IMG/VR virus record: IMGVR_UViG_3300027896_005002
Span: 124,001-188,000 of that record
DNA: 64,000 bases
Strand: one strand, 5' to 3'
Shown: piece after piece, positions 1 to 64,000 of the stretch
Position numbering within the stretch: position 1 is the first letter of the stretch
Layout: each line of letters opens with the position of its first letter
Position numbers and translations under genes: made by a program
The notes under the pieces: model-generated
The model's database searches: none
Told to the model about the DNA's origin: nothing
Seen by the model: the letters and a program-made list of their open reading frames with translations, nothing else

Positions 1-2
1 CA

Positions 3-164
3 CCACTAAGAAAAAGCAAACATGCATACATCACGTGGAATAGAATAATCAAAAAATGGAAAGCACAACCAGTCAAAAATGGCAAACAATTCTATTTAGG
101 CCATTTTAGCAAAGAGTTAGAAGCTAAAAAAATTGTCGATAAATTCTTTAAAGGATCCAAATGA
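3..164 (+). CDS. C-terminal end of AP2-domain DNA-binding protein (possibly HNH-AP2 homing endonuclease); truncated by window start
   Basis: Own translation: PLRKSKHAYITWNRIIKKWKAQPVKNGKQFYLGHFSKELEAKKIVDKFFKGSK*, matching the AP2 pattern W..kW.A....nGK..YLG.F..e.EA. Confidence 0.65.
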   Translation, partial: PLRKSKHAYITWNRIIKKWKAQPVKNGKQFYLGHFSKELEAKKIVDKFFKGSK

Positions 165-832
165 GTAAACTTTATTTTAATGTCGGCGATACAGTCCATG
201 TCAATGTCAGCACAATAATTAATAAACCAGAATTTGATGTTGTTATAACTAAAATAATTGTCCGTTATGGTAAATTTAATGGAGAAAGAGATAACCTAAT
301 CAAAGGCAAATTAATAATTCCATATAAATGTGAATGGACTCATAAATCTAAATATCCATGTTTTAACTGCAATAACACTGGAATGGTAACTGAAAAATCA
401 TTCTCCGAACACTACATAACTAACATCATCAAAAGATGTAATAAATCAATCAACACTATCAATAATATCTACACTGAACACGAACATCGCAATACGGTTT
501 ACTTAATGCATAAAATAGACACCGAACAAAAATCTGTATGGTGTGGTACATTATTTGATCTTATATCGAATGTATTGTCCAAATTACATAAGAATATCGA
601 TAGAGATATTGATTTATCTAAAGCACAAAATCTCTATATGAAAAATCATATTGGATTGATAAAATCTAATGATCATATTTTTTATGTTAATAAGAAAAGA
701 TTTTCAATGTGGGTAATTAAAAATATCGATAAATTACTTTATACAGTCAAACAAATGGATGATATGGCACTAGAAGAAGACAAACAAATAGAAGAAATAT
801 ACAATAACGACTTTGAATATGCAGAAAACTAA
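161..832 (+). CDS. hypothetical protein
   Basis: 223-aa ORF overlapping the upstream stop codon (ATGA). Confidence 0.6.
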   Translation: MSKLYFNVGDTVHVNVSTIINKPEFDVVITKIIVRYGKFNGERDNLIKGKLIIPYKCEWTHKSKYPCFNCNNTGMVTEKSFSEHYITNIIKRCNKSINTINNIYTEHEHRNTVYLMHKIDTEQKSVWCGTLFDLISNVLSKLHKNIDRDIDLSKAQNLYMKNHIGLIKSNDHIFYVNKKRFSMWVIKNIDKLLYTVKQMDDMALEEDKQIEEIYNNDFEYAEN

Positions 833-1055
833 TATTCTAGAAAGGCAAATAAATGAGCACACTCAAAATAGGCATCAAAGTCAAAAAACTAAAATTCTGG
901 GTCTGGTTCGACAAAACCAACACTAAAGAAGATGATACAAAATTCGAAGGTACTAACGGCTGGGGTGGTGAAACTAGCAACATCACTATTGCTAAATTAA
1001 ACGTACATCCTCGAGACATCGAAGGAAGAATCGAAGCTGACGGATACCTCTGCTA

Positions 1056-1574
1056 ATGAATTTTCACGACATTATCCAAACTATCGATGATTGGGTCGGC
1101 GGCGGACTCCAAGGCCAACATGATGACGGTGATCCCACTCCAGATGACAAACTCCTCTTCTACAACACAATCAACAACATACCAATTAAATACAAACATG
1201 GCGGAATTCTATATAGAGGAATTTCTCTACCAAAATCTACTAACCTCAATAACCTCAAAATCTCTGAACTAATCTCATCTTGGTCCAAATCGCTACAAAT
1301 CGCACAAGAACACGCACTAAAAAATCCATACACCACTCTCCACATCATCTTCAAAAAATCTATCCACTCAAATCATATTCTCATCAACATCGAAGACTTC
1401 TACAAAGACTTACCATCTCTCACTAACATCATCCCTCCCAACATCAAACTAAGAATCAACCACTCTACTCGAGAACAAGAAATCATCTGCAAAAACATAT
1501 CCCTCTCTATCAATAACATCTACCTCATACATCACCACAACCAATGGCTATCACTACCCCAATTAAATGGATAA
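1056..1574 (+). CDS. ADP-ribosyltransferase-fold protein (R-S-E class)
   Basis: Ordered motifs LYRG, SSWS..lqiA and REQEII match the R / SxS / ExE signature of R-S-E ARTs. Confidence 0.65.
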   Translation: MNFHDIIQTIDDWVGGGLQGQHDDGDPTPDDKLLFYNTINNIPIKYKHGGILYRGISLPKSTNLNNLKISELISSWSKSLQIAQEHALKNPYTTLHIIFKKSIHSNHILINIEDFYKDLPSLTNIIPPNIKLRINHSTREQEIICKNISLSINNIYLIHHHNQWLSLPQLNG

Positions 1575-1804
1575 AATTGCAGAAAATATTAAAAGGTTCG
1601 AGGTTCAACTGGCCTCACTCAAAAATCATTTGCTAAAAAAATTGGCATAAGCGCTACTCATTTAACCTCATTGAAAAGAAAAAGAAAAGACCATCTTTAA
1701 AACTTATTTGCAAAATATCTAACAAATTCAATATTGATCCAGCTTTTATTGTTACACATACAGATAACTTGCAACTTCTTAGGAATTTATTAAAAAATCG
1801 TTAA
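1567..1804 (+). pseudogene. XRE-family HTH regulator, apparently frameshifted twice (or sequencing error)
   Basis: Joining three frames gives MDKIAENIKR/RGSTGLTQKSFAKKIGISATHL/LIEKKKKRPSLKLICKISNKFNIDPAF...; both breaks are single-base losses in short homopolymers. Confidence 0.65.
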
Positions 1805-2062
1805 TACCTACATCAAGTCCTAATTCTTCATAAATAAATCTACTGCGGGCTCTTGCTGACATCAACTCTTTTCTATTTCTTTCTATAAATACAACCTACC
1901 TGTTTCTTATTTTTAAAGCTCAGTATACCACATGCGCGGGCCCGTGAACGAATCTTCACAACGACGTTAACTAGGCCCTCGCTGGCACCTAACAGTACCC
2001 CTTCGAGGATAACCCTGCGAATTCGCACGATTCTTAATTGTGGCGGTTACCATAACACCTCT

Positions 2063-2358
2063 GGGATCTCAGCATTAAGGCAACAGAGATCTCAAGTAAA
2101 GAGATCTCCTCCGAGATCTCATAGGTCTCGGATCTCAAGAATTCGAATCGATGTCGGCTCTGTCGAGTTGAGTTTTTGAGATCCGACTCAGTATAAAATT
2201 AGACTCAGTGCCATGAAGTAAACGGATTGGAGCTCTTAGTGTAGATAGAGTAGAGTGTAGAGAGCAGAGATAGCACGGTACGCTCTAGAGAGCTAGTGTA
2301 GAGGGATCTAGAGATCTCAGTAGAGCGTGATTTTTGGAGCTATATGGAGAAGGATCTC
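2063..2358. repeat. cluster of GAGATCTC/GGATCTC motifs in a non-coding convergence zone
   Basis: GATC at 2065, 2088, 2103, 2115, 2131, 2180, 2305, 2313, 2353; full palindrome GAGATCTC at 2086, 2101, 2113, 2311. Confidence 0.8.
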
Positions 2359-2490
2359 ACTCGAGAGAGTAGTGTGTAGAGTAGTGATATCGCGAGATAG
2401 AGCGTAGAGATAGAGTGCTTTCTGTTCGACTGCCACATTTAGGCGCTCGACAAAGAGGAGAAGATAGGGAATAAGTGAGTAGAGAAGATT

Positions 2491-2901
2491 TTAGTAGAGT
2501 TTGATGCCGGCTTTTTTGAAGTCCGATTTGAGGACGAAGACTGGGAATAATTCAGGTAGTAGTTGGTTGTTGGTATCGTAGGCTTTTGTGCCTTTTCTTT
2601 TTGATGGCCAACCGACTTTTGAGAAGTTTTTTTCAGTGTAGTTGCCAATGAATATTTCGTTTTTCTTTAATTCAGGATGATGTATCCTCTTTGAAGTTTT
2701 TATAATGATTCTATCGACAATAGCGCTAAGGAGACAAAGCAGAGGGCCAATGATGATGAGGAGTGAAAGAGGACGATATATGATGCTCGTTATTAGCCAG
2801 TGGTATATGATGCCTATTAGAGTGAGGAGAATACCGATTATAAAGATGATTGATGAAAAGAAGAAATCTATGATAATGAGAATTTTGTTTCTTGAGTTCA
2901 T
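2491..2901 (-). CDS. membrane protein (two predicted TM helices)
   Basis: Two long hydrophobic segments followed by a basic tail. Confidence 0.55.
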   Translation of the reverse strand: MNSRNKILIIIDFFFSSIIFIIGILLTLIGIIYHWLITSIIYRPLSLLIIIGPLLCLLSAIVDRIIIKTSKRIHHPELKKNEIFIGNYTEKNFSKVGWPSKRKGTKAYDTNNQLLPELFPVFVLKSDFKKAGIKLY

Positions 2902-4129
2902 AGTACCTCAGAAGTTCTCGAGATTTTTGAGAATTGTTTCTTCATCCATGTCATCCGGGAGTTCCATATAGTCTGGATTGCTTGGATGTAGATGAGAGCG
3001 AGCAATGTTTCGTTTGATACGTGCTATTGCGAATATGTTGTAATTTTCCATATTAGTATAATCATGAGATAGCGTAGAAATGGCCATTAATTTTTTTAGC
3101 AATGACAGAAGAATCGTTCGGGAGTTTCTTCACAGTACATTTTGAGGAAGAAGGTGCATTCTTTATGAATTTGGCAGGGTTTGTGTAATGATAGTGCTCT
3201 TTTGAGTATGTGTTCCATGAGTATGGAGAGTTCAGATCCTTTAAGATGTTTTGTGCTTTCTTCGACCTCTTCTACGCCACCATGAGCAGAAATTCTGAAT
3301 TGGTGATCACGCCATGTAAAGCGTATTGCATTTTTTTCTGTTGTGAAGTCGATGTCAGTGATTTGTTTTTGGAATGGTATGATATCCGGCGTTGTTAGAG
3401 TTTTTATAATGTCCGATTGTGAGTACATAGTGTTCCTTATAATGTTCCTTATAATAAGTCATTAGCTTTGAGATATGTATCGGTAATGAATTCCAGAGTG
3501 ACGTTGCCTTTGCTGTGATTGTATCCGAAGGCAATAGCGTCTCGAATAAGATCTGTTTTTTTAATGCGAAGTTGGTTACGGACTATTTCAGCATTGTTTA
3601 TAGCTTGTTGTAGTCGACCTTCGGCAATGTGACGGATGATTTCATCCATTAATGTGACTAATGTTGGTGTTGTCATGGATTGATTCCGGGGCGATTGCCA
3701 TAGGGTGCCGATTGGTTAGGGTGATTTACGTGACCGACGACACCAGCAATGGTTATGCCGAGGATAGTGAGGATGACAATGAGTACCATGAGTTCGATGA
3801 GAGTGAAGCCTTTACGTTTTTTCATGAGGACCTCCGATTGAGTAGGTATTTGTGAGTGAAAGCGATAATTTTTGATGGTGATCGAATTTCTACTGGGCCA
3901 TTTTTGGGTACTGTTTTTAAGTAAGCTTTTATAGTATCTGTTAGAGTAGGAAAATCTGGAGATTCTGTAGAATTTTCCATTTTGATGTCGTGTTTTTTGA
4001 GGAAAGATGCCATTGATTGGAGAGTGTCAGTTTCTACAATGAGAGCACATCGTTTGCCAGTACATATGACGGTAGCTTTAGGATAGCGAATGATTCCTTG
4101 TTTAGTCATTATTTATACCTTATAAATAC

Positions 4130-4561
4130 CTAAGCATTGACTTGGTCCCTGAGTTTGTTGGAAAATCGTTTTGCCTGGACGACAGCTTGTGCACTTAAAG
4201 CATAGAAGACGGAATTTCTGACATTTTTGAGAGCGTCTTCTAATTCTGCTGGATCAAGTTCCTTGAAAGATTCGATGATTTTATTGTGATTGAAGTCAGG
4301 AATATTAGCTACAGAGGTCAACGGATTTTGATGACCGTTATGGTGATGTTGAATGACCGCTGGTGGATGAAAGCCTTTGCGAATTTTGTAAAAGTATTTG
4401 AAATTTTTGGTAACAATGGGTTCTTTATCTTTGGACCGTAAATGATAAATGTGAGTGTAGACAGCACTCGATGTGATGTTGAATCGATCCATGAGTTGTT
4501 GTTTGGTGACACCATCGGGGCTGGATTGGATATATTCCAGCATTTGTTGATGAAGTGACAT
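4130..4561 (-). CDS. winged-HTH DNA-binding protein
   Basis: N-terminal LEYIQSSPDGVTKQQLMDRFNITSSAVYTHIYHLR followed by a beta wing. Confidence 0.65.
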   Translation of the reverse strand: MSLHQQMLEYIQSSPDGVTKQQLMDRFNITSSAVYTHIYHLRSKDKEPIVTKNFKYFYKIRKGFHPPAVIQHHHNGHQNPLTSVANIPDFNHNKIIESFKELDPAELEDALKNVRNSVFYALSAQAVVQAKRFSNKLRDQVNA

Positions 4562-4811
4562 AGAAATACTCCTTTATAATAAATATTTTTCTGCCTTACC
4601 GTATGCGTAGTATGATGATGGATGGAATTTTCTCCAAAGTGTGAGAATTCCTACAAAGATCCAAGTTATGGGACCGGTAATGAAAATACATATTTTACGA
4701 TATTTTGTAAATGCGTTTAGAGGGATAACAATTACAGAGAAGTAGCCTATAAGACCCCAGCAACCGACGCCACTTACAAGATATCGCCATAAGGGAATTG
4801 TTTCGTGCATA

Positions 4812-5126
4812 TTATTTCTTTTGAGAAGGTGTTGGTTTAAATTTGATTATTTTACCGTTTTTTTCTTCATAACATATAGGACCTCTTCCATCTTCACGGA
4901 CACCGAACATTCCATTGAGAATTCCAAGAAATCCGACTTTTGAAGCAATGTGTGGTTCATGATTATCGACTTGGATTGTTGGATGTCTCTCGAGGGCTTT
5001 GCGACAATTCTCTCTGTGTTTTATTAATTCATTAGCGCATACCGAATCGAGTTTTAAGATTTCATTTAGCAAGTCGCAGACATCTTTGACGGTAATACTT
5101 TTTTTAACGGTAATACTTTTTGCCAT
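4812..5126 (-). CDS. hypothetical protein, paralogue of 37557..37868
   Basis: Near-identical blocks RHPTIQVD.HEPHI.SKVGFLG.LNGMFGVR.DG.GPICYEEK.GKIIKFKPTPS. Confidence 0.8.
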   Translation of the reverse strand: MAKSITVKKSITVKDVCDLLNEILKLDSVCANELIKHRENCRKALERHPTIQVDNHEPHIASKVGFLGILNGMFGVREDGRGPICYEEKNGKIIKFKPTPSQKK

Positions 5127-5304
5127 AATTCACCTTTTCTATTTGCCGGAAAGCCAGCTGACAAAGACTATTGGACCTATGAATAATAGTACGATGATGA
5201 TGGTTGTTCTTATAGGATGTTTTTCAAAGTCCATAAATGTGCAATTATTTCCCTCAAAATGTGGCAGTCGAATTGTCTCTTTCTCTCTTGGCCGATGGAA
5301 GTGG

Positions 5305-5940
5305 CTATGCTTCGGTTTTTTCTTTTGCTTCTTTGTCGGCTTTCTTTTTCTTTTCGATGTATTGTTTGGATTTTTCCGCAACCGTTATAGTGGCCAGTTT
5401 CTTTAAGACGTCGAGGACCTTGGAGTCATTTTTTTCGAAAAGTTCTGTAAAAGATTTTTTGTCCAGGATGAATTCCACAGGTGATTTTGATTGGACCGAG
5501 CATTTGCCGAATTTGGAAGCAGATGTGGCCAAGAATTTTTGGTCCAATGTTTTGTCGATGCCGAAGTAGAATATGCAACGGCTTTTGCCATTGACTGATT
5601 TGCTCTTTTTCCGGGCCTTGAAAGCGATGACACGGAAGTCTTTGCCGGTTTCGGATTTGAGGCCAAAGATGATTTTGCCGCATTTGTATCCGAGTTTGGT
5701 CAGAGGTTTATTGTCGATTGTAAGGGTTAAGAGATGGCTTTCAAAGTCCGTTACGATTTGTTCCATTGGAGGCCGTTTGTATTCGACCTTGGTTTCGTCA
5801 ACATCTTTTTTCGGCTTCTTTTCAATGGTTGTTGCAGTGGTTACGACTTCCTTTTTCTTTTTTTCCGGTACCGGTTTTTTCTCCGGTTTTTCTGAAGCAG
5901 TTTTGTTTTTGTCGTCAATGACGTCATTGAGTTCGGGCAT
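5305..5940 (-). CDS. Lys/Glu-rich hypothetical protein
   Basis: 211-aa ORF with upstream SD (AGGAG). Confidence 0.6.
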   Translation of the reverse strand: MPELNDVIDDKNKTASEKPEKKPVPEKKKKEVVTTATTIEKKPKKDVDETKVEYKRPPMEQIVTDFESHLLTLTIDNKPLTKLGYKCGKIIFGLKSETGKDFRVIAFKARKKSKSVNGKSRCIFYFGIDKTLDQKFLATSASKFGKCSVQSKSPVEFILDKKSFTELFEKNDSKVLDVLKKLATITVAEKSKQYIEKKKKADKEAKEKTEA

Positions 5941-6718
5941 GGTAGCTCCTATTTGAAGTGTGGGAGAAGTATAAAAACCGTGCTATTTGATTTCTGATCC
6001 GTTGATCGAAATTTCTTCGATGTCGTATAATATTGATAGCTTGTTTGATGAGTTCTTTTTGGCGGTCAATGAAAGTTTGTCGTATTGCCGGTGGTACACC
6101 CTTCATTCTTTGAATTGTTTTTAAATATCTTTTTCTTCGAGGTAAGATGCCAAATTGAATACTGGTTAATGTTTGCCGATTAATAGCTCGTTTTAGAATG
6201 AGCCGGAATAAGGGGATATCATTCATCGCTTCTAAGATTTCCTTTATAAGACCCATATTATGTCGAGTCATATCATTCGATTGTTCTAAAGCTTCTAACC
6301 TTTGCAAAATTTCAAATTGAGTTACTTGACTACTTTGCTTGGTTTCAATGATGATTTGTGACTTATCCCCTAATTTTGCAAAAATATCAGGAATTGAGTC
6401 TTTTTTATTTGTAACATTCTTTAGCATATTTTTATAATCACCATTAAAGTCGTAGATTATTCACATTTCAACGTTTCCAAAAATTCTTGAACTGAGTGAG
6501 TCGTTTCCAATAAAATTTTTAGATCAAGGACATCATCTGTAGTGATTCTTGGTCCGTCTAAAAACTTCGCATGTTCTTCGGCAAATATTATACTCATTGG
6601 ATTTTGATCTGATATTTGTTTTGACATTTCTGCGTACATTTCACTAAGTCGATCAAAAAAATTCATACTCACTCCCTATTATTATAATCAATTAATTCCA
6701 TAAAGAATGTCCACATAT

Positions 6719-7306
6719 CTACGCTACTTTTTTGACTTTGATCCAGTCATTAACATCGATGCCTCGACTTAAATGTGATTTGTAAATGCTGAATTTTTTC
6801 TTAAGGACAATGCCTTCTTCAACTGAAAGATTTCTTTTGATGATTAGGTTATATAGATCCAGGAAATTGTCAGTATATTGACGAATGGAAAATACTTGGT
6901 TCTTATTTAATGGAGAAATAATCTCTGGTGCCGTCAAAAAGTGGCTATAGTATTTCCTTCTTTCGACCAATTGTAATGATCTCAGGTCCTTTCCGTTGTA
7001 ATAAGGCGTATCAAAAATGACTATAATGTTTTTGAAATCTGTCGACCGGAAATTGACTAATTCACCGTCAAAAACTGTGTCGTTTGGAATTTTCTTAAAA
7101 GCATCGACAAAAACTGAAGAATTAAAATCAATAATTGTTCCATGTCGATTGAATAATTGAATTTTGTTGGCAATTTTGAAGATAAGACAACGCCAGCCAT
7201 TGTATTTTATTTCGGCATCCCATTGTGGATTTTTGCTCAATTTGATAAAGTAGTCCGCATTGGGCCATAGCCGAATTGGTTGTGGCGGATAAAAAAACTG
7301 TATCAT
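6719..7306 (-). CDS. ATP-dependent ligase adenylation domain lacking an OB domain
   Basis: EIKYNGWR (motif I), FDGELV (III), IFDT (IIIa), EGIVLK (IV), WIKVKK (V) at the very C-terminus. Confidence 0.8.
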   Translation of the reverse strand: MIQFFYPPQPIRLWPNADYFIKLSKNPQWDAEIKYNGWRCLIFKIANKIQLFNRHGTIIDFNSSVFVDAFKKIPNDTVFDGELVNFRSTDFKNIIVIFDTPYYNGKDLRSLQLVERRKYYSHFLTAPEIISPLNKNQVFSIRQYTDNFLDLYNLIIKRNLSVEEGIVLKKKFSIYKSHLSRGIDVNDWIKVKKVA

Positions 7307-7516
7307 AAACCGCGCTCAATTTCGATTTTTCTGGCTGCATCTAAAAAATGTGACCTTAAAGGATCAGTTAATTCTTGGGCTTTGAGTCTGAGTCGACGAA
7401 CGTACTCTATCGGATCTGTGCGCAATAATTCCTGATTTGATTGTGCACGATTTTTAATGAATTCAGGATTTAAAACAGCATTTTTAGGGATTTCCCATTG
7501 TTCCATAAGTACTCCT

Positions 7517-7900
7517 TTATCCTTTTAGAACCTTTTTGTATTTTACAATTTTTAAAATTGGTTTGAAAAAGTTTGGTTTTTTAATGATAGAGCCTTCATG
7601 AGGCAATAATAAAGCCACTGCACTTTTATGCCGTTTTCCATGAAGATGAGATTCTGCATTTCCTTTTGGCATTGATATTTTACAAGTATCACAATAAAAT
7701 TCATGTTTGGGATCGTATAACGGTTCTTGCAGAGGTGGAAATACTTCATCATAAATTGTTTGAAATTCTGCCCGTTCATTTGCAGTGCATTCCATTTCCC
7801 AAGCATCAGCACCACAATAATCAATTATTCCTTTTGCGAGTTGTAAAGCTCTTTTGAGTTTTTCAAGTAAAGATTCTTTGATTTCGCCTTGGATATTCAT
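7517..7900 (-). CDS. protein with matrin/U1-type C2H2 zinc finger
   Basis: FYCDTCKISMPKGNAESHLHGKRHK. Confidence 0.55.
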   Translation of the reverse strand: MNIQGEIKESLLEKLKRALQLAKGIIDYCGADAWEMECTANERAEFQTIYDEVFPPLQEPLYDPKHEFYCDTCKISMPKGNAESHLHGKRHKSAVALLLPHEGSIIKKPNFFKPILKIVKYKKVLKG

Positions 7901-9036
7901 GCGTCCTCACTTTTATATTTTAATTGGGTCATTTTGCATTCACTTACATCAACGTCATCTCTTATTTCTTTGAAGCTTGGTTGGTATAAGCAACCGTTTC
8001 GATATGCGTAAAGGTATTTAATTTCGACGACTGATCCAATAGGTGGGTGCCGACTGCAACTGCAATAGCCGACAAATTCTCGATCACCAGCTCCATTGAA
8101 AAGTTCCATTCCTATTGAGGCTTTTCCAGTACGACCTTCAACGACGATGACTGAACATTCGGCATAAAATTTGAATTTGAATTGATCGAGACCTTTTCCG
8201 GGAGAGAAAATTGCTGACATTTTCTTGAAGACGATTCCTTCTTTTCCTTGGGCCTCGAGTTTGTTGTAAAAAGCGACTTTAGCTGCTTTGCCGACAATGA
8301 TGTCAAGGATTTTGATTTTGGGACCGAATCGTAATTGATTAAGAATATGATATCGTTGAAGATAAGGCAAAATGCGCAAATTCATTGTACCGAGTTCGAG
8401 GATGTCCCAAGTATAAAAAATGCCGTTGACTTGTTCACCATCGATGAGAATATTGGGATTGATATTACTTAGCGATGCTTTGAATTCCGAATCACATTCA
8501 CAACCGATTCCTTTTTTATTTCGAACAGTTAAAATACCGTTGGTCAAATGAAGAGAAAGATGCTTACCGTCCTTTTTTTCTTGAGCACAAAAATCATCGT
8601 CATCAAGCAATCGAGCAAGGTCATCTTCATCAGTTTCTGTAAGTAATTGAGGGATGAATCCAATGTCGATGTCATCGTCAGGTGCTTCCCTTCTTTCTGC
8701 AGCTTTTCTTCGATTTTCTCGAATTAATTTGAAAGCCTCGGTCGCTGTCCGGAATTTTACTGGATCGTTTTGGCCAGTTTGACTGTCTTGGTGACACTGT
8801 CTTACGATTTTGCGAAAGGCTGTTTTTACTTCATCCTCTGTTGCCGTTGGTGATACACCAATTACCGTGAAGGCTGATGTCGCAGTTAGATTTTTAGCAG
8901 AATCTGAATTTTTAAGAGCTTCACTAAAAATACCGGCCCATTGATTGGGATTTCCTTTTTCACCAGTATATGTACCGTATTTTGATGGTGATGACCAGAT
9001 AGAAGATTTTTTAGCCATTATCGAACTCCTCTGCAT
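7897..9036 (-). CDS. J-domain / ATP-dependent DNA ligase fusion (probable start 9018)
   Basis: J-like helix set AFTVIGVSPTATEDEVKTAFRKIVRQCHQD; ligase QEKKDG, IDGE, WDILE, EGIVFK; OB domain VVEIKYLYAY...LYQPSF...RDD. Confidence 0.8.
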   Translation of the reverse strand: MQRSSIMAKKSSIWSSPSKYGTYTGEKGNPNQWAGIFSEALKNSDSAKNLTATSAFTVIGVSPTATEDEVKTAFRKIVRQCHQDSQTGQNDPVKFRTATEAFKLIRENRRKAAERREAPDDDIDIGFIPQLLTETDEDDLARLLDDDDFCAQEKKDGKHLSLHLTNGILTVRNKKGIGCECDSEFKASLSNINPNILIDGEQVNGIFYTWDILELGTMNLRILPYLQRYHILNQLRFGPKIKILDIIVGKAAKVAFYNKLEAQGKEGIVFKKMSAIFSPGKGLDQFKFKFYAECSVIVVEGRTGKASIGMELFNGAGDREFVGYCSCSRHPPIGSVVEIKYLYAYRNGCLYQPSFKEIRDDVDVSECKMTQLKYKSEDA

Positions 9037-9552
9037 GCATGTTCACGAGTTCCGATTGCGAATTTTTTCATGACTTCTTTTGATTCCCGAGCTAAAGGTC
9101 CATGCCATTGGGACATATTGGCCAAAGAATAAAGTATTTGCGTTTTTAATCCATCAGTTCCATATTCATCGATTGCTCGAGGAATGGCCTTCAAATATGC
9201 AGCACCGATAGGATCCCTTACATTTTCTATAGCATTTTTGATGGCTTCATCGAGTGTCATAATGTGGTAGTCCTATTTTGCTTTAATGATTTCAACCGGA
9301 ACGCCTTCGCAACTATCATGTTGTTGTCTATCAATTTTTGCATATTCGGTTTTGAGAGTTTCGATGATAGATGCCATTTTTTTCATGATTACAGCTTTGT
9401 GATTTGCGCCTTTTCCCTGATTCCACATTTCACCGCCGATTGTAACGGCGTATTTTGCTCCACCATCATCATCCGATTCCGTAATATTTACCCGAAATTT
9501 TCGAGTCTTTGTTACGAATACTTCAACCTTTGCTTTTTTAGCCATGATTTCC

Positions 9553-9699
9553 TCACGCCATCACTAAGGTTTTTGATTTTCTGGTTTTAGTCCGCTCATC
9601 CTTTTTGTACCAGCGATATGCCGTTGATTTGCTGATCGGTTTCGTGTTCGGTGAACAGGTTCCGTATTTTGAAGGCGATGTCCAAATGCTGTTTTTCAT
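9553..9699 (-). CDS. 48-aa ORF not in the track, sharing an N-terminal motif with the J-ligase
   Basis: MKNSIWTSPSKYGTC... behind SD AGAGGA; ligase starts MAKKSSIWSSPSKYGTY. Confidence 0.6.
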   Translation of the reverse strand: MKNSIWTSPSKYGTCSPNTKPISKSTAYRWYKKDERTKTRKSKTLVMA

Positions 9700-9716
9700 A
9701 ATTTCCTCTTTTTTTT

Positions 9717-9995
9717 TTAAGCATGAACCAAAGCTTGTTTCGTGTAGGAAGCCAAGGACCTACGACCGAATTTCCTACCTTGAACGCCGATAGATTCCAG
9801 GTGCTTGCAGTGGCCATGACGAATATTTCCACGGCAGGAACAAGTCCACCATTGGGCGCCAGGAGCATTGTCGTAAGAAACCATGTAAAGTTGATTGGAA
9901 GAAGACGACCGGACTTTGAATCTGACTTTGTAACGATCTGAATCCGGAAGAACCTCGACCGCTGTGTGCTGAATCCTGCTCATTAAATCGTTCAT
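9717..9995 (-). CDS. SWIM zinc-finger protein
   Basis: WTCSCRGNIRHGHCKHL (CxC...CxH). Confidence 0.7.
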   Translation of the reverse strand: MNDLMSRIQHTAVEVLPDSDRYKVRFKVRSSSSNQLYMVSYDNAPGAQWWTCSCRGNIRHGHCKHLESIGVQGRKFGRRSLASYTKQALVHA

Positions 9996-10025
9996 ATTTG
10001 CTCCTTATGGTTTATTGTTTCCTTT

Positions 10026-10077
10026 TTCCTATTAATTATAATCATGTTGACAGCGCGTACTGCGTTCAAAATGTGGC
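10026..10077 (-). promoter_or_regulatory. bipartite motif GCCAC box + TGATTATA box + SD
   Basis: Minus strand GCCACATTTTGAACGC...ATGATTATAATTAATAGGA; 33 nt between box starts. Confidence 0.75.
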
Positions 10078-10137
10078 CGTTCTTTCTATGTATTTTTAAC
10101 GTAGAAATACCGCCATTTTTTGACGACGGAAAGGAAA

Positions 10138-10908
10138 TCACCTATCAAGAATTGTAGTCTTTGAAATTGTTCCGCCTTGAGGTATTGAAATCAAATAACA
10201 GCCGTATTCTTTGCTATATTGACGGTGTATTTTGATGCCAGTTTTTTCCGAAGCGTATTCAATTGACCTATATGCATATGGAGGAACTGCAATACTTCCA
10301 TACATGGCATTCTTTTCCAAAAAGTCTAAAAGTTTGACGTAAAAATATGTTCCTTTTTTGGGAAGTGGGAAAAGAGTATTCTCAGTAGTGAACCTAGACT
10401 CTGTTCCTTGAACCAATTGATGTTTCCATTCTTTCCAATCGCCACTGATGATCCAATTGCACGGTTTTGGATAACCTTCAATGTGATAGACACAAACATC
10501 AAGACCTGAAAGCGTTTTTACAATTGATCGAGAATAAAAATTGCCCGGTCGATTTTCATCATAACCTTCTAATCGATCCAAGAATTGGAAGTGGTCAACT
10601 TCAAAAACTTCGCCATGTACAAGATAATTGAAAGGATCTTGAAGGGTAATGAAGGGAAATCCTACCGTAAAATTAAACATTCGACCTCGGATTTTATCTT
10701 TACAAATAAATTTGCCATTAGAATTTTCCATTACCTGATAATTACTTAATCCACGTAAAAGAGTCCCATATACAAAGACGAGTTTCTTCATACTTTTATC
10801 TCGATTTTTTTGAAAGATTTTTCGATCATTGGCCTTACAATAACCGCAATTTGTGGCACTTTCTTGTGACCGATGTTTATGACCTTCACGACAAAGATAT
10901 ATTGACAT
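10138..10908 (-). CDS. gamma-glutamylcyclotransferase (GGACT/AIG2-like) with extra N- and C-terminal domains
   Basis: VFVYGTLLRG..NY, VHGEVFEV, LDRLEG, Y.R; C-terminal domain shared with 22006..22425. Confidence 0.85.
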   Translation of the reverse strand: MSIYLCREGHKHRSQESATNCGYCKANDRKIFQKNRDKSMKKLVFVYGTLLRGLSNYQVMENSNGKFICKDKIRGRMFNFTVGFPFITLQDPFNYLVHGEVFEVDHFQFLDRLEGYDENRPGNFYSRSIVKTLSGLDVCVYHIEGYPKPCNWIISGDWKEWKHQLVQGTESRFTTENTLFPLPKKGTYFYVKLLDFLEKNAMYGSIAVPPYAYRSIEYASEKTGIKIHRQYSKEYGCYLISIPQGGTISKTTILDR

Positions 10909-11992
10909 TTTTGATGTCCTCCATCATTTGATTTCGAAGAAATGTTTCCAAAGCTAATGCTGTTGAATGCGATATATGACCAGCTTTTGCAAGATCCCAA
11001 ACACCCATAATTTGAAGAAGATATTTTTTGATACTCATATCTGTTCCAAATAAGATTTGATTGATCTTTTGAAAATTTCCGTAGCTTCTTCTGCTCGCAA
11101 AGCTGGTACAACGCCACCATGAGATTGAAAAGCAGCGATGACATTGTCATTTTTATCTTCAATGTAGCCGTAGTAATGGCCTTGACCGAATTCACTTACC
11201 CTTTGCGTGAGTTTGCAGTAAAAGCCGTCGATTTCCTGAATGAGAGTGTGAAATGTAATTTTTTTGTCGAATATTGTCGCAAGGTCGTCGCTCATAATGT
11301 GGCCGTACTTTCTTTGAACTGTCCGTAAGAGTCGCAAAAATTTTCCCAAACTCCAATGGGCAATTCAATGGTCGTTTTTTCGGAACCTTCGATAGCAATT
11401 GCTTTGACGATGGGCTCGCATAATTTCAGGAAGTTTTCAAATTCCTGTTTCATGCAAGTATAATCTTCAAAGCTGACGTATTTGCCATTGTTTTCTTGCA
11501 TCATGCAAGTTTTTACATCAAATCGTTTTACCATGATTTCCTCAGTTTAATTCATCGGGATTAGCGGTTTGCGATTCTTCGGCCGGCAAATTCGAAATCA
11601 AAGCATCGATTGCCTGTTGCCGTTCCAAAACCATCGCCTGATACGCTTCATAATCGTTTTGCGCCGGATTGGTCACCTTATAATCTTTCGTATAGGTGTG
11701 ACCGGTTTTGCCATCCTCATTGACCCAAATATGAAAGCCGGCAGCATCGGCCTTTTTCGAAAGAACGCGTAGCTTGGAGCATTTTTCCTCGATCTTCGTA
11801 TTGATCTCCGATTGCGTATCTTCATTACCGTCAGCTTCAGCAAATTCCACTTTGTGCTGGCCAATGGCTTTGTTGAGCATCCTATAGGCCTTGATGATTT
11901 GCAGGTTCGGGTCATCCGCGATTCCGCTTTTTGATACGATTTGTTTCGTCGCCATATCTTCTCCTTGTAAATGTGAACTGTGAACTTTTTTT

Positions 11993-12688
11993 TTACTTCG
12001 GATATTTGACCGCCGGTTGATACCTGCAAGCGGTTGTGACTTTTTCTACCGTTTCTTTTTGACCTTCCTCGATTGATTTCCGCATCTGGAAGTAATTGTA
12101 CGAAAAATCTTCCGAGGGTTTCACCGTTTTGACTACATTGAAAAAATCGTTGTATCGATCAGCGAGAAGCGTTTTCAAAGCTTCAACTTTTTCCGGGCGA
12201 AGGGTTGCGGTTTCAACAACCGTAAACATGATCTGGAATTTTTCCTTGAAGATTTTCTTCAAAGGTTCTTCCATTGCGATATCCATCGCGGAATATGATT
12301 CGCGGAATTGAATCTGCATCTGGGGTGGTTTGTAATTTTCTTCATCATCTTTGTCGGCACCTTTGATGTAAACCGTTTTGTAAAACATATCATCGTTGAA
12401 AGCTTTTTCTTTTGCTTTTGCGGCCTCTTTTTTCAGAACATCTTCGAGCTCCACTAATTCCGTTTGCAAGTTTTCGATGTTCCGGGAAATTTCGATGCAC
12501 TGATCAACGACGACTGTATAGGGTTTTTTTCCTTTATGATCTTCGGTTACCAAAGTGCAATCATCATCGAGAATGGGACTTTCAATAATAAGTTTATCCT
12601 TATTGCGGTCGTTCTGGTTCTTTTTGCTACCAGCCAACTTAATGGCAGGCAAATCTTCAATTACGACCGGTGCTGCTTTTTTCTTCAT
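11993..12688 (-). CDS. hypothetical protein, first gene behind a bipartite motif
   Basis: 231-aa ORF, SD AAGGAG. Confidence 0.6.
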   Translation of the reverse strand: MKKKAAPVVIEDLPAIKLAGSKKNQNDRNKDKLIIESPILDDDCTLVTEDHKGKKPYTVVVDQCIEISRNIENLQTELVELEDVLKKEAAKAKEKAFNDDMFYKTVYIKGADKDDEENYKPPQMQIQFRESYSAMDIAMEEPLKKIFKEKFQIMFTVVETATLRPEKVEALKTLLADRYNDFFNVVKTVKPSEDFSYNYFQMRKSIEEGQKETVEKVTTACRYQPAVKYPK

Positions 12689-12717
12689 ATATTCTCCTTT
12701 AAAAAAGTGATTTCCTT

Positions 12718-12768
12718 TTCCTATTTATATAATCAGTCATTTTTCACAAACCGCGTTCCAAAAGTGGC
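12718..12768 (-). promoter_or_regulatory. bipartite motif GCCAC box + TGATTATA box
   Basis: GCCACTTTTGGAACGCG...CTGATTATATAAATAGGA, 33-nt spacing. Confidence 0.75.
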
Positions 12769-12896
12769 TGTCGACCTAACTATTTAGTTATCCATGTTTT
12801 AGAAGAATCTGAATGGTTGTATATAGAACATAAATAAAAGTCGATGATAAAATGACACCAAAGATGAATTTGTATAATTTTCTCATATTGCTCTCC

Positions 12897-13496
12897 TCAA
12901 GCGTTGTTTACTTTTAAGAATGCACGACAATTTGGACATCGAAATAACCAATATTCTATTGATGTGGGATCGTTTTCGTCTTTTATTTTAACAGTTATCA
13001 AATCTTTTTTTGCATATTTTCTACCACAAGCCGGACATTCATCTCTTTTTATTTGTAAATTTCCTCTATTTGTTTCCCATACTTGTCCAGGTTTGCTGTT
13101 TGATTGTATCTTTCTCCAAACTTTACCAGATGCCCAGTCATGCTGTGATTGTTGATATCGTTCAAACCGTTGTCGAGCTTGTTTTTCAACTCGATAAATC
13201 GCATTGAGTAAATTTGATCGCCAACCATTTACTCTGAGAACCTTTATAGTCCTTATCCAACCAATTCTATCTGTGATATTTACCGCGCATATGCGAATTG
13301 CATCCTGACCTTTTCCGCGACCGTTACCATTTTGTTTTGAAATTGATGAATATACTTTTATAATAATTTTTGGATTCTCAATCAAGATTTTTTCATATAC
13401 ATATTCTCTGGTGGTTGAAGGTCCAGTAGCTTCTTCAAAAAAAAGATTTGCCATTACAACATTCATCTCGTTGAGAGTTATTACCGTATAATGCAT
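12897..13496 (-). CDS. hypothetical protein with C-terminal zinc ribbon
   Basis: CPACG...CPNC. Confidence 0.55.
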   Translation of the reverse strand: MHYTVITLNEMNVVMANLFFEEATGPSTTREYVYEKILIENPKIIIKVYSSISKQNGNGRGKGQDAIRICAVNITDRIGWIRTIKVLRVNGWRSNLLNAIYRVEKQARQRFERYQQSQHDWASGKVWRKIQSNSKPGQVWETNRGNLQIKRDECPACGRKYAKKDLITVKIKDENDPTSIEYWLFRCPNCRAFLKVNNA

Positions 13497-13767
13497 ATTT
13501 TCTCCTTATCGTCTTTTTGGTCTTTTGGAATTGTAACAAAGGAGTGCAGTAAATTACATCTTTTGTTTGCTTCATAATACGAGCGTGATCAACCAACATA
13601 TCAAATAGTTGGTAGCGACTTTCAGCAGATTTTGTTGTTTGAGAATAATTTCTATAAAATTTATCTGGAAAGGGATCATAAAGTACTTCAACTTTAACAG
13701 AAAATCTTTTTGTTTTAAAAGCTACTTCCGGAATTTTTGCCGTCAATTTAATTTTTTTCATTGTTTT

Positions 13768-13897
13768 TCTCCTATTATATATGATCATGTCACTACGTGT
13801 TGTGCGTTCCAAATGTGGCTGTAGAAAAAAACAAATCTACGACTGCCATTTTTGGACCGCAATTAGTGGATTGATATGATTATATAAAATAGGAGAA
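13768..13897. promoter_or_regulatory. back-to-back divergent pair of bipartite motifs
   Basis: Minus GCCACATTTGGAACGC (13819) and plus GCCATTTTTGGACCGC (13845), each followed 32 nt later by TGAT(T/C)ATAT and AGGAG. Confidence 0.8.
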
Positions 13898-13924
13898 TGA
13901 AAACAATAAAAAAGGAATGATTAT

Positions 13925-15121
13925 ATGATAACAATCGGATGTGACCCAGAGTTCCTAGTACTCGGGCCCGATAACATGGTTAAAGGCTTCAACATCGGTC
14001 ACAGTTGTCCCGCTGGAAATATTGGCACCGATCATGGTGGATCGGTTGGAGAATTAAGGCCAATGTATGGAACGCCCCGTCAGGTAACCGAAAATATTCG
14101 GGAACTTTTTCGAATCATTCACACCAAAACTCCTCGCGATAAAATTGCTGCCGGTGGCGGTGAAAAATACGGTCATTCAATCGGTGGTCATATTCACTTT
14201 GGTGGAGTACAATTGGATCATACTTACGAATCTTGCACACGACAAAGAAATCGCGGACGAGTGAGACCCTTAACACTTGATCGTTCCAGGACAGTTCACA
14301 AATTAGTTTATATGCTCGATTATTATCTCGGTCGTCGGTTGAAAAAAATTGACGGCGGACAACGACCAAAATCAGCAAATTACGGTCGTTTATCTGACAT
14401 CGAATCAAAAGGAACGGATCGATTCGAATATCGCACACCACCATCGTGGTTATCCGATCCGCAATTGACGGAATCCACTTTGGCAATTTCATATCGGATC
14501 GCGGAAATGTGGAAAGAAAATCCGCGATGTTTCGATGAAATCATCAACCGAAACAAAAGCATCGCCCGAAAAAAAGAATATGGAGTTTTAATTCCCAATT
14601 CTGGTGATCAAAGAAATTACTACTCTGAACAAGTTGCAGCTTTTAAGCGAATAGCTTTTTCGAAAACATACCGAATGGACAATGCCAATTGTTTGGACAC
14701 ATGGTTATCCGGTTCTCAAATCGCACAAATTGTCGATCGAATGTCGAAGAAGATTGCGTTGCAAATTTGCCAGATGAAATTGATAACAAATCAGGACGGC
14801 ATAGAATCAGAATCAGTCGTAAAAGTTTTGCGGTTTGCGGTACCTGAAGTAAAAATCATAGCACAGAGATTTAATTATCATCATGCTTTCCGGTCCCGAA
14901 TTAAGGATGACACAATTTACATCAGCAAAAATTTGAGACCGTATCTTAAGGTAAAACGCGGGCATCACTTCCGAGTAAAATTTGCCCAATTTGACAACAA
15001 CACTGTGGTTTATAAAACCGGCAACAGCAACATTTTGAATGAAGTAATAACAATTTTCGAAACCGGTGCAAGGAAAAAGCTTCGCAAAGCTGATGCAAAT
15101 TTGATACCGGCTCAGTCATAA
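13925..15121 (+). CDS. phiEco32-like COOH-NH2 ligase type 2 (amidoligase)
   Basis: TIGCDPEF, GELRP, GGHIHFG, YG...D, FEYRTPPSW. Confidence 0.85.
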   Translation: MITIGCDPEFLVLGPDNMVKGFNIGHSCPAGNIGTDHGGSVGELRPMYGTPRQVTENIRELFRIIHTKTPRDKIAAGGGEKYGHSIGGHIHFGGVQLDHTYESCTRQRNRGRVRPLTLDRSRTVHKLVYMLDYYLGRRLKKIDGGQRPKSANYGRLSDIESKGTDRFEYRTPPSWLSDPQLTESTLAISYRIAEMWKENPRCFDEIINRNKSIARKKEYGVLIPNSGDQRNYYSEQVAAFKRIAFSKTYRMDNANCLDTWLSGSQIAQIVDRMSKKIALQICQMKLITNQDGIESESVVKVLRFAVPEVKIIAQRFNYHHAFRSRIKDDTIYISKNLRPYLKVKRGHHFRVKFAQFDNNTVVYKTGNSNILNEVITIFETGARKKLRKADANLIPAQS

Positions 15122-15192
15122 AAAAATGAAGAAATCTGGCCAAACTGTAAAAAACTGTTGATTATAAACATATACAAAAAGAGGAGGATCAC

Positions 15193-15615
15193 ATGGCACA
15201 AGAAGTAATGCTTCAATTCGGAAATGATGATGAAGGCCTAAACTTGACCGGCACCGTCAATTTCCCAAATACGATTAACCTTCAAGGTCTCTCGGTCCTT
15301 TCAATCAAAGGTCTCGGGGAATGGCGTCATGCACCGGCCAATATCGTTCATATCAACGAACGAACGATTGAAACCTTCGGCATGAAGGAAAAGTCGAAGA
15401 ATCTTTCGAAGGTTGGTCTCAATTGGATCGGAATCAAGGCCAACAGCGACATCCTTTTGGCGCATTCGCTGCGTCACGGTCGGACCGGAACGAAAAAGGT
15501 GCAGGATTTATTGACGAAGTTTTTCAAGGCCATCGGCGCTTCTTCCGTCAAATTCAGTATCCTGGACACCGAAAAAGAAATGGCCCAACAGGCGGTACAC
15601 GACGATAATCAGTAA
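15193..15615 (+). CDS. hypothetical protein
   Basis: 140-aa ORF, SD GAGGAGG. Confidence 0.6.
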   Translation: MAQEVMLQFGNDDEGLNLTGTVNFPNTINLQGLSVLSIKGLGEWRHAPANIVHINERTIETFGMKEKSKNLSKVGLNWIGIKANSDILLAHSLRHGRTGTKKVQDLLTKFFKAIGASSVKFSILDTEKEMAQQAVHDDNQ

Positions 15616-15624
15616 TTCAGAAAC

Positions 15625-15652
15625 GGCCGTCCTAAATGGCGCCTGGACGGCC
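15625..15652 (+). terminator. GC-rich hairpin
   Basis: GGCCGTCC/GGACGGCC stem just after the 15615 stop; weak U-tract. Confidence 0.45.
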
Positions 15653-15705
15653 AATTCAATTGAACGGAATTTCCTTAACCAATAACAACCTTCAAAGGAG
15701 GGAAT

Positions 15706-16029
15706 ATGGCGACAAAAAAACTTAAGTCGCTTAAGATCGAACGCAAAAAGAAAAAGGCCAAAAAGCAGGCAAAAATTCGCTTGACCATCAAGGTCGCGAA
15801 AGTCGATCGCACGGCACGGAAAATCAAAGCCTTTGCGAAGAAATCCCTGAAATCAGCCATCAAGGGCCTCAAAGGCGCCAAGGTCAAAAAAATACCCGAA
15901 CGCCTTTACCGGAAAATCGATGCCGCAATCGCCGGCAGCGCCGATCTCAAAACAATCGTCGACGAAGCCGTCGTCAAAATGGTCAATGACAACCTTCTTC
16001 CCAAAAAGAAAGAAAAAGCGGAAGCATAA
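15706..16029 (+). CDS. histone H1-like Lys/Ala-rich basic protein
   Basis: Very basic K/A-rich N-terminal two-thirds. Confidence 0.55.
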   Translation: MATKKLKSLKIERKKKKAKKQAKIRLTIKVAKVDRTARKIKAFAKKSLKSAIKGLKGAKVKKIPERLYRKIDAAIAGSADLKTIVDEAVVKMVNDNLLPKKKEKAEA

Positions 16030-16035
16030 ACCGTC

Positions 16036-16191
16036 ATGGCCACTAAAAGAAAAAAGAAGGACACAAAATTGATTCCTTGTCCCGAATGGAATGAGGATTC
16101 AAAATGTGTCCTTCCTTCTTGGGAAAGCAAAAAGTGTGGAAAGAACTACTGCAAAATATTACCACATGTTGAAAACAAAAATATAATATGA
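16036..16191 (+). CDS. 51-aa Cys-containing small ORF (not in track)
   Basis: MATKRKKKDTKLIPCPEW...CVLP...CGKNYC. Confidence 0.45.
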   Translation: MATKRKKKDTKLIPCPEWNEDSKCVLPSWESKKCGKNYCKILPHVENKNII

Positions 16192-16210
16192 TAAAATATT
16201 ATAAGAACTA

Positions 16211-16391
16211 TCCGGCGTAGAAAGGTCGACGTAACTGTCCCTTCAAAACTAACGGAGCTTATTAAGCATTGAAGTTAGCTACGCACTTGGTAATTGAAGA
16301 AACATCAATTACATTCACTTACTAGAAAACTTAAATTGATTTTGAAGAACTGATTGAGACTGAGAATGCATGCTCGGTCTCAATTTTTTTT
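16211..16391 (+). ncRNA. candidate structured ncRNA ending in an intrinsic terminator
   Basis: Nested helices CTTCAAAA/TTTTGAAG, CTAAC/GTTAG, GCTT/AAGC, GTAATTGA/TCAATTAC; terminator stem 16354-16383 plus T-tract. Confidence 0.4.
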
Positions 16392-16410
16392 GAAATGATG
16401 ACAACCACTT

Positions 16411-17466
16411 TTAGCGACCAGTTTTGTCAAGATAAATTGGGTCTCTCTGTTTCAAGAATAATCTGCCAAAACCAACAATATATCTTTCTATCATTGGCTT
16501 TATCACTATTCCCTCTCTCAATTTATCAATCATAAAACTTTGACTATGAGAAGCTTCAGGCAATGTCCGTCCATTCAACCAATCCTTTAATGAAATATAC
16601 GTCGAAATTATAGGCACCCATATTGCTCTCAAACCTGTTCGATCTAATATAGGTTGAAGTTCATTATAACCCAAAGGCCGACCATTTATATCTATATCAA
16701 ACAACCTTGTCGTAAACTTCTTTAAATTATAATGATTACCTTGCACTCCAGGCCCTATAAACTCACTCCTTATAGTCACTGCACAATTTGGATAAAATTC
16801 TGATTGTATTATTTGAGCGGCTACTATTAATCCTTCATTTTTTGCTACTTGCCAAAAAGAATGATCTTCATGATCTGGCAAATTAACTATTCCATGACCA
16901 TGTGTACAAACACTTATTGTCTCATCTATACCAACAAAAGTAGCCATATTGCTACCTTCAATCTTCTCTGTTATCCACACTAATTCATTCATCAATATGT
17001 CAACAATATCAATATGAGTCTCACAATTCTCAATATCATAATTATAAACCATCTCAGGTCTCTGAATCAAATTACCTGTACTTGTAATTATCTCTGGCGC
17101 TTCATATTTAGTAACTCCTATAGCTGCTGTCAAATCAGTTGGTAAAGTATCAGTTTTTAAATATGTTTTTACACTATCTATGGATGTAACTAGTCCTTGA
17201 CTTATTTCACCACGTAAGCGAACAGTTTTGATTCTATTTTGATCTTTTCCAGACAAAAAATTCTTGATATTTTGTTGTTGGATAAAACCTTCAGGTAATA
17301 AAGAATCTATAGGGAAATATATTATTTCGTCACCAGTTTTATATAGACCTTTGGGTATTACAAATTGATATGTCATATCCTCGACTTGACCTAATTCAAG
17401 TTTATCTGCATTTGGATGAGGATACACTTTCGACAATTTCTTTCTTTCAACAGCAAAGGTACTCAT
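16411..17466 (-). CDS. RNA ligase, DRB0094/Rnl5 family
   Basis: N-terminal OB with HPNADKLEL and RIKTVRLRGEISQGL; ITEKIEGSN; SEFIGPGVQGN.Y; FDI; REGIVIKP. Confidence 0.9.
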   Translation of the reverse strand: MSTFAVERKKLSKVYPHPNADKLELGQVEDMTYQFVIPKGLYKTGDEIIYFPIDSLLPEGFIQQQNIKNFLSGKDQNRIKTVRLRGEISQGLVTSIDSVKTYLKTDTLPTDLTAAIGVTKYEAPEIITSTGNLIQRPEMVYNYDIENCETHIDIVDILMNELVWITEKIEGSNMATFVGIDETISVCTHGHGIVNLPDHEDHSFWQVAKNEGLIVAAQIIQSEFYPNCAVTIRSEFIGPGVQGNHYNLKKFTTRLFDIDINGRPLGYNELQPILDRTGLRAIWVPIISTYISLKDWLNGRTLPEASHSQSFMIDKLREGIVIKPMIERYIVGFGRLFLKQRDPIYLDKTGR

Positions 17467-17620
17467 TTTGATTCCTTTAGATAGATATGTGTTTCTCCCT
17501 CCGGAACTTGATTTATTTTATGCGTCAACCAACAATTAATTTACGTCGAAGATTTTTATTTTTTCTACGCGCCTAAAAGTGGCAGTTTGAACTCGAAAGT
17601 ATTTCTCCCCCTATATAATA

Positions 17621-17662
17621 TAAGGGACTCATCTTCAATTTCTTGAGAAGACAAGTCCCTTA
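17621..17662. terminator. long hairpin between RNA ligase upstream region and 17681 ORF
   Basis: TAAGGGACT/AGTCCCTTA outer stem with inner TCTTCAA/TTGAGAAGA pairing. Confidence 0.5.
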
Positions 17663-18127
17663 ATAAATAGGAGGAGGAAATTATTTAAAAATATCTGTAG
17701 TGTCTATAACATGAACTCCCGTAGAATCAAATTGAAATTGAGGTTTAGGTGTCACTGGTTTTGGAAGTGGCACAAGAAGTATCTGAATTTTGTCGAGATT
17801 TCTTTCAATTTTTTTCACAGAAACACTAATATTCAAAAGAGTAACTGTAATAATACAAAGTAAAATGACGATAATAACTTTCATATAATCCCTTTGGTTA
17901 AATCAGTTTCATAACGGAAATGAAAGGCAATTTCACGTGCATCTTTTGGAGACAAGCCTTTTGCTAATACCCACCCAAAAGCCAGAGAATACCAAATCTT
18001 GCTCTCGTGGTACTTCAATCGCAGTAGCTTTATCGGATACTTCTTGCTTAAAAGTTGTCTTTAAATCTTTGAGAAGAATTGTTCCGCTAGGAATAGTATA
18101 TTTTGAATGAGCACCGGCGAACTTCAT

Positions 18128-19087
18128 TTAATTATTTCCCTTTTTGTAAGTGATCTGTTTTGTGCCATTACTTCCGATTCGGACTATTTTCGGTGAATTA
18201 GGATCCTTAGGATTTGATCCACATCCTCGAACTATCGTCGGCTTTGACTCTCTTGAAAAAGATGTAATGCCTATCGGCCGATTTGCTTGTGTCACTTTCC
18301 GATAATTATGATCGTATTGACTTGAGGATAAGGGAGAATCATCGCTTTCATCGGAGGTATAAGTTATTGTCGCAGCTTTTTTCTTCTTCTCCTCTATAAC
18401 TCCCTTCCTCGAGAACTTATTTTTCACCACATCAAATTCCAGAAGTTCCCTTTCATAAAGGGTCGCAAAACTGATATTCGGGAATATTCCCATTTCATTT
18501 TTCACTCCCAACGTCTTCAACATGATTTTCTTTGTGGAAGCAAAAAATATTATCCCATGATACATTGCCATACATAACGGTTTCCCACCATCGGTATAAA
18601 AATACATTTTCTTCTGGGATTTCGAATACATCACCAAAGCTGCTGACCCTTCAATTGATGCTATTGCATTTTTGAGTGACGTTCTTTCCGTATAAGCGAG
18701 AATCGATTCTGAGTCGACATCACTTGTATATGGGTAATTTGCCAACTTATCTAAATGGACCGTTCCATTATGCACCAACACCCAATTTTTTGATTCAAAT
18801 GGATGTGCATTTCGATTTTCTTTGATTGTTGCAAGACTAGATGAAGCATATCGGCAATGGCCGATTACAAATCGTTCATTGCCAATTGTCGGACTGACGA
18901 AATGTTCATTGACAAAATCTTTGGCACAAATGGAAGCTTTTATAATTCCAGTTCCGAGGGAATAATATCCGGTAGCATGCTCTCCGCGTTCTTGGGTATT
19001 TATCAAACCCTTAACAAAAAGGGAGTTCAAATCAAGATCAGTTGTCGTTTCTTTTGTTGGTTTAATCCATCCAAATATTCCACACAT
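18128..19087 (-). CDS. class II glutamine amidotransferase (Ntn)
   Basis: MCGIFG with N-terminal Cys2, GHCRYAS, NAHPF, HNG, DVDSE. Confidence 0.9.
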   Translation of the reverse strand: MCGIFGWIKPTKETTTDLDLNSLFVKGLINTQERGEHATGYYSLGTGIIKASICAKDFVNEHFVSPTIGNERFVIGHCRYASSSLATIKENRNAHPFESKNWVLVHNGTVHLDKLANYPYTSDVDSESILAYTERTSLKNAIASIEGSAALVMYSKSQKKMYFYTDGGKPLCMAMYHGIIFFASTKKIMLKTLGVKNEMGIFPNISFATLYERELLEFDVVKNKFSRKGVIEEKKKKAATITYTSDESDDSPLSSSQYDHNYRKVTQANRPIGITSFSRESKPTIVRGCGSNPKDPNSPKIVRIGSNGTKQITYKKGNN

Positions 19088-19942
19088 CGTTTTTGTCTCC
19101 TTGTTAATATAATCAACAGTTTTTTCAATGACCGTTTCGTCTTTTTTGAAAATCTTCGACCCTTTGACTAACTCTACGAACTGACGCTTTTTGTTCGTCG
19201 CTTAAATGTTCGTAGCTACGACCGTAATGTTTCCTTGCTAATTCCTCATATTTTTCATTCATGATTTTCCTCACAATCTTCGCAGTTTTTTTCCGAATGT
19301 GGACATTCTTCTTTTCCGCAAACATTTGATTCTTCTTCATCATTTATTTGCAGTTTGAGTTTTTCCACTACATCAAAAAGATTCGGTCCCATTGAAACAA
19401 ATTCATTAGTAACTTGTTTGCCGTAAGCTTTCCATTGTTCATAAAGATGTGGATCAAGTCTGCGAAGAGCACTGCTAAGATCATTCATTGCTGACTCAAT
19501 GGTGTTTGCCAAAGACTGAATTTCATCAAAATCTTCTTGAATAAGACTCATAAATTTATCTCCTAAGCCGCATCAATGATTTGTAGATTTTTTGCGAATT
19601 GTTCTCGTTCAATCCTCCAACGTTCGTTTGCCGCAGTTACCTTAGTCTCATATTCTGATTTCAATTGGTTCAGACAATTATCATGATTTATGTCTGGATT
19701 GCCGATCCTCTCGTTTTGTTTGAGAGCAAAATAAACGGCATCGGCGTAAGCGGAATAACCAGGAGCTCCAGCATTTGATCGGGAAAGTTTACTAACTCTT
19801 TCCTTGACAATAACAATCCTGGCTTTCGGATATTTAACTCTTTCAGCCTTAATTTCTGCAAGAACGCTGTCTTTATCATAAGTCTTATAAAGTCCTGTAA
19901 AATGTAATCCTTGACTTAAGGCTTCTTCATTTTTCATATTTT

Positions 19943-20090
19943 CCTCCTATTTATATAATCATGAATTCTCGTTATTGCGCGTCCAAATGTGGCTGTCTCA
20001 ACCTATCCACAAACCTAACCATTTTTCACGTAGATTACTACCACATTTTGACCCGCGTTCACGGAATATGATGATTATATTAATAGGAAA
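19943..20090. promoter_or_regulatory. back-to-back divergent pair of bipartite motifs
   Basis: Minus GCCACATTTGGACGCG (19993) and plus ACCACATTTTGACCCGCG (20040), each with TGATTATA 32 nt downstream. Confidence 0.8.
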
Positions 20091-20857
20091 AGGAGGATTT
20101 ATGATTTATATGGGTGATGATTATAGCCGCAAAGATGATTGGTCAACGGTCCCTGAAAAAGTCCTGGAAGAATCCAAAAAATTGACCAATGAAAACACCG
20201 ATAAAGAAGCTCTTACGGTCAATGATGACATTATGATCACCAATGGCGAAGCTCTGGAAGAAGCCGCAAACGAGGAAATGATGATGTCAATGTACGAAAA
20301 CGGAAATCTACAACCCGAGGATTTATAATTCATGGAAACCATCGTTATCGATCTTATCAACTTCATTGAAAAATATTTCGGTGGTCGAGTTACTGATTGC
20401 GGCGGCGAATTCGTTGACAAAGAATGTGAATTTAGCTGTAAACAATATCATCAATGCAAACGAAATTATAACATGGCGGACGAACTTGAAGCTCTCAAAA
20501 AACGTGCACTTAAAAGGAGGAATATATGATCGGTAACAGCCCATTCGGTCAAATGGAAAAAGAAGCAGATCTTGACACAGCCCGGAGAATCATGGAAATT
20601 GCCGGAGCTGCCACAAACGAAGAAGCTGTGGCAAATGCCGGCGGCGAATTAACATTCTACCAACTTCAATACAAACTCGAGAAAGAAGGCCGAATTTCCA
20701 TACGACCGATAATACCTACAGAAATATGTATCATTGATTCACTTGACCTCCTTCTCGAAGAAAGAGATGTCAAACTTGCTCTAAAAATCCTCCATGAAGT
20801 TCGTGAAACTTTCTCTCGATACGATGAATACATGGAACTTGTCGGAGTCCTCGTCAA

Positions 20858-21391
20858 ATGAAGTTCAAAGACATCAAACAATTCCCTCAAATCTACTACA
20901 ATGTCAACCTCTCATGGTCATCTCTTGACGACTGGCTTGCTCGTCAAATGAATATCGGTGAATACAAAAGTCAGAGAGAAGGCCTCTCCTCTCTCAACAT
21001 CAATCCTGACTTTCAACGCGGCCACGTCTGGACTAAAGACCAACAAATCGCCTACGTCGAATTCATGCTTTGCGGCGGCACTTCCGGTCGCAATATCTAC
21101 TTCAACCATCCAGGATGGATGTCATCCTTCAAAGGTGAATTCGTCCTTGTTGACGGTCTCCAACGCATTACTGCAGTCCAAGCTTTCATGCACAATAAAA
21201 TCCCAGCCTTCGGCTCTCTTATTGAAGACTACGAAGATAAAATGCCATACAATGTTGATTTCATAGTTAATGTGGCCAAACTCCAAACACGAAAAGATGT
21301 CCTCAACTGGTACATACTCATGAACTCTGGCGGCACACCTCACACTCAAGAAGAAATTGACCGAGTCAAAACTCTCAAGGACCAACTATGA
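20858..21391 (+). CDS. stand-alone DUF262 (ParB-like/GmrSD N-terminal) protein
   Basis: INPDFQRGHVW, NIYF, LVDGLQRITA. Confidence 0.8.
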   Translation: MKFKDIKQFPQIYYNVNLSWSSLDDWLARQMNIGEYKSQREGLSSLNINPDFQRGHVWTKDQQIAYVEFMLCGGTSGRNIYFNHPGWMSSFKGEFVLVDGLQRITAVQAFMHNKIPAFGSLIEDYEDKMPYNVDFIVNVAKLQTRKDVLNWYILMNSGGTPHTQEEIDRVKTLKDQL

Positions 21392-21810
21392 AAATTATCA
21401 ACATTGTCATCATTGATGATGACCCCAACATCCGCGATATGGTCAAACTCAACATCGGCAATGAAAACTTCAATCGAATAGCTGTCGCTTCTCACAGAAG
21501 TGACATCATTACTTATCTTTCTACTGCAGACTTCTACATCATCAACGCTCAACAACCAGACTACGACCTCTCTCTTTGGGAAACTCTTCACCTTCTCTCG
21601 AAAAAACTTGACGTCCCATTCAACAAATTACCTGTCGTCATCATGACTGACGGCTACTCCCTACCATTTGATCCACAACTACCCAGTTTTGAAAAACCAT
21701 TTGACTTTCAACAATTAATCGTGGCCATCGTCAAACAACGACTTGATTATATAGAATACAAACTATTACCTCTTGCTATACACGGAATAGGAAAATGGAG
21801 TATTAACTAA
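21388..21810 (+). CDS. orphan CheY-like receiver domain
   Basis: IVIIDDD, vIMT, FEKPF; phospho-Asp position appears degenerate (YIINAQ). Confidence 0.65.
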   Translation: MKIINIVIIDDDPNIRDMVKLNIGNENFNRIAVASHRSDIITYLSTADFYIINAQQPDYDLSLWETLHLLSKKLDVPFNKLPVVIMTDGYSLPFDPQLPSFEKPFDFQQLIVAIVKQRLDYIEYKLLPLAIHGIGKWSIN

Positions 21811-22005
21811 TGATGACAAAAATATACAAAATCACAGGCTCTTCTGAAAAACGATCAACAACTGTCTACAGAAACAAACACGACATTCCTCGTACAATAG
21901 CATTATTAGAAAAATGTGGCTATCAAAACATCAATATTGAAGACATCATACTCAATCAAACACACGTCCATTACATTTTCCCAAACCTTAAAAAACTCAA
22001 TTAAG

Positions 22006-22425
22006 ATGAACCACCAATTTACTATACAAAACACTGATTTCCCAAGGCCAAGAATATGCTCGTCTTTTTGGCGCCAACTCGTAACATATCTTTCCCTACA
22101 TCCGGAAAAAGAAATATCAATACCATCTTTCGCTTACCGCTCAATCGAATACGCGTCTGAAAAGACAGGAATCAAAATCAGCAGGAAGCTCGACACAAGA
22201 AATAATCACTATAATGTCAAATTAAGTGCAGAACATTACTACATCAAATTGAGCGCGGAATACTGTCACGCCAAATACGGTTGTCTAAAAAAGAACGGAA
22301 TGAATTGTAAGAAATGTGAACATTACAAATATTACAAATATAAATTAAAACATCCCGGATATTTTAGTAAGAAAGCTCGTGCCGCAAGGAAATTGAAACG
22401 TCTCAGCAGAAAGGACTCTTTATGA
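22006..22425 (+). CDS. hypothetical protein sharing a domain with the GGCT C-terminus (track ORF 21916..22425; probable start 22006)
   Basis: FT.qNT.FP.P ... AYRSIEYASEKTGIKI in both proteins. Confidence 0.65.
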   Translation: MNHQFTIQNTDFPRPRICSSFWRQLVTYLSLHPEKEISIPSFAYRSIEYASEKTGIKISRKLDTRNNHYNVKLSAEHYYIKLSAEYCHAKYGCLKKNGMNCKKCEHYKYYKYKLKHPGYFSKKARAARKLKRLSRKDSL

Positions 22426-22771
22426 ACTGCCAACAACTCTTACAACAAGTCGACTCACTCGGCAAAAAAGCCAAAACTCACTACCAATCACTACGTCAAA
22501 CACAAAACGTCAAAAACTCTGCCATACAAACTATCAATCTCTTTCAACAACCAACACGCCTCATCGTCTCTCCCCAAATCCTTAACCTCATTCGTCAACG
22601 TTCTGACGGAATCACACTCATCAAACTACCCAAAACATCTAAATACGATCACATCTCAAAAATTCAATTCCACAAAAACTACCACTCACTCAATTCATCC
22701 CAAAAAAGACAAATCCGTCAACTTTATAAAGAATCTGAACGTGAATGGAAAGCCGAAAGCGAAGTATCATG

Positions 22772-23014
22772 AAATGCAATCGTTGCGGCGGTTGCTGTCT
22801 TGCCAGCCCTTGCTTTGAAATTCCTTTTGACAAAGAAATATTCATTGAAATCAATGGTCTCAAAATTCATAAATGTCCTCACCTATCTTTCAACAACAAC
22901 ATCGCTACTTGCAATGTCTTCAAATCAGGCAATATCCACAAAAACTCTAATTGCACTTCTAACCACCCTCCAGAATTCTATAAAAAATATCTAAACTCCA
23001 AAAACCTCATATAA
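22772..23014 (+). CDS. small Cys-cluster (YkgJ-like) protein
   Basis: MKCNRCGGCC...C...CPHL...C; similar to 42611..42820. Confidence 0.55.
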   Translation, partial: KCNRCGGCCLASPCFEIPFDKEIFIEINGLKIHKCPHLSFNNNIATCNVFKSGNIHKNSNCTSNHPPEFYKKYLNSKNLI

Positions 23015-23767
23015 TTTTTTTCTCGCCTCAAAATGTGGCAGTTATCTCATTATCATAGATTTCTTCTTTTCATCAATCATCACACTACCGTTATATACGT
23101 CACATATTACTACTTGTAAACAACCTCAATAATCTTCTATCATCACTTCCCATCACTCTATTACACAATAATCATTATCAGTCGTCATATCGCGTATGAA
23201 GGCTGCTGACATTCATCATCTCTCTTCAGTGTTTCCTCTGGTATATAGCTATTTTCCCAAATGGCCTTTACTTTCTTCAATTTCGTCTCTATCTCTCAAT
23301 CGACGGAGATAAATTAACATTATTCTCTGTAAACTTACTTAAAAAGCATTCAAAACATCATCATCAACTTACGTGAAATATCCTCTAAAATACTAAGGCC
23401 CTCTCTTCTCAACAAATATTACCCTCTGTAAACATACAGATTATATTTCATATACCTTAAATCAGTGGGCGATAGAATAGATTTTAGTAAGTTAAAATAT
23501 ACCATACGCGCGCGCAATATCAATTAATTATAGAGAGAAGGGTTTGACGCTTTTTATCTTGTAAATACACGTAATTGCACTAGCTACGTTGCCATAAGTA
23601 AATTTACAAGAGATACCTACCCGGAGCAGATGCCGCGTTGCGTCGGGTGCCGGAGAAGTCTTGCGAGAGCCTATCGCGTTGGCCCCTACCACAACAAACC
23701 ACAATAAATGAATGGTATAGATAAAGGGTCAGTAGAAGGTCTATATATGTAGGTATGTCACTAAGAG

Positions 23768-23802
23768 AATCGTGAGGCTTGTGACAGTATCTATATTTTT
23801 AG
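23768..23802 (+). repeat. direct repeat copy 1 flanking the helicase-MTase-rSAM operon
   Basis: AATCGTGAGGCTTGTGA exact 17-mer, then cAGTatcTATATTTTTAG. Confidence 0.8.
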
Positions 23803-24711
23803 ATACTTTTCTTTACTAGACAAGACTTTACATTCACAAAGTTCTGGATAGGGACAAATTTGTGGTTGTTTTAATAAATTTCCTAAATCAAAATCTTTTA
23901 CAATGAACTTACCTGTTCTAATTTGATTCCAGCATGTTACAATTTTATGTTTGCCGAAATCTTTATTATTATCACATGAAACAATAAAAAAATTACATCC
24001 AGCATTACAATTTTCACCTTTACGAATTTTTGGAATATCTTCTTCAATGGGAAATTTAGTTTTTATAAAATCCGGGCATAAATTGAAAAGATTGTTATAT
24101 TTTAATAAGTAGTCATTTTGATATGATCCGTCGGCGTTAATTACAGTCTTACACATACGTCCTTTTATACATCGTGGTATTATAAAAATGTCATGTTTAG
24201 AAAGAATATCAAATACTTCGTGATAAACATCTAAATTTGTTCGACCTATTATTAATGTTTGGCCATTTAATAAAATGGGTGTGATAATTTGAGTAACATT
24301 AATATTGACATTTCTAGATTTAAATTGCTTTATATTATTAATAAATTTATCTAAAAATTTTGATAATTCTTCATGAGTATTAATGTTCCGACATTCAAGA
24401 TGTAATGACACATAAAGATTGCCATTTTTAATTTCATCATAATTATAACTTTGTTCACTGAGTTTAGTATTAATTATATAGTTATAACCACATTGTTGAA
24501 TATATTCAATTATTTTATAAATGTTAACGTTATCAAAGGGTTCTCCGCCTGAGATTATAATAAGACTTGATTGAGGTAAATTTTTAAAAAATTTCATATT
24601 TTTGATATCAATATCACTGTATTGAAATTGATGTACATTGTCATTTACACAGTAATAGCATCTTGGTTGACAATTATTTCCCATTATATTTAGTTCAACT
24701 ACAATATTCAT
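23791..24711 (-). CDS. radical SAM protein with Cys-rich C-terminus (track ORF to 24837; probable start 24711)
   Basis: CQPRCYYC (CxxxCxxC), ISGGEPF, C-terminal CNAG...C...CPYPELCEC (Twitch/SPASM-like). Confidence 0.85.
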   Translation of the reverse strand: MNIVVELNIMGNNCQPRCYYCVNDNVHQFQYSDIDIKNMKFFKNLPQSSLIIISGGEPFDNVNIYKIIEYIQQCGYNYIINTKLSEQSYNYDEIKNGNLYVSLHLECRNINTHEELSKFLDKFINNIKQFKSRNVNINVTQIITPILLNGQTLIIGRTNLDVYHEVFDILSKHDIFIIPRCIKGRMCKTVINADGSYQNDYLLKYNNLFNLCPDFIKTKFPIEEDIPKIRKGENCNAGCNFFIVSCDNNKDFGKHKIVTCWNQIRTGKFIVKDFDLGNLLKQPQICPYPELCECKVLSSKEKYLKI

Positions 24712-24712
24712 A

Positions 24713-25315
24713 CTATCTTTTATAGAGGATGATTGTTCCAAGTATTGATTTGCTTTTATTGCCAGTGCCGTTATACATATAGATATTGTTGTTTGTTTGC
24801 CAATTATTTTCATGAATGTATCTGCAGAATCGTTCATTTGAGTTTATTGTTTTTTGTATTTCATCGTGTCGGCAGCATTGATGTCTGTTTTTTAAGATGA
24901 TGTTGATAGCGATCATTACTTCGTTTATTTGTCTGCGATTGAGAATTTTTAGTATTTCTGTTGTGAGGTTAATTGCTTTTTCTGGCATGTATAATGTGTC
25001 CAGGTTGACAATGCCGGGATTGAATGGTCTTTTAAAGATGTATTGTATGTGACCGCAAAACCAATTGCAGTTAGGTAATTTGTTTTTGTTAATGTTAATA
25101 GTTGTTGAATCGTAGTCAATGCCGAAATATTGTTTTTGAGTAATGAGGCCTGATTTGAAAAGTTGGTCAGTTTCGCAGTTTTCACCGATTTGTGGAGAGC
25201 ATAGAGAAATGAATGATTTGTTTTTGGGCATTGTGTGGTAGAATAGTTCTCGATAAGTGTTTATGATGATTTCTCGAGATTTAGTTTTTTTGGTGTCGTT
25301 AGAATATAATTTCAT
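24713..25315 (-). CDS. divergent class I SAM-dependent methyltransferase-like protein
   Basis: Order FISLCS (motif I-like), YFGIDYD (acidic end of beta2), NWFCGHI, GIVNLD (motif IV-like); glycine loop degenerate. Confidence 0.45.
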   Translation of the reverse strand: MKLYSNDTKKTKSREIIINTYRELFYHTMPKNKSFISLCSPQIGENCETDQLFKSGLITQKQYFGIDYDSTTININKNKLPNCNWFCGHIQYIFKRPFNPGIVNLDTLYMPEKAINLTTEILKILNRRQINEVMIAINIILKNRHQCCRHDEIQKTINSNERFCRYIHENNWQTNNNIYMYNGTGNKSKSILGTIILYKR

Positions 25316-28246
25316 TTATCTTCCTTGATAACTTTTACCTAGAAACCATTTATACCCACCTTTTTTCTTAAAATCTTTATATTTACCGAGTGCTCCTCTT
25401 AAATGACAGGATATTTTTCTGTTTTTGGGATTTTTCCACCATTTAATATATTCTGTATTACTTGAAAGATTTAATTTACTAATTATTCTTTGAGCCTTAT
25501 CAGTTGACCATAAATCAGAAGAAATTGTTATAAATGACACTTTTGTTTTTGAAAATTGTTTGCCGAAGAACCATTTATACCCACCTTTTTTCTTAAAATC
25601 TTTATATCTCCAAACATTAAGCAATAAATGACATGTAATTTTTCTGTTTTTGGGATTTTTCCACCATTTAACATATTCAGGATTATTTTTGAATCCTAAT
25701 TTGCTGACTACTTTTTGAGCTTTATCTAATAGCCACAAATCAGAAGTAAGATTTCTTAAAGTTTTTTTTGTTCGTTTTTTTAATATTCGTATATTGAATT
25801 GTTTGCCGAAGAACCATTTATAGCCGCCTTTTTTCTCAAAATCTTTATATCTGTGAACACGGGAGTATAAATGACATGTAATTTTTCTGTTCTTGGGATT
25901 TTTCCACCATTTAAGATATTCATAAGGATTAAAAAACTTAAATGGTCTAATTACTTTTTGAGCTTTATCTAAAGACCACAAATCAGTATAACTTTTACCG
26001 AAGAACCATTTATAGCCACCTTTTTTTTCAAAATCTTTATATCTATATACATGACTATGTAAAAGTTGTGAGATATCTTTATTTTTAGGATTTTTCCACC
26101 ATTTAACATATTCAGGATTATTTTTGAATCCTAATTTACTAATTACTTTTTGAGCTTTATCTAAAGACCACAAATCAGTATAACTTTTACCGAAGAACCA
26201 TTTGTAGCCACCTTTTTTTTCAAAATCTTTATATCTATGAGGTCGACTATGTAAATGTGATGATATTTCTTTATTTTTAGGATGTCTCCACCATTTAGCA
26301 TATTCATGATTATTTTTGAAACCCAGTTTACTGACTATTTTTTGAGCTTTATCAATTGGCCATATATCGCCATAAAGTCTTTCAACGCATTCTTTAAATT
26401 TTTGTAATGTTTCAAATGTTTCAAAAGCATTCATTGCGCTTAAGTAAATAAATGCCGGATTTTCTCTTACAATACCTCTATTTAATTTATTAATATCAAA
26501 TGTTATAAAGTCTTCTTTTGCTCTTTTCCATAATTTTGTTATAATTTGTTTTGTAAATACTGTAACATCAATATTTGTAAGATGATTATTTTCAATTTCT
26601 TCTTGAATTATTTCAGTCGTTATTTGTATTGATTGATTTTTAACTAATCGTCTATTTGTAATTAATTGTGGGTTTTCTGCAGTCCATATTTTCATTTCTT
26701 GAATGATATCATCATTAATATTATGAATTATATTTGCAGGCAATGTCTTATAATAATCTATATTATTAGATTCTTTATTTTTTTTTCTTTTAATTTTATC
26801 GTTTTTAACAGCTTTACACTGTGCATAAATATGTTCAAATTGCATTGAAAGTACTATAGAATTGTAATAATTTTCTTTTCGTTTTAATGATAATTCTTTA
26901 TCTAAATCTTCCATTGTATATGGTAAGATATGATATACAGTTGCATGATTTTTATTATTAGCTTTTCTTAATGCTCGACCCATTCTTTGTATGACATCTG
27001 TTATATTTTTCACTCCGGGTATTAATATTCTTGTTAAATATTTCCAATTAGCACCTTCTCTAAATGTTCTTAAAGCAACTACAAAATCTAACATTTCATT
27101 ATTATCACTATTATGAACTTTTTCAGTATAATCGTACTTTTCTTTTCTATCGGATTCAACTACTAATTCAATTCCTTTTAGCCATTTGCCATTTCTTTTA
27201 ATTCTTGTTAAAATACCATCATGTTCTATTTCGGGATTATCACTATTACTTATCATTTTAAAAATCATATTTACATCATTGTATTTACCAGTTGATTCTC
27301 TACTATTAACATCAGGTACATAAATCAATGATGGTTCCCACATTGAATCTCTATTAAGTATTACATTTGTTGCATCTTCATACGATCTTTCATATAATAC
27401 AAAATTGTAATCAAAATAATCAAAATTACAATCTCTTAAATGTTCGTCGTATGGATATTTAAATGTTGTTACTTTTTCCATATTTTCTTTAGATAGCAGT
27501 GACCATTTATCGCCTCTGAATGGTGTTGCTGATACTAATCCTAATTCATTATTTCTTTCAGGAAAAGAATGTACATCATGGACAATTTTTCCCATTTTAT
27601 TAAAAGTTATTAAATCTTCATTTTCATATTCTTCACATAATAAATGTTGAACTTCATCAATTGTGTAAAGTATGTATGTAAAAGCTTCAGGATTTAAATC
27701 ATAAGCTAGAACTAAAGTAGCATTACAGCATACTATTATTCTATCTAAAGGATCTTTATTTCTATAAGATGTAATTGCAGTTAATAATCTTTTAGCATTT
27801 GATAAATCTGATTTATCAATACCAATAATTTCAACATCCCAATTTATTTGAGATTTATCAGGTGCTATTATTTTCATGGGATTGAAACTTCGTGTAATTT
27901 GTCTTTGTGGTGTTGATATGATATTGAATAATTTTGGATTTTTTTGTAATTTTTTATAATTTAGAATAGCTATTTCAACAGCTTTTCCTGCGCCAGTTGG
28001 AGCATCAATTAAATAGTATTTTTTATTAAGTAATTTGTTGTAACAGTTTAATTGCCAAGGTTTTAATATAAGTGGTTGACCGGGTATTGATGGTTGAGGA
28101 ATTGAAATTGTTTTGTCAAAATCATCAATACAAAAAGATCTTTTAATTCGAACTCGATTACCGGGTTTTCCAAAAATTTGATTTTCATTACGCGAAATAC
28201 GATTACCGTCATCATCAAATAATGAATCAATGTCAATTTTATTCAT
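25316..28246 (-). CDS. SF2 helicase/ATPase with five C-terminal tandem repeats (integrase-repeat-unit-like)
   Basis: APTGAGK, DEVQH, SATP, QRMGRALR; repeats W..DKAQK...LGF....EY.KWW..PKN.......RYKDF.KKGGYKWFFGK. Confidence 0.85.
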   Translation of the reverse strand: MNKIDIDSLFDDDGNRISRNENQIFGKPGNRVRIKRSFCIDDFDKTISIPQPSIPGQPLILKPWQLNCYNKLLNKKYYLIDAPTGAGKAVEIAILNYKKLQKNPKLFNIISTPQRQITRSFNPMKIIAPDKSQINWDVEIIGIDKSDLSNAKRLLTAITSYRNKDPLDRIIVCCNATLVLAYDLNPEAFTYILYTIDEVQHLLCEEYENEDLITFNKMGKIVHDVHSFPERNNELGLVSATPFRGDKWSLLSKENMEKVTTFKYPYDEHLRDCNFDYFDYNFVLYERSYEDATNVILNRDSMWEPSLIYVPDVNSRESTGKYNDVNMIFKMISNSDNPEIEHDGILTRIKRNGKWLKGIELVVESDRKEKYDYTEKVHNSDNNEMLDFVVALRTFREGANWKYLTRILIPGVKNITDVIQRMGRALRKANNKNHATVYHILPYTMEDLDKELSLKRKENYYNSIVLSMQFEHIYAQCKAVKNDKIKRKKNKESNNIDYYKTLPANIIHNINDDIIQEMKIWTAENPQLITNRRLVKNQSIQITTEIIQEEIENNHLTNIDVTVFTKQIITKLWKRAKEDFITFDINKLNRGIVRENPAFIYLSAMNAFETFETLQKFKECVERLYGDIWPIDKAQKIVSKLGFKNNHEYAKWWRHPKNKEISSHLHSRPHRYKDFEKKGGYKWFFGKSYTDLWSLDKAQKVISKLGFKNNPEYVKWWKNPKNKDISQLLHSHVYRYKDFEKKGGYKWFFGKSYTDLWSLDKAQKVIRPFKFFNPYEYLKWWKNPKNRKITCHLYSRVHRYKDFEKKGGYKWFFGKQFNIRILKKRTKKTLRNLTSDLWLLDKAQKVVSKLGFKNNPEYVKWWKNPKNRKITCHLLLNVWRYKDFKKKGGYKWFFGKQFSKTKVSFITISSDLWSTDKAQRIISKLNLSSNTEYIKWWKNPKNRKISCHLRGALGKYKDFKKKGGYKWFLGKSYQGR
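25319..26370 (-). repeat. five coding tandem repeats (core 192 nt / 64 aa)
   Basis: First Trp codon of units 1-3 at 26362, 26170, 25978 (192-nt period); units 4-5 separated by longer linkers. Confidence 0.9.
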
Positions 28247-28294
28247 GTTATTATAATCACGTAGAAATACGTAGAATATGTGCTTGCTATGCTA

Positions 28295-28328
28295 AATCGT
28301 GAGGCTTGTGATAGTGATATATTTTTTA
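28295..28328 (+). repeat. direct repeat copy 2 flanking the helicase-MTase-rSAM operon
   Basis: AATCGTGAGGCTTGTGA exact 17-mer, then tAGTgaTATATTTTTTAG. Confidence 0.8.
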
Positions 28329-28871
28329 GTTAGGGTATTCTGAATCCGAAAGCTATGGAGTCGATACTTTTATTTTGTGGATATATTATTTATTATTGTT
28401 TTCCAGTTAATTTAGTGATGATCTGTGAATCTTTTAAGAAATATTCTTGATTAAGTTTTAGTATAGATTTTTTTGGATTAGGATGATGTAATGATATGCA
28501 TTTAGCTTTATATCCTTTTTTTTCAAATCCGGTTATTTTAAATTCTGCCATGCAATCGGAACAAGTTCCGACGACATCGCCTATTTCAAATCGGCGTTTT
28601 TTTATTTTTGCGTCTTTATTATTATTTATTAATTGAGCGAAAGTTTTAATGTAATCATATTTACTTAAAAGAGCTTTTTTTAGGTTACTTTTGATTATTC
28701 CGTATAGAAATTTTGCTTTTTTACCCTCATCTCCATCGTCACAGTGTCCACCATTAAAAATGCAATCGTAGTGGCCCTCGGCATACCAAGCTGTCCAATA
28801 TTTCATGTGGAGATCATTGGGATATTTTTTTTGATAATCCTGTTCGATTTTTTTTATGATGTCTGTTGATT

Positions 28872-29291
28872 TCATATTTTGAAGATTAGTTCTATTTGTG
28901 TTATGTCCGAGAGTTCGTAGTCCGAGTTTGGTTTTGGGTCGAGTAGAGATATATCTTTGTTGTTAGTGATTTCAAGTAAGACGCAGTGTGAGTAGTGTCT
29001 TGATGGTTTTTGTAGTATGCCGATGCATTTGAAGTTATTGAGGGAGAGGTAAGGCATTTTGACGCAGTTTTTATCAGGGATGAAGGGTGTGTCGATAGTG
29101 ATCCTGAAGTAGTTGTGGGAGTTGAGGAAGTTGTCGTAGGTGTTTTTGAAGGTCGTTATTTCTTCGTCAGACCAGGGTCTGTTTTTGTCTGGAGATATTT
29201 TGTGGAATTCAGGGATGTCCAAGTAGTTTATGTGTAGTAGTTCAGATAGGCAAGTTTGTAGGCAGTCTCTGTCGTGTCTTTGTTTATTCAT
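28872..29291 (-). CDS. papain-like (C39-like) peptidase-fold protein
   Basis: N-terminal DCLQTCLSELL, later HCVLL and LLDP (Cys-His-Asp order). Confidence 0.5.
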   Translation of the reverse strand: MNKQRHDRDCLQTCLSELLHINYLDIPEFHKISPDKNRPWSDEEITTFKNTYDNFLNSHNYFRITIDTPFIPDKNCVKMPYLSLNNFKCIGILQKPSRHYSHCVLLEITNNKDISLLDPKPNSDYELSDITQIELIFKI

Positions 29292-30198
29292 CGCTATTGT
29301 AGGTCTGTCATTTTATTATTATTTTTTATTCTGGGTAGTAATAGAAGTGATGGATCGTATTGTGGGAAAGTATGGAACGGTTTGCTGTCGTCTTCTTTGC
29401 CTGAGAATATTTTTTGAAATTTTTTATAGATAGTGTTGATTGTTTTGGCGTGTTTTGTGTTACAATTTTTTTTGTCGAGGTCTGCGATGTATGTTTGAAA
29501 TTTAGTGATGCGAAACGCAATACATTCAATGTATGCCATTGGTGTCATATTTCGAGTCTTCATGATAATTTTTGATAGAGAAGTTAGTGTTTCAGGATCG
29601 AGTATCCCTATTCTCTTGTCTCTCTTGAGTTTTTGTGTGATGAGCGTGCAGACGCCGAACATTGATAGTTCATGACATATGTCGTCAGCTTTTTCTAGTA
29701 GTTTGGGATTGAGTATGAGGGCTTCAATGTCTATTTTCTCTGCCGTCTTGGGATCAGTTCGGTATTTGAATTGTCGGATTTTGATGTCAGATGGTTTTGT
29801 ATTCATTCTTTTCTCCTATTAGAATTCTCATTCAGTTATTAGTTGCCATAATATGCATTCTTTTGTCCATGAAGGTACGATATAGTTCATTCCTAGTAAT
29901 TTTGCTAGGATAGTGTTGTCTTTATAAGGTTGTGTCGTATAGACATTAGTGCCGAACCATTGTTCAAGTTTTTTAATTTCTAGGTTTTGGAATGAAGTAA
30001 GTAATTTTTTTGCTTTAGTGATGAAGAATTTCTTAGCGTGTAAGGGATTTGAAGTAAAGATAGGGCAGTTTATATTGTTGTCCCATAAATTGCTTATCCA
30101 GTATTCTATTTTTTCTTCTTTTGGATAGATTGGTTTGGCTGCTAGATTGAATGTTATAAATTTTAGGCGGTATATCATGGTATTTAGTGAGTTGAGAT

Positions 30199-30223
30199 AA
30201 GGCCTCTTTATTAGAGAGGCCTT
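30199..30223 (-). terminator. hairpin downstream of the MVP-like gene
   Basis: AAGGCCTCT/AGAGGCCTT 9-bp stem. Confidence 0.6.
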
Positions 30224-30233
30224 TATAAAGAGT

Positions 30234-41960: not shown

Positions 41961-42473
41961 TCAAACATATAATTCTTTCAAGTGTTTTTTACAATGTTTT
42001 TGTCCTCGTTTAAAACTACAAAATTCAACATCAACGGGACATTTATCACAATCTAAAGGTATTTTATCTTTATTACTTCTAACAATAAAAAATCCTTGAC
42101 CTTTACAGTGAGGACAATTAGTATAGTCTTCATCTTCAGCAGCACCAAGTAGTACAATTTGTGTGCCTTTACAATAAGGGCATTTTAGTTTAACTCCATT
42201 TATTCCTGTTAAAGCACAATAAATATCATCAGCAATTTCATCTATCCTATGATCTGCTTTTTTTACAAATTTTTCATAATCTTTACAGGCTTCAACTGAT
42301 TCTGTTGACATTGGAGTCTGTTGACTTGCACTTAATAATGAAAGGGCTTCATCAAGCAATTCATGTAACTTTTTATGAGCTTTTATTGACCATTCACCGG
42401 CTCCGTCAAAATATACTTTGTTAAATAATCTAGCCATGTCGTTTTCCCATATTTGCAAGTAATATGCCAACAA
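41961..42473 (-). CDS. protein with DnaJ-type CxxCxG zinc-finger motifs
   Basis: CPYCKG...CPHCKGQG. Confidence 0.5.
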   Translation of the reverse strand: MLAYYLQIWENDMARLFNKVYFDGAGEWSIKAHKKLHELLDEALSLLSASQQTPMSTESVEACKDYEKFVKKADHRIDEIADDIYCALTGINGVKLKCPYCKGTQIVLLGAAEDEDYTNCPHCKGQGFFIVRSNKDKIPLDCDKCPVDVEFCSFKRGQKHCKKHLKELYV

Positions 42474-42610
42474 AGAAGCCTACTAATGGAAGAAAAGAAT
42501 CACTAAATTTATGTGGTGATGTACCAAAAACTAAAATGATAAGTAAACAAGTACTTATGCATAATAATATTCGTTTCATAATGTATTCCATTTATTTGGT
42601 GTCCAATAAG

Positions 42611-42820
42611 TCAACCTATTCCGACACCCATCAATAAAAATAAAAATGCTTGCTTTTCTTCTGAAACAATGTCCATAAGTTCGCAAGCATATATTGTGCC
42701 TTTTCTCTTTAAACCTTTACATGGTGGTTTGTCATCCTTATATACTTTTATTCCAACAAGACAAACTTCTTCTCGACAACACTTACCACATCTTTTACAT
42801 TTATGCGTACGAGCTTTCAC
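42611..42820 (-). CDS. small Cys-cluster (YkgJ-like) protein
   Basis: CKRCGKCC...C...CKGL...C. Confidence 0.55.
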   Translation of the reverse strand: MKARTHKCKRCGKCCREEVCLVGIKVYKDDKPPCKGLKRKGTIYACELMDIVSEEKQAFLFLLMGVGIG

Positions 42821-43903
42821 TATTAATCTATAACTTTTCGACCATTAGGAATTTTTGATTTCTCGACTTTTTTGTCCCAAAAAGAAGATGGTTTACCATT
42901 GATAATTTTTCTAATATTCGGATTCTTACGTCTCAACTCTTTGTTTTTGTAAAAGTTATCATTTCGTTTTTTCATTATTTCTCCTCTTTTATATTCGAAA
43001 TCCCATACCATTTTCCGAAAGTAAATAACAATCATATCCGTCACGAAAAGGTCCAATGACTACTTTAATCGTTTTTATTTCAAATTCATTGCATTTAGTT
43101 GATTTAACTTTTTTAAGCACTGTAAAACCAACTTGAGCATCATATCGTTTTTGAATAGCTTTTTTCATTTCATCCGATGTATCAGAATCATCTAAAAGTG
43201 TCATTTCAATTCCACCAGCATGAAGATCAGGCGTCAGTATCATTTCACCCAATTCAATTCCTAATTGATAAGCAGCAAATCCTTTTGCCTCATCAATACT
43301 ATTAAATTTTGTCGTCATAATGAAATGCTCGAGTTTCTTCTAGTTGTTTTTCAATATTAAGTTTTAAATTATAAACTTCCATAACTTTTTGCATGTTTTT
43401 TTTATTATATTCGTCTACTTTTTTTCGCACATCTTCATTTGACATAACATACACTGGATAATCTTCATGCTCAAATGTGTCACAAACAACAATTACATGA
43501 GTTGCTTTTAATTGCTTTCCTTGTTCAAGCCATTCTTTAATTCGTCCTTTTGTTGTTATATTTGTATTTGTAGTTGCAACAGTACAATTGCCAGCAACAA
43601 TTGACATTCCTGCATTGTAAGCAACTTCACATTGACGGCAAGGCATAAATTTGATTTTATGTCGATATGTTCCAGGTTTGAAACAATGTTGTCGTTGACA
43701 CCATTCTTTGTGCGTCATTGATCCTTGTTTTTTCTTCTTTTGTTGAGCTTTCTCTTTCTCTAAGGCGCTAAGTAATGTGCCTTTAAAAGTCATTGCGCTG
43801 TGACTGCCACAGGTTGTACAACGTCTTGGTTCCTTTGATGATGATCTTTGATTAGTATCACCACATTCTTCGCATTTCCACAAATAAACTGACATATTTT
43901 ATC

Positions 43904-44191
43904 CTATGGATGTGACCAATGTCTTATAACACCAGCAACAATTACCAGATTTGTAATAACATAGATTAAAATAATGCACAATCGTATAAAAGCTATTTTG
44001 TCTGCTTCTTTGTCACTTGTGGAGGCTTTTTCACCGAGGGCTTTTGCTAATAATCTCCAAGATTTATTTTGCATAGGTTCTAAATCAATCCAATACTCTT
44101 TCTTTAACGGAACATATTTCTGCAATGGCTCAAACCATCTATGTTGCCAACCATTAATAATTACATATTCATTTACGTATACTGTATTCAT
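43904..44191 (-). CDS. conserved phage membrane-anchored hypothetical protein
   Basis: WRLLAKALGEKA...EADKIA.IR...ITNL.IVAGVIRHW, recalled from T4-like phages. Confidence 0.55.
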   Translation of the reverse strand: MNTVYVNEYVIINGWQHRWFEPLQKYVPLKKEYWIDLEPMQNKSWRLLAKALGEKASTSDKEADKIAFIRLCIILIYVITNLVIVAGVIRHWSHP

Positions 44192-44192
44192 A

Positions 44193-44759
44193 TTAAATTT
44201 TTATTAAGTAATCTTTTGATTTTATCCAAGTCATAACATCCATATTAAAAACATATTCTACATTTTTAATAATCACATAGGAATGCGTTGTTATTATAAC
44301 TTGACAATTTGATTCTTCAACGATCTTTTTAAAAGCATTTATTATTTTAACTTGATTCATTAATGAAATACCTGATTCTGGTTCATCAACCATTAACAAT
44401 GTATCACTAAAAGTCTTTGCTGTTAATATTATTGGTAACATTGCTTCACCATGAGAGGCAAAACGAGAAGCAATTGAAAATTCAAATAAAGAATTTTCAT
44501 GTTCATTAAGTGCTTTAATTCGAGGATTTTGTTTTTCAGTGTCAAAAAACTGATAAACAGTACCAGGTTTAATACTTAACTTAACTAAATCTTTTTTATG
44601 TTCAGCAATCAAATTTAAAAGTGTTGATTTTCCAATACCATTTTCACCAACAATAACATTCAAACCATCCTTGAAATCAAAACTAAATGGTTTTAAATTA
44701 CGATATTTTGTAAGAAGTTTTATACTTTTAAGAAATAAGGCCACTATTTTTTTCTTCAT
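44193..44759 (-). CDS. ABC-type/AAA_21 ATPase
   Basis: GENGIGKS, SHGE, LMVDEPE, IITTHS. Confidence 0.85.
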   Translation of the reverse strand: MKKKIVALFLKSIKLLTKYRNLKPFSFDFKDGLNVIVGENGIGKSTLLNLIAEHKKDLVKLSIKPGTVYQFFDTEKQNPRIKALNEHENSLFEFSIASRFASHGEAMLPIILTAKTFSDTLLMVDEPESGISLMNQVKIINAFKKIVEESNCQVIITTHSYVIIKNVEYVFNMDVMTWIKSKDYLIKI

Positions 44760-45976
44760 CTTTTATAAGTGTTTTTTCAATGCATACATGTGAAATTGTA
44801 GCTTCAGGCATACTTGTTTCAAATTGTTTTTGAAATGATGCATACAAATCGTCTGCTGCATTGTCGTTAGCTTTGTTCACTGGAACATTGTAAGATAAAA
44901 TAATTGTTATTCGTCTATTTGACATATTAAAGCTCCTTATTTAATAATTGAACAATATTAATTGCCTGTGTTGCACCTTCAATAGTGCAAATGTCCTCTT
45001 CTATTGATACATTTTCACAATCATAAATAGTGCCAACCAATCCAAATTCTCTCATTATCATTTCGACCGCAGGAATACTGGGCAACAATTGTTTGCCATC
45101 TTTAGGTGATACTGAAATTGATATGTGTCTACACCATCCACAAGGTTGTTCTTCTATTGAGTAAGCTATTCGAAAACCATCAACAAGATAACAAACAGAA
45201 TTTGTGTCATTACCAACAGCATTTGAGTCATCAATAATCACTCGGGTTAAGTCAGCTATTAATTTATGTTGTTCAGCATAATCAATAACTTTTTTAATTT
45301 CAGTTTTTGCTTCTTCATCAATAATTAATACTCTCATATATCTTCCGTAAAACAACTTTTATCTGATTTACCATCAACACAATCACCATTCCTGCCAAAA
45401 GCACAATTTATACAAGACCTATTTGACTTCATTTCTTGTCGTTTAACCCAAAAGAATTGTCGTTTAAGAATTAATGCCATAATGCGACAAAAAACATTTT
45501 CTTCATAAAATTCACAGTTATTTTTTTCATTCAAAACTATAGGATCATCAACAATAATATTTCTTCTTCTAATTTTTTGTATTGGTTCTAATTGTTCATA
45601 TTCATGTTCCTCCATGTTTACTAAACAAATATGCATATTATGCTGAAGTTTAAATTTTCGGTTATTTCGATAAGTAATAGAAGTATAATGACCGACATTA
45701 CTTTCATCTGATAAAAAAATGCAATGCTCACAAAATTTATCTGACATCTTCAATTCCTATATGATTTATATTGTAAATTCTAAATTCTACAATTACTGTA
45801 TTAATTAAAATTAAAACAAAAGCAAATTGTGGATTGTGCTCTTCTTTAAACCAATCACCACTAATCTCAATAGTAAACAATGAAAGACCATCAGAAAACT
45901 TTCTAACAAAATGAAAGAAATTTACTTCCCAGGCATAATTTTTTGATAATCTTGTTGATAGATAAATCATTTAAGT

Positions 45977-46576
45977 TTAAGTTCTCCTATATAAATTAGG
46001 ATGATGCTTTATCATATCATCAATAGTTGCAGTTTTTTCTGTCCATTTATTCTTACCACATACGCAATCTGCATTTATTGAATCAATTGGCATAACTAAT
46101 TCATTTCCACAACTGCAAATAATAACTTTAAAATTTCCTGGTGAACAAGGACCATCATGTATTCCACAACATGTCGGACAATGCTGTTTTGATTCTTTTA
46201 GAATCCTAATATCTTTGTTGAGTGTTGAAGCATAAACTATAGTTAAGGCACCAATTTTATTTGTTTGTAACGGCATTGTCATAATTAATAAAGTTGATTT
46301 ATCAATAATATCATAATTTCGTGCCAACGAATCTTTTGGATGATGTGTCACATGACTATTAATAAATATTCTATCTTCATAAAGATTATCAGGATGAGAA
46401 CATATTGAAAAACCAAATTTCCTGGCTATTTCGCATGCAGGTATATCAAATCCATGGTCACAATGAAGAAAACTTCTTCGCTGATCATTATATTGTTTCA
46501 ATATTTTTGACAATTGCTCTAATTGTAGATTAGATAATTCCTCAAAAATAAGTAAACCAATAATAGTACTCTTCAT
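45977..46576 (-). CDS. SLOG (YspA-like) nucleotide-binding protein with Cys-rich tail
   Basis: H...GFD, HP, LARNYDII, GA.T..YA. Confidence 0.5.
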   Translation of the reverse strand: MKSTIIGLLIFEELSNLQLEQLSKILKQYNDQRRSFLHCDHGFDIPACEIARKFGFSICSHPDNLYEDRIFINSHVTHHPKDSLARNYDIIDKSTLLIMTMPLQTNKIGALTIVYASTLNKDIRILKESKQHCPTCCGIHDGPCSPGNFKVIICSCGNELVMPIDSINADCVCGKNKWTEKTATIDDMIKHHPNLYRRT

Positions 46577-47946
46577 ACAGGATGAATAACTTCTTTTGCA
46601 AAATGATCTACTAAGTGTATGGATCTATTACCTGTCAAACAATAAACTGGTTGACCTATTTTTAATGTATTGGTTTTATCTAAAGTTACATTTGTTAAAG
46701 TAAACTGTGTCAAAGGATTTTCATAAAAGAAATCACCATCAGGAAAAAAGCATTTAACTTCATGTCCGATAAATTTTAAACATTGTTGTAAATTAATGTA
46801 ATTACCATTTTTAAGAATAACAGTACCATCAGGAAACACAACTTTTTGAATCATATTAATTTCGTAATTTTCTGGATATGTGTAATATAATTCAATAGGT
46901 TTCATTGTATATTTTTCTTTTATGATGGATAATATTTACTATATATGAATCTCCCCACAATATTTTTAATACAATCCATTCTTGAAAAACTTCCCAACAT
47001 GGTTGACATAAAATCTTATCTGAATCATGACTACAAACACCAAGTTTTCGATCTTGAAATATTTGATGTAACTGTGCTATATCGGCTTCACAATCACTTG
47101 TTAATCCTAATAATGATTGTGTGATTTGTTTTCGCATTATATTGAGATATATTTCACCAAAACTTCTAATTTTTTCAGAATCCATTGCTTCATTCATTGT
47201 TAAAATTTGTCTATTACAAACAACACAATTTTTAGAATTATGAGCCCAATATCGTCTTGCAATACGAGCAGGAGAAAAAGCATATACTAAATGAGCAATA
47301 AATCGTTTTTTATTTATATATAAATCATTAAAAGGTTGTAATTTTCTTTCGTGGTTTTGTCGTTCATTTCTTAAATTTTCTTCGTTATGTTGCCGTTGTA
47401 GTTCAACTTGTTGTCGTTCTGATTGCTCTTTTATTTTTTGAAGATTATTTTGTTCATCAATCTTTTTCTGATCAATTACACCGGCTTTTAATAATGCATC
47501 CTTTAAACTATCCATTTAAGACCTTTGTTTTACTTTACTTATGATATCTTTCTCTATTCGTCTCGTCTCGTTGTTTAATAATCGAATTTGATAAACGATG
47601 TAAATTATAAGACATGGACTACTATATAATTTGTACCAACCAGGTAAAACATTACAAAGTATTACGCCTATTATAAAGACTGCTATCATTATAAAAAATA
47701 TTATGTGTTCTTTTTTCATTTTTCTTTCCTCCTATAAAAAAGGTGATAAAGGCCACGGTGGCAAAGGCAATATTGAATATTGAAAAGATCGTCGTAAAGC
47801 TTCAACATTTTTATATTGTTGAATTATAAATTCTAAATCTGTAATATATGATCTGTAGACCTTTTCTTTTTCTTTATATAACTCAATTTGTTCTTGTAAA
47901 TTTTTAATTCTATCTAAATCCGTTATATGTTGTTCAATCATATGTA

Positions 47947-48906
47947 TTATACCTCATTGACAATAAAGCTAAAATCAGGTACCATAAAATCATCTTCTTT
48001 TTTACTGCCAAACATTCCTACAAGCATTTCATAATTTATATTAAAGTTAAGTTGTTTATATTTCACTACAGAAATGTGAGTGGAATAGTTTTGAACAAAT
48101 TTTAATCCTGGTTGCTTTTTAAATAAACTCACAAACCAACCTAATATTTCAATTTGACCGCCAGAACCACAACGTTTTACAGAAAAAATTGTTTTCCAAA
48201 ATTCTTTATTACCAAAATTATCAATTAATGTCGTTAAAACGTGTGATACTGTCGTTGTCCATGAGTCTGAATAAACAATTTTACAAAGGTTGTTCCATTT
48301 ATCTAATAAATATTTCCAATCATCAAGTGTTCCTTGTACATCTATCTTTGGAATATTACATGCTAACATTGAATAATTATAATAAGGACTGCACATATCA
48401 CAAAAGGCTGCCTGAAATGCATGTAGACTTTTTGGTGTTCTTGTTGAAAATATTGGAAAGAAATCAGTAGTATTAATTGGTATTCGATCTCTTAAAACAT
48501 CACATAAAGAATCTAATGGCATTAAAACAATATCATCACAATGAATAACAATGTCCTGTTTTTTATCAGTTGTTGAAAATAAATCTTGAAATTTTTTGGG
48601 ATTTGCTTTAATTATGAGAGTCATTTCACAAAGAAGAGTATACCAAATAATATCTGGTGTAACAACAACACCTAAATGATCAGCCCAACATTTTTCAAGA
48701 TAATGTAAATAATTTGTATGATAATGTTGAACATCACCTATTGAATCACAACGATATTCTGCTTTATCCGATTGTTTAACTTTTCGACTCATTTGCTTTA
48801 AAAAATAGTTTTTATAAGGAATAGGCACAGATGCTTGTTTTTTATTGTCCCATTCAGTTGGTGCTGAAGGAATGCCGACTTTTTCTTCTGAAAGTGTTAA
48901 GACCAT
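47947..48906 (-). CDS. DUF4419-like protein
   Basis: CWADHLGVVVTPDIIW, GIP-like CNIPKI.V.GT.DDW, GW. Confidence 0.65.
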   Translation of the reverse strand: MVLTLSEEKVGIPSAPTEWDNKKQASVPIPYKNYFLKQMSRKVKQSDKAEYRCDSIGDVQHYHTNYLHYLEKCWADHLGVVVTPDIIWYTLLCEMTLIIKANPKKFQDLFSTTDKKQDIVIHCDDIVLMPLDSLCDVLRDRIPINTTDFFPIFSTRTPKSLHAFQAAFCDMCSPYYNYSMLACNIPKIDVQGTLDDWKYLLDKWNNLCKIVYSDSWTTTVSHVLTTLIDNFGNKEFWKTIFSVKRCGSGGQIEILGWFVSLFKKQPGLKFVQNYSTHISVVKYKQLNFNINYEMLVGMFGSKKEDDFMVPDFSFIVNEV

Positions 48907-49487
48907 TTTTTCTCCTTATTTTAAAATTATAGCATGAACTTTCCAATTTTCAAAATGATGACCAATTCGTTTAAATGCCGGTGCAATAGCTCCACGACTT
49001 GTTTTTGCTTCAATACCTTCTATAGCTATATATGACCGTCCTTTACGTATAATTACTGTATATTCTTTATTTTTAAATAATCGTCGCATATTTTTGCAAA
49101 TTATGCTTTCTTTTTAAAAATTGTTTTCTTGAAAAAATAAGATGCTACAAGAAAAGAACAAACAAGAGGTATGAAAAAATGTGTAAGAATAAACATTATC
49201 ATATTAATTCCTTTCAAAAAGGTTTAAATTTCTGTAAATGCTTTATCTTCAACTTGTTTGTAATATCGAATAAAATTCATTACGTCATGCACAGATGCAT
49301 CATTACATGATAAATGTTCGCAAGAATGATCATTATCATATATAATTCGCATTGGTTGACCTTGTGGTCCTTTCCACCGTAAAACTTCCCATTGGCCTAC
49401 TGGCTTTAATGCTCTATCACTCAGCCAAGTTTTTAAATCTTCTAATTTACTGCGGTGTAAAAGACATCTATTAGCCATAGTTATTCC

Positions 49488-50417
49488 TTATATCTTATAT
49501 AAATTATTATCTTTAATGTATTGGAAAACATCAGGATGTATTAAATTTGTAGATGATTTTAAACCATCTATAAAATTCATTTGCCAATATTCTTTTAAAG
49601 AAGTTCGTACATCGGTAGAACTAATTTTCGATAAAGGTTTTTCTGGCACCAATAACATGTGCGGAGGTTTAAGATACCAACCACTTTTTTTAGCTATTTC
49701 TACTCCCGTTCTAGGAATGACTACAAATCTAATCATTCTTTCTAGGTCTTCATAATTTACCCATTTATTAAAAGTATTGGCATTGTCCATTCCAATTGCC
49801 ATACTAAAATCTCTTTCATTTTTTGCAAAATCTTCACTAAGAAGTTTTTTGACTAAATGATATGTTTCACCACCAAGTTTATGTTTTATTTCAAAATCTG
49901 ACACTGTTATTCGTCTATCATGTTTTGTTGCAAGTCGACACATGTTTAATCTATGTTCCGGACTTGCCATTCTCTTTCCATAAATATGTTTATAGCAAGG
50001 CATGATCCAAACATCATCAAATTGTTCACTGAAATCGAGTAAAAATTTTGCAACTTCTACATGGCCAGGTGTTATTGGATCAAAAGCACCGCCTAAAATT
50101 ACTGTGTATAATTTTCTTCCGTATGCATGATATTGATGTTGACGTCTTTTAATTTTATTTAAAGTAGCATTAACTAGTTCTTCAGGGTTCCAACCATTTT
50201 CATGAATGCCAGCCAATAATGTACAAAGAAGATCACCAGATTCTTCTTTAATATTAGCTATTGATGTAAACCGACTTAATTCAAGAGCTTCTTTAAAAAT
50301 ATCTTCATTTCTTTGCCTCAAAGGTGTTTGTCCAAAAGACTTTTCAAATTGTATACAAATTTTTTTCGATAAGTTTTTAATGTCCATTATTAATCTCCTT
50401 AAGATTTTCTCCTGCAA
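49488..50417 (-). CDS. nadD: MazG-like / NadD-type nucleotidyltransferase fusion
   Basis: N-terminal EALEL...KEESGDLL (MazG-like); GGAFDPITPGH, E, T, GMD, ISSTDVR (NMN/NaMN adenylyltransferase). Confidence 0.85.
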   Translation of the reverse strand: MQEKILRRLIMDIKNLSKKICIQFEKSFGQTPLRQRNEDIFKEALELSRFTSIANIKEESGDLLCTLLAGIHENGWNPEELVNATLNKIKRRQHQYHAYGRKLYTVILGGAFDPITPGHVEVAKFLLDFSEQFDDVWIMPCYKHIYGKRMASPEHRLNMCRLATKHDRRITVSDFEIKHKLGGETYHLVKKLLSEDFAKNERDFSMAIGMDNANTFNKWVNYEDLERMIRFVVIPRTGVEIAKKSGWYLKPPHMLLVPEKPLSKISSTDVRTSLKEYWQMNFIDGLKSSTNLIHPDVFQYIKDNNLYKI

Positions 50418-50778
50418 TTCCCATTATGATCACTCCACCAAGTATAAGCCAAATAAAGGCCCAATTATATCTTAAGGCAAAAAGACCAGTAAGGAATATA
50501 CAAAACCCTAATGCAAGAAGTGTAAGTTCTGTAGTCTTTGTTGTTTTTATAGTAAATTCTTTCATAAGCTTTCTAAAGGAACTCCTAACCAATTTGCAAA
50601 AGCTTGATCATTAGGACAAATCATAAATCATCTTCCCAAGGACCACAAGGAGAAGGCATATGATCATGTGGTTCTTCTTTAAAATCATGTCGACCTTTTA
50701 GCCAACCAATTACAAGACCAAGGACAAATAAAATTAGTGCTATAGGAGTTACAGAATACCATTGCATAAAATATGTCC

Positions 50779-51105
50779 CTATTTTACGTTATCAGGCACA
50801 TGCCTAATTTCAAAGATATTTATTACTCGATCTAAACTATCGAATCTTACACCTGCTGTATTTTGAAAGCCGTCCCATATTAAATCTGTTTGTTTATCAC
50901 TTAATGCAGGAATACTGCCTTCACCATCAGCACCGGGTTTATTTTCTATTTTATAGTCAGATCCCATTATAGAAATAACTTGGTCTTTTGTCATACCCAT
51001 TTCAACATGAGCAGCTTTTCTTACATAACTTGGATGATTATCACATGTACTGGCAAGCCAATATAAAACAACACCAATTATTATCCATATTAAAGCACTT
51101 TTCAT
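50779..51105 (-). CDS. secreted SmpA/BamE-like small protein
   Basis: Signal-like N-terminus with Cys; GMTKDQVISIMG. Confidence 0.5.
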   Translation of the reverse strand: MKSALIWIIIGVVLYWLASTCDNHPSYVRKAAHVEMGMTKDQVISIMGSDYKIENKPGADGEGSIPALSDKQTDLIWDGFQNTAGVRFDSLDRVINIFEIRHVPDNVK

Positions 51106-51392
51106 AATTTCTCCTTTTCTAATTGATTTTTTAAAAATTCAATTGCTTTTTCGGGTGACATTGTAATATAAAAAGATTGTATTGGTAAACTGGCTACTTT
51201 TGGATATGCTATAAAACGTAATTCAACGCTATCAAATATTGGATCAAAATATAATGATTGTGTCATAATTGTCTCAAAAAAATGGAGTAGTAACAATCTG
51301 TTTAAAGGTCCATTCTTCCTTCAACAGATTTTCATTTGCATCATACAGAGATAAAGGAGTATTCAGGATTCTCTGTTTGATCGTATTATTAC

Positions 51393-51486
51393 TACTCCAA
51401 ATTTTTATAAGCATAACTCTACCTATATATATAATCATTACTCCAAATTTTTATAAGCATAACTCTACCTATATATATAATCATTA
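51393..51486. repeat. 46-bp perfect tandem duplication
   Basis: CTCCAAATTTTTATAAGCATAACTCTACCTATATATATAATCATTA starts at 51395 and 51441. Confidence 0.9.
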
Positions 51487-51690
51487 ATTATATCATAGAT
51501 AGAATTATTTTGTTTTTGATTGTTCGGTCGTTCGACGATTGACTTCTTCGTTTTCCATATGTATAGTCCATTGACTATGCATTTTTTTAAAATCGTCTAC
51601 GACTTCTTTGCGGATTTGTTCTTTTGTTTTCATATAGCCTTACAATTAAATATAATAACTTTTTAATATTAAAGTTATAAAATAATTTAC

Positions 51691-51729
51691 AAAAAAAAGG
51701 CCGTGAGAGAATACCCTTCGCTCACGGCT
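51691..51729 (-). terminator. intrinsic terminator closing the ncRNA cluster
   Basis: GCCGTGAG/CTCACGGC stem followed by T8 on the minus strand. Confidence 0.85.
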
Positions 51730-51776
51730 TTATTATTCTATTATTTGTATGAATTACAAGATAGAATGATGCTTTC

Positions 51777-51929
51777 TAATTACTTCGACATTTATCATTT
51801 AGCATAATGTCCCTGCTCTACCAACTGAGCTATCGACCCTCGTAGTATTCTTTTTTAAAAAAATACTGTGAGGGTCGAACTGGAATTGAACCAGTGACTG
51901 GAATAGTAATGACAAATTCTCCATAATTA
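51777..51929 (-). ncRNA. YrlA-like Y RNA with circularly permuted tRNA-like domain
   Basis: T arm ACTGG-TTCAATT-CCAGT and TCGACCC come BEFORE GGGTCGA-TA-GCTCAGTTGGTAGAGC (D arm); acceptor stem closed by a hairpin; flanks pair; GTCGAAG motif at 51789-51783. Confidence 0.8.
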
Positions 51930-51946
51930 TTGGCTTTTAGTATTAG

Positions 51947-52042
51947 TATGGAACGTTCACTCGCATAATTATGAATTAGGACCATCACAAGTGTCAAGTG
52001 AGCCCTAATAAGTATGAATATAAATATTATGATACGTTCATA
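51947..52042 (-). ncRNA. second Y-RNA-like structured RNA with bulged-C terminal stem
   Basis: TATGAACGT pairs ACGTT(C)CATA; CATAAT/ATTATG; inner TTAGGGCTCAC/GTGA..GTCCTAA hairpin. Confidence 0.5.
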
Positions 52043-52804
52043 TTATCCATTAATAAATTGAAAAATATATTTGCCAATATTGAGTGAATTATCAACAACA
52101 GTATCATTTGCTCTTGCTCTTGCTTTTTTCACGGCTGCAATCAAAATATCAATCCTCGAAAGGATATCACTTTTTTGTGCAGGTGAAAGTAATCCACTGA
52201 AATTTGTTTGTTTCCAATTACCGACAGGAACATCTTCATTAATAAGTTGAACCTGTGGAGGATGTTTGTCAGTTCCTGGATGTAAAGTAATAGGTTTTGC
52301 AATTTTATTTGTTCTGACCCTTGATGTCGGTTCGGTTTTAAATCGACCTTTTCCGGCTTCGGTATCAGGAAGCCATTTCTTTGCTGGATCCAATGTCGGA
52401 ATAACATCATAAATTTGTGTTCTTAAACTTTCCAATTGATTTTCAAGTTGTACTAATGCCTGAACCGGTACATTCTTAATTGTTAAGTCTTTGCCATCTT
52501 CGCCATTAATATTAATATCACCTTTTGCTTTTGTGTTGGCATCTTCTTTTTGTAAAATGATATCAAACAGTCTGGTCATCGATTTTTCAAAATATGTTAA
52601 TTTGTCGCCCACTGTTGTAATTGGAGTTGGTAATTCCTGTTCAGGAATATCTTTATCTGAATCTGCAAAGGGTTCATATAACTTCGCGTGTGTGCTGAAT
52701 AAGTGTGCCTTTTTTGTAAAAGTTTGATTGGTTTCAGCAATAATTTTACCTGCAGTTCCTCTGACATCTTTTTCTACCGCTACTAGCTCATGTAATTTTC
52801 CCAT
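52043..52804 (-). CDS. conserved hypothetical protein (DUF7873-like from memory)
   Basis: KLHELVAVEK, QKEDAN..AK.D, VP...L..LE.QL, R..K, T.KHP.QV....EDVPVG.W....FSG, RID.LI.AVKKAR.RAN. Confidence 0.7.
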   Translation of the reverse strand: MGKLHELVAVEKDVRGTAGKIIAETNQTFTKKAHLFSTHAKLYEPFADSDKDIPEQELPTPITTVGDKLTYFEKSMTRLFDIILQKEDANTKAKGDININGEDGKDLTIKNVPVQALVQLENQLESLRTQIYDVIPTLDPAKKWLPDTEAGKGRFKTEPTSRVRTNKIAKPITLHPGTDKHPPQVQLINEDVPVGNWKQTNFSGLLSPAQKSDILSRIDILIAAVKKARARANDTVVDNSLNIGKYIFQFING

Positions 52805-53826
52805 AAAACACTCCTGTTAAAATTTTGTTTATATATAATTTTCTGTTGTTGTAGTATTATTAACATGCCTTTTTTACTCCTTAATTTACGATAGTCAGAT
52901 CAATGAAAAAATATATAGCAAATAATATATTAAAATAATCATATTGTCAAAGTTTTATTGAAATTCGGGCTAAAATTACATCGAGAAATTTAATCGGTTT
53001 ACCTTATTACTATACAATCATATTTCTTGTGTAAAATTTTTAATAATCTCCTTATAACTTCGCTATTATTAAATAAAAAAAGAAAGGAAAGGAGGTCACT
53101 ATGAAAATGTTCTTTTTAATCTTATTAAGCATCTGTTTGTGTTACAGCAAAGAACATTATAGGGACACAACTTACATCCATGCGTTTAAGTTTATTGATG
53201 CTTTGGAAAACCAGAATCAACATAACTATAGAGGCTCTGGGTATTATGAGTACAGCTTTCATCCAATAAGTTTGTTTCCGTTGTTTTGCTTGCAGGATAA
53301 AGTTGTAGACAAGTTTATGTCCCAAAATCCTAAAGATGTAATATATTTAACAGATTTAATAAATTTCTATAGAACTATAGAAAAAAGTAGTGTGACATTT
53401 ACACGTTTGTATATTGGTGTCGTGCATTATATACAAATTGGTAGATCATATCCAGTAAAAAAATATTATACATTGTATACGTGCATGTCAACTGATAACA
53501 AATCGTGGTTCATAGATAAAACACCGCTGACGGTGACATTGATTTTGACAGATCGTTTCAAACATTTATATGGGTGTAAATAATATGAAACACATAACAT
53601 TTGCTCTTATGCTACTTTTATTTTGCGCGCCGTTGAATAAGACTTATGTTAATATTAAAGAAACAATTGATGAACAACTCGCAAAAGATAGATATAAAAT
53701 CTATACTGAAAGTGTAGAATCAGTGAGACCAAAATTATTAAATGACAGTATTGTAAAAGTTGATACAATAAAAAGCGTTACAGGCAGCAAATTCTATGTT
53801 TTAACGGTTAAAATGAAAAGTAAATA

Positions 53827-54441
53827 CTAAAGAGTAAGAGATAATTGTTGGGCATTTCTTGCAGATTTGACGGCTCGCAAAAGTTTTAATTGATCACTGG
53901 CGTCAGCAACCTGGCGCCAGTATTTTTTCACAATCTTTTTAAGAGACACCAATTGCTTAGGTGACATCCATGCTCTTTTGATTTGTTCATTTTCCGAAAT
54001 ATTTGGTGCAAATTTTTTCACATTGTGCATGTTTCGTAATAATTGTTCTGATAACGATGACAAATACTCTCCATCACAACCAGAAAAACCAACTTCATTG
54101 TGAACAATTGTCACACCGGCATCTTGCTCAGCGACAGTTTGATGATTAAAAAGTAAAAGTAATGCTTTTTTGGCCCAAAGATCATCTGATGCGAGTTTGC
54201 CACGAACAAATTCTTCGATTTCTTTCTTTTTGATTTCACTTCTGAGTTGAAAAGTTTCTTCACATAAACACATGAATTGATGAGCATCGGTGATGTTTAA
54301 TTCGAAATCATTTGAAGCAAAACTTTTGGTTGTCTCGTCATTGAATTTTGACCTGGGAACAGTTACCACTATTTTGCCATTATTCTGTACTAAGCCAAAG
54401 CTAAGGAATCTCGCTTTTGTTTCTAATTGACTAAAATTCAT
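53827..54441 (-). CDS. conserved phage hypothetical protein
   Basis: ALL.LF..QT..EQ....T..HN.VGFSG.D, SPKQ, KKY..Q. Confidence 0.55.
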   Translation of the reverse strand: MNFSQLETKARFLSFGLVQNNGKIVVTVPRSKFNDETTKSFASNDFELNITDAHQFMCLCEETFQLRSEIKKKEIEEFVRGKLASDDLWAKKALLLLFNHQTVAEQDAGVTIVHNEVGFSGCDGEYLSSLSEQLLRNMHNVKKFAPNISENEQIKRAWMSPKQLVSLKKIVKKYWRQVADASDQLKLLRAVKSARNAQQLSLTL

Positions 54442-55010
54442 ATCAAAACTCCTTGCTGACGTTGTTTTCGTCGAAGACGAAGATCTTTTTTATGTTGAAT
54501 TTTTCGTTGTTCATCTAAGACTAAATCGTCGTTAGTTTTGAAACCTTTATTAAATTGACAACTTTCGCATGGTCCTTCTTCGCTACACCATTTTGGTTTT
54601 GCCAAAATATACATACCAACTTTTTCACATTTATATTCAGGCAACCATCGGCGTTTGCGCATCTTTTACCTCAAATTTTACAAAATTTTCATATTCGTCT
54701 TCAGTCCACTCTCGTTCAATATGTGGTCCTACTAATTTTGCTTGAACAACTTCAACAAATAATTCATGGTTTTCTTGCGTATGCTCAATACCATAACGCT
54801 CCAAATTTCCCCATAAACCATCAACATAATTCTTTAAACGGATGATATAAACGATTTTGTGATTCGGAATGTCGATTAATGATTTCATTACCTTTATTTT
54901 TTGCTGGTCTGTCATATAGATATAATCATGTACTTTTGTTAGAATGTGCCATAAAAACGTAGAAAACATTTATAATTTGTTTATTTTTTCACTATTTTAA
55001 AGGATATTTT

Positions 55011-55373
55011 ATGAAAGTACTTATTGTTGAAGACCAAAAAGACACATCAGAATATTTATCGACATTACTACAGTCGTACGACATTATAGTGCATACATGC
55101 ACTAATTCACTACAGGCTTTAGAATTGGTATGTTCAAACCAATACAATTGGGCTATAATTGATCTTAATTTAGAAGGGTCAATACAAGGTGAAGAATTAA
55201 TTGAAGAATTAAAAAAATACCGACCCGAAATCAAAATGATTGTGTCAACTGGATTATTTCTTTCTAATGATCAAAAAAACAAATTCATTAAACTAGGAGT
55301 CAAAGCAGTTTTAGAAAAACCTTATCAAGAAGATGTCCTAATCAATCTTTTGTTCAACAAATTAATTAACTAA
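55011..55373 (+). CDS. stand-alone CheY-like response regulator receiver
   Basis: KVLIVED, IIDLNL (phospho-Asp), G, VSTG, LEKPY. Confidence 0.9.
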   Translation: MKVLIVEDQKDTSEYLSTLLQSYDIIVHTCTNSLQALELVCSNQYNWAIIDLNLEGSIQGEELIEELKKYRPEIKMIVSTGLFLSNDQKNKFIKLGVKAVLEKPYQEDVLINLLFNKLIN

Positions 55374-55569
55374 GAATTTCAGGTTTAATACTACATTATT
55401 TTATTATGTGCATAAAGATTAAAAACTCAGCGAATCATCTACTTTATTTTTCACTGAGAAACAAATCACAAACTAAAGTTGTTTCATAATATACTTCAGA
55501 TCAACGACATTAAATTAATAATTTATTTATTATTTCATTATTAAGGAACCAATTTAAGGAAAGGATATT

Positions 55570-55827
55570 ATGAAACATTTTTCACAATTACAAATAGAAT
55601 TTGTAAAAAAATCTTATTACAACGCACTATATTTTAATCCTTATGAAACATTTGAATCATTTGTTCGAGGACAACTTTTTTATCATCCTCAAACTCGAAA
55701 CAGAGTTCAATTTCATTCTTTACCTAGCTCCATGCAAAATATGATAAAAAGTCGTTGGGAGCAAAAGCAGCATGATACTGTGCTCCAAAATATTGGCACA
55801 AGAGCCAGACAAAAAACAAATAATTAA
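55570..55827 (+). CDS. hypothetical protein with MKH..lQ.EFvK leader
   Basis: MKHFSQLQIEFVKKS. Confidence 0.6.
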   Translation: MKHFSQLQIEFVKKSYYNALYFNPYETFESFVRGQLFYHPQTRNRVQFHSLPSSMQNMIKSRWEQKQHDTVLQNIGTRARQKTNN

Positions 55828-55830
55828 TCT

Positions 55831-56133
55831 TTAATATCTTCTATCTTTATTGAAGTTCCGTTCTCGCGGCTCTCTGTTGAAGTTACGTTCTCGAGGTTCT
55901 CTTTCTCTTGCTTCGTTGACTACTAGCGGTCTACCATTAAAACTAAAACCATTGCGATCGGCAATTGCTTTCTCTCCATCTGCGACTTCAACAAAACCAA
56001 AACCTCGTGATCTCCCTGTGGCTTTGTCCATAATAACATTTGCAGATGTAGCACCATACGGTTCAAAACATTGTTTAAGTTCATCATCCGTTGTGCTGAA
56101 AGGGATGTTACCGACATAAAGCTTCTTACTCAC
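55831..56133 (-). CDS. RRM (RNP-1) RNA-binding protein (GTG start 56133)
   Basis: KLYVGNIPF (RNP2), RSRGFGFVE (RNP1), LVVNEAR; SD GGAGGG. Confidence 0.9.
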   Translation of the reverse strand: MSKKLYVGNIPFSTTDDELKQCFEPYGATSANVIMDKATGRSRGFGFVEVADGEKAIADRNGFSFNGRPLVVNEAREREPRERNFNREPRERNFNKDRRY

Positions 56134-56229
56134 AAAAACCCTCCTAAAATAAGTGATTAAATCATAAACGTAAACATGATTCTTTATATGCAGAAAAAAA
56201 GTAGAATTTAACAATTTAGCAGAAAAATT

Positions 56230-56712
56230 CTAAAGCTTAGTTTCTTTATAGTTCCTTTTAGTTAGTTTTCTATTTAATTTTTCTTCTAAAGAAGATTTAG
56301 CCTGCTCTAAACTCGGTGATTCATCTATAATAGCTATTTTTGTCGTATTTGGATATCCGATACGACCATAAGCGTTAGCAGCTGCATAAGTACCGTCATC
56401 CTTTTGCATTATCACAAAATAATGAAATTTGTTATTGGGTCCTTCTCGTTTTGTAATATACTTTCTGAAAATAGGATTTCCTGTAGATCCAATAGCTGCT
56501 CTAAGTTTATCTAAAGTATCACTAGATTGAGATCTTGAAGGATCATAAATTTTAAGACCACTAGTTTCAGATCTTTTGGGTGGTTTTCCTGTTACTTTCC
56601 TACGAGACTGTGGATGACGGTGTAAATATGCAATTTGCAAATCATAAGGAACATTCATCCATTGACGAGCTTCTTTAATAAATTCTAATAAAATTGCAGC
56701 TAAATGTTTCAT
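56230..56712 (-). CDS. WGR-domain protein with MKH leader
   Basis: NKFHYFVI, YGRIG, A...LEEKL..KL.K.Y. Confidence 0.7.
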   Translation of the reverse strand: MKHLAAILLEFIKEARQWMNVPYDLQIAYLHRHPQSRRKVTGKPPKRSETSGLKIYDPSRSQSSDTLDKLRAAIGSTGNPIFRKYITKREGPNNKFHYFVIMQKDDGTYAAANAYGRIGYPNTTKIAIIDESPSLEQAKSSLEEKLNRKLTKRNYKETKL

Positions 56713-56884
56713 TCATCTTTCTCCTTATTTCTACCAAAAAACATTCCGCCCCTTTTCCATGGCGGTATAATTTTTCTGATATTTATCAAAACAAGAACAA
56801 GAATTATTGCTATAACAACCATTAAAATCAAATATGACCATAAAAATTCCATTTAATATCCTCAATATTATAGTGTTTTTCATA

Positions 56885-57235
56885 TTAATCTGTATATGTG
56901 TTTGACACTGACCAATCTAATTTTTTATCTTTTAATATTTTTTGTGCATCTTTTAAAGCTTTATTATTAACGAAATGAATGTGCTTTTCATCATCAGGTT
57001 CTCTATAAACGTCATCACCTAATTTATTTTTAAGAACATCAAAATTCTTTTTAAGCTCTGCATAATTAACAAATTCTAACCTATTTTTTGATTTACCTTT
57101 AATAGACTTAACTACTCGATGTTTTGACCTATCAGCATCCGGATGCTTTTTAAGATATAGATTTAGTGCTTCTTGAGATGGAAATAATGCACCTGCTTTA
57201 AAAAATTCTTTCTGGATTTGAGCAATATGCTTCAT
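56885..57235 (-). CDS. hypothetical protein with MKH leader
   Basis: MKHIAQIQKEFFKA...YLKKHP. Confidence 0.65.
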   Translation of the reverse strand: MKHIAQIQKEFFKAGALFPSQEALNLYLKKHPDADRSKHRVVKSIKGKSKNRLEFVNYAELKKNFDVLKNKLGDDVYREPDDEKHIHFVNNKALKDAQKILKDKKLDWSVSNTYTD

Positions 57236-57237
57236 AA

Positions 57238-57603
57238 TTATTCCTTTACAAAAGATTTTTTAATCTCATCAATTATTTCTTCTTCATTGTTGAATGGTTT
57301 TTCGCCTTCTTTTTTCGCTTCTTCCTCCATAGCATCTAGCCTCGTGTAGTATGATGCAGGCAGTTCCATGAGATGATCCATTGAAATTTTTGTTGCTCTA
57401 ATAACGTCTTGCTTACCATGCTCAAACTCTACTTTAATGCCCATCAACAATTGTTTTGGATCGAATTCTCTAGGATGCTTTCCATCTGCAAATCCACCAT
57501 TCATTGGCTCTTCATATTTATCATAAAGCAATTTCAAAAAAGCTTCACGATCACTACGTTTAAACAATGACAACAATTGTTCTTTAGATCTATCAGTAAC
57601 CAT
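57238..57603 (-). CDS. DUF5661-like protein
   Basis: QLLMGIKVEFEH, ISMDHL.E...YYTRL..ME. Confidence 0.7.
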   Translation of the reverse strand: MVTDRSKEQLLSLFKRSDREAFLKLLYDKYEEPMNGGFADGKHPREFDPKQLLMGIKVEFEHGKQDVIRATKISMDHLMELPASYYTRLDAMEEEAKKEGEKPFNNEEEIIDEIKKSFVKE

Positions 57604-57665
57604 ACTACCTCAATTCGTTTTCTAGTCTATTTTCGACAACGGCATAAGAAGATCAACTTTACCCC

Positions 57666-58310
57666 TTAAACATCAAAAAAACCTAAATTAGATGAAAGAA
57701 TGCTAACTAACCTATATCCTCTAAGACTTACACCTTTATAACCATATACAGCATATAAATCAAATTTTTTACCTGTTTTTGCTTCATATTGTTCAATCAT
57801 TATTTTAGCTTTTTGTCCTATTTCAGCTTTATCTGACTCTACTGCTTTTTTATATTCTGCATTTAATTTTTCAAAATCTGGTTTTTGTTTTGGTGAGTCA
57901 GGTCCTTGCACATCTAATTTTTTTACTAAATCATTTAAAAACGCAGTTAATCTTGTATTATATATAGAATGACTGGAATCGGAAAAAATCGCTATTTTTC
58001 TATTTAAATAACTTTCTGCTTCTTTTACAGTAGAAATGTTTTTTACCTCTTTTTGTATTTTTTTCAATTTATCTGTAATATCCCAATCGTGAGACGTTTC
58101 TGATTGTTTATAATGTTGTATTTTTTTGTCTATATTTTCTTTCAAATTTTTAAGTTTAACATTATCAGTTTCAGCTTTTTCTTTACTAGTTAGTCGTCTT
58201 TTTGATTTAGGATGTTTTTTTAAATAAGCTTTTTGAAATTCTATTGACAAGTCTTCCCACTTACGAGCCTCTTTAACAAATTCTATTTGAATCACAGCTA
58301 AATGTTTCAT
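57666..58310 (-). CDS. hypothetical protein with MKH leader (internal start of track ORF 57666..58508)
   Basis: SD AAGGA precedes ATG at 58310; MKHLAVIQIEFVKEARKW...YLKKHPKS. Confidence 0.65.
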   Translation of the reverse strand: MKHLAVIQIEFVKEARKWEDLSIEFQKAYLKKHPKSKRRLTSKEKAETDNVKLKNLKENIDKKIQHYKQSETSHDWDITDKLKKIQKEVKNISTVKEAESYLNRKIAIFSDSSHSIYNTRLTAFLNDLVKKLDVQGPDSPKQKPDFEKLNAEYKKAVESDKAEIGQKAKIMIEQYEAKTGKKFDLYAVYGYKGVSLRGYRLVSILSSNLGFFDV

Positions 58311-58560
58311 TTTACTTTCCTTATCAAATTTAGTAACAACATCTTTCTCCAAATATTCAGCTGGTGTAAAAGGTCCCTTTTTATTTTGTAACATATTGCC
58401 TCGATCGATGCCAGTATTCATTCCTCGACCCGGACCTTGTTTTTTATATGGATCACCGATGCCGTCTTCAGCTAAACTGGGCATAAAAATTTTTTCCTTT
58501 TCCAACAATTTAATATTATCTCTATTTTAGCATATTTATATAATAAAAAGAAAAAGAAAT

Positions 58561-59799
58561 ATGAATATGAATGATAGTACAAAAAAGAAAATAAAAGAAT
58601 CATTGAGATTAACAAAACTAAAACGTCAAACACAACGTTGTAAAAGTGTAGAGCTCAAAATAGATTATTCAAATCTTAACAAACAACAAAAAGAATTTCT
58701 CAAAATGTTTTTTGTTGAAGCTAAATGGTTATATAATTTTATTCTTTCACAAGATAATATTTTTAAACTTGATTACAAAATTTCTACTGTTGTCATTTTA
58801 AAAAACAAATGTCAAGTTAGAAAACAACTACGTTATTTATTAGCTAAAAACAAACAAGATATTTTAAATCTTATTCGACAAAACATTACTGCGCTTTCTA
58901 AATTGAAAAATAAAGGCTGTAAAGTAGGTAAATTAAAATTTAAATCTTCTTATAATTGTATTGGTCTGTCGCAATATGGTCATACACATAAAATAACTGG
59001 TAATAATCGAATAAAAATAAATGGTATTAAAAAACCTATAATAGTATATGGTTTAAATCAAGTAAAAAATAATTATGAAATAGCTAATGCTAAATTAATA
59101 CAGAAAGCATCTGGTTATTATATAAAGTTAGTTTGTTATGAACTTAAATCGCAATCTGAACGGAAAGGAGAAGATATAGGGATTGATTTTGGAATAAAGA
59201 ATAATTTTACATTATCTAATGGTAAAGTAATTAATGTTATATCTATTGAAGAAACAGAACGACTTAAATTGTTACAAAAGAAGATGCAAAGACAGCTTAA
59301 AAGTTCTAACAATAGATACAAAACAAAAACTAAAATTCAAAAAGAATATGAAAAAATAACAAATAGAAAGAATGACGCTGCAAATAAGATTATTAACTAT
59401 TTATTGACAAATTATAATAGAATTTACATACAGGATGAACAATTATCTGATTGGCAAAAAAATTATAAAAAAGTACAATACAATTGTTTAGGTAGAGTTA
59501 AATTTAAATTGAAACGATCAAATAATACTTTTGTAATCAATAAATATTGCGCTTCAACCAAATTATGTTATTGTTGTGGTAAAATAAATAAAATTAATTT
59601 GTCACAAAGAATTTATGAATGTAGTTGTGGGTTAAAAGAAGATAGAGATCTTAAAGCAGCAAAAACTATAAAATATTTAGGACAACAGCAGCAACAGTAT
59701 AATGTACCTATGGACTATAGGGATGTTAAGTTTGTGGAGAATATAACCTCTACGTTAACAATTGGTTCACCATTTGTTAATATAAGTTATATTCAATGA
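58561..59799 (+). mobile_element. tnpB: TnpB (IS200/IS605 OrfB) RNA-guided nuclease gene without tnpA
   Basis: GIDFGIK (RuvC-I), IQDE (RuvC-II region), STKLCYCCG...CSCG zinc finger, DRDLKAA (RuvC-III). Confidence 0.85.
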
Positions 59800-59832
59800 A
59801 GCAAAAAGCTATATTAGCAAGTCATGGATCAC
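59700..59832 (+). ncRNA. putative omegaRNA / right end of TnpB element
   Basis: GTACCTATGGACTATAGGGA..TTAAG..TGTGGAG...ATGAAGCA..AAGC...TCAC resembles the usual tnpB 3' end; boundary TCAC at 59829-59832. Confidence 0.55.
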
Positions 59833-59852
59833 CTACACCATTAGGAACAAAA

Positions 59853-60503
59853 ATGAAAATAAATAAAATTAAATCAGATACATTAGGCGAATTACAATTT
59901 ATTAAATTTTGTACTGTTAACGAAATTTCAATTAAAAAAATAACAGAAAAAAGTAAACGTACTGCTGATTTTATTTTATCGAAAAATTCAATAAATGTAA
60001 TTGCTGAAGTTAAAGATGTTGAAAAGAATAATACTACACTGATATATGCTGGGGAAAAAGCAGGCAAAGTTGTTCGACATAAAATAGATTCATCTTATCA
60101 ACAAATAAAAAATGAATGTGAAAATCTTTATCCTGGAATATTAGTAATTTATACAAACCAACCTTCTTTTGTTAGCTCGATTACAGCTGAAGATGTTTCA
60201 GCTGCAATGTTTGGTTTTCATCAAATTGTATTGGCCAGTAATTATAAAAATAAAATCATACGTAAAATTGGAGAAAAATTTGGACCAGGAAGACGGACAA
60301 CATCAAATCATTGCAAATCATTAAGTGCAATAATAACTTTAGAACAAACTCGAAACAATGATTTTATTAATACTGTTTATCATAATCCATTTGCAAAAAT
60401 ACCATTATGTCTTAATTTTTTTAAAGGACAAGGAATGTATCAATATACTGCAGACAAAGAAAAAATTAAACAAGAATTATTTTCTTCCTGGATTGCTATT
60501 TGA
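59853..60503 (+). CDS. PD-(D/E)XK-like nuclease fold protein
   Basis: TADF...IAEVK; track ORF begins at 59796 within the TnpB end. Confidence 0.5.
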   Translation: MKINKIKSDTLGELQFIKFCTVNEISIKKITEKSKRTADFILSKNSINVIAEVKDVEKNNTTLIYAGEKAGKVVRHKIDSSYQQIKNECENLYPGILVIYTNQPSFVSSITAEDVSAAMFGFHQIVLASNYKNKIIRKIGEKFGPGRRTTSNHCKSLSAIITLEQTRNNDFINTVYHNPFAKIPLCLNFFKGQGMYQYTADKEKIKQELFSSWIAI

Positions 60504-60519
60504 GATGAAAGGCGGGAAA

Positions 60520-61671
60520 TTAACGAAAATCTTTATTCATAACATGCATAAAAATCGTAAGAATATCTATTCTATTTAAATAATTATCACAAATTTTCAC
60601 ACATAAATCAATAATCTTTTCAATCTTCGGACTTTTCTGCAATTTTGAACTCTTATACAAATCATCTAATTTAAGATCAACTTTTCTTGAATATTCTTCA
60701 ACCTCTTCAAACGGCATTGAACCATTTCTAATTTCTTTCAGTTCCTCTGCATCAATGTTTGTTCTATCAACATTTACTTTTCCAGTTTCCATGATTTCAA
60801 GAGCCATGCGACATAAACGAATCAGATGCATTGCATGCTTAGTGTCGTACCCAAATTTTGCTTCTAAATCAGCTCTTTTAACATTTCTTGTTTTCTTCCA
60901 GTCTACAAATCTTTCCCATTCTTTTGAAGCATGATAAAATAAAAGTTCCTTTTCTGCTTCTGCAAGATATTCTTCTTTTATATATGAAGGTCCTAATGCT
61001 CGTAAAGTATTGGCTTGAGATTTAACACCAACCTGTAAATACTCAATAGCCAATTTACGTTTATTTTCAATAATATATTTTGTAAACAATGGCATGATAT
61101 AATCGGAATAAACACCGTCCAATTCAGCTAAAAAATCTTCTTTACTATCTGCAATAAAAAAATCACCTATAGTAGAATATACAATAGCTTTTAATTGAGC
61201 TGTTGGAAAGGTTGATGTCGGTTTCAATCCAAAATCAACTCTTTCAGGTTTTTCTTTTGGTGGATCTAACAAAAATTTCCGATGTGTTTTAATACGTTCT
61301 AATTGTGCGATCGCATACCCTGCAAACGTATATCTACATTTTTTACTAACAAATAAATCTCTATTTTCTCGTAACAGGTCCCAATGTTTGGTTGTTCTGA
61401 TGATGCATCGTTCAGGCATCCAAAGTAAGTCCATCATATTTGGATTGTTGTCCGCGATTAGTGCAACAGCTTTTCTGATATCGTAAATAGTTTTGTCTTC
61501 GTCGGGATAATCAGAAAATTGTTCAAAACGTCTCATACTGTAGAAATATTCTTTTCCTGGAATCATGACACCGGCTTTATCAATGTCAGAAAAAGAATTA
61601 TTTGTGCCGTAGGCTTGTGATCCAACTACAGTTTCAAAAATAGTTCGTTTATCTACATATTTATGATCCAT
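60520..61671 (-). CDS. Pol-beta superfamily nucleotidyltransferase (RlaP/YcgL-like)
   Basis: GSQAYG....SDID, NPNMMDLL, GY...Q, YDTKHAMHLIRL. Confidence 0.85.
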   Translation of the reverse strand: MDHKYVDKRTIFETVVGSQAYGTNNSFSDIDKAGVMIPGKEYFYSMRRFEQFSDYPDEDKTIYDIRKAVALIADNNPNMMDLLWMPERCIIRTTKHWDLLRENRDLFVSKKCRYTFAGYAIAQLERIKTHRKFLLDPPKEKPERVDFGLKPTSTFPTAQLKAIVYSTIGDFFIADSKEDFLAELDGVYSDYIMPLFTKYIIENKRKLAIEYLQVGVKSQANTLRALGPSYIKEEYLAEAEKELLFYHASKEWERFVDWKKTRNVKRADLEAKFGYDTKHAMHLIRLCRMALEIMETGKVNVDRTNIDAEELKEIRNGSMPFEEVEEYSRKVDLKLDDLYKSSKLQKSPKIEKIIDLCVKICDNYLNRIDILTIFMHVMNKDFR

Positions 61672-61860
61672 TTTCTTATTGTCTTTTCTGTTTAAGCATT
61701 TTTAATAATTTTTCAAGTTCAACATTAGCAATATAAAACATTGAAATAGCAACACCACCAAGAGCCATTGATAATGGAGTATTATTCCATTGACTGATAC
61801 CTTGCACACCGCATGCAACACCAACAATCGCATAAAGAAACATTTTTATTGTAATGAAAA

Positions 61861-64000: not shown

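What the first reader, a model, noticed from the sequence alone, without database searches (positions are those of the whole stretch)
2430..23040. GCCAC boxes also occur alone and bracket gene blocks as inward-facing inverted repeats
Seen: four copies lack the downstream box: plus 2432 (CTGCCACATTTAGGCGC), plus 10112, minus 17583 (CTGCCACTTTTAGGCGC), minus 23039. Three sit at the 3' end of a gene block, pointing against it. With the promoter-linked copies they give inward-facing pairs 2432/10077, 10112/12768 or 13819, 13845/17583 or 19993, and 20040/23039. No close full-length copy was noticed beyond ~23 kb. Inference: the box may be a recombination site or protein-binding boundary, making 2.4-23 kb a set of invertible or exchangeable cassettes. 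No recombinase is visible in the window.
Basis: partly seen in the sequence, partly recalled or inferred. Interest (0 to 1): 0.65.

Follow-up and report, generated by a model that had tools for sequence, protein, structure and literature searches.

The report
Promoter half-sites bracketing phage gene cassettes
The GCCAC box is the upstream half of a two-part promoter that a group of giant freshwater phages uses for a 20-kb block of early-type genes; lone copies sit at the far ends of the transcription units, conserved and pointing inward, and look like protein-binding boundary marks and points of evolutionary reshuffling rather than switches for DNA inversion.

Summary
The window lies in a 416-kb jumbo-phage record. 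Strong GCCAC boxes are confined to about 2.4-23 kb. Six belong to two-part promoters: box, then 32-33 nt, then a TG-extended -10-like element ending in TAGGA. The copy at 10112+ is degenerate and is part of a terminator-like hairpin.

Seven related phage contigs carry the same promoter and also orphans. Full promoters point at the next gene (25 of 26). Intergenic orphans mostly point into a gene's 3' end (18 of 25, p=4e-6), often just beyond a terminator hairpin. They are conserved as islands in otherwise diverged spacers.

Block order and orientation differ between relatives, but two assemblies of this phage are identical across the island. No serine recombinase was found, and only a sub-threshold integrase-like match.

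Best reading: the orphans are stand-alone binding sites for the promoter-recognising factor, marking unit ends, and are also short homologies for PeSL-like shuffling. They are not an active inversion system.

A perfect 37-bp inverted repeat (2845-2881 / 23045-23081) bounds a contig with twice the flanking depth. The island may be a collapsed long terminal repeat.

The parts
10027..10085 (-). Full two-part promoter (box core at 10077) driving block 9995->2491
   Evidence: (28.9 bits)
12718..12776 (-). Full two-part promoter (box core at 12768) driving block 12688->10138
   Evidence: 35.0 bits
13769..13827 (-). Full promoter (box core at 13819), back-to-back with the one at 13845+
   Evidence: inverted repeat I1
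13837..13895 (+). Full promoter (box core at 13845) for the amidoligase block 13925->16191
19943..20001 (-). Full promoter (box core at 19993) for block 19937->16411
   Evidence: inverted repeat I3
20032..20090 (+). Full promoter (box core at 20040, ACCAC variant) for block 20100->23014
2424..2449 (+). Orphan box 45 nt past the stop of gene 2491-2901(-), pointing into it. It lies outside the double-depth contig.
   Evidence: (33.4 bits)
5248..5273 (-).
   Evidence: (31.3 bits)
10104..10129 (+). Degenerate orphan box. On the minus strand it forms a hairpin plus U-rich tail right after the stop of gene 10138-10908.
   Evidence: (25.1 bits)
17566..17591 (-). Orphan box co-oriented with the RNA ligase gene 17466-16411, 117 nt upstream of it
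   Evidence: (26.0 bits)
23022..23047 (-). Orphan box 11-25 nt past the stop of the last plus-strand gene (22745-23014), pointing into it. It lies 3 nt from the right arm of the 37-bp inverted repeat.
   Evidence: (32.1 bits)
16396..16421 (+). Weak box-like site at the 3' end of the RNA ligase gene, pointing into it
   Evidence: 16.8 bits; uncertain
2845..2881 (+). Left arm of the perfect 37-bp inverted repeat, inside the 5' part of gene 2491-2901. It is the left limit of the double-depth contig.
   Evidence: (I2)
23045..23081 (-). Right arm of the perfect 37-bp inverted repeat. It is the right limit of the double-depth contig.
   Evidence: (I2)
16352..16385 (+). Intrinsic-terminator-like hairpin where the convergent blocks 13925->16191 and 19937->16411 meet

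Best explanation
The GCCAC box (about 17-20 bp, consensus agACnGCCACaTTTtGA) is the upstream recognition half of a clade-specific two-part promoter. It serves a 20-kb module of early-type genes: small ORFs, DNA and RNA ligases, and DNA-modification enzymes.

In full promoters the box lies a fixed 32-33 nt upstream of TGAYTA, a -10-like TATAnT and TAGGA. That places the box at roughly -53 to -36. Its TTG motif is 22-23 nt from the -10 hexamer, too far for a standard -35. The box is therefore most likely bound by a dedicated factor, either a phage activator or a phage sigma-like protein working with the host polymerase.

Orphan boxes are stand-alone copies of the same binding site, kept by selection. 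They sit mainly just past the 3' ends of transcription units, often right behind the terminator hairpin, and point back into the unit. Inferred function: they mark and insulate unit ends, either by blocking read-through or by acting as auxiliary sites for the factor that controls the promoters.

Because the same 20-50 bp recurs in both orientations, it has also served as homology for recombination by the phage's own RecA-type system. That would explain why blocks are reshuffled between relatives. The boxes are not crossover sites of a dedicated invertase.

Shown: anatomy, spacing, orientation bias, conservation, rearrangement among relatives, and absence of alternative arrangements and of serine recombinases. 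Inferred: the binding factor, early timing, and the insulating role.
For: Confinement and enrichment of the boxes.

In the window plus 7 relatives, all 26 full promoters have a spacing of 32-34 nt (25 of them 32 or 33) and a shared downstream consensus. 25 of 26 point at the next gene. Of 25 intergenic orphans, 18 point into a gene's 3' end, at a median of about 74 nt from the stop (Fisher p=4e-6).

Terminator hairpins lie between orphan and stop in L013 3009, L018 1030 and 12533, L019 14575, L020 7600 and L021 5788. Between L013 and L020 the orphan boxes are identical islands within diverged spacers.

The record shows no T7-type or multisubunit polymerase. It does encode a sigma region-2 protein and a protein with two sigma region-4 domains. 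An HTH protein is encoded inside the island. A RecA-like gene is present.

Gene blocks are reordered and inverted in L012, L013, L015 and L018-L021.
Against: No transcript data exist: no RNA run holds this phage. Start sites, timing and any effect of orphans on read-through are therefore untested.

Seven intergenic orphans, including 5265- and 17583- in the window, are co-oriented with a downstream gene and could be promoters with a different -10.

The window's own end orphans (2432+, 23039-) have no hairpin beside them.

Some rearrangement breakpoints between relatives lie inside operons without a box, for example between 7306 and 7897.

Selection to keep operons intact would place breakpoints at promoters even if the boxes played no mechanistic role.
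Confidence: 0.6

Rival explanations
1. The boxes are crossover sites of a site-specific recombinase, so that 2.4-23 kb is a set of invertible or exchangeable cassettes.
For: Boxes occur in inverted pairs around every block. Block order and orientation differ among relatives. The right arm of a perfect 37-bp inverted repeat abuts box 23039.
Against: The record has no resolvase or large serine recombinase, and only a 19-bit integrase-like match below cut-off at G000:208.5 kb. Two assemblies are identical over 21.2 kb, and the one stretch laid (1000-6900) shows no alternative joints. The box has a clear promoter role with rigid spacing. Recombination within boxes of full promoters would not create orphans. 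Caveats: the record may be incomplete, and contigs hide rare variants.
Confidence: 0.05
2. Orphans have no regulatory role. They are scars or hot spots of homology-driven shuffling of promoter-terminator modules, as proposed for PeSL cassettes of T4-type phages.
For: This is a hyperplastic-looking region of small ORFs with repeated regulatory motifs. Blocks are reshuffled among relatives. The phage has a RecA-like recombinase. Orphans often sit beside terminator hairpins, giving a composite motif. PeSL precedent: PMC2839356 and PMC4122927.
Against: Scars should decay. Instead the orphan cores are as well conserved as promoter cores and stand out as identical islands in diverged spacers. Their strong orientation bias is not predicted by random scars. 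PeSLs act as direct repeats, whereas these are mostly inverted relative to the unit's promoter.
Confidence: 0.17
3. Orphans are working promoters with a different or weak -10. They make antisense or convergent transcripts at unit ends, or act as internal promoters such as 5265- and 17583-.
For: Seven intergenic orphans are co-oriented with a downstream gene at promoter-like distances. Purine-rich sequence follows several orphans, as it follows full promoters. L013 18444 and L020 14980 share a second conserved downstream pattern.
Against: No conserved -10-like element lies at the fixed distance in the 18 inward-facing orphans. In several, that position is occupied by a terminator hairpin. No small ORF or Rfam family lies downstream of them.
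Confidence: 0.15
4. The outer pair, together with the 37-bp inverted repeat, marks the ends of a foreign mobile element with terminal inverted repeats that is inserted in the phage.
For: The island has 38% GC against 31% in the flanks, its own promoter class, a perfect 37-bp inverted repeat at its limits and double depth.
Against: No transposase or replication gene was seen among 40 proteins scanned, most of them island ORFs. No target-site duplication flanks the arms (by eye). Gene 2491-2901 reads intact across the left arm, with its start codon and ribosome-binding site inside the island. The same genes and promoters form a resident module in all relatives.
Confidence: 0.05

Closest known systems
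PeSL (promoter-early stem-loop) regulatory cassettes of T4-type phages (Arbiol et al. 2010, PMC2839356; Comeau et al. 2014, PMC4122927)
   Same: Both are short, conserved promoter or terminator-associated motifs repeated through a region of small non-essential early genes. In both, differences between related genomes map to these motifs, and phage homologous recombination is the presumed driver.
   Different: A PeSL is one composite unit (stem-loop plus sigma70-like promoter) acting as a direct repeat. Here the promoter is two-part with an unusually distant upstream box. The repeated unit at far ends is only the upstream half, mostly inverted relative to the unit's promoter. Mini-circles could not be tested.
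Activator-dependent phage promoters, e.g. T4 middle promoters with a MotA box (own knowledge)
   Same: Both combine a -10-like element with a conserved phage-specific upstream box in place of a standard -35, in a phage that relies on the host polymerase plus its own factors.
   Different: The box sequence and its position (about -53 to -36 rather than -30) differ. No MotA or AsiA homologue was tested. Stand-alone boxes at operon ends are not a described feature of the T4 system.
Invertible segments and shufflons (Gin/Hin/Cin, Rci; own knowledge)
   Same: Both have inverted short repeats bracketing DNA segments.
   Different: Those systems encode the recombinase next to the segment and switch coding ends of one gene family. 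Here no such enzyme was found, no alternative orientation was seen, and the repeats are promoter parts.
Long terminal repeats of T5, SPO1 and Twort-like phages, with short inverted repeats at the repeat boundaries (PMC7596081; PMC5418689)
   Same: Both involve a discrete segment at about twice the depth, carrying early-type genes with their own strong promoters and bounded by a short inverted repeat.
   Different: Only contig-level depth from one run is available. The segment is also richer in GC, so bias is not excluded. The boundary repeat is 37 bp rather than 12 bp. No read-start pile-ups could be examined.
Polar protein roadblocks such as Tus-Ter or protein-mediated transcription termination (own knowledge; a works-like comparison only)
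   Same: Both involve oriented protein-binding sites placed at the ends of units and facing the incoming machinery.
   Different: No binding protein has been identified here and no termination has been measured. There is no sequence relation.

Membership tests
Two-part sigma-type promoter | Two conserved elements at a fixed distance | tested here: met
   The spacing from GCCAC to TGAYTA is 32-34 nt in all 26 (25 of them 32 or 33).
Two-part sigma-type promoter | Lies upstream of genes and is co-oriented with them | tested here: met
   25 of 26 point at the next gene.
Two-part sigma-type promoter | Canonical -35 hexamer 16-18 nt from the -10 hexamer | tested here: not met
   The TTG of the box is 22-23 nt from the TATAnT hexamer. 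The consensus scan did not pick these sites up as sigma70 promoters, apart from one marginal match at 13853.
Two-part sigma-type promoter | Mapped transcription start | not testable with these tools
   No RNA run holds this phage.
Site-specific invertible segment or shufflon | Dedicated serine or tyrosine recombinase encoded in the element or genome | tested here: not met
   PF00239 and PF07508 gave no match. PF00589 gave 19 bits, below its 27-bit cut-off, at G000:208.5 kb. The record may be incomplete.
Site-specific invertible segment or shufflon | Both orientations present in the population | tested here: inconclusive
   Assemblies are identical and the contigs show no alternative joints. 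However, contigs hide rare variants, and a 37-bp repeat longer than the word size cannot be phased.
Site-specific invertible segment or shufflon | Inverted crossover sites flanking the segment | tested here: met
   Inverted boxes and a 37-bp perfect inverted repeat are present. This feature alone is not sufficient.
PeSL-type mobile regulatory cassette | Composite motif of a strong early promoter plus a terminator stem-loop | tested here: inconclusive
   Orphan box plus hairpin composites occur in relatives, but full promoters lack a linked hairpin and the window's end orphans lack one too.
PeSL-type mobile regulatory cassette | Insertions, deletions and replacements between close relatives occur at the motifs | tested here: inconclusive
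   In L012 versus the window, a whole promoter-led block is moved and inverted at box-bearing spacers. Other breakpoints lack boxes. The relatives are too distant (45-78% amino-acid identity).
PeSL-type mobile regulatory cassette | Mini-circles formed by recombination between motifs | not testable with these tools
   This needs raw reads or PCR.
Long direct terminal repeat (T5 / SPO1 / Twort-like) | Discrete segment at about 2x read depth (at least 1.8x criterion, PMC5418689) | tested here: inconclusive
   Contig depth is 48.1 against 24.1 and 22.8 in the flanks. This is contig-level only, from one run, and is confounded by 38% versus 31% GC.
Long direct terminal repeat (T5 / SPO1 / Twort-like) | Short inverted repeats at the repeat boundaries (Twort-like, PMC7596081) | tested here: met
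   A perfect 37-bp pair lies exactly at the limits of the double-depth contig.
Long direct terminal repeat (T5 / SPO1 / Twort-like) | Read starts pile up at fixed termini | not testable with these tools
   Only contigs of the run are held.
Transposon with terminal inverted repeats | Transposase gene and target-site duplication | tested here: not met
   No transposase appears among the Pfam hits of the island ORFs. The bases flanking the arms are not duplicated.

The most novel reading that the evidence does not exclude
One phage-specific factor uses the same oriented 20-bp site in two ways. Placed 32-33 nt upstream of a -10, the site switches the promoter on. Placed alone and inverted just behind a terminator, it acts as a polar stop or insulator. 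The early module, possibly the phage's long terminal repeat, would then be built of self-contained, portable cassettes of the form site - genes - terminator - inverted site.
Probability: 0.25. Interest if true: 0.7.

Novelty: new variant of a known kind. Interest (0 to 1): 0.5.

Why it matters
Transcription control in uncultivated jumbo phages is almost unknown. This finding gives a concrete, conserved promoter class for one clade. It also gives a testable oddity: the promoter's upstream half-site is retained, with opposite orientation bias, at the far ends of units.

If the half-site is a boundary element, it would show how phages keep densely packed, strongly transcribed early cassettes from interfering with each other. 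It would also help explain why such cassettes move as units in evolution.

The depth step bounded by a 37-bp inverted repeat offers a way to locate genome ends of a giant phage from metagenomic data.

Tried and rejected
- Rfam on the whole window gave no family.
- Folding the transcribed strand across six inward-facing orphans showed no shared structure. Only one neighbouring hairpin, in L013, was significant. The reverse-complement box is therefore not itself an intrinsic terminator.
- A two-part-promoter pattern scan of IMG/VR returned 9 single, unrelated hits with no box clusters.
- The phage collection gave no DNA or protein match for the island. The neighbouring helicase has only remote matches.
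- A profile search of IMG/VR with the amidoligase found only distant relatives at 25-31% identity.
- Whole-record pattern searches in the relatives failed because those records are not held.
- The two non-coding flanks share nothing except the box and the 37-bp repeat, and they are not conserved in relatives.
- Terminase models PF03237 and PF17289 found nothing, so the packaging type could not be inferred.
- The T7-type polymerase search is uninformative because its control also found nothing.
- Compared by eye, the box does not fit the sigma54 consensus, DnaA boxes or the Bacteroidetes -33/-7 promoter.
- The gene behind the only out-of-island promoter gave no useful domain.
- A genome-wide upstream k-mer survey timed out.
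- Contig starts of relatives are not shared physical ends: L040 extends 919 bp beyond L041.
Full report
What the window is. The window is bases 124001-188000 of a single 416,029-bp IMG/VR virus record. The record has 31% GC and 28 tRNA genes in clusters. It shows no T7-type or multisubunit RNA polymerase, although the T7-type control was uninformative. It does have a sigma region-2 protein and a protein with two sigma region-4 domains. This is a jumbo phage from a freshwater metagenome. The record starts and ends inside one repetitive array. An independent ENA assembly of 415,903 bp has nearly the same ends, so the map is probably almost complete despite CheckV's 77% estimate.

The observation. 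A position matrix built from 11 copies gives 12 hits of at least 25 bits within genome 126.4-147.0 kb and none elsewhere. The training-independent core GCCAYWTTT occurs 14 times in this 20.7 kb against 0.85 expected, and 28 times in the remaining 395 kb. Six copies belong to full promoters, and one more full promoter lies at genome 107,611. The 10112(+) copy is degenerate and doubles as a terminator-like hairpin for the gene ending at 10138. Orphans 2432+, 10112+ and 23039- face into gene 3' ends. Orphans 17583- and 5265- are co-oriented with the next gene.

What the region encodes. Pfam hits include two ATP-dependent ligase-like proteins (one fused to a DnaJ domain), an RNA ligase, and a phiEco32-type amidoligase. 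There are also a glutamine amidotransferase, a gamma-glutamyl cyclotransferase-like protein, a GmrSD N-terminal-like protein, a receiver-like domain and an HTH protein. The remaining genes are many small ORFs without matches. No replication, structural, transposase or recombinase genes were seen. This looks like an early, host-takeover and DNA-modification module; that reading is an inference from content.

Relatives. Homologues of the amidoligase (40-60% identity) lie on contigs of up to 326 kb from other metagenomes, beside many of the same genes. The promoter is conserved in these contigs, whose GC ranges from 35 to 49%. In the window plus 7 relatives, all 26 full promoters place GCCAC 32-34 nt (25 of them 32 or 33) upstream of TGAYTA. 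A TATAnT-like hexamer and TAGGA follow. This puts the box at about -53 to -36, with its TTG 22-23 nt from the -10-like hexamer. That is too far for an ordinary -35, which suggests a dedicated factor.

Orphans in relatives. Orphans are present in every longer relative (L013, L015, L018-L021; none in the 4.8-kb L012). 25 of 26 full promoters point at the next gene. Of 25 intergenic orphans, 18 point into the 3' end of a gene, at a median of about 74 nt from the stop (Fisher p=4e-6). In at least six cases a bidirectional terminator hairpin lies between the stop and the orphan. Between the two most similar relatives, the orphan cores are perfectly conserved islands in diverged spacers.

Recombination. 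Among relatives the blocks are clearly reshuffled. In the closest one (L012), the promoter-led block that begins at 9995 in the window follows the amidoligase block in the same orientation. In the window it is inverted and lies two blocks away. The cyclotransferase-like and amidotransferase genes also change strand and neighbours. Some breakpoints lack boxes, however. Selection for intact operons would place breakpoints at promoters in any case.

Within this phage there is no sign of ongoing exchange. Two assemblies are 100% identical over 21.2 kb. The source run's contigs break only at a 37-bp repeat; only 1000-6900 was laid, and the 20,223-bp contig's length fits the reference. No serine recombinase was found, and only a sub-threshold integrase-like match. 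A RecA-like gene exists. The nearest described analogue is PeSL-mediated modular shuffling in T4-type phages. It differs in that the far-end element here is only the upstream promoter half, and it is mostly inverted.

An unexpected bracket. A perfect 37-bp inverted repeat lies at 2845-2881 and 23045-23081. Its right arm begins 3 nt from orphan 23039. Its left arm lies inside the 5' part of gene 2491-2901, which reads intact across it. In the one public run that holds this phage, the contig between the arms (20,223 bp) has depth 48.1. The flanking contigs have 24.1 and 22.8, and the repeat itself has 79.3.

A twofold step bounded by short inverted repeats is what a collapsed long direct terminal repeat looks like. 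A criterion of at least 1.8x is used for Bacillus phages, and 12-bp boundary inverted repeats are characteristic of Twort-like phages. T5, SPO1 and their kin carry early genes in such repeats (own knowledge). The island is also richer in GC, at 38% against 31%, so coverage bias remains a live alternative. I rate the terminal-repeat reading at about one half.

Mechanism proposed. The full elements are promoters: this is shown by their anatomy and not yet by transcripts. The orphans are selected, oriented copies of the factor-binding half, placed behind terminators. I infer that they insulate units or serve as auxiliary sites. Secondarily, they provide homology for evolutionary shuffling. Confidence in this overall reading is 0.6. 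The specific insulating role is much less certain, at about 0.25-0.35.

Noticed in passing
window 2845-2881 and 23045-23081; contig 2852-23074: A perfect 37-bp inverted repeat bounds a 20,223-bp contig with twice the k-mer depth of both flanks (48.1 against 24.1 and 22.8). This may be a collapsed long terminal repeat, or it may be GC bias.
   Followed up: partly
window 2065-2360: All four copies of the palindrome GAGATCTC in the 416-kb record, and 12 of 62 GAGATC/GATCTC half-sites, lie in this non-coding stretch just left of the island. It could be a protein-binding array, for example for packaging or replication.
   Followed up: partly
window 1567-1804: An XRE-type helix-turn-helix-like reading frame is split over three frames at two A-rich runs. 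It may be a pseudogene or contain sequencing errors.
   Followed up: no
window 1900-2060 and 23590-23700: GC-rich, structured-looking segments lie inside the two non-coding flanks of about 0.8 kb. They have no Rfam match and no similarity to each other.
   Followed up: partly
window 10138-10908(-) and 21916-22425(+); L038 end: Two proteins at the far ends of different blocks share a short, near-identical peptide module. The N-terminal zinc-ribbon-like motif of the first recurs at the end of a relative's contig.
   Followed up: no
window 6928-6953(-) and L013 5899(-): A box-like sequence sits at the same place inside the small ligase gene in two phages. It may be an internal site or a coincidence of coding constraint.
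   Followed up: no
G000:246653-248560 (outside the window): An 807-aa open frame carries a RecA match split into two parts about 1 kb apart, suggesting an intein-bearing RecA-like recombinase.
   Followed up: no
G000 ends (1-5000 and 411030-416029): Both ends of the record lie in one long array of short repeats. An independent assembly ends at nearly the same places, so the record is probably a near-complete map broken in a repetitive gene.
   Followed up: partly
window 51438 and 51484 (-): Two tandem copies of a sequence resembling the downstream promoter half occur without a GCCAC box.
   Followed up: no
window 26015 and 26207 (+): Two copies of a near-identical stretch of about 50 nt lie 192 nt apart inside the 976-aa helicase-like gene.
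   Followed up: no

What the first reader, a model, noticed from the sequence alone, without database searches (positions are those of the whole stretch)
10026..20090. Fixed-spacing bipartite promoter-like motif (GCCAC box ... TGATTATA box) heading gene blocks
Seen: six copies of CWGCCACWTTT(T)GR(A/C)CGC are followed 32-33 nt (start to start) by TGATTATAWWAATAGGA and a start codon: minus at 10077, 12768, 13819, 19993; plus at 13845, 20040. Two are back-to-back divergent pairs. TGATTATA alone also precedes other genes (~6435, 6685, 19105, 28255, 35105, 51435). It does not match a sigma70 TTGACA -35, and the TG sits one base off the extended -10 position. Inference: recognition by a phage sigma factor, RNA polymerase or activator, defining a regulon.
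Basis: seen in the sequence. Interest (0 to 1): 0.6.

Follow-up and report, generated by a model that had tools for sequence, protein, structure and literature searches.

The report
Module-specific promoter class in huge phage
The repeated two-part motif is real and is almost certainly a phage promoter class, kept in related uncultured huge phages, that switches on one conserved 20-kb gene module; what reads it is still unknown.

Summary
The window is part of a 416-kb uncultured freshwater phage. The two boxes pair at 32-33 nt eight times in the genome (about 0.07 expected).

The motif is kept at matching and extra sites in at least five related phage contigs whose proteins are only 37-60% identical and whose GC is 35-49%. 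Of 26 such sites, 24 are followed within 13-62 nt by a ribosome site and an ORF.

TGATTATA is a phage-wide -10-like element shared with a second class (TCTAYGAY-N8-TGATTATA). There an ATG often sits exactly 5 nt after the box, implying leaderless mRNAs. This fixes the register: GATTAT as hexamer, start at the sixth base after the box.

In that register the conserved core ACrGCCAyWTTTkGA spans about -49 to -34, centred near -41.5. That is too far upstream for a sigma-70 -35 element. About ten extra copies without a -10 box also occur.

My best reading is an activator-type site plus a special -10, read by host core polymerase with a phage factor. The phage encodes sigma-like proteins; no polymerase gene was found. 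No RNA data exist, so no start site is shown.

This is a new member of a known kind, of moderate interest.

The parts
10026..10082 (-). Class A promoter 1: box (G1 at 10077), TGATTATA at 10044-10037, AATAGGA. Heads 9717-9995 (92-aa SWIM-like zinc-finger protein), 9273-9545, 9018-9260 and 7897-9018 (DnaJ plus ligase-like).
12718..12773 (-). Class A promoter 2: G1 at 12768, TGATTATA at 12735-12728. Heads 11993-12688, 11542-11955, 11035-11349 and 10138-10908 (GGACT domain).
13769..13824 (-). Class A promoter 3: G1 at 13819, TGATCATA at 13787-13780. Heads 13435-13761 and 12897-13496. It is back to back with promoter 4.
13840..13895 (+). Class A promoter 4: G1 at 13845, TGATTATA at 13877-13884. Heads the phiEco32-like COOH-NH2 ligase gene 13925-15121.
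   Evidence: matching sites in L052, L053, L054 and L075
19944..19998 (-). Class A promoter 5: G1 at 19993, TGATTATA at 19961-19954. Heads 19563-19937 and 19255-19551, then the glutamine amidotransferase gene 18128-19087.
   Evidence: matching site in L020
20035..20089 (+). Class A promoter 6: box from 20040, TGATTATA at 20072-20079. Heads 20101-20328, 20526-20861, 20858-21391 (GmrSD_N/ParB-like), 21388-21810 (weak receiver-like) and on to 23014.
2429..2447 (+). Orphan GCCAC box with no -10 box at 32-33 nt.
5250..5268 (-). Orphan GCCAC box. Its position matches a complete class A promoter in relatives L026/L032.
6930..6948 (-). Orphan GCCAC box inside the ligase-like ORF 6719-7306.
11288..11306 (-). 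Orphan GCCAC box (GGCCACATTATGAGCG).
10109..10127 (+). Orphan GCCAC-like box back to back with promoter 1.
17568..17586 (-). Orphan GCCAC box about 117 nt upstream of the RNA ligase gene 16411-17466.
23024..23042 (-). Orphan GCCAC box at the end of the plus-strand block, 6 nt from the right inverted-repeat arm.
6427..6458 (-). Class B promoter (TCTACGAC, 8 nt, TGATTATA at 6440-6433) with ATG at 6427, 5 nt after the box. Predicted leaderless mRNA for 5924-6427 and 5305-5940.
28246..28277 (-). Class B promoter (TGATTATA at 28259-28252) with ATG at 28246. Predicted leaderless start of the 976-aa ORF 25316-28246.
15159..15166 (+). TGATTATA box without a GCCAC box, preceded by AAAAAACTGT. Heads 15193-15615. 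The same arrangement is kept in L052.
19108..19115 (-). TGATTATA box without a GCCAC box upstream of the amidotransferase gene. Also kept upstream of its homologs in L020 and L054.
6683..6690 (-). TGATTATA box followed by AATAGGG, heading 6457-6666. TGGACA lies 18 nt before GATTAT.
5305..5940 (-). Gene of P0106: 211 aa, Lys-rich tails, conserved core. Candidate reader of the box; a lead only.
2845..2881 (.). Left arm of the perfect 37-nt inverted repeat that brackets the module.
23045..23081 (.). Right arm of the perfect 37-nt inverted repeat.

Best explanation
The six sites, plus two more elsewhere in the genome, are promoters of one phage-specific class that drives a conserved module of about 20 kb. 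The module carries ATP-dependent ligase-like genes, an RNA ligase, a COOH-NH2 ligase, a glutamine amidotransferase, a GGACT enzyme and a ParB/GmrSD_N-like protein.

Each promoter has two parts.

1. A -10/start module that the phage also uses at other promoters: TGAyTAtA. GATTAT acts as the -10 hexamer (A at -11, T at -7), T and G sit at -13/-12, and transcription starts at the sixth base after the box, the A of AATAGGA.

2. A class-specific upstream element with core ACrGCCAyWTTTkGA, lying at about -49 to -34 and centred near -41.5.

I infer that a sequence-specific DNA-binding activator sits on the upstream element in the class II position. It would recruit host core RNA polymerase carrying a sigma that accepts the TGAyTAtA -10. 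That sigma is probably the phage's own 253-aa sigma-70-family protein.

What is shown: the motif, its fixed spacing, its orientation to genes, its confinement to the module, and its conservation in relatives. What is inferred: the start site, the activator, and the identity of the sigma.

The stated confidence is for the whole statement. 'Promoter class defining a regulon' alone I put at about 0.8; the activator-plus-sigma mechanism at about 0.5.
For: Statistics
- 8 paired sites against about 0.07 expected.
- The box matrix gives 18 hits against 1 in the control, 14 of them in window 2.4-23.1 kb.

Orientation
- 24 of 26 promoter-type sites, in this phage and seven related contigs, have a ribosome site and an ORF of at least 40 aa starting 13-62 nt after the -10 box. 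Only 5 of 31 orphan boxes do.

Conservation
- The same two-part motif with 32-33 nt spacing occurs at matching and extra sites in L020, L018, L026, L052, L053, L054 and L075.
- In those contigs the module proteins are 37-60% identical and GC ranges from 0.35 to 0.49. The spacers between the boxes differ.
- The motif is absent from unrelated phages with a distant amidotransferase and from the huge phages LR756500/LR756501.

Shared -10
- TGATTATA occurs 89 times in the genome. 44% of copies are followed by an ORF start within 70 nt, against 6-16% for control words.

Register
- Class B (TCTAYGAY-N8-TGATTATA) has 21 hits against 2 in the control.
- Ten of them have an ATG 5-7 nt (mostly 5) after the box that opens an ORF of 64-976 aa with no ribosome site.
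- One class A site in L075 does the same at the called gene start.
- A canonical TGnTATAAT followed 6 nt later by the ATG of the nusG-like gene gives the same hexamer-to-ATG distance.

Geometry
- Information content is high from 3 nt before G1 to 11 nt after it. It is low over the stretch that would be the -35 hexamer at 17-nt spacing.

Orphan boxes are enriched: about 10 in the genome against about 1 expected.

Sigma-70-type promoters are not enriched: 62 against 57 expected, and 1.04 against 1.02 per kb.

The phage encodes a sigma-70-family protein, a protein with two region-4 domains and a NusG/LoaP-like factor. No RNA polymerase was detected.
Against: - There are no RNA data for this uncultured phage, so no transcription start has been observed.
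- The start-site register rests on the leaderless-gene argument alone.
- The box is asymmetric and no binding protein has been identified. The best candidate (P0106) has only a middling fold match: Z 8.5 to YjbR and about 5 to the MotA C-terminal domain, a range the tool itself calls common. It has no sequence support.
- The second half of the box (TTTkGAc) resembles TTGACA. If the hexamer were read as nATGAT, it would lie 17-18 nt upstream, which allows a purely sigma-based reading (and my counts).
- Site selection by matrix and regular expression inflates the apparent invariance of some columns.
- The record is about 77% complete, so a polymerase or another sigma could be in the missing part.
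Confidence: 0.5

Rival explanations
1. A single dedicated phage sigma factor reads both boxes. The GCCAC/TTTkGAc element is its -35 element and TGAyTAtA its -10, with no separate activator.
For: - The phage and its relatives encode a conserved sigma-70-family protein: 253 aa, with 35 homologs at 41-76% identity. One homolog is on the 261,940-bp contig that also carries the module and the motif.
- In relative L077 a second sigma gene lies directly beside the module.
- Spacing is strict at 32-33 nt.
- TTTkGAc is TTGACA-like. The sigma gene itself has no TGATTATA upstream.
Against: - The most conserved columns lie at -49 to -34. The normal -35 position is poorly conserved.
- In the GATTAT register, the spacer from TTkGAc to the hexamer is 20-21 nt, longer than known sigma-70-family spacers (established knowledge).
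- The same -10 is shared with class B and with box-less promoters.
- Orphan boxes without a -10 are enriched.
- The module-adjacent sigma of L077 has no homolog in the 416 kb held.
Confidence: 0.25
2. The GCCAC box is an operator for a repressor or roadblock protein. It silences or delimits the module rather than activating it, and TGATTATA alone is the promoter.
For: - Box-less TGATTATA promoters exist.
- Many orphan boxes lie at operon ends. In relatives, six or seven sit next to terminator hairpins.
- Boxes occur in back-to-back pairs.
Against: - The strict 32-33 nt phasing to the -10, kept across distant relatives, is what is expected for recruitment. A repressor usually overlaps the -10 or the start.
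- Class A promoters lack any other upstream element that could explain their activity.
Confidence: 0.1
3. The motif is the promoter of a phage-encoded single-subunit or otherwise unrecognised RNA polymerase.
For: - Conservation runs almost unbroken from the TGAyTAtA box into the first transcribed bases (TAGGAAAAGGA). This is reminiscent of T7-type promoters, which end in TATAGGGAGA.
- The record is incomplete, and several large ORFs have no recognised family.
Against: - No hit to RNA polymerase families in six-frame searches, though the T7-type search had no positive control.
- None among 20 large ORFs scanned against Pfam, nor among four unknown large ORFs compared with PDB sequences.
- A bipartite layout with a variable 14-16 nt spacer, plus sigma and NusG-like genes, points to the multisubunit host enzyme.
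Confidence: 0.05
4. The repeats are not regulatory. They would be ends or remnants of a small mobile element, or recombination sites.
For: The module is bracketed by a unique perfect 37-nt inverted repeat, and orphan boxes lie near both ends.
Against: - The repeats share only the two short boxes; the spacers are unrelated.
- They always face a gene start.
- They are conserved box by box in relatives that lack the inverted repeat.
Confidence: 0.03

Closest known systems
Phage T4 middle promoters (MotA box plus sigma-70 -10; MotA/AsiA sigma appropriation)
   Same: A phage promoter class built from a -10 element and a phage-specific upstream box that replaces the -35 element. That box is read by a phage DNA-binding activator on host polymerase. 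The candidate protein P0106 has a weak fold resemblance to the MotA C-terminal double-wing domain.
   Different: The box here is centred near -41.5, not -30, and has a core of about 15 bp. The -10 is not the host consensus. No MotA or AsiA homolog was seen by sequence. Class B (box at about -29 to -22) is closer to MotA-box geometry than class A is.
Class II activator-dependent bacterial promoters (CRP/FNR at -41.5; PhoB boxes replacing -35)
   Same: The site is centred near -41.5 and overlaps the -35 region of a promoter that lacks a -35 consensus, with strict phasing to the -10. It has two half-elements about 10 bp apart separated by a T-rich stretch, loosely like PhoB boxes.
   Different: The sequence is neither a palindrome nor a clear direct repeat. 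The factor is unknown. The context is a phage module.
Promoters of phage-encoded sigma factors (SPO1 gp28 and gp33/34, phiEco32 gp36, T4 gp55)
   Same: A phage with its own sigma-70-family gene and a non-host -10 consensus. GATTAT resembles the SPO1 late -10 GATATT in composition (from memory, not tested).
   Different: No link between the sigma and the motif was tested. The upstream conservation lies outside the usual -35 position.
Leaderless mRNAs (for example lambda cI from PRM)
   Same: The ATG sits at the predicted start, 7 nt after the last base of the -10 hexamer, with no ribosome site. Seen at ten class B sites and one class A site.
   Different: Here this is a recurrent design within one phage promoter family. 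It is inferred from sequence only.

Membership tests
Sigma-70 (housekeeping) promoter | TTGACA-like hexamer 17 +/- 1 nt upstream of a TATAAT-like hexamer | tested here: not met
   In the GATTAT register, TTkGAc lies 20-21 nt upstream. Only two of the six sites reach even 9 of 12 matches, and only in a shifted register. Sigma-70-type matches are not enriched in the region or in intergenic DNA.
Sigma-70 (housekeeping) promoter | -10 hexamer with A at position 2 and T at position 6, about 7 nt before the start | tested here: met
   GATTAT has A2 and T6 (T6 in 24 of 26 sites). It ends 6 bases before the ATG of the leaderless genes. The start itself is inferred.
Extended -10 promoter (TGnTATAAT) | TG at -15/-14, one base upstream of the hexamer | tested here: not met
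   In the GATTAT register TG falls at -13/-12. In a TATAWW register it is two bases upstream of the hexamer, and the start would then fall only 3 nt after the hexamer in leaderless genes.
Class II activator-dependent promoter | Activator site centred near -41.5 that overlaps and replaces the -35 element | tested here: met
   The conserved core spans -49/-48 to -35/-34 relative to the inferred start. This depends on the inferred start.
Class II activator-dependent promoter | A DNA-binding activator that binds the site and is needed for transcription | not testable with these tools
   There are candidates only: P0106, the protein with two region-4 domains, and a wHTH protein at 4130-4561.
T4 MotA-type middle promoter | MotA box centred at -30, about 12 nt upstream of the -10 | tested here: not met
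   The class A box is centred near -41.5. Class B is nearer, at about -29 to -22.
T4 MotA-type middle promoter | MotA and AsiA homologs encoded by the phage | tested here: inconclusive
   No PHROG or Pfam hit among the module proteins. The P0106 core matches the MotA C-terminal domain only at Z 5.1-5.2.
Single-subunit (T7-like) polymerase promoter | One contiguous conserved block of about 20 bp running into the start, plus a cognate polymerase gene | tested here: not met
   The layout is bipartite with a variable spacer. No polymerase gene was found, with caveats.
Promoter (any class) | A mapped transcription start just downstream | not testable with these tools
   Only the source DNA run holds the sequence; there is no RNA run.

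The most novel reading that the evidence does not exclude
The 20-kb module would be a self-contained expression cassette. In this phage it is bracketed by the genome's only long perfect inverted repeat and sequenced at twice the depth of its flanks. A small basic protein with a MotA-like double-wing fold (P0106), made from a leaderless class B transcript, would bind the GCCAC box at -41.5 and hand host polymerase to the class A promoters. That would be a second, independently evolved sigma-appropriation-like middle-gene switch, found in a clade of huge freshwater phages.
Probability: 0.1. Interest if true: 0.7.

Novelty: new member of a known kind. Interest (0 to 1): 0.45.

Why it matters
Almost nothing is known about how uncultured huge phages schedule their genes. 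This work gives:
- a concrete, testable promoter grammar: a shared TGAyTAtA -10 with a fixed start, two class-specific upstream boxes, and frequent leaderless genes;
- a defined regulon, the conserved ligase / COOH-NH2 ligase / amidotransferase module;
- a short list of candidate factors, all recoverable from sequence alone across several related phages.

The grammar can be used to annotate transcription units in this clade and to choose constructs for in vitro transcription. The principle, phage-specific promoter classes, is textbook, so the finding is useful rather than surprising.

Tried and rejected
**Searches that found nothing**
- Near-identical DNA and protein searches of the GenBank phage collection gave nothing for the region or for the COOH-NH2 ligase. 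The 821-aa protein matched only LR756500/LR756501/LR756503, at 43-44% identity. LR756500 and LR756501 were scanned and lack both motifs.
- IMG/VR scans with the motif found only an unrelated coding-sequence family. The same family accounts for 7 of the 18 metagenome hits.
- Distant amidotransferase loci from IMG/VR lack the motif; they served as a negative control.
- Rfam and tRNA scans of the window found nothing.
- A literature search for the -10 word returned nothing relevant.
- No RNA runs exist.

**RNA polymerase**
- Family searches for RNA polymerase, Pfam scans of 20 large ORFs, and PDB sequence searches of 4 unknown large ORFs gave no polymerase.

**Module proteins**
- PHROGs and Pfam on about 40 module proteins gave no sigma or known activator. 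The only hits of that kind are a wHTH protein (4130-4561), which has no homolog in the related loci I hold, and a weak receiver-like domain.
- For P0106, Foldseek against PDB gave no match. A profile against PDB sequences, Pfam on 30 members, and the ESM Atlas were all uninformative.

**Other**
- I could not search the relatives' whole contigs for the sigma, because those records are not held.
- The over-represented word CCAGAATA is a coding repeat at the start of the genome, not a promoter.
- I considered resemblances to Fur, LexA/Cheo and Spo0A boxes from memory and dropped them: only fragments match.


Full report
**Context**

The window is bases 124,001-188,000 of a single 416,029-bp IMG/VR virus record, the metagenome contig Ga0209777_10000009. 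The record is linear, about 77% complete by CheckV, 31% GC, and comes from a freshwater metagenome. Ribosome sites are strong AGGAGG-type. The only related named records are uncultured huge phages LR756500/LR756501/LR756503, at 43-44% identity for one 821-aa protein.

**The observation**

All six sites are present at the stated coordinates, with 32 or 33 nt from the first base of the GCCAC-type box to the T of TGATTATA (TGATCATA at one site). Then come 2-3 nt, AATAGGA, a ribosome site and an ATG. Both divergent pairs are real. Both words are over-represented in the window: 19 against 6.9, and 10 against 1.1.

The paired pattern occurs 8 times in the genome: the six sites plus genome positions 107,611(-) and 342,923(+). 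The mean is 0.075 in order-3 Markov genomes, and 0.064 is expected from independent halves. A weight matrix of the upstream box finds 18 sites above 16 bits against 1 in a reversed-sequence control. Fourteen of them lie between window 2432 and 23039.

**Conservation in relatives**

One pattern scan of JGI metagenome contigs returned several kinds of hit:
- my own contig;
- a 98%-identical 22.6-kb contig from another sample;
- short contigs from other samples that carry the same two-part motif in front of different or diverged genes. L020 has a 47-50% identical amidotransferase and a matching divergent pair. L018 has another divergent pair. L026/L032 also carry it;
- seven hits that were an unrelated conserved coding sequence, which I set aside.

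A word search with the COOH-NH2 ligase gave 60-odd homologs. I fetched four loci (L052, L053, L054, L075; 37-60% identity; GC 0.35-0.49). All four have the same gene module, and all four carry the motif upstream of the ligase gene, upstream of its divergent neighbour, and at several further genes.

Pooling sites gives 26 promoter-type sites in eight sequences, with spacing 32 (11 sites) or 33 (15 sites) and unrelated spacers. Of these, 24 are followed by a ribosome site and the start of an ORF of at least 40 aa within 13-62 nt. One of the two exceptions is a leaderless gene. Unrelated phages with distant amidotransferases, and LR756500/LR756501, lack the motif.

This is strong comparative evidence that the motif is functional and acts on the downstream genes.

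**TGATTATA is a shared -10 element**

Genome-wide there are 89 copies. 44% are followed within 70 nt by an ORF start, against 6-16% for reverse-complement, reversed or one-mismatch control words. Intergenic enrichment is about fourfold. Box-less copies are kept upstream of matching genes in relatives, namely the amidotransferase, the 140-aa gene and the DnaJ-ligase gene.

**A second class and the register**

A second upstream element, TCTAYGAY, lies exactly 8 nt before TGATTATA at 21 places, against 2 in the control. At ten of these an ATG lies 5 nt (occasionally 6-7) after the box and opens an ORF of 64-976 aa with no ribosome site. Examples in the window are the ORFs starting at 6427 and 28246.

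One class A site in L075 has the same design, and its ATG is the called gene start. The nusG-like gene of this phage has a canonical TGnTATAAT followed 6 nt later by its ATG.

The simplest reading is leaderless mRNAs. That fixes GATTAT as the hexamer (A at -11, T at -7) and the start at the sixth base after the box. At class A sites that base is the A of AATAGGA. The start is inferred, not observed.

**Geometry of the upstream box**

In that register the columns with high information are ACrGCCAyWTTTkGA, at -49/-48 to -35/-34, centred near -41.5. The stretch where a -35 hexamer would lie at 17-nt spacing is only weakly GC-rich. TTkGAc resembles TTGACA but lies 20-21 nt from GATTAT.

A shifted reading is possible at about half the sites: nATGAT as hexamer, with 17-18 nt spacing. 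But that hexamer is not conserved, and the reading does not fit the leaderless genes (and my counts). Sigma-70-type promoter matches are not enriched in the region (62 against 57) or in intergenic DNA (1.04 against 1.02 per kb).

Box copies without a -10 ("orphans") number about ten in this genome against about one expected. They are also common in relatives.

**What could read it**

- No RNA polymerase gene was found in six-frame family searches, in Pfam scans of 20 large ORFs, or in PDB sequence searches of four unknown large ORFs. The T7-type search had no positive control, and a quarter of the genome may be missing.
- The phage encodes a 253-aa sigma-70-family protein next to a NusG/LoaP-like protein and DnaG. 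It also encodes a 304-aa protein with two sigma region-4 domains and no region 2.
- The sigma has 35 homologs at 41-76% identity. One is on the 261,940-bp contig that also has the module and the motif.
- In that relative a second sigma lies beside the module, but it has no homolog in my 416 kb.
- Among module proteins conserved across relatives, P0106 (window 5305-5940) stands out. It has Lys-rich tails and 66 homologs on the same contigs as the ligase. Its core is confidently modelled.
- P0106's best structural matches are YjbR (Z 8.5) and DUF419 (Z 8.4), with the T4 MotA C-terminal domain at Z 5.1-5.2. These Z values are in the range the tool calls common, and sequence profiles give nothing. 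It is a lead only.

**Best explanation and rivals**

I put about 0.8 on "promoter class defining a module regulon". I put about 0.5 on the specific mechanism: an activator at -41.5 plus a sigma, probably the phage's, that reads TGAyTAtA on host core polymerase.

The main rival is a single phage sigma that reads both boxes (0.25). A repressor or roadblock role for the box (0.1), an unrecognised phage polymerase (0.05) and a non-regulatory repeat (0.03) are less likely, for the reasons given in their entries.

**Comparison with known systems**

It works like a phage temporal promoter class. The closest parallels are T4 middle promoters (a -10 plus a phage-specific box in place of the -35) and bacterial class II activator promoters (a site at -41.5). 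It is not a sigma-70 consensus promoter, not an extended -10 promoter and not a T7-type promoter, as the membership rows show. It cannot be filed under MotA-type control because the box position differs and no MotA or AsiA homolog was shown.

**Novelty and value**

This is a new member of a known kind. It provides a usable promoter grammar and a regulon for a clade of uncultured huge phages, along with recurrent leaderless genes. I rate interest at 0.45.

The reads tool was given 5,001 letters. Only genetic code 11 was used.

Noticed in passing
window 2845-2881 and 23045-23081: A perfect 37-nt inverted repeat brackets the 20.2-kb module. It is the only exact inverted repeat of 25 nt or more (over 500 nt apart) in the 416-kb record. 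In the source run's Logan contigs the segment between the arms is one 20,223-nt contig at k-mer depth 48. The two flanks are at 23-24 and the repeat itself at 79. The segment's GC is 0.38 against 0.31 for the flanks. This could be an invertible or amplified segment, or just GC bias.
   Followed up: partly
window 6427-6458, 28246-28277; genome 40515, 111615, 121738, 123275, 192074, 272769, 280434 and others: A second promoter class, TCTAYGAY-N8-TGATTATA, has 21 hits against 2 in the control. Ten have an ATG 5-7 nt after the box and no ribosome site, so leaderless mRNAs are predicted, including the one for the 976-aa ORF.
   Followed up: yes
L020 3504(+), L053 3009(+) and 13075(-), L075 5788(+) and 5617(-), L054 14074(-); window 17568-17586, 23024-23042: Orphan GCCAC boxes often lie at operon ends. 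In relatives, six or seven are followed after 12-20 nt by an A-tract and a strong hairpin, which is an intrinsic terminator for the opposite strand. Their role is unexplained.
   Followed up: partly
window 1870-2490 and 23082-23790: Two long non-coding stretches flank the module. The left one is full of gagatctc and gtagag words; the right one is GC-rich near 23520-23700. Neither has an Rfam match at gathering score. In relative L077 a gene-free stretch of about 2.2 kb follows the module-adjacent sigma gene.
   Followed up: partly
window 30234-32699 (-): An 821-aa protein matches the major vault protein shoulder and repeat domains (PF11978 at 7e-21, PF17795 at 7e-10). It is also the protein shared with huge phages LR756500/LR756501.
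   Followed up: no
window 9717-9995 (-): A 92-aa protein with a SWIM-like CxC...CxH zinc-finger pattern is the first gene of class A promoter 1. It is the best-conserved module protein, at 72-79% identity in relatives.
   Followed up: partly
genome 230749-234336, 255775-258756, 246236-248644 (L055-L057): The ribonucleotide reductase, DNA polymerase III alpha and RecA genes each carry intein or homing-endonuclease domains.
   Followed up: no
genome 272710-275874 (L007) and relative L076: A conserved cluster of DnaG primase, a sigma-70-family protein and a NusG/LoaP-like factor. The nusG-like gene has a canonical TGnTATAAT 6 nt before its ATG, another predicted leaderless gene.
   Followed up: partly
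genome 1-5300: About 100 same-strand copies of CCAGAATA and related 9-nt-periodic words. They appear to be a long repetitive coding region on the minus strand (Gly/Tyr/Ser-rich repeats). My crude gene caller mislabelled it as partly intergenic.
   Followed up: partly
window 25355-26207: The 976-aa ORF contains several internal repeats, seen as recurring CATTTATA..CCACCTTTTTT words spaced 192-435 nt apart. It has no Pfam or PDB sequence match.
   Followed up: no
genome 106321-107508 (-) and 342996-344402 (+): The two class A promoters outside the module head ORFs of 395 and 468 aa whose N-termini look like signal peptides.
   Followed up: no
L077 8426-9250: In the 261,940-bp relative, a second sigma-70-family gene (274 aa, regions 2 and 4) lies directly beside the module. 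It has no homolog in the 416 kb held for this phage.
   Followed up: partly

Follow-up and report, generated by a model that had tools for sequence, protein, structure and literature searches.

A strain-variable cassette of a huge freshwater phage encodes a putative SF2 helicase with a C-terminal repeat array and a methyltransferase-fold partner

Three tightly coupled genes in a phage genome are bracketed by two copies of a direct repeat, and the question arose of whether they form one acquired system, which of them travel together elsewhere and what their products may do. The genes are located on the minus strand within a window of 64,000 nucleotides (the whole stretch of DNA that was analysed), which is part of a phage contig of 416,029 bp with a G+C content of 31%. 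The first gene codes for a helicase of 976 amino acids, whose N-terminal SF2 DExH ATPase core (approximately residues 1–480, assigned from motifs and profiles) corresponds to positions 26807–28246 and whose C-terminal array of five repeats of 64–75 amino acids (residues 626–973) corresponds to 25328–26371. It is followed by the gene for a predicted class I methyltransferase-fold protein of 200 amino acids (P0001, 24713–25315) and by a gene for a radical SAM protein of 306 amino acids (23791–24711). The stop codon of the helicase gene (TAA, 25316–25318) directly abuts the ATG of the 200-aa ORF (25315), which has a Shine-Dalgarno-like run, AAGGAAGA, just 5' of it, and the stop codon of the 200-aa ORF (TAG, 24713–24715) is separated by 1 nt from the ATG of the radical SAM gene (24711). 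Thus, the bracketing repeats and the close spacing of the genes were found just as the original prediction had described them. The same prediction had taken a difference in base composition between the genes as a sign that the parts may differ in age. The difference itself was found: GC3 is 0.04–0.2 in the helicase and radical SAM genes and 0.32–0.44, nearly all of it C, in the 200-aa gene, with a sharp switch at both borders of the latter. Its reading has to be revised, however, because the two outer genes match the bulk of the genome and the middle gene carries the signature of the surrounding island of approximately 40 kb.

The repeat, here called R, contains the 17-mer AATCGTGAGGCTTGTGA, which is exact at 23768–23784 and 28295–28311 and extends imperfectly, as had been noted, to 23768–23805 (copy 1) and 28295–28332 (copy 2) with 34 of 39 columns identical and two 1-nt gaps. 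No further copy of the 17-mer was found in the window or in the whole 416,029-bp contig when up to three mismatches were allowed. Since base composition predicts approximately 1e-5 chance occurrences of so G+C-rich a 17-mer in a genome of 31% G+C, a chance duplication was excluded. Copy 1 extends into the end of the radical SAM gene, where it takes in the final codons and the stop codon. Copy 2 is located in the 146-nt spacer between the helicase start and an upstream gene for a 160-aa protein (28393–28875), and between it and the helicase ATG lies a minus-strand leader of 48 nt (28247–28294) that occurs once in the genome. Downstream of the cassette, a stretch of 753 bp (23015–23767) reaches to a convergent plus-strand gene (22745–23014); its sole ORF, of 58 aa, is not credible. 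Window positions 2845–2881 (37 bp) recur in the same stretch as an exact inverted copy. Rfam gave no matches, either with the whole window or with 22900–28450, a tRNA scan found none, and folding of 23480–23770 within the gap revealed no excess of structure (z +0.6).

Is the cassette a stable part of this genome? A contig of a close strain, L028, is 98.7% identical upstream, keeps one R (with 2 mismatches to copy 2) and the leader, and matches the window through the ATG with a single mismatch over the final 33 nt; from the helicase ATG onwards it diverges totally and carries a different gene, which places the homology breakpoint at approximately 28244, at the end of the leader. A more distant relative (L029, 79% identical) has unrelated genes at the position of the cassette. 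The genome of this freshwater phage is huge, at least 416 kb, and the cassette is a strain-variable segment of an acquired type, as had been supposed, within a plastic region. The further suggestion that the module is excisable was not borne out: contigs of the source metagenome contained no joint between the R copies and the depth was even, a search that rare circles could escape. A model of an integrase acting on att sites was rejected since no recombinase gene is present within or beside the cassette. Scanning IMG/VR for flanking proteins and for a 27-mer beside copy 1 gave no matches, and exact-protein look-ups of flanking genes, one of them with a query one residue short, returned no record. 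A phage database was searched by blastn and tblastn, with the region, one family member and the radical SAM protein as queries, and yielded no matches either. The huge-phage relatives LR756500/1 have a vault-like protein alone in common with this genome, without synteny and without a gene of the methyltransferase-fold family.

R would be the duplicated junction, 39 bp long, that was left by the recombination placing the cassette; the strain comparison bears on this through the left-hand junction, the only one recovered in L028. Alternatively, R could have a regulatory function, as a promoter, an operator or a processing site, for instance, in front of two transcription units. Copy 2 does precede the helicase ATG by 49 nt, L028, which lacks the helicase, has conserved it ahead of a different gene, and shuffling regulatory cassettes (PeSLs) are known in T4-type phages (PMC2839356). 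However, there are just two copies in 416 kb, sigma-70-like hexamers are absent at R, the part common to both copies contains no stem-loop (copy 2 as RNA is unstructured at 0 kcal/mol, and an 8-bp A/U hairpin across the stop codon adjoins copy 1 only), and copy 1 is followed neither by an ORF nor by a structured RNA. A regulatory function of R is, on these grounds, unlikely, and a scar of recombination is the reading that we follow below.

The helicase contains a Walker A motif (PTGAGK), DEVQH, a SAT-like TATP and QxxGRxxR, all of which are conserved in an alignment of 12 sequences; in the family alignment the conserved residues are K88, D197/E198, Q420, G423, R424 and R427. Single-sequence scores against Pfam DEAD, ResIII and Helicase_C were weak and below cut-off, and homologues are 24–33% identical. 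The profile built from the family, however, matched XPB, MDA5/RIG-I, Brr2 and LlaBIII/LlaGI in the PDB, covering both RecA1 and RecA2 of XPB, MDA5 and Brr2. Judged by these motifs and profiles, the protein belongs to the SF2 DExH/ResIII helicases. Its C-terminal array is visible in the DNA as five copies with a period of 192–243 nt and in the protein as five HMM domains (E 1e-30 to 4e-33). The repeats are too divergent to be matched directly by PF14882 (INT_rpt), for which hmmscan found nothing even at E 5, but hhalign related them to the INT_rpt repeats of an "integrase repeat-containing" helicase of Lentisphaera with a probability of 90% (E 1.6e-6), and INT_rpt is above cut-off in related loci (L016). 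HA or INT_rpt repeats were found in the helicase or on adjacent genes in related loci; homology between HA and the INT_rpt-like repeats was not detectable. The HA domain has been reported to bind DNA (Mills et al. 2013, as cited in PMC12191111).

The model of the 200-aa protein (pLDDT 95) is a single domain with seven-stranded class I topology, the sheet order 3-2-1-4-5-7-6, a C-terminal beta hairpin and helices on either side, and comparisons matched methyltransferases exclusively. A Rossmann-type, class I methyltransferase fold, which had been suspected from the ORF, is thus what the model shows. The family comprises 605 cluster representatives, is almost entirely viral and is unnamed; it has neither a Pfam model nor an annotation. 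The three Pfam families that most members match are all Methyltransf_*, and none of the Pfam methyltransferase models reached its own cut-off on the family. The protein has neither a [DNS]PP[YFW] motif nor a target-recognition domain and, since the motif is missing, it is not a classical N6-adenine or N4-cytosine DNA methyltransferase. Among known structures, RNA methyltransferases come nearest, and because of this RNA is a serious alternative substrate: the pair could consist of an RNA helicase and a small RNA methyltransferase to which the helicase offers RNA of the phage or the host (tRNA, rRNA or mRNA). We give this about one chance in four and consider DNA the more likely substrate.

Does the fold still support catalysis? 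The protein might be catalytically dead and act as a subunit of the helicase with a structural or regulatory role, or else as a sensor of SAM. Consistent with this, the glycine-rich motif I (GxGxG) after strand 1 is absent and replaced by C-S/G-P, the motif-III Asp of the family is replaced by H89 in this copy and in its closest relative, and the Pfam scores mentioned above stay below cut-off. On the other hand, alignment A6 (12 sequences) shows an invariant D67 at the end of strand 2 and both family alignments an invariant D106 at the end of strand 4; most members have GD[F] after strand 3, and the family consensus after strand 4 reads N-x-D-x-x-x-M-(P). Conservation of the SAM-pocket positions (D67, D106 and, in most, GD) across approximately 140 diverse members argues against an inert scaffold, which would not need it, and we regard a dead enzyme as doubtful, with odds of some four to one against it.

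To see which genes recur as neighbours, 10 loci besides the window were inspected from the 200-aa family of approximately 600. A helicase gene precedes the family gene in nine of them. A homologue of the window helicase detectable by phmmer lies upstream on the same strand in seven; furthermore, in L001 the C-terminus of such a helicase, with its repeats, is present, L015 has a Helicase_C/DExH protein upstream, and L017 has an unclassified protein of 557 aa and no recognisable helicase there. In three proteins (P0088, P0095 and P0122) the helicase, with HA repeats, is fused to a domain of the 200-aa type at its C-terminus. The recurring unit in many uncultured phages is hence the helicase, the repeat array and the methyltransferase-fold protein. 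More distant phage helicases (L003 and that of Tunturi_5, L019) lack the methyltransferase-fold partner; tblastn with the helicase found only the Tunturiibacter phage Tunturi_5 and one Ralstonia record, both without the partner gene.

The radical SAM protein is not part of this unit. It has the cluster motif C14-x3-C18-x2-C21 at its N-terminus, GGEP and a cysteine-rich, twitch/SPASM-like C-terminus (CxAG...C...CPY.C.C). The Pfam Radical_SAM model scored 28.5 bits (2e-6) by hmmscan against a cut-off of 29.5 and, as PF04055 in a search of the genome, 31.2 bits, above that cut-off; Fer4_12 scored 26.7 bits (7.8e-6, cut-off 22), and SPASM-type NCBIfam matches were weak (E 2e-5 to 1e-4, approximately 24 bits against cut-offs of 395–500). 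These motifs and scores assign it to the radical SAM superfamily. A word-indexed search of 5.8 billion clusters retrieved only the protein itself and no homologue was found outside its own genome at E<=1e-3, but the same genome encodes a full-length paralogue (66.5–67.3 kb, 24–27% identical). An AF2 model from the resulting two-sequence alignment had a pLDDT of 35, too low for use, and a substrate gene was not evident. A protein with CX3CX2C was not found near the family gene in any of the 10 other loci; since the original prediction had itself named a trio that is never seen together elsewhere as speaking against it, the view of the trio as a unit was given up: the radical SAM gene is a lineage-specific local add-on.

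Searches with PADLOC (PbeABCD, Dnd, DISARM, BREX and others) gave no full system match for the element, which sits in a phage genome. PbeA matched residues 371–449, the motif V–VI region of the helicase only, with 34 bits, dnd_restrict_1 matched the motif V–VI region with 27.8 bits against a cut-off of 600, and the two small genes had no match. In agreement with the original prediction, which had not recognised the trio as a described system, neither PADLOC nor Pfam nor NCBIfam gave a family-level match; the "restriction-like" function that it had proposed did not hold up, as no nuclease domain was detected. That the three genes are one DNA-modification or restriction-like system with an obligatory radical SAM enzyme, for example for a hypermodified base, would fit their translational coupling, the use of SAM by both enzymes and the occurrence of radical SAM enzymes in phage thymidine-hypermodification clusters, but it is very unlikely given the 0/10 loci, the missing outside homologues, the sharply different codon composition of the middle gene, the lack of nuclease or base-modification genes adjoining the cassette and the empty PADLOC result for the small genes.

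In sum, we propose, with a probability of roughly 0.55, that the cassette encodes a translocase by which a methyltransferase is brought to nucleic acid, and that the radical SAM gene is a local addition. The three modules, an SF2 DExH helicase/translocase, an array of small repeats and a class I methyltransferase-fold protein of approximately 200 aa, would be made as coupled neighbours or as one fused polypeptide. The repeats, INT_rpt-like here and HA in relatives, probably bind nucleic acid, and the ATP-driven helicase would load on or track along the nucleic acid that they hold. The methyltransferase-fold subunit, itself devoid of a target-recognition domain, would in this way reach its substrate and modify it in a SAM-dependent manner. 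We infer catalytic activity and substrate; a plausible purpose is the marking or protection of phage nucleic acid during infection. The twitch-like radical SAM protein, a distant paralogue of another one in the same genome, takes no part in the conserved unit. A bolder version, in which pair and array form an undescribed widespread phage machine that installs its modification processively while translocating, for genome protection or for attack on host or competitor nucleic acid, and the radical SAM enzyme was recruited for a new hypermodification, is a long shot. An almost entirely viral family of approximately 600 representatives has no Pfam model, yet in phages from many environments it is tightly tied to a helicase. 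If an active translocase-delivered methyltransferase is encoded, it would represent a new class of phage machinery for modifying nucleic acid or countering defence, and the poorly understood HA and INT_rpt repeats would gain a role. Furthermore, the locus records cassette swapping in huge phages at strain resolution, and the direct repeat together with the exact breakpoint at the start codon offers a handle on the mechanism of the swap.

Several known systems resemble parts of the cassette. T4-type phages undergo modular shuffling mediated by PeSLs (Arbiol et al. 2010, PMC2839356; Comeau et al. 2014, PMC4122927), which are multi-copy units of a promoter and a stem-loop terminator. Like PeSL cassettes, the cassette is non-essential, lies in a plastic region, has short flanking direct repeats and is replaced between close strains. 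Unlike PeSLs, R has two copies, no promoter-like hexamers, no common stem-loop and no mini-circle joint in contigs, and the strains diverge at the helicase ATG, which is 49 nt away from R, and not within the repeat; on copy number, hexamers, hairpin and joint, R was rejected as a PeSL-type mobile regulatory cassette. The radical SAM protein shares the N-terminal CX3CX2C, GGEP and the C-terminal cysteine pattern with AhbD, NirJ and anSME-type maturases but scores far below the cut-offs of these families and, unlike them, has no evident substrate gene. Bacterial helicases with INT_rpt (PF14882) or HA (PF03457) have the same layout as the window helicase, an SF2 DEAD/ResIII core followed by tandem repeats of 55–65 aa, and P0008 of Lentisphaera is 25% identical to it in the core; unlike the window, these bacterial loci (L007) contain no methyltransferase-fold partner. 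The Type ISP enzymes LlaGI and LlaBIII, like the cassette, combine an SF2 ATPase/translocase with a module of SAM-methyltransferase fold, in one protein or operon, and the helicase profile weakly matches the LlaBIII and LlaGI chains (E 9e-5 and 3.6e-4). DarB of phage P1, which is phage-encoded too, likewise joins an SF2 ATPase/translocase to a methyltransferase module. Unlike DarB, LlaGI and LlaBIII, the pair has no nuclease or target-recognition domain, and its methyltransferase-fold protein of approximately 200 aa lacks [DN]PP[YF] and does not match their methyltransferase domains in sequence; the cassette-type helicases, in turn, carry C-terminal HA/INT_rpt arrays, a feature that sets them apart from DarB, LlaGI and LlaBIII.

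The window covers bases 124,001-188,000 of the source contig, a single, linear sequence of 416,029 bp with a G+C content of 31%; the completeness of this IMG/VR virus record was estimated by CheckV at 77%. Both contig ends (genome 1-200 and 415830-416029) fall in short-period repeats of one kind (CCTGAATAACC...-like units) within a very long ORF and, therefore, the assembly probably broke within a repeat. ORFs of the contig include topoisomerase-like, ligase-like and very long tail-fibre-like ones, and a vault-like protein of 821 aa (window 30234-32699, minus strand; Pfam MVP_shoulder 7e-21, Vault_3 7e-10) shares 43-44% identity with proteins from the 'uncultured phage' genomes LR756500/1/3 (462-kb and 735-kb). 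Therefore, the element resides in the genome of a huge phage, which comes from a freshwater metagenome. A vault-like protein is, to our knowledge, unusual in phages.

The 17-mer AATCGTGAGGCTTGTGA was found exactly at 23768 and 28295, and no further copy with up to three mismatches was present in the window or the whole contig. With two 1-nt gaps, the similarity extends over 23768-23805 and 28295-28332 (34 of 39 columns identical; direct repeat R). From base composition, ~1e-5 further copies of this G+C-rich 17-mer are expected in a genome with this size and G+C content (31%); the two R copies are therefore of common descent. Between them lie, on the minus strand, a helicase of 976 aa (25316-28246), a 200-aa ORF (24713-25315), whose ATG is preceded by a AAGGAAGA run and directly adjoins the helicase TAA, and a radical SAM gene of 306 aa, whose ATG is 1 nt from the TAG of the 200-aa ORF; its best start, 24711, puts the CX3CX2C motif at residues 14-21. 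The repeat and the three tightly coupled genes are thus arranged as described in the original prediction. Beside the cassette, a non-coding gap contains a probable gene remnant (23049-23085), a 37-bp exact inverted copy of 2845-2881 in the 5' coding part of the ORF 2491-2901. The plus-strand block converging on the cassette encodes a 177-aa protein (20858-21391) with a GmrSD_N/DUF262 (ParB-like) domain (E 5.5e-11).

The 200-aa protein matched nothing in Pfam, PHROGs, NCBIfam or PADLOC, the last being a search proposed along with the original prediction. A word-indexed search gave a single relative, 69% identical, but an exhaustive search with a profile built from three sequences gave 605 cluster representatives (E<=1e-3), of which 471 reached E<=1e-10; nearly all have 200-240 aa. 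The AlphaFold2 model, computed from an alignment of 142 family representatives, had a pLDDT of 95.3 and a pTM of 0.91, and its order of strands and helices is that of class I SAM-methyltransferases. Foldseek matched it to methyltransferases only (PDB, AFDB, BFVD; probability 1.0, identity 8-17%), and in the ESM-Atlas the closest cluster (TM 0.76) comprises 483 members, 97% of them viral. Conserved in the family are D67 and D106, located at the ends of strands 2 and 4, respectively, a GD[F] motif following strand 3, as well as R14, Y181 and a GTG turn; the window copy has a His at the position of the family's motif-III Asp. The Rossmann/methyltransferase fold that had been proposed for the middle gene is thus shown, and catalysis is inferred. 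GxGxG and [DN]PP[YF] motifs are absent from the family alignments, and the lack of the latter excludes a classical DNA amino-methyltransferase.

To define the partners of the family, ten other loci were examined (L001, L006, L010, L011, L013, L014-L018). In seven of them, phmmer detected a homologue of the window helicase, encoded upstream in the same orientation and usually abutting or overlapping the family gene. In L001, the contig edge carries the INT_rpt-like C-terminal part of such a helicase; the upstream protein is a Helicase_C/DExH one in L015 and an unclassified one of 557 aa in L017. Moreover, three natural fusions carry the methyltransferase-fold domain: P0088 behind DEAD/ResIII and three HA repeats, P0122 behind a helicase fragment and two HA repeats, and P0095 behind a Walker-A-bearing helicase-like N-terminal part without Pfam match. 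The repeat array, which lies within the helicase in the window, L001, L010, L011 and P0088 and on separate adjacent genes in L016 (INT_rpt, 29-33 bits), L018 (HA, 99 bits) and L015 (HA, 31.5 bits), is a third constant. The five repeats of the window helicase matched true INT_rpt repeats in profile comparison (probability 90%, E 1.6e-6) and did not match HA, so two unrelated repeat types appear to occupy the same slot. The HA domain was concluded to bind DNA in an NMR study (Mills et al. 2013, as cited in PMC12191111). The methyltransferase-fold partner was absent beside helicases of this clade that are more distantly related, those in a 201-kb JGI contig, Tunturiibacter phage Tunturi_5 and Lentisphaera. 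In the phage studied here each module is single-copy and the helicase motifs are intact. In L001, the closest relative of the pair, two genes converge on it (1581-2963, minus strand): one for a protein of 138 aa rich in Cys, the other for a protein of 316 aa that by eye resembles a patatin (G-G-x-K-G near the N-terminus, G-T-S-T-G motif).

The radical SAM gene did not follow this pattern. A CX3CX2C protein was found near the pair at none of the ten other loci, L001 included, a finding named beforehand as one that would speak against the trio, and the idea of the three genes as one system is not supported. Homologues of the protein were absent from 50,697 phage records, and a word-indexed search of 5.8 billion clusters retrieved only the protein itself (E<=1e-3). 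The genome has six matches to PF04055 (L021-L026; 42.8, 63.9, 66.9, 148.3, 194.0 and 304.0 kb), five of them over cut-off and two less than 3 kb apart (64-67 kb), an unusually rich complement. The cassette protein is a full-length paralogue (24-27% identical) of the one at genome 66.5-67.3 kb, and the C-terminus of both shows CxAG...CW...ICPY.C.C, a pattern that is typical of twitch/SPASM auxiliary-cluster domains and with which weak NCBIfam matches of the cassette protein to NirJ2, AhbD and ScmE agree. The gene is best read as a lineage-specific addition; co-expression with the pair is likely because the genes are translationally coupled, but a common pathway is not supported by the comparative data.

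Composition sets the middle gene apart from its two neighbours. Third-codon-position G+C (GC3) is about 0.12-0.24 genome-wide and 0.3-0.5 in an island of ~40 kb (genome about 120-160 or 121.7-162 kb, roughly window -2 to 38 kb), nearly all of it C on the coding strand in both gene orientations; foreign origin, expression-linked codon bias or chimeric assembly could be the cause. Although located within the island, the helicase, with 0.04-0.3 and for the most part about 0.1-0.2, and the radical SAM gene, with 0.12-0.24, resemble the genome outside, whereas the 200-aa gene has the island signature (14-19 C-ending codons per 50), with abrupt changes at both borders; its closest relative (L001, 69% amino acid identity) lacks the C-bias. 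The cassette is, therefore, a mosaic. These values bear out the A+T-richness noted for the outer genes only and support different histories of the parts, but speak against a joint acquisition of all three genes.

L028, a contig of 17.8 kb recovered from a different metagenome, matches window 29815-28244 at 98.7% identity and retains the spacer, one R copy (two mismatches) and the 48-nt leader as far as the helicase ATG. Beyond this ATG it diverges totally, the helicase being replaced by a member of a multi-copy gene family (N-terminus MKHLA..SEFIK...); the contig stops 0.5 kb further on and covers this one junction. L029 contains a relative of the upstream gene (79% identical), and the genes that come after it are unrelated. 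That the segment is variable, of an acquired type, is thus supported, and the site is a hot spot of cassette replacement. A 116-aa ORF (29828-30178) is also absent from L028 (93-99% identical strain); a strong terminator-like hairpin precedes it, and both borders of the segment (29816-30233) have a 12-nt direct repeat, ACAAAACCATCT, close by. A conserved N-terminal module of ~45 aa (MKHLA.IQSEFIK.A..WDDL.L.EQK.YLKKH), present at L028:8731-9108, is shared by at least 24 different ORFs in the phage genome (e.g. at 371151, 288399, 217446, 96900) and may be a targeting or packaging signal. That the cassette is excisable, as had been suggested, found no support: contigs of the source run contain no joint between the R copies and depth is even at about 22. 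R as a regulatory element is conceivable, but R is unstructured and has no promoter-like hexamers. R is best read as a junction that was duplicated when recombination put the cassette in place. This process would resemble the modular shuffling through repeats known from T4-type phages (PMC2839356), but R does not fit the definition of PeSLs, the promoter plus stem-loop cassettes of those phages.

In sum, the core finding is an unannotated, widespread phage unit of helicase, repeat and methyltransferase-fold protein. In this genome the unit lies within a strain-variable cassette, to which an orphan radical SAM gene is attached. In the most likely model, the helicase would be an ATP-driven translocase on nucleic acid, anchored there by the repeat array, and would deliver a minimal methyltransferase subunit. 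RNA is a serious alternative substrate because of the structural neighbours of the 200-aa protein. The closest known logic is that of helicase-methyltransferase proteins like the Type ISP enzymes, which the window helicase profile matches weakly, and DarB of phage P1; unlike these, the unit comes without a nuclease, a target-recognition domain and the amino-methyltransferase motif.

What the first reader, a model, noticed from the sequence alone, without database searches (positions are those of the whole stretch)
25319..26370. Five helicase tail repeats with a conserved scaffold and one hypervariable patch
Seen: units are nearly invariant at DKAQ, EY.KWW.NPKN and YKDF.KKGGYKWF.GK, but the segment before the conserved Tyr changes in every unit: HLHSRPHRY, LLHSHVYRY, HLYSRVHRY, HLLLNVWRY, HLRGALGKY. 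Established: the unit resembles the integrase-repeat-unit helical modules found on some helicases. Inference: a modular, possibly programmable DNA-reading array in which each unit reads a short sub-site, targeting the ATPase.
Basis: partly seen in the sequence, partly recalled or inferred. Interest (0 to 1): 0.65.

Follow-up and report, generated by a model that had tools for sequence, protein, structure and literature searches.

The report
Phage helicase with basic repeat tail
A giant freshwater phage encodes a helicase-like protein whose tail is five copies of a small, very basic helical module, a divergent relative of the uncharacterised "integrase repeat unit", which most likely anchors the enzyme on DNA; the claim that it is a programmable DNA reader is not supported so far.

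Summary
Window 25316-28246 (-) is one intact 976-aa gene. It has a divergent SF2 DExH-type helicase core, a helical middle region and five 64-aa units (aa 627-974). Variability clusters at unit positions 40-44 (permutation p about 1e-4).

The units are old duplicates kept by purifying selection, not recent copies. The patch changes at about the neutral rate or faster, and five codons cannot separate the two.

The units are divergent relatives of Pfam INT_rpt (PF14882). There is no direct Pfam hit, but hhalign gives 97% over the N-terminal half, and language-model and predicted-fold matches point to INT_rpt clusters.

The patch is the family's canonical LPxxPxxxY loop with its prolines lost. 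The only close ortholog keeps near-identical LPTHP[KE]R[YF] in both intact units. Units 1-3 here still share [HY]S[RH][PV][HY].

The tail carries +62 net charge. Units 3-5 are joined by disordered linkers of unequal length. The same fold sits on homing endonucleases, transposases, integrases and other helicases.

Best reading: a multivalent DNA-binding tether on beads-on-a-string units. A unit-by-unit "code" is untested and unlikely. This is a new variant of a known but uncharacterised repeat family, of modest interest.

The parts
25316..28246 (-). Whole gene: 976-aa SF2 helicase-like protein with a C-terminal repeat array (P0001)
   Evidence: An intact ORF. Full-length homologs are P0002 (35% identity, E 2e-157) and P0011 (28%, E 6e-74).
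26837..28069 (-). Divergent SF2 DExH-type helicase core (aa ~60-470). Motifs: Walker A APTGAGKA at 27980-28003, motif II DEVQH at 27644-27658, motif III SAT at 27509-27532, motif VI QRMGRALR at 26966-26989
   Evidence: Only weak DEAD, ResIII and Helicase_C hits, all below the Pfam cut-offs. phrog_9690 'DNA helicase' at 8e-07. The homologs pass ResIII/DEAD. Motif alignment, coordinates.
26369..26836 (-). Middle region (aa 471-626), conserved among the helicase homologs, no Pfam family
   Evidence: It aligns along P0002 and P0011. No family found (protein 8).
26177..26368 (-). Unit 1 (aa 627-690); patch HSRPH at 26237-26251
25985..26176 (-). Unit 2 (aa 691-754); patch HSHVY at 26045-26059
   Evidence: The AF2 model of this unit has pLDDT 89.5.
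25793..25984 (-). Unit 3 (aa 755-818); patch YSRVH at 25853-25867; local rearrangement in the helix1-helix2 loop (RPFKFFNPY)
   Evidence: The patch has pLDDT<50 in the tail model.
25742..25792 (-). 17-aa basic linker IRILKKRTKKTLRNLTS between units 3 and 4
   Evidence: pLDDT<50 in the tail model.
25550..25741 (-). Unit 4 (aa 836-899); patch LLNVW at 25610-25624
   Evidence: The patch has pLDDT<50.
25517..25549 (-). 11-aa linker KTKVSFITISS between units 4 and 5
   Evidence: pLDDT<50.
25325..25516 (-). Unit 5 (aa 911-974); patch RGALG at 25385-25399; followed by GR and the stop codon

Best explanation
The gene encodes a jumbo-phage SF2 (DExH-like) helicase or translocase. Its C-terminal 350 residues are an array of five small, all-helical, strongly basic modules. 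These form a divergent sub-type of the INT_rpt (PF14882) repeat. I propose that the array is a multivalent nucleic-acid (most likely DNA) binding tether. Each ~64-aa module would fold on its own and contact DNA mainly through its many lysines and conserved aromatic residues. Several modules on partly flexible linkers would add up to high avidity, holding or loading the motor domain on DNA. This would be analogous to the tandem accessory DNA-binding modules of homing endonucleases and integrases. The variable patch is the surface loop that in the canonical family reads LPxxPxxxY. In this lineage the prolines were lost and the loop evolves at or above the neutral rate, while length, flanks (L39, R/K45, Y46) and a hydrophobic position 43 are kept. 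It may modulate what each module touches, but it is not shown to carry a recognition code. Shown: the gene, units, selection pattern, homology to INT_rpt, predicted fold, charge, and domain company. Inferred: DNA binding, the tethering role, and the loop being peripheral.
For: 1. All five units are maintained by selection. Synonymous divergence between units is large (mean pS 0.41-0.44, roughly two thirds of the saturation level expected from the genome's codon bias). Non-synonymous divergence is low, with pN 0.18 in positions 1-39 and 0.03 in positions 45-61. 2. Homology to INT_rpt is supported by the profile search, hhalign and the ESM-Atlas features and fold searches. 3. The single-unit AF2 model is confident (pLDDT 89.5, five short helices). 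Its predicted-fold neighbours (TM 0.65-0.74, 57-63 residues, rmsd 2.2-2.7) sit in clusters carrying Helicase_C+INT_rpt, LAGLIDADG_3, GIY-YIG, IS66 transposase and GmtZ integrase domains. Weaker matches are giant-virus SF2 helicases. All of these are enzymes that must be positioned on DNA. 4. The tail has net charge +62 over 350 aa (25% K+R, 7% D+E, 19% aromatic), against -1 for the 480-aa N-terminal part that holds the core, so this is not just AT-rich codon bias. 5. The same helicase family carries interchangeable C-terminal repeat arrays. P0002 has 3 INT_rpt-like units and P0011 has 6. P0020 has 5 HA (PF03457, 'helicase associated') repeats that are unrelated by hhalign. P0021 has another tail. 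This fits an accessory substrate-binding role. 6. In the tail model the units are confident but the linkers aa 818-836 and 900-910 are disordered, and pTM is 0.44. That indicates beads on a string for units 3-5.
Against: No experiment or solved structure exists for INT_rpt. There is no PDB sequence hit, no Foldseek match, and the best VIA-align Z is 3.5. DNA binding therefore rests on charge and guilt by association. The patch pN (0.69) exceeds the scaffold pS (0.42). That would also fit diversifying selection and hence a specific role for the loop. The Walker A Ser/Thr-to-Ala change and DEVQH for DExHH raise the possibility that the motor is impaired, in which case 'tethering a motor' would be the wrong frame. 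Basic repeats could equally bind RNA or acidic proteins.
Confidence: 0.55

Rival explanations
1. One reading: a modular, sequence-reading array. Each unit recognises a short DNA sub-site through the variable patch, so that the five different patches spell a composite target that positions the ATPase. This could in principle be re-programmed by swapping units.
For: Variability is significantly concentrated in one five-residue patch with strictly conserved length and flanks. The patch pN of 0.69 is at or above the neutral expectation. In other INT_rpt arrays with near-identical units (P0007, P0015) the x positions of LPxxPxxxY are also among the most variable columns. The fold accompanies homing endonucleases and integrases, which recognise long sites through strings of small modules.
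Against: The nearest ortholog, P0002, has near-identical patches in its two intact units, so patch diversity is not a property of the helicase sub-family. Units 1-3 share one motif. Only five units exist, with irregular disordered spacers of 0, 0, 17 and 11 aa, unlike TALE, PUF or PPR solenoids. The patch is low-confidence in units 3 and 4. No five-part DNA target was found in the phage genome: TRF gives mostly coding collagen-like repeats and one unrelated 22-24-nt array. Five codons cannot establish dN/dS>1. No closer orthologs exist to test position-specific conservation.
Confidence: 0.12
2. The array is a protein-protein interaction platform, recruiting the helicase to other phage or host replication or repair factors or to a phage compartment. 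The variable loops would give each unit a different partner.
For: Small helical repeats with variable surface loops often mediate protein binding. The units have many exposed aromatics (19% F/W/Y). The neighbouring genes are uncharacterised small ORFs.
Against: The extreme positive charge (+62) and the consistent fusion of this fold to DNA-acting enzymes of unrelated classes are better explained by a shared nucleic-acid ligand than by many different protein partners. The gene downstream is not conserved between the window and the P0011 locus.
Confidence: 0.15
3. The protein is a catalytically impaired pseudo-helicase. The Walker A Thr/Ser is replaced by Ala and DExH by DEVQ, so the protein acts only as a DNA-binding or scaffold protein. 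The variable patch would be simple neutral drift of a loop that lost its structural prolines.
For: GAGKA and DEVQH are unique to P0001 among five aligned homologs. The patch divergence is compatible with neutrality. The patches of units 3 and 4 are poorly ordered in the model.
Against: Motifs III and VI, the Walker A lysine and the D-E of motif II are intact. The ORF is intact and its repeats are under strong purifying selection. Gln in place of His in motif II need not be inactivating (general knowledge, not tested).
Confidence: 0.15

Closest known systems
Pfam PF14882 INT_rpt / PHINT_rpt ('Integrase repeat unit'), with the related PF18780 HNH_repeat
   Same: Tandem units of ~55-64 aa share the pattern [FW]-x-x-[DE]-[EK]-A-[QRK]-x-[IV]-[IV]-x-x-L-G-[LF]-K-x-x-x-E-Y-x-x-W and end in an aromatic-rich ...W-x-[FW]-L-G. 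hhalign gives 97% probability, E 1e-10, over columns 3-37. The profile of the window's units retrieves bona fide INT_rpt proteins. ESM-Atlas features score 0.89 with 191-195 of 256 features shared. Predicted-fold matches have TM 0.65-0.74. The family has no solved structure and is listed among repeat families without one (PMC8078820).
   Different: The window's units give no hit to the Pfam model even at E<=10, and ortholog P0002 reaches 23.4 bits against the cut-off of 26.5. The C-terminal half is remodelled: [RK]YKDF.KKGGYKWF.GK replaces xxxYKxxGWxxWxDFLGT. The two hallmark prolines of LPxxPxxxY are lost, except for one in unit 1.
SF2 helicases with C-terminal INT_rpt arrays (ESM-Atlas cluster 'Helicase conserved C-terminal / Integrase repeat unit domain-containing', 84 members, mostly Bacteroidota; P0011; giant-virus SF2 helicases in BFVD)
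   Same: The architecture is the same: a DExH/ResIII core, Helicase_C, a helical middle region and a tandem INT_rpt-type tail. P0011 aligns over its full length (28%, E 6e-74). The Atlas model of the tail aligns to the cluster representative with TM 0.53 over 309 residues. Klosneuvirus and Terrestrivirus helicases contain a module with TM 0.57-0.68 (E-values there are not significant).
   Different: Those proteins carry canonical units with the prolines intact. P0001 and P0002 form a rare sub-type. Only these two were found among 1.84 billion representatives, and none in 50,697 phage records for the tail or in IMG/VR by pattern.
Helicases with HA ('helicase associated', PF03457) repeat tails, e.g. 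homolog P0020
   Same: The helicase core is homologous (30% identity, E 7e-43) and is followed by five tandem ~75-aa helical repeats at the same position in the protein. This suggests an equivalent accessory role.
   Different: HA and INT_rpt units are not detectably related (hhalign probability 2%).
Programmable repeat readers (TALE, PUF, PPR) and the modular DNA-binding strings of homing endonucleases (NUMOD/IENR modules of I-TevI-type enzymes), compared from general knowledge
   Same: Tandem small modules have a conserved scaffold and a localised variable position set. The fold is associated with GIY-YIG, LAGLIDADG and HNH enzymes.
   Different: There is no regular solenoid (irregular disordered spacers, pTM 0.44). 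Only five units exist. No one-residue-to-one-base relation is known for any INT_rpt protein. The ortholog's units are not diversified.

Membership tests
Pfam PF14882 INT_rpt (Integrase repeat unit) | Score at or above the Pfam gathering cut-off (26.5 bits) against the family HMM | tested here: not met
   There is no INT_rpt hit for the whole protein, the whole tail or any single unit, even at E<=10. Ortholog P0002 scores 23.4 bits, which is sub-threshold.
Pfam PF14882 INT_rpt (Integrase repeat unit) | Homology to bona fide members, shown by profile methods | tested here: met
   The unit profile finds P0007, P0009, P0014 and P0017 (E 9e-9 to 4e-4), and these score 35-171 bits on INT_rpt. hhalign of A1 against A6 gives 97% probability, E 1.1e-10, but only over unit columns 3-37.
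Pfam PF14882 INT_rpt (Integrase repeat unit) | Hallmark motif LPxxPxxxY followed by GWxxWxDFLG | tested here: not met
   The window units read L-x5-[RK]-Y-KDF.KKGGYKWF.G. The first proline is absent in all five units and the second is present only in unit 1. Ortholog P0002 keeps LPTHPKRY.
Pfam PF14882 INT_rpt (Integrase repeat unit) | Same fold as family members | tested here: met
   The AF2 unit model (pLDDT 89.5) matches predicted models in INT_rpt-bearing clusters at TM 0.66-0.71. Both sides are predictions, and no solved structure exists.
SF2 helicase (DEAD/DEAH/ResIII + Helicase_C) | Pfam domain scores above cut-off | tested here: not met
   DEAD scores 17-18 bits (cut-off 26), Helicase_C 15-16 (23.5) and ResIII 14.3 (22.5). 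Homologs P0002 and P0011 do pass ResIII and DEAD, and P0001 aligns with them over its full length.
SF2 helicase (DEAD/DEAH/ResIII + Helicase_C) | Intact catalytic motifs I (GxGK[ST]), II (DExH), III (SAT) and VI (QxxGRxxR) | tested here: inconclusive
   Motifs III and VI, the Walker A lysine and the D-E of motif II are present. Motif I is GAGKA (Ser/Thr to Ala) and motif II is DEVQH where four homologs have DExHH. Activity cannot be judged from sequence.
Programmable repeat DNA readers (TALE-like logic) | Regular solenoid of many units, in which the variable residues contact bases and orthologous arrays differ in those residues | tested here: not met
   There are five units with irregular disordered spacers, and pTM is 0.44. 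The ortholog's patches are near-identical. Base contact is not testable with these tools.
Diversity-generating retroelement target | A template repeat and reverse transcriptase nearby, with variation confined to adenine positions | tested here: not met
   Differences between units involve all bases and are explained by ordinary substitutions from an LPTHP-like ancestor, for example Thr to Ser by two independent single steps giving AGT and TCC (inferred). No reverse transcriptase appeared among the neighbours scanned, but a dedicated search was not run. No variants were seen in the one metagenome, where only contigs were available.

The most novel reading that the evidence does not exclude
INT_rpt-type modules are sequence-reading DNA-binding units whose LPxxPxxxY-equivalent loop sets sub-site preference. 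In this phage helicase the loop has been freed from its proline frame and diversified under positive selection. The five units would then spell a composite address that loads the motor at a particular site in the phage or host genome. That would be a new, small, potentially re-combinable DNA-recognition module.
Probability: 0.08. Interest if true: 0.8.

Novelty: new variant of a known kind. Interest (0 to 1): 0.3.

Why it matters
INT_rpt is a widespread repeat with no solved structure and no experimental characterisation that I could find. It is attached to integrases, transposases, homing endonucleases and helicases of bacteria, phages and giant viruses. This phage protein offers a clean case: five units held under strong purifying selection, one loop free to vary, and a closest relative whose loops are near-identical. 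It could be used to test what the module binds and whether the loop matters. If the array proves to be only a basic DNA tether, the finding is an ordinary accessory domain on a phage helicase. Either way, it adds a sub-type that the current Pfam model misses.

Tried and rejected
- Direct Pfam, PHROG and NCBIfam scans of the units gave nothing useful. The best rows were chance-level hits such as RNAse_A_bac and B3R below cut-off.
- A word-index search for the tail among proteins of 537-1708 aa found only the protein itself.
- An IMG/VR pattern scan with the unit alignment gave 313 pattern matches but no relative.
- tblastn of the protein against 50,697 phage records matched only the helicase core, in two phages. 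megablast of the locus found nothing.
- Two profile hits, P0005 (FG-GAP) and P0012 (PPR), were rejected as low-complexity or repeat false positives.
- PDB searches by sequence and by fold gave no credible match. The best was Z 3.5 to the C-terminal part of RepB, and Foldseek E-values were all >=5.
- I tested whether HA repeats and INT_rpt are related. They are not detectably so.
- I looked for recent duplication or gene conversion that could explain the 'invariant scaffold', and rejected it. Synonymous divergence is similar in both halves (pS 0.41 and 0.44) and large.
- A DGR-like mechanism was rejected (see the membership test).
- A conserved downstream partner gene was rejected: the window's 200-aa ORF and the ORF after P0011 are unrelated. 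The 210-aa ORF after P0002 could not be read because no DNA was served.
- Population variation at the patch could not be assessed. Only one run holds the locus, and only as contigs, so there is no information on microdiversity.
- I looked for a candidate five-part DNA target in the 416-kb genome and found nothing convincing.
- The Tunturi_5 helicase neighbours were checked for repeat tails. No family hits.
Full report
**Setting.** The window is bases 124001-188000 of a single 416,029-bp IMG/VR virus record (31% G+C, estimated 77% complete). Nearly all long ORFs lie on one strand. The record encodes a Baseplate_J protein, PKD and Ig-repeat proteins, collagen-like proteins and a ribonucleotide reductase with an intein. 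It is therefore a tailed jumbo phage. The only public run that holds the locus is a freshwater metagenome.

**The observation.** The finding's coordinates (25319-26370) are the 3' end of one intact minus-strand ORF, 25316-28246, of 976 aa (P0001).

- Five 64-aa units lie at aa 627-690, 691-754, 755-818, 836-899 and 911-974.
- Units 1-3 abut directly. Units 3/4 and 4/5 are separated by 17 and 11 residues.
- TRF finds the array at the DNA level.
The one exception is that unit 1 reads KWWRHPKN.
- The five most variable codons are contiguous, at unit positions 40-44. They average 2.12 nt differences per codon against 0.60 elsewhere, and only 9 of 100,000 column shuffles reach that clustering.

It is somewhat overstated. 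Units 1-3 read HSRPH, HSHVY and YSRVH, which are one motif. Position 43 is always hydrophobic. Columns 4-5, 16-21, 37 and 62-64 also vary.

**How the units evolve.** The scaffold is not conserved because the copies are young.

- Mean synonymous difference between units is 0.41 in positions 1-39 and 0.44 in positions 45-61. With this genome's strong codon bias (82-90% A/T-ending two-fold codons), that is roughly two thirds of saturation.
- Non-synonymous difference is 0.18 and 0.03 in those two segments.
- All five units are therefore old duplicates under purifying selection, extremely strong over [RK]YKDF.KKGGYKWF.GK. There is no sign of recent gene conversion.
- The patch has pN 0.69 over about 12 non-synonymous sites. 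That is at or somewhat above what neutrality would give at this divergence, and the sample is far too small to call positive selection.
- The patch never changes length.

**What the unit is.** The window's units do not hit any Pfam family convincingly. In particular they do not hit INT_rpt, even at E<=10.

A profile of the five units searched against 1.84 billion representatives found 19 proteins. Two are false positives (FG-GAP and PPR repeats). The rest are tandem arrays of a ~55-60-aa unit with the consensus ..L.FEEAR..V..LGLK...EY..W......NIP..P...YK..W.SW.DFLGT.

Further support for the relationship:

- Several of these proteins pass the cut-off of Pfam PF14882 INT_rpt, 'Integrase repeat unit', and one also passes PF18780 HNH_repeat.
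- hhalign of the window's units against 43 canonical units gives 97% probability, E 1e-10, but only over columns 3-37.
- ESM-Atlas language-model features put the tail next to four 'Integrase repeat unit' clusters, with score 0.89 and 191-195 of 256 features shared.

The window's units are a divergent sub-type with a remodelled C-terminal half.

**What the patch is.** The only close relative is P0002, from an unrelated metagenome contig. It is 35% identical over the whole length and has three units, the last truncated. They read ...KHLPTHPKRYKDWNEKGGWSWFLG and ...KHLPTHPERFKNWNEKGGWSWFLD.

The window's variable patch is thus the canonical LPxxPxxxY loop of the family. Unit 1 (LHSRPHRY) is closest to it, and units 4 and 5 are furthest. 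The Ser codons AGT (units 1, 2) and TCC (unit 3) are each one step from a Thr codon, as in P0002's LPTHP. Ordinary substitutions therefore suffice, an inference.

In P0002 the two intact patches are near-identical. In other arrays whose units are very similar (P0007 at 80% mean identity, P0015 at 61%), the x positions of this loop are among the most variable columns while the prolines are fixed. The loop is thus a generally tolerant surface element. What is unusual here is the loss of its prolines.

**Structure.** An AF2 model of unit 2 with a 78-unit alignment is confident (pLDDT 89.5, pTM 0.70). It has helices at 5-15, 20-28, 33-36, 49-52 and 54-59. Positions 37-42 are coil and 43-45 form a short turn.

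- Nothing in the PDB resembles it convincingly. Foldseek E-values are all >=5, the best VIA-align Z is 3.5, and there is no sequence hit. This fits the family's listing among repeat families without known structure (PMC8078820).
- Among ESM-Atlas predicted models it matches modules (TM 0.65-0.74, 57-63 residues aligned) in clusters that carry Helicase_C+INT_rpt, LAGLIDADG_3, GIY-YIG, IS66 transposase and GmtZ integrase domains.
- In BFVD the best shapes are SF2 helicases of giant viruses, with non-significant E-values.
- A model of the whole tail (17-sequence alignment) has pLDDT 76 and pTM 0.44. Units 1-3 are confident and contiguous. The two spacers, and the patches of units 3 and 4, fall below pLDDT 50.

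I had no access to coordinates, so I could not say which face the patch or the lysines occupy.

**The rest of the protein and its relatives.** The N-terminal ~470 aa are a divergent SF2 core. Its Pfam scores are sub-threshold, and it hits phrog_9690 'DNA helicase'.

- Full-length homologs P0002 and P0011 pass ResIII and DEAD.
- P0011, on a 59-kb phage-like contig, has six canonical INT_rpt units.
- P0020 has a homologous core (30% identity) but five HA (PF03457) repeats in the same place. P0021 has yet another tail. HA and INT_rpt are unrelated by hhalign.

Interchangeable repeat tails on one helicase family argue for an accessory substrate-binding role.

P0001 alone has GAGKA for the Walker A GK[ST] and DEVQH for DExHH, while motifs III and VI are intact. 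Activity may be reduced, but this cannot be decided from sequence.

**Charge and context.** The tail carries +62 net charge in 350 aa (25% K+R, 7% D+E). The N-terminal 480 aa, which hold the core, carry -1. Neighbouring genes are small unknown ORFs, a radical-SAM protein, a vault-like protein, and enzymes of nucleic-acid and peptide-ligase type. No conserved partner gene was found.

**Interpretation.** The best-supported reading is a multivalent, strongly basic DNA-binding tether. It is made of independently folding INT_rpt-type modules and holds or loads an SF2 motor on DNA (confidence about 0.55).

The programmable-reader model is not excluded, but several observations count against it:

- the ortholog's near-identical patches
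- the shared motif of units 1-3
- the irregular disordered spacers
- the low model confidence of the patch
- the small number of units

I give it about 0.1. Protein-binding and pseudo-helicase readings remain open at about 0.15 each; the pseudo-helicase reading overlaps with the DNA-binding one rather than excluding it.

**Limits.**

- No closer orthologs exist in the collections searched. Position-specific conservation and site-wise dN/dS therefore could not be tested.
- Reads were available only as contigs from what is probably the source sample, so population variation at the patch is unknown.
- No DNA-protein modelling tool was available.

Noticed in passing
window 30234-32699 (-): An 821-aa ORF four small genes upstream of the helicase matches the major vault protein shoulder domain (PF11978, 7e-21, 75 bits) and a vault repeat (PF17795, 7e-10). 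A vault-like shell protein in a jumbo phage is unusual.
   Followed up: partly
window 27980-28003 and 27644-27658 (-): The helicase's Walker A reads APTGAGKA, with Ala where four homologs have Ser/Thr. Motif II reads DEVQH where they have DExHH. The motor may be impaired.
   Followed up: partly
P0020 (993 aa, metagenomic homolog), aa 617-993: A helicase with a homologous core carries five HA (PF03457) repeats exactly where P0001 carries INT_rpt-type units. P0021 has a third kind of tail. This looks like tail swapping within one helicase family.
   Followed up: partly
window 51394-51484, within the ORF-poor gap 51106-52042: A 22-24-nt unit (TATAAGCATAACTCTACCTATATA) is repeated about 3.3 times in a ~940-nt stretch without ORFs of 100 aa or more. 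There is no tRNA or Rfam hit. It could be an iteron or regulatory region.
   Followed up: partly
window 7897-9036 (-): A 379-aa ORF combines a DnaJ J-domain (aa 56-111) with an ATP-dependent DNA ligase adenylation domain (aa 202-287), an odd fusion.
   Followed up: no
window 10138-19087: A cluster of a GGACT-like cyclotransferase, a phiEco32-like COOH-NH2 ligase, an RNA ligase with an OB domain and a glutamine amidotransferase. A radical-SAM protein lies at 23791-24837 and an HD-domain protein at 34009-34626.
   Followed up: no
window 20858-21391 (+): A 177-aa ORF with a GmrSD_N (DUF262-type) domain (5.5e-11) lies on the strand opposite to most genes.
   Followed up: no
genome G000:C1:230749-234336 (L007) and both contig ends (e.g. 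410988-414020, L009): The ribonucleotide reductase large subunit is interrupted by an intein. The contig ends carry very long collagen-like and GYSG-type repeat proteins that dominate the genome's tandem repeats.
   Followed up: no
window 25793-25984 (-), unit 3, aa 767-775: Unit 3 reads RPFKFFNPY where the others read SKLGFKNNP. At the DNA level the AATCCT word is shifted by one codon, so the change looks like a local in-frame indel pair in the helix1-helix2 loop.
   Followed up: partly

Follow-up and report, generated by a model that had tools for sequence, protein, structure and literature searches.

Bacterial and phage Y RNAs that mimic tRNA are so far known solely as partners of Ro60. The 64-kb stretch of viral DNA analysed here (hereafter the window, part of a 416-kb contig) carries on its minus strand a gene for a conserved protein followed by structured RNA, and a sequence-only reading had proposed that the two form a protein-ncRNA system without adjacent Ro60. 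The question raised by this locus is whether the protein and the RNA belong together and, if they do, what kind of system they make up.

The DUF7873 gene and the region downstream of it

The gene (52043-52804, minus strand) encodes a 253-aa protein. Its assignment to DUF7873, first proposed in the sequence-only reading, was borne out by Pfam PF25283, which the protein matched with an E value of 2.8e-69 and 234 bits against a gathering cut-off of 27, residues 1-252 aligning with profile positions 1-242 of 244. A profile search returned 2565 clusters of the family at 50% identity. The best 150 of these 2565 were 196-273 aa long, nearly all 244-273 aa, and aligned over essentially their full length, so that there were no domain fusions among those 150. 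The AlphaFold2 model (pLDDT 91.8) was helical with beta-hairpin inserts at residues 94-113 and 144-199, in agreement with the mostly helical protein with a long beta insert that had been described from the sequence. Foldseek found no structural relative of the model in PDB or BFVD, a search of the ESM Atlas returned the protein's own family alone, and PDB sequence and profile searches, NCBIfam, PADLOC and PHROGs were uninformative. The family has a median pI of 6.7 and is not basic overall, its basic character being limited to local patches (residues 141-180 and 221-233); its invariant or near-invariant polar residues are H5, E6, D81, N90, D139, H181, D191, K211 and N233. DUF7873 was mentioned in no paper found in our literature search, and the literature on phage Y RNAs and permuted tRNAs yielded Ro60-linked systems alone. 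Upstream of the gene, a consensus scan marked a promoter-like site (TTGACA-17-TATTAT, 52922-52950, minus strand, 11/12), which is a pattern match only.

The region downstream of the gene had been read as a Y-RNA array of two structured RNAs that follows the gene with no gap. It proved to hold a single tRNA-like module, with its core at 51789-51911 and its stems extending over 51777-51929, and the basal stem of the RNA lies about 115 nt past the stop codon. The supposed first RNA is a hairpin between gene and module (51955-52005, minus strand, from the MFE fold), in which the covariance models R1 and R2 described below gave no match to a tRNA-like module. This hairpin encloses a TTGACA-18-CATAAT site (51968-51997, minus strand; 11/12 matches in the consensus scan), a candidate promoter of the RNA; the authors of the phage FBKp24 genome annotate a promoter in the same relative place, between gene and RNA. 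Beyond the RNA, the MFE fold contained a small hairpin (51732-51768, minus strand) and then, as had been reported, one intrinsic terminator, a GC-rich hairpin followed by T8 (51691-51731, minus strand), whose stem covaries and whose loop is conserved in comparison with the closest relative. The whole 356-nt tail after the gene folds far better than shuffled sequences (z -5.66). No terminator was found by MFE folding in the gene-RNA interval of the window. With no intervening terminator and an internal promoter-like site, it is possible that gene and RNA form a single transcription unit, as had been suggested, and the internal site means that the two need not be co-expressed. The window DNA had no similarity to known phages, and a repeated motif, TTCMATRCTNAT, considered as a phage promoter, was rejected with one match, no better than chance.

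Anatomy of the tRNA-like RNA

The RNA (51777-51929, minus strand) was located with R1, R2, the YrlA model and folding. R1 is a covariance model built from 4 sequences, and R2 is a refined model that was applied together with a test for a 7-bp acceptor stem. R1 scored the window RNA, which is itself an R1 seed, at 124.5 bits, and R2 scored 51789-51911 at 78.4 bits with an E value of about 1e-25. The Rfam YrlA model (RF02553) gave 35.6 bits (E 7e-6), short of its gathering score of 69. At gathering thresholds Rfam had no match anywhere in the window. An ordinary tRNA (RF00005/ARAGORN) was rejected: ARAGORN called neither tRNA nor tmRNA in the window, there is no anticodon hairpin, and the arms are permuted. 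Module calls rest on covariance-model alignments, as a simple regular expression was too crude and a hand-written arm parser unreliable.

The arms run in the order stem, variable loop, T arm, closed acceptor stem, D arm and stem. The T arm (51879-51895, minus strand) has a 5-bp stem and the loop TTCAATT, and in 63 homologues pairing holds in 99.0% of the cells of its helix. The acceptor-like stem (51833-51878, minus strand) pairs 51872-51878 with 51833-51839 at 7/7 positions and is closed in the window by an extension hairpin (51840-51871) without CCA; in the homologues 99.3% of the cells of this helix are paired, and 7/7 pairs show compensatory changes. The D arm (51815-51830, minus strand; GCTC AGTTGGTA GAGC), preceded by U8 and A9, is paired in 97.2% of cells. 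It is followed by a stretch (51783-51813, minus strand) that comprises the 3' strand of an anticodon-stem-like helix (GGGA, 51810-51813), a loop-like segment and a strand of the basal stem, with partner strands at 51900-51903 (TTCC) and in the stem at 51908-51919. The anticodon-stem-like helix measures 4-5 bp and the basal stem contains internal loops; on the 3' strand of the latter the window RNA carries a GTCGAAG motif (51783-51789). Overall, 94.7% of cells were paired compared with 61.9% in shuffles, compensatory changes occurred at 19/20 pairs, and the covariation of the cloverleaf is strong, with all four helices backed by it. Most members differ at the acceptor end: N-CCA stands directly after the 7-nt acceptor strand and is followed by a short A/U-rich linker in 53/63 RNAs, C74 being invariant, and the window RNA and 9 other members have the closed acceptor hairpin without CCA.

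These features bear on whether the RNA represents a pre-tRNA in permuted order or a split tRNA, from which DUF7873, as a dedicated endonuclease or ligase, would help to make a tRNA-like molecule that is functional or can be charged. Permuted tRNA genes of Cyanidioschyzon merolae, reportedly described by Soma et al. in 2007, are said to give rise to real tRNAs via a circular intermediate with the help of a splicing endonuclease and a ligase. As in those genes, the 3' half precedes the 5' half, a stem on the anticodon side holds the two together, and between the acceptor ends lies a spacer that RNase P and RNase Z could excise; unlike them, the RNAs here have no conserved anticodon loop and no linked splicing enzymes. 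The N-CCA ends, the tRNA-standard U8-A9, variable loop, T loop and D loop, the often anticodon-loop-like stretch past the anticodon-like stem and the frequent location just before a tRNA in a phage tRNA island all speak for such a precursor, and the conserved polar residues of DUF7873 could form an active site. However, a strict anticodon-loop reading of the 3' stretch was not upheld (U33 in 39/66 RNAs and a purine at 37 in 44/66), G:U never occurs at 3:70, the discriminator base varies, ten members including the window RNA end in closed hairpins, and PDB sequence, profile and Foldseek searches found no similarity of DUF7873 to a known nuclease or ligase fold. We consider this explanation quite unlikely.

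A second comparison is with the two-piece, circularly permuted tmRNA and its partner SmpB, reportedly described by Keiler, Shapiro and Williams in 2000. The order of T arm, acceptor 3' strand, CCA, intervening segment and acceptor 5' strand is the same, a dedicated small protein may serve the tRNA-like domain in both cases (DUF7873 being the candidate here), and the RSL1 copy has weak beta_tmRNA matches over exactly that part. In contrast to tmRNA, the RNA here is about 150 nt long, lacks a tag region, pseudoknots and G3:U70 and is not called by ARAGORN, and DUF7873 has no detectable similarity to SmpB.

Conservation of the gene-RNA pairing

R1 found the RNA in 79/83 loci. R2 with the acceptor test found the module in 78/79 viral contigs, the sole miss being a truncated contig, and in 8/8 reference phages; of the viral-contig modules, 76/78 had 7/7 acceptor pairs and the other two had 6. 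In phages the module lies on the same strand as the gene, 106-717 nt past the stop codon. The sequence-only reading had made its proposal depend on homologues having Y-like RNAs downstream. Far from being generally missing, these were present in 86/86 evaluable phage loci, with strand, order and spacing kept at about 35% protein identity, a genetic linkage that is near-obligate in phages. Another 28 loci in cellular genomes or MAGs bear a downstream RNA, no third conserved gene was found near the pair, and in one of the loci (L107) the pair stands alone amid unrelated chromosomal genes. These data indicate that gene and RNA act as a conserved two-part module, which supports the proposed candidate protein-ncRNA system. 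In three unrelated phages as well as in the window, sub-threshold YrlA matches lay directly 3' of the gene, with relatives scoring 32-37 bits. DUF7873 can also persist without a linked RNA: in one chromosomal clade of Bacteroidota the neighbouring RNA is often missing, and 20 chromosomal Bacteroidota loci have an intact gene and no module within 5 kb.

Modules sit in phage tRNA islands, and tRNA or tmRNA genes occur within 3 kb in 36/60 viral loci. An artefact of tandem-tRNA junctions was rejected, as junctions in T4 and other arrays scored at most 45 bits with 0-5 of 7 acceptor pairs; T4 rnaC and rnaD, tested as candidates, are not members. The tRNA-rich neighbourhood, and in the window an RNA that no terminator separates from the gene, would suit a linkage without function, in which the RNA acts in cis to define or protect the 3' end of the mRNA, tRNA-like structures being natural RNase P processing signals, or is simply a tRNA-island neighbour. 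Against this stand the constancy of strand, order and spacing in the phage loci, the persistence of the pairing in chromosomal settings and in the 24/60 viral loci where tRNA genes are absent, the RNA's own promoter-like site in the window with its annotated counterpart in FBKp24, and a full set of conserved tRNA tertiary-structure signature nucleotides that exceeds the needs of an mRNA end element. We regard a non-functional linkage as extremely improbable.

The pair might instead be a counter-defence or toxin unit, in which the RNA, stabilised or delivered by DUF7873, acts as a tRNA decoy or sponge for defence nucleases or toxins that the host directs at tRNA, or in which the protein resembles a toxin neutralised by its RNA. 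In type III toxin-antitoxin systems, tandem RNA repeats lie upstream of an endoribonuclease toxin gene with a terminator between them. The RNA here is downstream, a single structured module without repeats, and PADLOC gives no match; the RNA also has no anticodon loop, the part that anticodon nucleases usually attack, and the chromosomal DUF7873 genes without RNA speak against a toxin that requires an RNA antidote. In favour of such a role are the occurrence of this mobile two-gene unit in phages and chromosomes, its place in phage tRNA islands, which are commonly seen as counter-defence, the abundance of RNA-repair genes in the window (RNA ligase, RlaP) and the Ro60-like protein of Bas63, which counters a defence system (PMC11482910). 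On balance, we regard this explanation as very unlikely.

Relation to Ro60 and the proposed ribonucleoprotein

The RNA shares with YrlA of the Ro60 system (RF02553; PMC4201824) an internal-loop stem bearing a permuted T arm, a closed acceptor-like stem and a D arm; in both systems the RNA gene adjoins a protein gene, and both are found in phages. The differences are that the partner here is DUF7873 of about 250 aa rather than a 500-aa TROVE/vWA ring, that the window RNA reaches half the Rfam YrlA threshold, that the Ro60-binding GNCGAA is not on the 5' strand and the stem motifs are unlike those of Ro60-linked phage RNAs, and that most members have N-CCA after a 7-bp acceptor stem. Of the features that define YrlA-type Y RNAs (PMC4201824), the permuted tRNA-like domain is present, and TROVE adjacency and the 5' motif are absent. 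Phage Ro60-Yrl ribonucleoproteins have been described in Thermus phage phiLo (PMC12135203) and for Bas63 gp130 (PMC11482910), with Ro60 homologues and CGAA-motif RNAs, and were proposed to manipulate host RNA decay or counter defence. The present module resembles them in having a protein gene with an adjacent Y-like RNA in or near tRNA genes and differs in its protein, as neither the sequence nor the predicted fold of DUF7873 is related to theirs.

As the sequence-only reading had stated, the window contains no TROVE protein: 8 diverse Ro60 sequences used as tblastn queries reached an E value of 2.0 at best, and no ORF of Ro60 size or domains was found in the 64 kb. The RNA could nevertheless be an ordinary Ro60 ligand, with Ro60 encoded elsewhere in the 416-kb phage or in the host and DUF7873 acting as an accessory or adaptor of the Ro60/Y-RNA/exonuclease machinery rather than as an RNA partner itself. 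Such an arrangement would fit one locus (L050) in which overlapping Ro60 and DUF7873 genes form an operon with the RNA after them, the Rhizobium phages, the only reference phages with both genes among the matches listed, which lie within 6 kb of each other, and the documented phage Ro60-Yrl complexes that recruit host PNPase (PMC12135203). It would also fit the GTCGAAG in the window basal stem and the enrichment of YGAARR in the 3' flanks of DUF7873-linked RNAs (18/66 compared with 7.5 by chance). Yet Ro60 was found in the flanks of just 2 of more than 140 loci, in line with the original description of a pair without adjacent Ro60. Judged by name counts or genome size, whole-genome TROVE tblastn did not find the Klebsiella and Serratia jumbo phages or the 78-kb Vibrio phages that encode DUF7873, and the TROVE matches listed (60 of 87 records) included neither the Gordonia groups nor RSL1; most DUF7873 phages are without Ro60. 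The 5' motif of Ro60-linked RNAs (7/11) occurred in 0/66 DUF7873-linked RNAs (p 1.4e-7), and GNCGAAN0-1G was not enriched on the 5' strand (3/66 compared with 1.4 by chance) and is absent from that strand in the window. In the phage RHph_Y65, moreover, Ro60 and DUF7873 each adjoin their own RNA(s). We judge an ordinary Ro60 ligand to be unlikely, and the results point to an undescribed protein-RNA pair that is related to yet distinct from the Ro60/Y-RNA system.

The explanation that we favour, and consider somewhat probable, is a Ro60-independent, Y-RNA-like ribonucleoprotein that forms an autonomous two-part module, mainly in large phages. DUF7873 would bind the non-tRNA part of its cognate RNA, the stem with its internal loop, in a complex analogous to Ro60-YrlA but independent of Ro60. 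The absence of an overall basic charge in the family and the DUF7873 genes of Bacteroidota that have no RNA nearby speak against this reading. The tRNA-like domain could then engage host factors that handle tRNA during infection, for example RNase P, CCA-adding enzyme, exoribonucleases or repair ligases, or alternatively tRNA-targeting defences. Mycobacterium smegmatis YrlA, which is encoded beside rsr and bound by Rsr, is a substrate of RNase P both in vivo and in vitro; cleavage and the post-transcriptional addition of CCA give a two-piece RNA (PMC4201824). By analogy with this precedent, RNase P probably cuts the members with a 7-bp acceptor stem and N-CCA into two-piece RNAs. Unlike in M. 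smegmatis, the CCA is genomic in 84% of members; the window RNA has none, so two-piece processing may not apply to it. The module might also hijack host Ro60 or PNPase, as had been suggested from the sequence, or play an anti-defence role.

The module accounts for a recurrent unannotated gap of 300-500 nt in many reference phage genomes, among them RSL1, FBKp24-like Klebsiella jumbo phages and the SEA-PHAGES Gordonia, Arthrobacter and Rhodococcus phages, and corrects at least one mis-annotated 'suppressor tRNA'. The pairing spans phages of Pseudomonadota, Actinomycetota, Cyanobacteria and probably Bacteroidota. It offers a testable role for a large domain of unknown function, together with tractable model systems. 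Since most members bear N-CCA, phages may contain tRNA-like RNAs that consist of two pieces and can possibly be charged. With a second, unrelated protein family tied genetically to RNA of this type, the question of what the tRNA-like domain is for can be approached from an independent side. We see an even chance that the pair represents an unrecognised class of Ro60-independent ribonucleoproteins, widespread in large phages and some bacteria, in which a second, structurally unrelated carrier of tRNA-mimic RNA would allow phages to act on the host tRNA and RNA-decay machinery.

DUF7873 and the RNA encoded downstream of it in the window

The 253-aa product of the ORF at 52043-52804(-) belongs to the Pfam family DUF7873, which it matches over its full length (E 2.8e-69; 234 bits, cut-off 27), so the family name given in the sequence-only reading was right. 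The window is part of a 416-kb IMG/VR contig. An AlphaFold2 model built on a 50-sequence alignment was confident (pLDDT 91.8, pTM 0.67). Long helices span residues 4-31, 65-92, 114-132, 208-233 and 244-252; residues 94-113 form a beta-hairpin, and a beta region covers 144-199, with the long hairpin 160-199 as its chief element. No structural relatives of the model were found in PDB or BFVD at E <= 0.001, and sequence and profile searches with the protein gave no match in PDB, NCBIfam or PADLOC. The family comprises 2565 clusters at 50% identity. Members in the best 150 of these clusters have 196-273 aa (in nearly all cases 244-273), and since each aligns along practically its full length, domain fusions are absent among them.

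The stop codon is followed by 352 nt that give much more stable folds than shuffled sequence (z -5.66). Along the minus strand, this region contains a predicted hairpin (51955-52005) enclosing a promoter-like site, TTGACA-18-CATAAT (51968-51997; 11/12 consensus matches), the permuted tRNA-like RNA proper (51777-51929), a small predicted hairpin (51732-51768) and a predicted GC-rich terminator with a T8 tail (51691-51731). No Rfam family matched the window at its own threshold. A permissive scan recovered YrlA only at 51789-51915 (35.6 bits, cut-off 69; E 7e-6), and the window therefore holds one tRNA-like module, not two. The array of two Y RNAs with one terminator that had been claimed here thus keeps its terminator and one YrlA-like RNA, while its first "structured RNA" is, judged by sequence, a putative leader bearing the promoter-like site.

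At its base, the RNA proper is predicted to have two helices, one of 51923-51929 with 51777-51783 and one pairing 51908-51919 to 51787-51799, and a short helix, TTCC with GGGA, occupies the anticodon-stem position. Next, 5' to 3', come a variable loop of 4 nt, a T arm of canonical form, an acceptor stem of 7 bp that a 32-nt extension hairpin closes, U8-A9 and a canonical D arm. Like YrlA, the window RNA is a cloverleaf with ends that have shifted to the anticodon side. Comparison of the window with its closest relative, locus L006, showed covariation in the terminator stem and a conserved loop, GGGTATTCTC, part of which is complementary to the 3' side of the extension hairpin on the acceptor.

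DUF7873 and the RNA form a conserved gene pair

A tblastn search detected DUF7873 in 75 reference phage records of widely differing hosts at 28-42% identity, namely phages of Vibrio, Rhizobium, Gordonia, Arthrobacter and Rhodococcus, Klebsiella/Serratia jumbo phages, Ralstonia RSL1 and cyanophages. The first four records inspected had an unannotated gap of 280-485 nt directly 3' of the gene, with sub-threshold Rfam YrlA matches in three of the four gaps. In 79 of 83 loci, the covariance model R1, built from only these four RNAs, had a same-strand match 92-627 nt past the stop codon, and the model R2, refined from 63 non-redundant sequences, picked up the remaining loci. Because junctions of tandem ordinary tRNA genes scored up to 45 bits with only 0-5 of 7 acceptor pairs, a true module also had to form 6 or 7 of its 7 acceptor pairs; phage T4 rnaC and rnaD were rejected by this check. 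The Y-like RNA expected downstream of DUF7873 homologues was then present in 78/79 viral contigs, at a distance of 106-717 nt (median 166) from the gene, and in 8/8 reference-phage loci fetched; in the sole miss, the contig stops 119 nt past the gene. A second permuted module lay in tandem, <1 kb downstream of the gene, in at least 10 further loci (L002, L004, L017, L026, L084, L122, L137, L143, L145 and L146), and the term array thus fits the relatives, not the window. Neighbour clustering of 77 non-redundant phage loci yielded no third conserved protein, the next family occurring in 7 loci. These data show that the DUF7873 gene and the RNA are a conserved, autonomous gene pair.

In one-genome-per-species contigs, 28 of 57 cellular DUF7873 loci carried a downstream module with 7/7 acceptor pairs, and two loci in metagenome-assembled genomes (L091, L096) had weaker matches with only 3-5/7. 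Of the loci with sufficient sequence, 20 from Cytophagales, Microscillaceae or Saprospiraceae had no module after the gene, a complete Bernardetia chromosome among them; downstream gaps in RNA-less loci were mostly <170 nt and neighbours were unrelated housekeeping genes. In a maximum-likelihood tree, all RNA-less genes fell in one Bacteroidota clade (SH-aLRT 99), where they interleave with RNA-positive members (at least 5 changes needed), and all other branches were RNA-positive. DUF7873 can therefore persist without a linked RNA. The pairing in phages counts against an unlikely rival account, in which the RNA is a cis-acting element or the linkage a coincidence. In L113, L111 and ~18 other Bacteroidota chromosomal loci, the DUF7873 gene stands alone, has a terminator right after it and lacks a tRNA-like RNA within 5 kb; Bernardetia has a DDE transposase directly downstream.

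The permuted tRNA-like family and its genomic surroundings

In the 63-sequence alignment, 94.7% of cells were paired, compared with 61.9% in column shuffles and 37-48% with partners slid, and compensatory double changes occurred at 19/20 pairs. The covariation score of 0.843 (0.21 for shuffles) was reached in 0/500 shuffles. Pairing was 99.3% in the acceptor, 99.0% in the T arm, 97.2% in the D arm and 78.6% in the anticodon-like stem, for which the register of the alignment is less secure. N-CCA is encoded directly after the 7-nt acceptor strand in 53/63 RNAs, the first C being invariant (63/63), and an A/U-rich linker (median 11 nt, frequently ending in UAU) leads back to the acceptor 5' strand. 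U8-A9 was found in 52/63 RNAs, and no G:U at 3:70 in the alignment. The RNA carries a tRNA-type tertiary-structure signature. In the window RNA and 9 others, which have no CCA, the acceptor helix is instead prolonged to form a closed hairpin.

M. smegmatis YrlA, whose acceptor stem has 7 bp, is cleaved by RNase P and gains CCA in vivo (Chen et al., PMC4201824), which makes the N-CCA members plausible RNase P substrates; cleavage would leave mature two-piece RNAs. Alternatively, the RNA may be a permuted pre-tRNA with DUF7873 as its processing enzyme, a less probable reading for which the encoded N-CCA speaks and against which the ten closed, CCA-less acceptors count.

tRNA or tmRNA genes lay within 3 kb in 36/60 scanned loci. 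An ordinary-looking tRNA begins 15-60 nt past the permuted RNA in ~20 of the 60 (for example L055 4036-4108, L052 4377-4448 and L069 4373-4444), and RNase P cleavage at this tRNA could set the 3' end of the permuted RNA. Some of these tRNAs have unusual A34 anticodons (att, atg). The module sits inside tRNA arrays in Rhizobium, Arthrobacter, Gordonia and Rhodococcus phages, and phage tmRNA genes occur ~1.8 kb downstream of it in loci L030 (5543-5899) and L078 (5505-5895). In Klebsiella phage vB_KpM_FBKp24 (L143), the annotated 'tRNA-Sup-TTA' (5018-5097) overlaps a module at 5054-5176 (acceptor 7/7), from which it takes the T arm and ACCA, and is most likely mis-called; L143 has another module at 4871-4931.

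The window itself contains no tRNA genes. RNA-related genes 3-35 kb from its module include an RNA ligase with a PHA02142 OB domain (16411-17466(-)), an RNA-ligase-associated Pol-beta (RlaP) nucleotidyltransferase (60520-61671(-)) and an RRM-domain RNA-binding protein (55831-56214(-)), among others. The RRM gene and those for a WGR-domain protein (56230-56712(-)), a stand-alone response-regulator receiver (55011-55373(+)) and a TnpB/OrfB_IS605-like protein (58561-59799(+)) are 2-7 kb from the pair. The window also encodes a DnaJ and ATP-dependent ligase fusion (7897-9036(-)), which is of the RNA-repair type like the RNA ligase and RlaP genes, and an 821-aa major-vault-protein-like ORF in which Pfam detects the Vault_3 repeat and MVP_shoulder domains (30234-32699(-)).

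Relation to Ro60 and proposed role

Eight diverse Ro60 queries found no TROVE gene in the 64-kb window (best E 2.0), and no TROVE or vWA_Ro60 domain was present in the ten largest window ORFs scanned, in agreement with the sequence-only reading. Whole-genome tblastn placed TROVE in 87 phage records; among the matches listed, this set clearly overlapped with the DUF7873 set only in Rhizobium Kleczkowskaviridae. Vibrio phages with DUF7873 are 78 kb and those with TROVE 191-195 kb, and Klebsiella/Serratia jumbo phages were absent from the TROVE set by name counts. Ro60 flanked only two (L001 and L050) of >140 loci, which upholds the proposal of a system without adjacent Ro60.

The operon-like stretch of L050 (IMGVR_UViG_3300017963_000201; 469-3964) contains a closed-acceptor YrlA-like RNA (469-563), an ORF, a 534-aa Ro60 homologue (1404-3008; vWA_Ro60 E 4e-23) overlapping the start of DUF7873 (2998-3759) by 11 nt, and an ACCA-type permuted tRNA-like RNA (3865-3964). 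In phage RHph_Y65, Ro60 lies 5.4 kb downstream of DUF7873 with three modules of its own ahead of it. These two arrangements still tie the DUF7873 module to the Ro60 world; they are where a role of DUF7873 as a Ro60 accessory factor would find its support, to be set against the rarity of flanking Ro60 genes. Arthrobacter phage Atuin (L153) has a Ro-like gene and three permuted modules (7851-8253) with no DUF7873 in the 13-kb locus, and phage Mimi (L002) has DUF7873 and two modules with no Ro-like gene at the locus; their tRNA islands are similarly organised, and the two units look like alternative cassettes.

The stems of the RNAs are subclass-specific. The 5' motif [AGU]U[UC]ACUU[UC], chosen post hoc, occurred in 7/11 Ro60-linked modules from four phages and in 0/66 DUF7873-linked RNAs (Fisher p 1.4e-7), and the published Ro60-binding motif GNCGAAN0-1G was not enriched in the 5' strand of the latter (3/66 vs 1.4 by chance). 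Because of this split, we infer a tRNA-like core common to both sets and a stem that varies with the neighbouring protein, as partner-specific recognition would predict.

DUF7873 was not mentioned in the literature searched, and the phage Y RNA literature searched covered only Ro60-linked systems. The pairing thus appears undescribed, and the DUF7873-linked RNA is a new subclass of YrlA-like tRNA mimics. Less probably, the pair is a decoy or a toxin-antitoxin-like module; its occurrence in both phages and chromosomes speaks for this reading, and the genes that persist unlinked count against a toxin in need of an RNA antidote. We lean, by a modest degree, towards a binding role, against which counts that DUF7873 proteins are not basic overall (median pI 6.7), though they have basic patches at 141-180 and 221-233. 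DUF7873 would bind the stem and internal-loop portion of its cognate RNA, the two would form a ribonucleoprotein independent of Ro60, and its tRNA-like domain would in turn engage factors that handle tRNAs.

What the first reader, a model, noticed from the sequence alone, without database searches (positions are those of the whole stretch)
51947..52042. Second structured RNA with a bulged-C terminal helix, in tandem with the YrlA-like RNA
Seen: starting right after the stop codon at 52043, 5' TATGAACGT pairs with 3' ACGTT-C-CATA leaving one bulged C. An internal loop containing GCGAGTG follows, then CATAAT/ATTATG and an inner TTAGGGCTCAC hairpin. A third hairpin (51735-51767) and a strong terminator (51691-51729) close the unit. 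Established: a bulged-C helix is the Ro60-binding element of Y RNAs, and bacterial Ro60 loci often carry two Y RNAs. Inference: a polycistronic Y-RNA cassette processed from the upstream mRNA.
Basis: partly seen in the sequence, partly recalled or inferred. Interest (0 to 1): 0.7.

Follow-up and report, generated by a model that had tools for sequence, protein, structure and literature searches.

The report
Phage hexamer-repeat RNA domain, not Y RNA
The hairpin is real and conserved, but it is the front domain of an apparently undescribed phage RNA that always follows one gene of unknown function (DUF7873) and carries a tRNA look-alike; nothing links it to Ro60, the protein that binds Y RNAs.

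Summary
The window lies in a 416-kb phage record. The hairpin at 51947-52042 (- strand) exists. Its fold is not unusual on its own (z -1.7), but it is conserved. In 21 related loci a 6-bp closing helix (52034-52039 with 51951-51956) covaries. It encloses single-stranded hexamer repeats with U and A fixed every six bases.

The "bulged C" (51950) is the first base of a conserved unpaired hexamer. The three A-U pairs beyond it form in only 6-12 of 21 relatives.

The element always sits between a DUF7873 gene and a circularly permuted, YrlA-like tRNA mimic. At least 90 of 127 non-redundant DUF7873 loci carry such a mimic within 450 nt. The unit ends in a hairpin with a conserved loop.

No Ro60 (TROVE) gene was found in this record or in ten other phage genomes with the cassette. 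The bacterial Ro60 motif is absent from the hairpin and at chance level across the family.

Best reading: this is the 5' domain of a DUF7873-linked composite phage RNA, probably a multivalent protein-binding platform tethered to a tRNA mimic. The mechanism is inferred, and no RNA data were available.

The parts
52043..52804 (-). DUF7873 gene (253 aa). It is the only conserved protein-coding neighbour of the RNA unit.
   Evidence: Pfam PF25283, E 2.8e-69. 160 homologues. No other ORF family is shared within +/-3 kb across 80 phage loci.
52034..52039 (-). 5' strand (GAACGU) of the conserved 6-bp closing helix of the hexamer-repeat domain.
   Evidence: Pairs with 51951-51956. Three of the six pairs show compensatory changes in 21 loci.
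52005..52034 (-). Array of five in-register hexamers (UAUCAU AAUAUU UAUAUU CAUACU UAUUAG), read as N-A-K-R-Y-U.
   Evidence: In alignment A3, columns 64/70/76/82 are U in 19-21 of 21 sequences. Columns 66/72/78/84 are A in 20-21 of 21. Lag-6 self-similarity across 102 loci.
51978..52006 (-). Variable apical hairpin (AGGGCUCAC...GUGAUGGUCCU). This position tolerates insertions.
   Evidence: Folds in the MFE structure. Relatives have unrelated hairpins of other lengths, none at all, or in L123 the whole tRNA-like module at this position.
51962..51973 (-). Two further hexamers (CAUAAU UAUGCG) on the 3' side of the loop.
   Evidence: Aligned with hexamers followed by (A/U)UUG in relatives.
51951..51956 (-). 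3' strand (ACGUUC) of the closing helix.
51939..51950 (-). Two conserved unpaired hexamers directly after the helix (CAUACU AAUACU).
   Evidence: A CAKRYU hexamer follows the helix in all 21 relatives.
51789..51915 (-). YrlA-like, circularly permuted tRNA mimic. Basal stem 51908-51916 with 51791-51799. T arm 51879-51895. Acceptor strands 51870-51878 and 51833-51841, closed by a long A/U hairpin. D arm 51815-51830.
   Evidence: Rfam RF02553, 35.6 bits, E 3.9e-6, below the gathering score of 69. All helices covary in 8 relatives. It is the only such module in the 416-kb record.
51735..51767 (-). It contains a CAUACAA motif shared by some relatives.
   Evidence: Folds in the window, but there is no consensus structure in 8 relatives.
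51691..51728 (-). Terminal hairpin (51700-51728) with the conserved loop GGGUAU, then U8 (51691-51698). Probably a terminator plus a recognition loop.
   Evidence: The stem covaries and the loop GGGUAU is invariant in 8 relatives. The loop reads (C/A)AGGNUA(G/U) in distant phages.
51968..51997 (-). Sigma-70-like promoter match inside the hairpin (TTGACA, 18 nt, CATAAT).
   Evidence: 11 of 12 matches. No TTGACA-type -35 was seen at this place in the close relatives by eye; this was not scanned formally.
51783..51789 (-). GUCGAAG heptamer on the 3' side of the tRNA-like basal stem. It fits the loose Ro60 motif but is on the wrong side.
   Evidence: The motif is at chance frequency in the family (14 against 13.6 expected).

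Best explanation
The hairpin is the 5' domain of a composite phage non-coding RNA encoded directly downstream of a DUF7873 gene.

Shown:
- A short covarying helix closes a large loop that displays 4-8 single-stranded hexamers (U-N-A-K-R-Y, period 6).
- One or two more hexamers follow the helix.
- Next comes a permuted tRNA mimic, and the unit ends in a hairpin with a conserved loop.
- In one relative (L123) the predicted minimum-energy fold has the closing helix enclosing the tRNA mimic, which argues that the two are domains of one RNA.

Inferred:
- The periodic array is a multivalent single-stranded binding platform for an oligomeric protein. The product of the upstream DUF7873 gene is the most likely candidate.
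- The RNA would then work like a Y RNA in logic: a protein-binding module tethered to a tRNA-like effector module. The protein and the binding module are different from those of Y RNAs.
- The likely arena is tRNA processing or the phage-host conflict over tRNAs.
For: - Core helix covariation in 21 loci: pair 12-198 is GC 12 / AU 9; pair 15-195 is GC 11 / AU 10; pair 16-194 is UA 10 / CG 6 / AU 2 / GC 1 / UG 1. No shuffle of 500 reaches the observed covariation score.
- Non-circular test in the wider family. The 3' strand was located only by its flanking sequence motifs. Its perfect 5-mer complement then lies within 60 nt of the stop codon in 21 of 37 loci, against 2.4 expected, with 19 different helix sequences.
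- Hexamer periodicity.
- A covariance model of the element hits only positions directly after DUF7873 genes, and it scores one clear hit in the window's own 416-kb record.
- A permuted tRNA-like module lies within 450 nt of the gene in at least 90 of 127 loci. In control flanks there was 1 hit in 406 kb.
- No other conserved neighbouring gene.
- In L123 the predicted fold has the closing helix enclosing the tRNA-like module.
- DUF7873 is mildly basic, with conserved basic stretches.
- The cassette occurs in cultured phages of Rhizobium, Gordonia, Arthrobacter, Ralstonia, Klebsiella and Vibrio, and of two cyanobacterial genera.
Against: - There is no RNA-level evidence. No RNA run was listed.
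- Binding by DUF7873 is untested. The complex prediction was not run for protein-RNA.
- The DUF7873 fold has no informative relative.
- The window's own lag-6 signal is only marginally the best lag (0.50 against 0.47).
- The sequences for the 21-locus alignment were chosen using the 4-bp core, so only the two inner pairs are free of selection bias.
- Gene-RNA linkage could also reflect a cis role for the mRNA.
Confidence: 0.5

Rival explanations
1. Second Y RNA (YrlB-like). The bulged-C helix binds Ro60, supplied by the host in trans, and the RNA is cut out of a polycistronic precursor together with the YrlA-like RNA.
For: The neighbouring RNA matches Rfam YrlA at E 3.9e-6. Characterised bacteria have two or more Y RNAs from one precursor (PMC4201824). 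Ro60 orthologues or YrlA RNAs are reported in genera that also host cassette phages (Rhizobium; Gordonia's relative Mycobacterium; PMC4201824). A GUCGAAG heptamer lies at 51783-51789.
Against: The bulge is not conserved and sits on the 3' strand. There is no GNCGAA or GGUCCGA in the hairpin, and the motif is at chance level in 108 loci. No TROVE gene was found in 11 phage genomes with the cassette. The YrlA score is well below gathering (35.6 against 69). The conserved interior is a hexamer array, not a Y-RNA-type internal loop.
Confidence: 0.06
2. Cis-acting 3'-UTR and processing element of the DUF7873 mRNA. The hairpin right after the stop codon protects the mRNA 3' end after endonucleolytic cleavage. 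Cleavage would be by RNase E at the A/U-rich hexamers, or by RNase P at the tRNA-like module as in MALAT1-mascRNA. This would set DUF7873 expression rather than form an RNP.
For: The helix starts 4 nt after the stop codon with no intervening terminator. 72 of 108 permuted modules have a 7-bp acceptor stem followed by N-CCA; a 7-bp acceptor stem is what makes M. smegmatis YrlA an RNase P substrate (PMC4201824). CAUAUU-type hexamers resemble the RNase E preference R-N|W-U-U (my own knowledge, not tested).
Against: It does not explain the strict 6-nt periodicity, the invariant U and A in GC-rich clades (CAGCUU), the conserved terminal loop, or why the helix can enclose the tRNA-like module. The window's module lacks CCA and has a long closed stem.
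Confidence: 0.2
3. DNA-level signal. Either an internal sigma-70-type promoter (TTGACA 51997-51992, CATAAT 51973-51968) drives the YrlA-like RNA, or the array of -10-like hexamers (invariant A2 and T6) is read by RNA polymerase/sigma. The hairpin would then be incidental.
For: An 11 of 12 promoter match lies inside the element. A second 11 of 12 match sits sensibly upstream of the DUF7873 gene. The hexamer invariants coincide with the invariant positions of a -10 element (the comparison rests on my own knowledge).
Against: No TTGACA-type -35 was seen at this place in the close relatives by eye; promoter scores were not computed. It falls in the variable apical hairpin. The promoter scan found 14 sites against 10.0 +/- 3.6 in shuffles. 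The closing helix covaries with varied sequences, and one G-U pair occurs in it, which fits RNA pairing. The hexamers are strand-specific with respect to the gene.
Confidence: 0.08
4. RNA-RNA interaction domain. The hexamers pair with another part of the unit (the terminal loop GGGUAU) or with a host RNA, acting as a pseudoknot or sponge rather than a protein platform.
For: In the window clade CAUACU can form 5 pairs with GGUAU of the terminal loop. The loop is invariant in 8 relatives.
Against: The complementarity is not seen in the CAGCUU, CAGUGU and CAACUU clades, whose terminal loops still read AGGNUA. This was checked by eye only.
Confidence: 0.08

Closest known systems
Bacterial Y RNAs YrlA/YrlB (Rfam RF02553; Chen et al. 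2014, PMC4201824)
   Same: Modular logic: a stem-closed module next to a circularly permuted tRNA mimic (T arm, closed acceptor stem, D arm). Several RNAs or domains come from one transcript. Also found in phages.
   Different: No Ro60 gene, no GNCGAAN0-1G or GGUCCGA 5'-strand motif, no conserved bulge. The partner gene is DUF7873. The module is a periodic hexamer array. Two thirds of family members encode N-CCA after a 7-bp acceptor stem.
TRAP-binding RNA of the Bacillus trp leader, (G/U)AG triplets spaced by 2-3 nt (my own knowledge)
   Same: Short single-stranded repeats at a fixed 5-6 nt period, suited to wrapping around an oligomeric protein.
   Different: The repeat is U-N-A plus three semi-conserved bases. 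There are fewer copies (about 5-9). It is closed by a helix and fused to a tRNA mimic. There is no TRAP-like gene, and binding is untested.
MALAT1-mascRNA and M. smegmatis YrlA processing (RNase P cleavage of a tRNA-like element, CCA addition)
   Same: A tRNA-like element downstream of a longer transcript, with a 7-bp acceptor stem and CCA in most family members.
   Different: The module here is permuted, so cleavage would leave two base-paired pieces. The window's copy lacks CCA. No processing data exist.
Two-piece (permuted) tmRNA with SmpB
   Same: Permuted tRNA-like gene order with an encoded CCA, and a dedicated small partner protein.
   Different: ARAGORN finds no tmRNA in the window. 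I saw no G3-U70 pair in the acceptor stems read by eye. There is no tag reading frame. DUF7873 is unrelated to SmpB by Pfam.

Membership tests
Y RNA (Ro60-binding; YrlB/Yrn2-type second Y RNA) | Ro60/Rsr (TROVE) orthologue encoded nearby (within about 4 kb, same strand) | tested here: not met
   No TROVE match in the 416-kb record or in 10 other cassette-bearing phage genomes. The control genomes were detected.
Y RNA (Ro60-binding; YrlB/Yrn2-type second Y RNA) | Conserved 5'-strand motif GNCGAAN0-1G (bacteria) or GGUCCGA (metazoa) in the terminal stem | tested here: not met
   Absent from 51947-52042. 14 of 108 family loci have it somewhere, against 13.6 expected. Motif definition from PMC4201824.
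Y RNA (Ro60-binding; YrlB/Yrn2-type second Y RNA) | Terminal stem formed by the 5' and 3' ends, with a conserved bulge | tested here: not met
   A 6-bp stem is conserved. The pairs that create the bulge form in only 6-12 of 21 relatives, and the bulge is on the 3' strand.
Y RNA (Ro60-binding; YrlB/Yrn2-type second Y RNA) | Physical binding by Ro60 | not testable with these tools
   Needs a pull-down or EMSA.
YrlA (RF02553), for the adjacent RNA at 51789-51915 | T arm, closed acceptor-like stem and D arm in permuted order, with a basal stem | tested here: met
   Rfam alignment. All helices covary in 8 relatives.
YrlA (RF02553), for the adjacent RNA at 51789-51915 | Score at or above Rfam's gathering threshold | tested here: not met
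   35.6 bits against 69. 32.4 bits in L063.
Any Rfam 15 family, for the hairpin itself | Covariance-model match | tested here: not met
   No gathering-level hit in the window. Nothing relevant at E up to 10 over 51600-52150. Only tRNA and tmRNA in 20 related loci.
Intrinsic terminator, for 51691-51728 | G+C-rich hairpin followed by a U run | tested here: met
   8-bp stem plus U8. The simple scan missed it because the loop has 13 nt. GC-rich relatives lack the U run.

The most novel reading that the evidence does not exclude
DUF7873 and its downstream RNA form a new, widespread class of phage ribonucleoprotein. It would be a Ro60-independent analogue of Y RNPs, in which a periodic hexamer array binds the protein and tethers a permuted, often CCA-ending tRNA mimic. 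Its use would be in tRNA processing or in countering host attacks on tRNAs.
Probability: 0.35. Interest if true: 0.85.

Novelty: new variant of a known kind. Interest (0 to 1): 0.68.

Why it matters
tRNA-mimicking Y-like RNAs have so far been tied to Ro60. Here the same kind of tRNA mimic is coupled, in over a hundred phage contigs and in cultured phages of hosts from at least three bacterial phyla, to a different gene of unknown function. It also carries a previously unlisted RNA domain with a strict 6-nt periodicity.

That gives DUF7873 a concrete, testable hypothesis as an RNA-binding partner. It adds a candidate new structured RNA motif for Rfam. It also suggests that some odd "tRNA" calls in phage genomes are halves of permuted modules, for example the "tRNA-Sup-TTA" of Klebsiella phage FBKp24. 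If the RNP acts on tRNA metabolism, it bears on how large phages defend their translation supply.

Tried and rejected
- The search for related loci with the single protein found no relatives; the alignment-based scans worked.
- Literature: no paper mentions DUF7873. Searches for permuted or tRNA-like phage RNAs returned nothing on this cassette.
- DUF7873 function: PHROGs, NCBIfam and PADLOC gave no match. Foldseek against PDB gave only weak PUR-alpha-like hits (E 0.03, TM 0.14-0.23). VIA-align's best hit was an uncharacterised protein (3kdq, Z 8.7). AFDB, ESM Atlas and PDB-sequence searches were uninformative. I do not claim a PUR fold.
- Complex prediction (two DUF7873 copies plus the RNA) was not folded by the tool and is no evidence either way.
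- No RNA sequencing run was listed.
- Other YrlA-model hits in the genome are tandem tRNA genes and were rejected.
- Small ORF in the hairpin: only ATG plus 3 codons, and not conserved; rejected.
- A helix search with strict positional rules gave 40 of 102 loci against 12.4 in shuffles. It missed the window's own helix, which has GUG instead of UUG, so I treat it as supporting only.

Full report
**Context**

The window is bases 124001-188000 of a 416-kb IMG/VR phage record from a freshwater metagenome, estimated 77% complete. All features below are on the - strand.

A 253-aa gene (52804-52043) matches Pfam DUF7873 at E 2.8e-69. Its stop codon is followed after 4 nt by the reported hairpin (52042-51947). 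Next comes a sub-threshold YrlA match at 51915-51789 (35.6 bits, E 3.9e-6, gathering score 69). After that lie an A/U-rich stretch and a hairpin plus U8 at 51728-51691.

Rfam has no gathering-level hit anywhere in the window, and ARAGORN finds no tRNA in it.

**Observation**

As a single sequence it is not exceptional: MFE -19.1 kcal/mol, z -1.71, with 11 of 200 shuffles as good. The whole 361-nt unit is far more structured (z -6.0).

**Homologues**

DUF7873 has 160 relatives in the protein collection. Profile-guided scans returned 80 phage loci and 80 metagenome loci. Closer relatives were fetched by exact protein look-up.

In the four closest relatives read first (76-59% protein identity) the downstream region is syntenic. 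It shows the same helix, the same flanking motifs, the tRNA-like module and the terminal hairpin.

**The hairpin in 21 loci**

A MAFFT alignment of 21 loci (A3) and explicit pair counting give a 6-bp helix, G-R-A-C-N-N with N'-N'-G-U-Y-C:
- Pair 12-198: GC 12, AU 9.
- Pair 15-195: GC 11, AU 10.
- Pair 16-194: UA 10, CG 6, AU 2, GC 1, UG 1.
- 81% of cells are paired, against 34-41% when the partner is slid by +/-1 or +/-2 columns or by +3, and 16% at -3.
- No shuffle of 500 reaches the covariation score.

The sequences were picked using the 4-bp core, so the two inner pairs are the unbiased evidence.

The three outer pairs that create the bulged C are formed in only 6, 12 and 12 of 21 sequences. 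In most relatives the C simply begins a conserved unpaired hexamer, C-A-K-R-Y-U.

RNAalifold on 8 full units keeps only this helix within the element. The inner CAUAAU/AUUAUG pairing, the apical hairpin and the "third hairpin" have no consensus.

**Hexamer array**

Inside the loop, alignment columns 64, 70, 76 and 82 are U in 19-21 of 21 sequences. Columns 66, 72, 78 and 84 are A in 20-21 of 21. This is U-N-A-K-R-Y with period 6.

The window has five in-register copies at 52034-52005, two at 51973-51962 and two after the helix at 51950-51939.

In 102 loci lag 6 has the highest self-similarity: mean 0.53 against at most 0.41 for other lags. It is the unique best of 8 lags in 59 loci. In the window alone the signal is marginal (0.50 against 0.47).

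Hexamer sequence differs between clades (CAUAYU here; CAGCUU, CAGUGU and CAACUU elsewhere). Within a phage, the copies inside the loop and after the helix are of the same type.

**Wider family**

In more distant phages the helix has quite different sequences, for example GGACUU/AAGUCC, UGGAGG/CCUCCA and UUCGGG/CCCGAA. It sits in the same frame: hexamers, then (A/U)UUG, the 3' strand, and a hexamer.

I ran a test that locates the 3' strand only by those flanking motifs. A perfect 5-mer complement lies within 60 nt of the stop codon in 21 of 37 loci, against 2.4 expected from cross-locus permutation, with 19 different 5-mers.

A covariance model of the element (R1) hits, beyond its training set, only positions directly after DUF7873 genes (L015, L009, L070, L071). 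It scores one clear hit in the 416-kb record; a second match is at chance level (E 0.14).

**The rest of the unit**

The adjacent RNA is a circularly permuted tRNA mimic. It has a T arm, an acceptor 3' strand, a closing loop, an acceptor 5' strand, a D arm and a basal stem. All helices covary.

A strict detector finds such a module within 450 nt of the gene in 90 of 127 non-redundant loci. It finds 1 hit in 406 kb of control flank. Several of the misses have the module by eye.

In 72 of 108 modules the 7-bp acceptor 3' strand is followed by N-CCA and a short linker. The window's clade instead has UCAC or UCAA and a long closed stem.

Many loci add a genuine tRNA or a second permuted module.

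The terminal hairpin keeps its loop, (C/A)AGGNUA(G/U), while its stem covaries. GC-rich phages lack the U run.

In L123 the predicted minimum-energy fold has the hexamer-domain helix enclosing the whole tRNA-like module. This argues that the two are parts of one RNA.

**Ro60 link**

No TROVE domain is found in the window's record or in 10 other genomes with the cassette. These include the deposited genomes of phages Phendrix, phiRSL1 and FBKp24 and two metagenomic records estimated at 98% and 100% complete. The positive controls were detected.

Chen et al. define the bacterial recognition motif as GNCGAAN0-1G near the 5' end and note that Ro60 mainly reads the 5' strand (PMC4201824; also 10.1101/312249). 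The hairpin has no such motif, and its bulge is on the 3' strand.

Across 108 loci the motif occurs in 14, against 13.6 expected, at scattered positions. The window does have GUCGAAG at 51789-51783, but it lies 3' of the tRNA-like stem.

**The protein**

No other gene family is shared within +/-3 kb of DUF7873 in 80 phage loci. The RNA is therefore its only conserved neighbour.

The AlphaFold model is confident (pLDDT 91) but has no informative structural or sequence relative. The protein is mildly basic (pI 8.6), with a basic beta-hairpin and a conserved KKARARAN helix.

The cassette is present in cultured phages of Rhizobium, Arthrobacter, Gordonia, Rhodococcus, Ralstonia, Klebsiella/Serratia, Vibrio, Pseudanabaena and Microcoleus. 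It often lies inside tRNA gene arrays.

**Interpretation**

I am confident of the following. The hairpin is a conserved domain of a DUF7873-linked composite phage RNA, and its conserved features are a 6-bp helix and a periodic single-stranded array.

The following is inferred. The array is a multivalent protein platform, DUF7873 being the obvious candidate. The RNA follows Y-RNA logic with different parts.

The rivals are a cis-acting processing or stability element for the mRNA, an internal promoter (11 of 12 match at 51997-51968, not seen by eye in relatives), RNA-RNA pairing with the terminal loop, and host Ro60 binding in trans. None is excluded without RNA and binding data. None of those data could be obtained here.

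**Verdict**

What is there appears to be an undescribed variant of the tRNA-mimic RNP theme. It is absent from Rfam 15 and from the searched literature.

Noticed in passing
L092 3518-3597 (Klebsiella phage vB_KpM_FBKp24, NC_061421.1): The annotated 'tRNA-Sup-TTA' ends in the T arm, acceptor 3' strand and ACCA of a permuted tRNA-like module downstream of the DUF7873 gene. It looks like a mis-call of half a permuted module, not a suppressor tRNA.
   Followed up: partly
window 51968-51997 (-) and 52922-52950 (-): Two near-consensus sigma-70-type promoter matches (11 of 12). One lies inside the hairpin (TTGACA in its apical loop, CATAAT in a hexamer). The other is about 110 nt upstream of the DUF7873 start codon.
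   Followed up: partly
window 51700-51728 (-); L006-L172: The terminal hairpin loop (C/A)AGGNUA(G/U) is conserved across very distant phages while the stem covaries. It resembles a tRNA D-loop (GG-UA) and is more than a terminator.
   Followed up: partly
L021, L026, L027, L063, L085 and others (72 of 108 loci): Most permuted tRNA-like modules encode N-CCA right after a 7-bp acceptor 3' strand, followed by a short A/U linker. This suggests RNase P-type opening into a two-piece, CCA-ending RNA. The window's clade lacks this.
   Followed up: partly
L011, L018, L028, L043, L059, L132, L163, L164, L170: A subfamily motif ACUCAAYGAAAGA lies about 30 nt 3' of the D arm. The window has GUCGAAG (51783-51789) at the corresponding place.
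   Followed up: no
L090 572-1100 (Gordonia phage Phendrix): The phage encodes its own tmRNA (Rfam, 89 bits) in the same tRNA array that holds the DUF7873 cassette, which there has two permuted modules.
   Followed up: no
window 58561-59799 (+): An IS605 OrfB/TnpB-like protein (OrfB_IS605 plus Cas12f1-like TNB domain) inside the phage genome.
   Followed up: no
window 47947-50417 (-) and 56230-56712 (-): Nearby genes: a cytidylyltransferase-like protein with a weak, sub-threshold MazG match (possibly nucleotide or NAD metabolism), a DUF4419 protein and a WGR-domain protein. None is conserved next to DUF7873 in other phages.
   Followed up: no
G000:C1 60858-90435 and 312712-316228: The phage carries 28 tRNA genes in two regions far from the cassette. 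The weaker YrlA-model hits in the genome are tandem tRNA junctions.
   Followed up: yes
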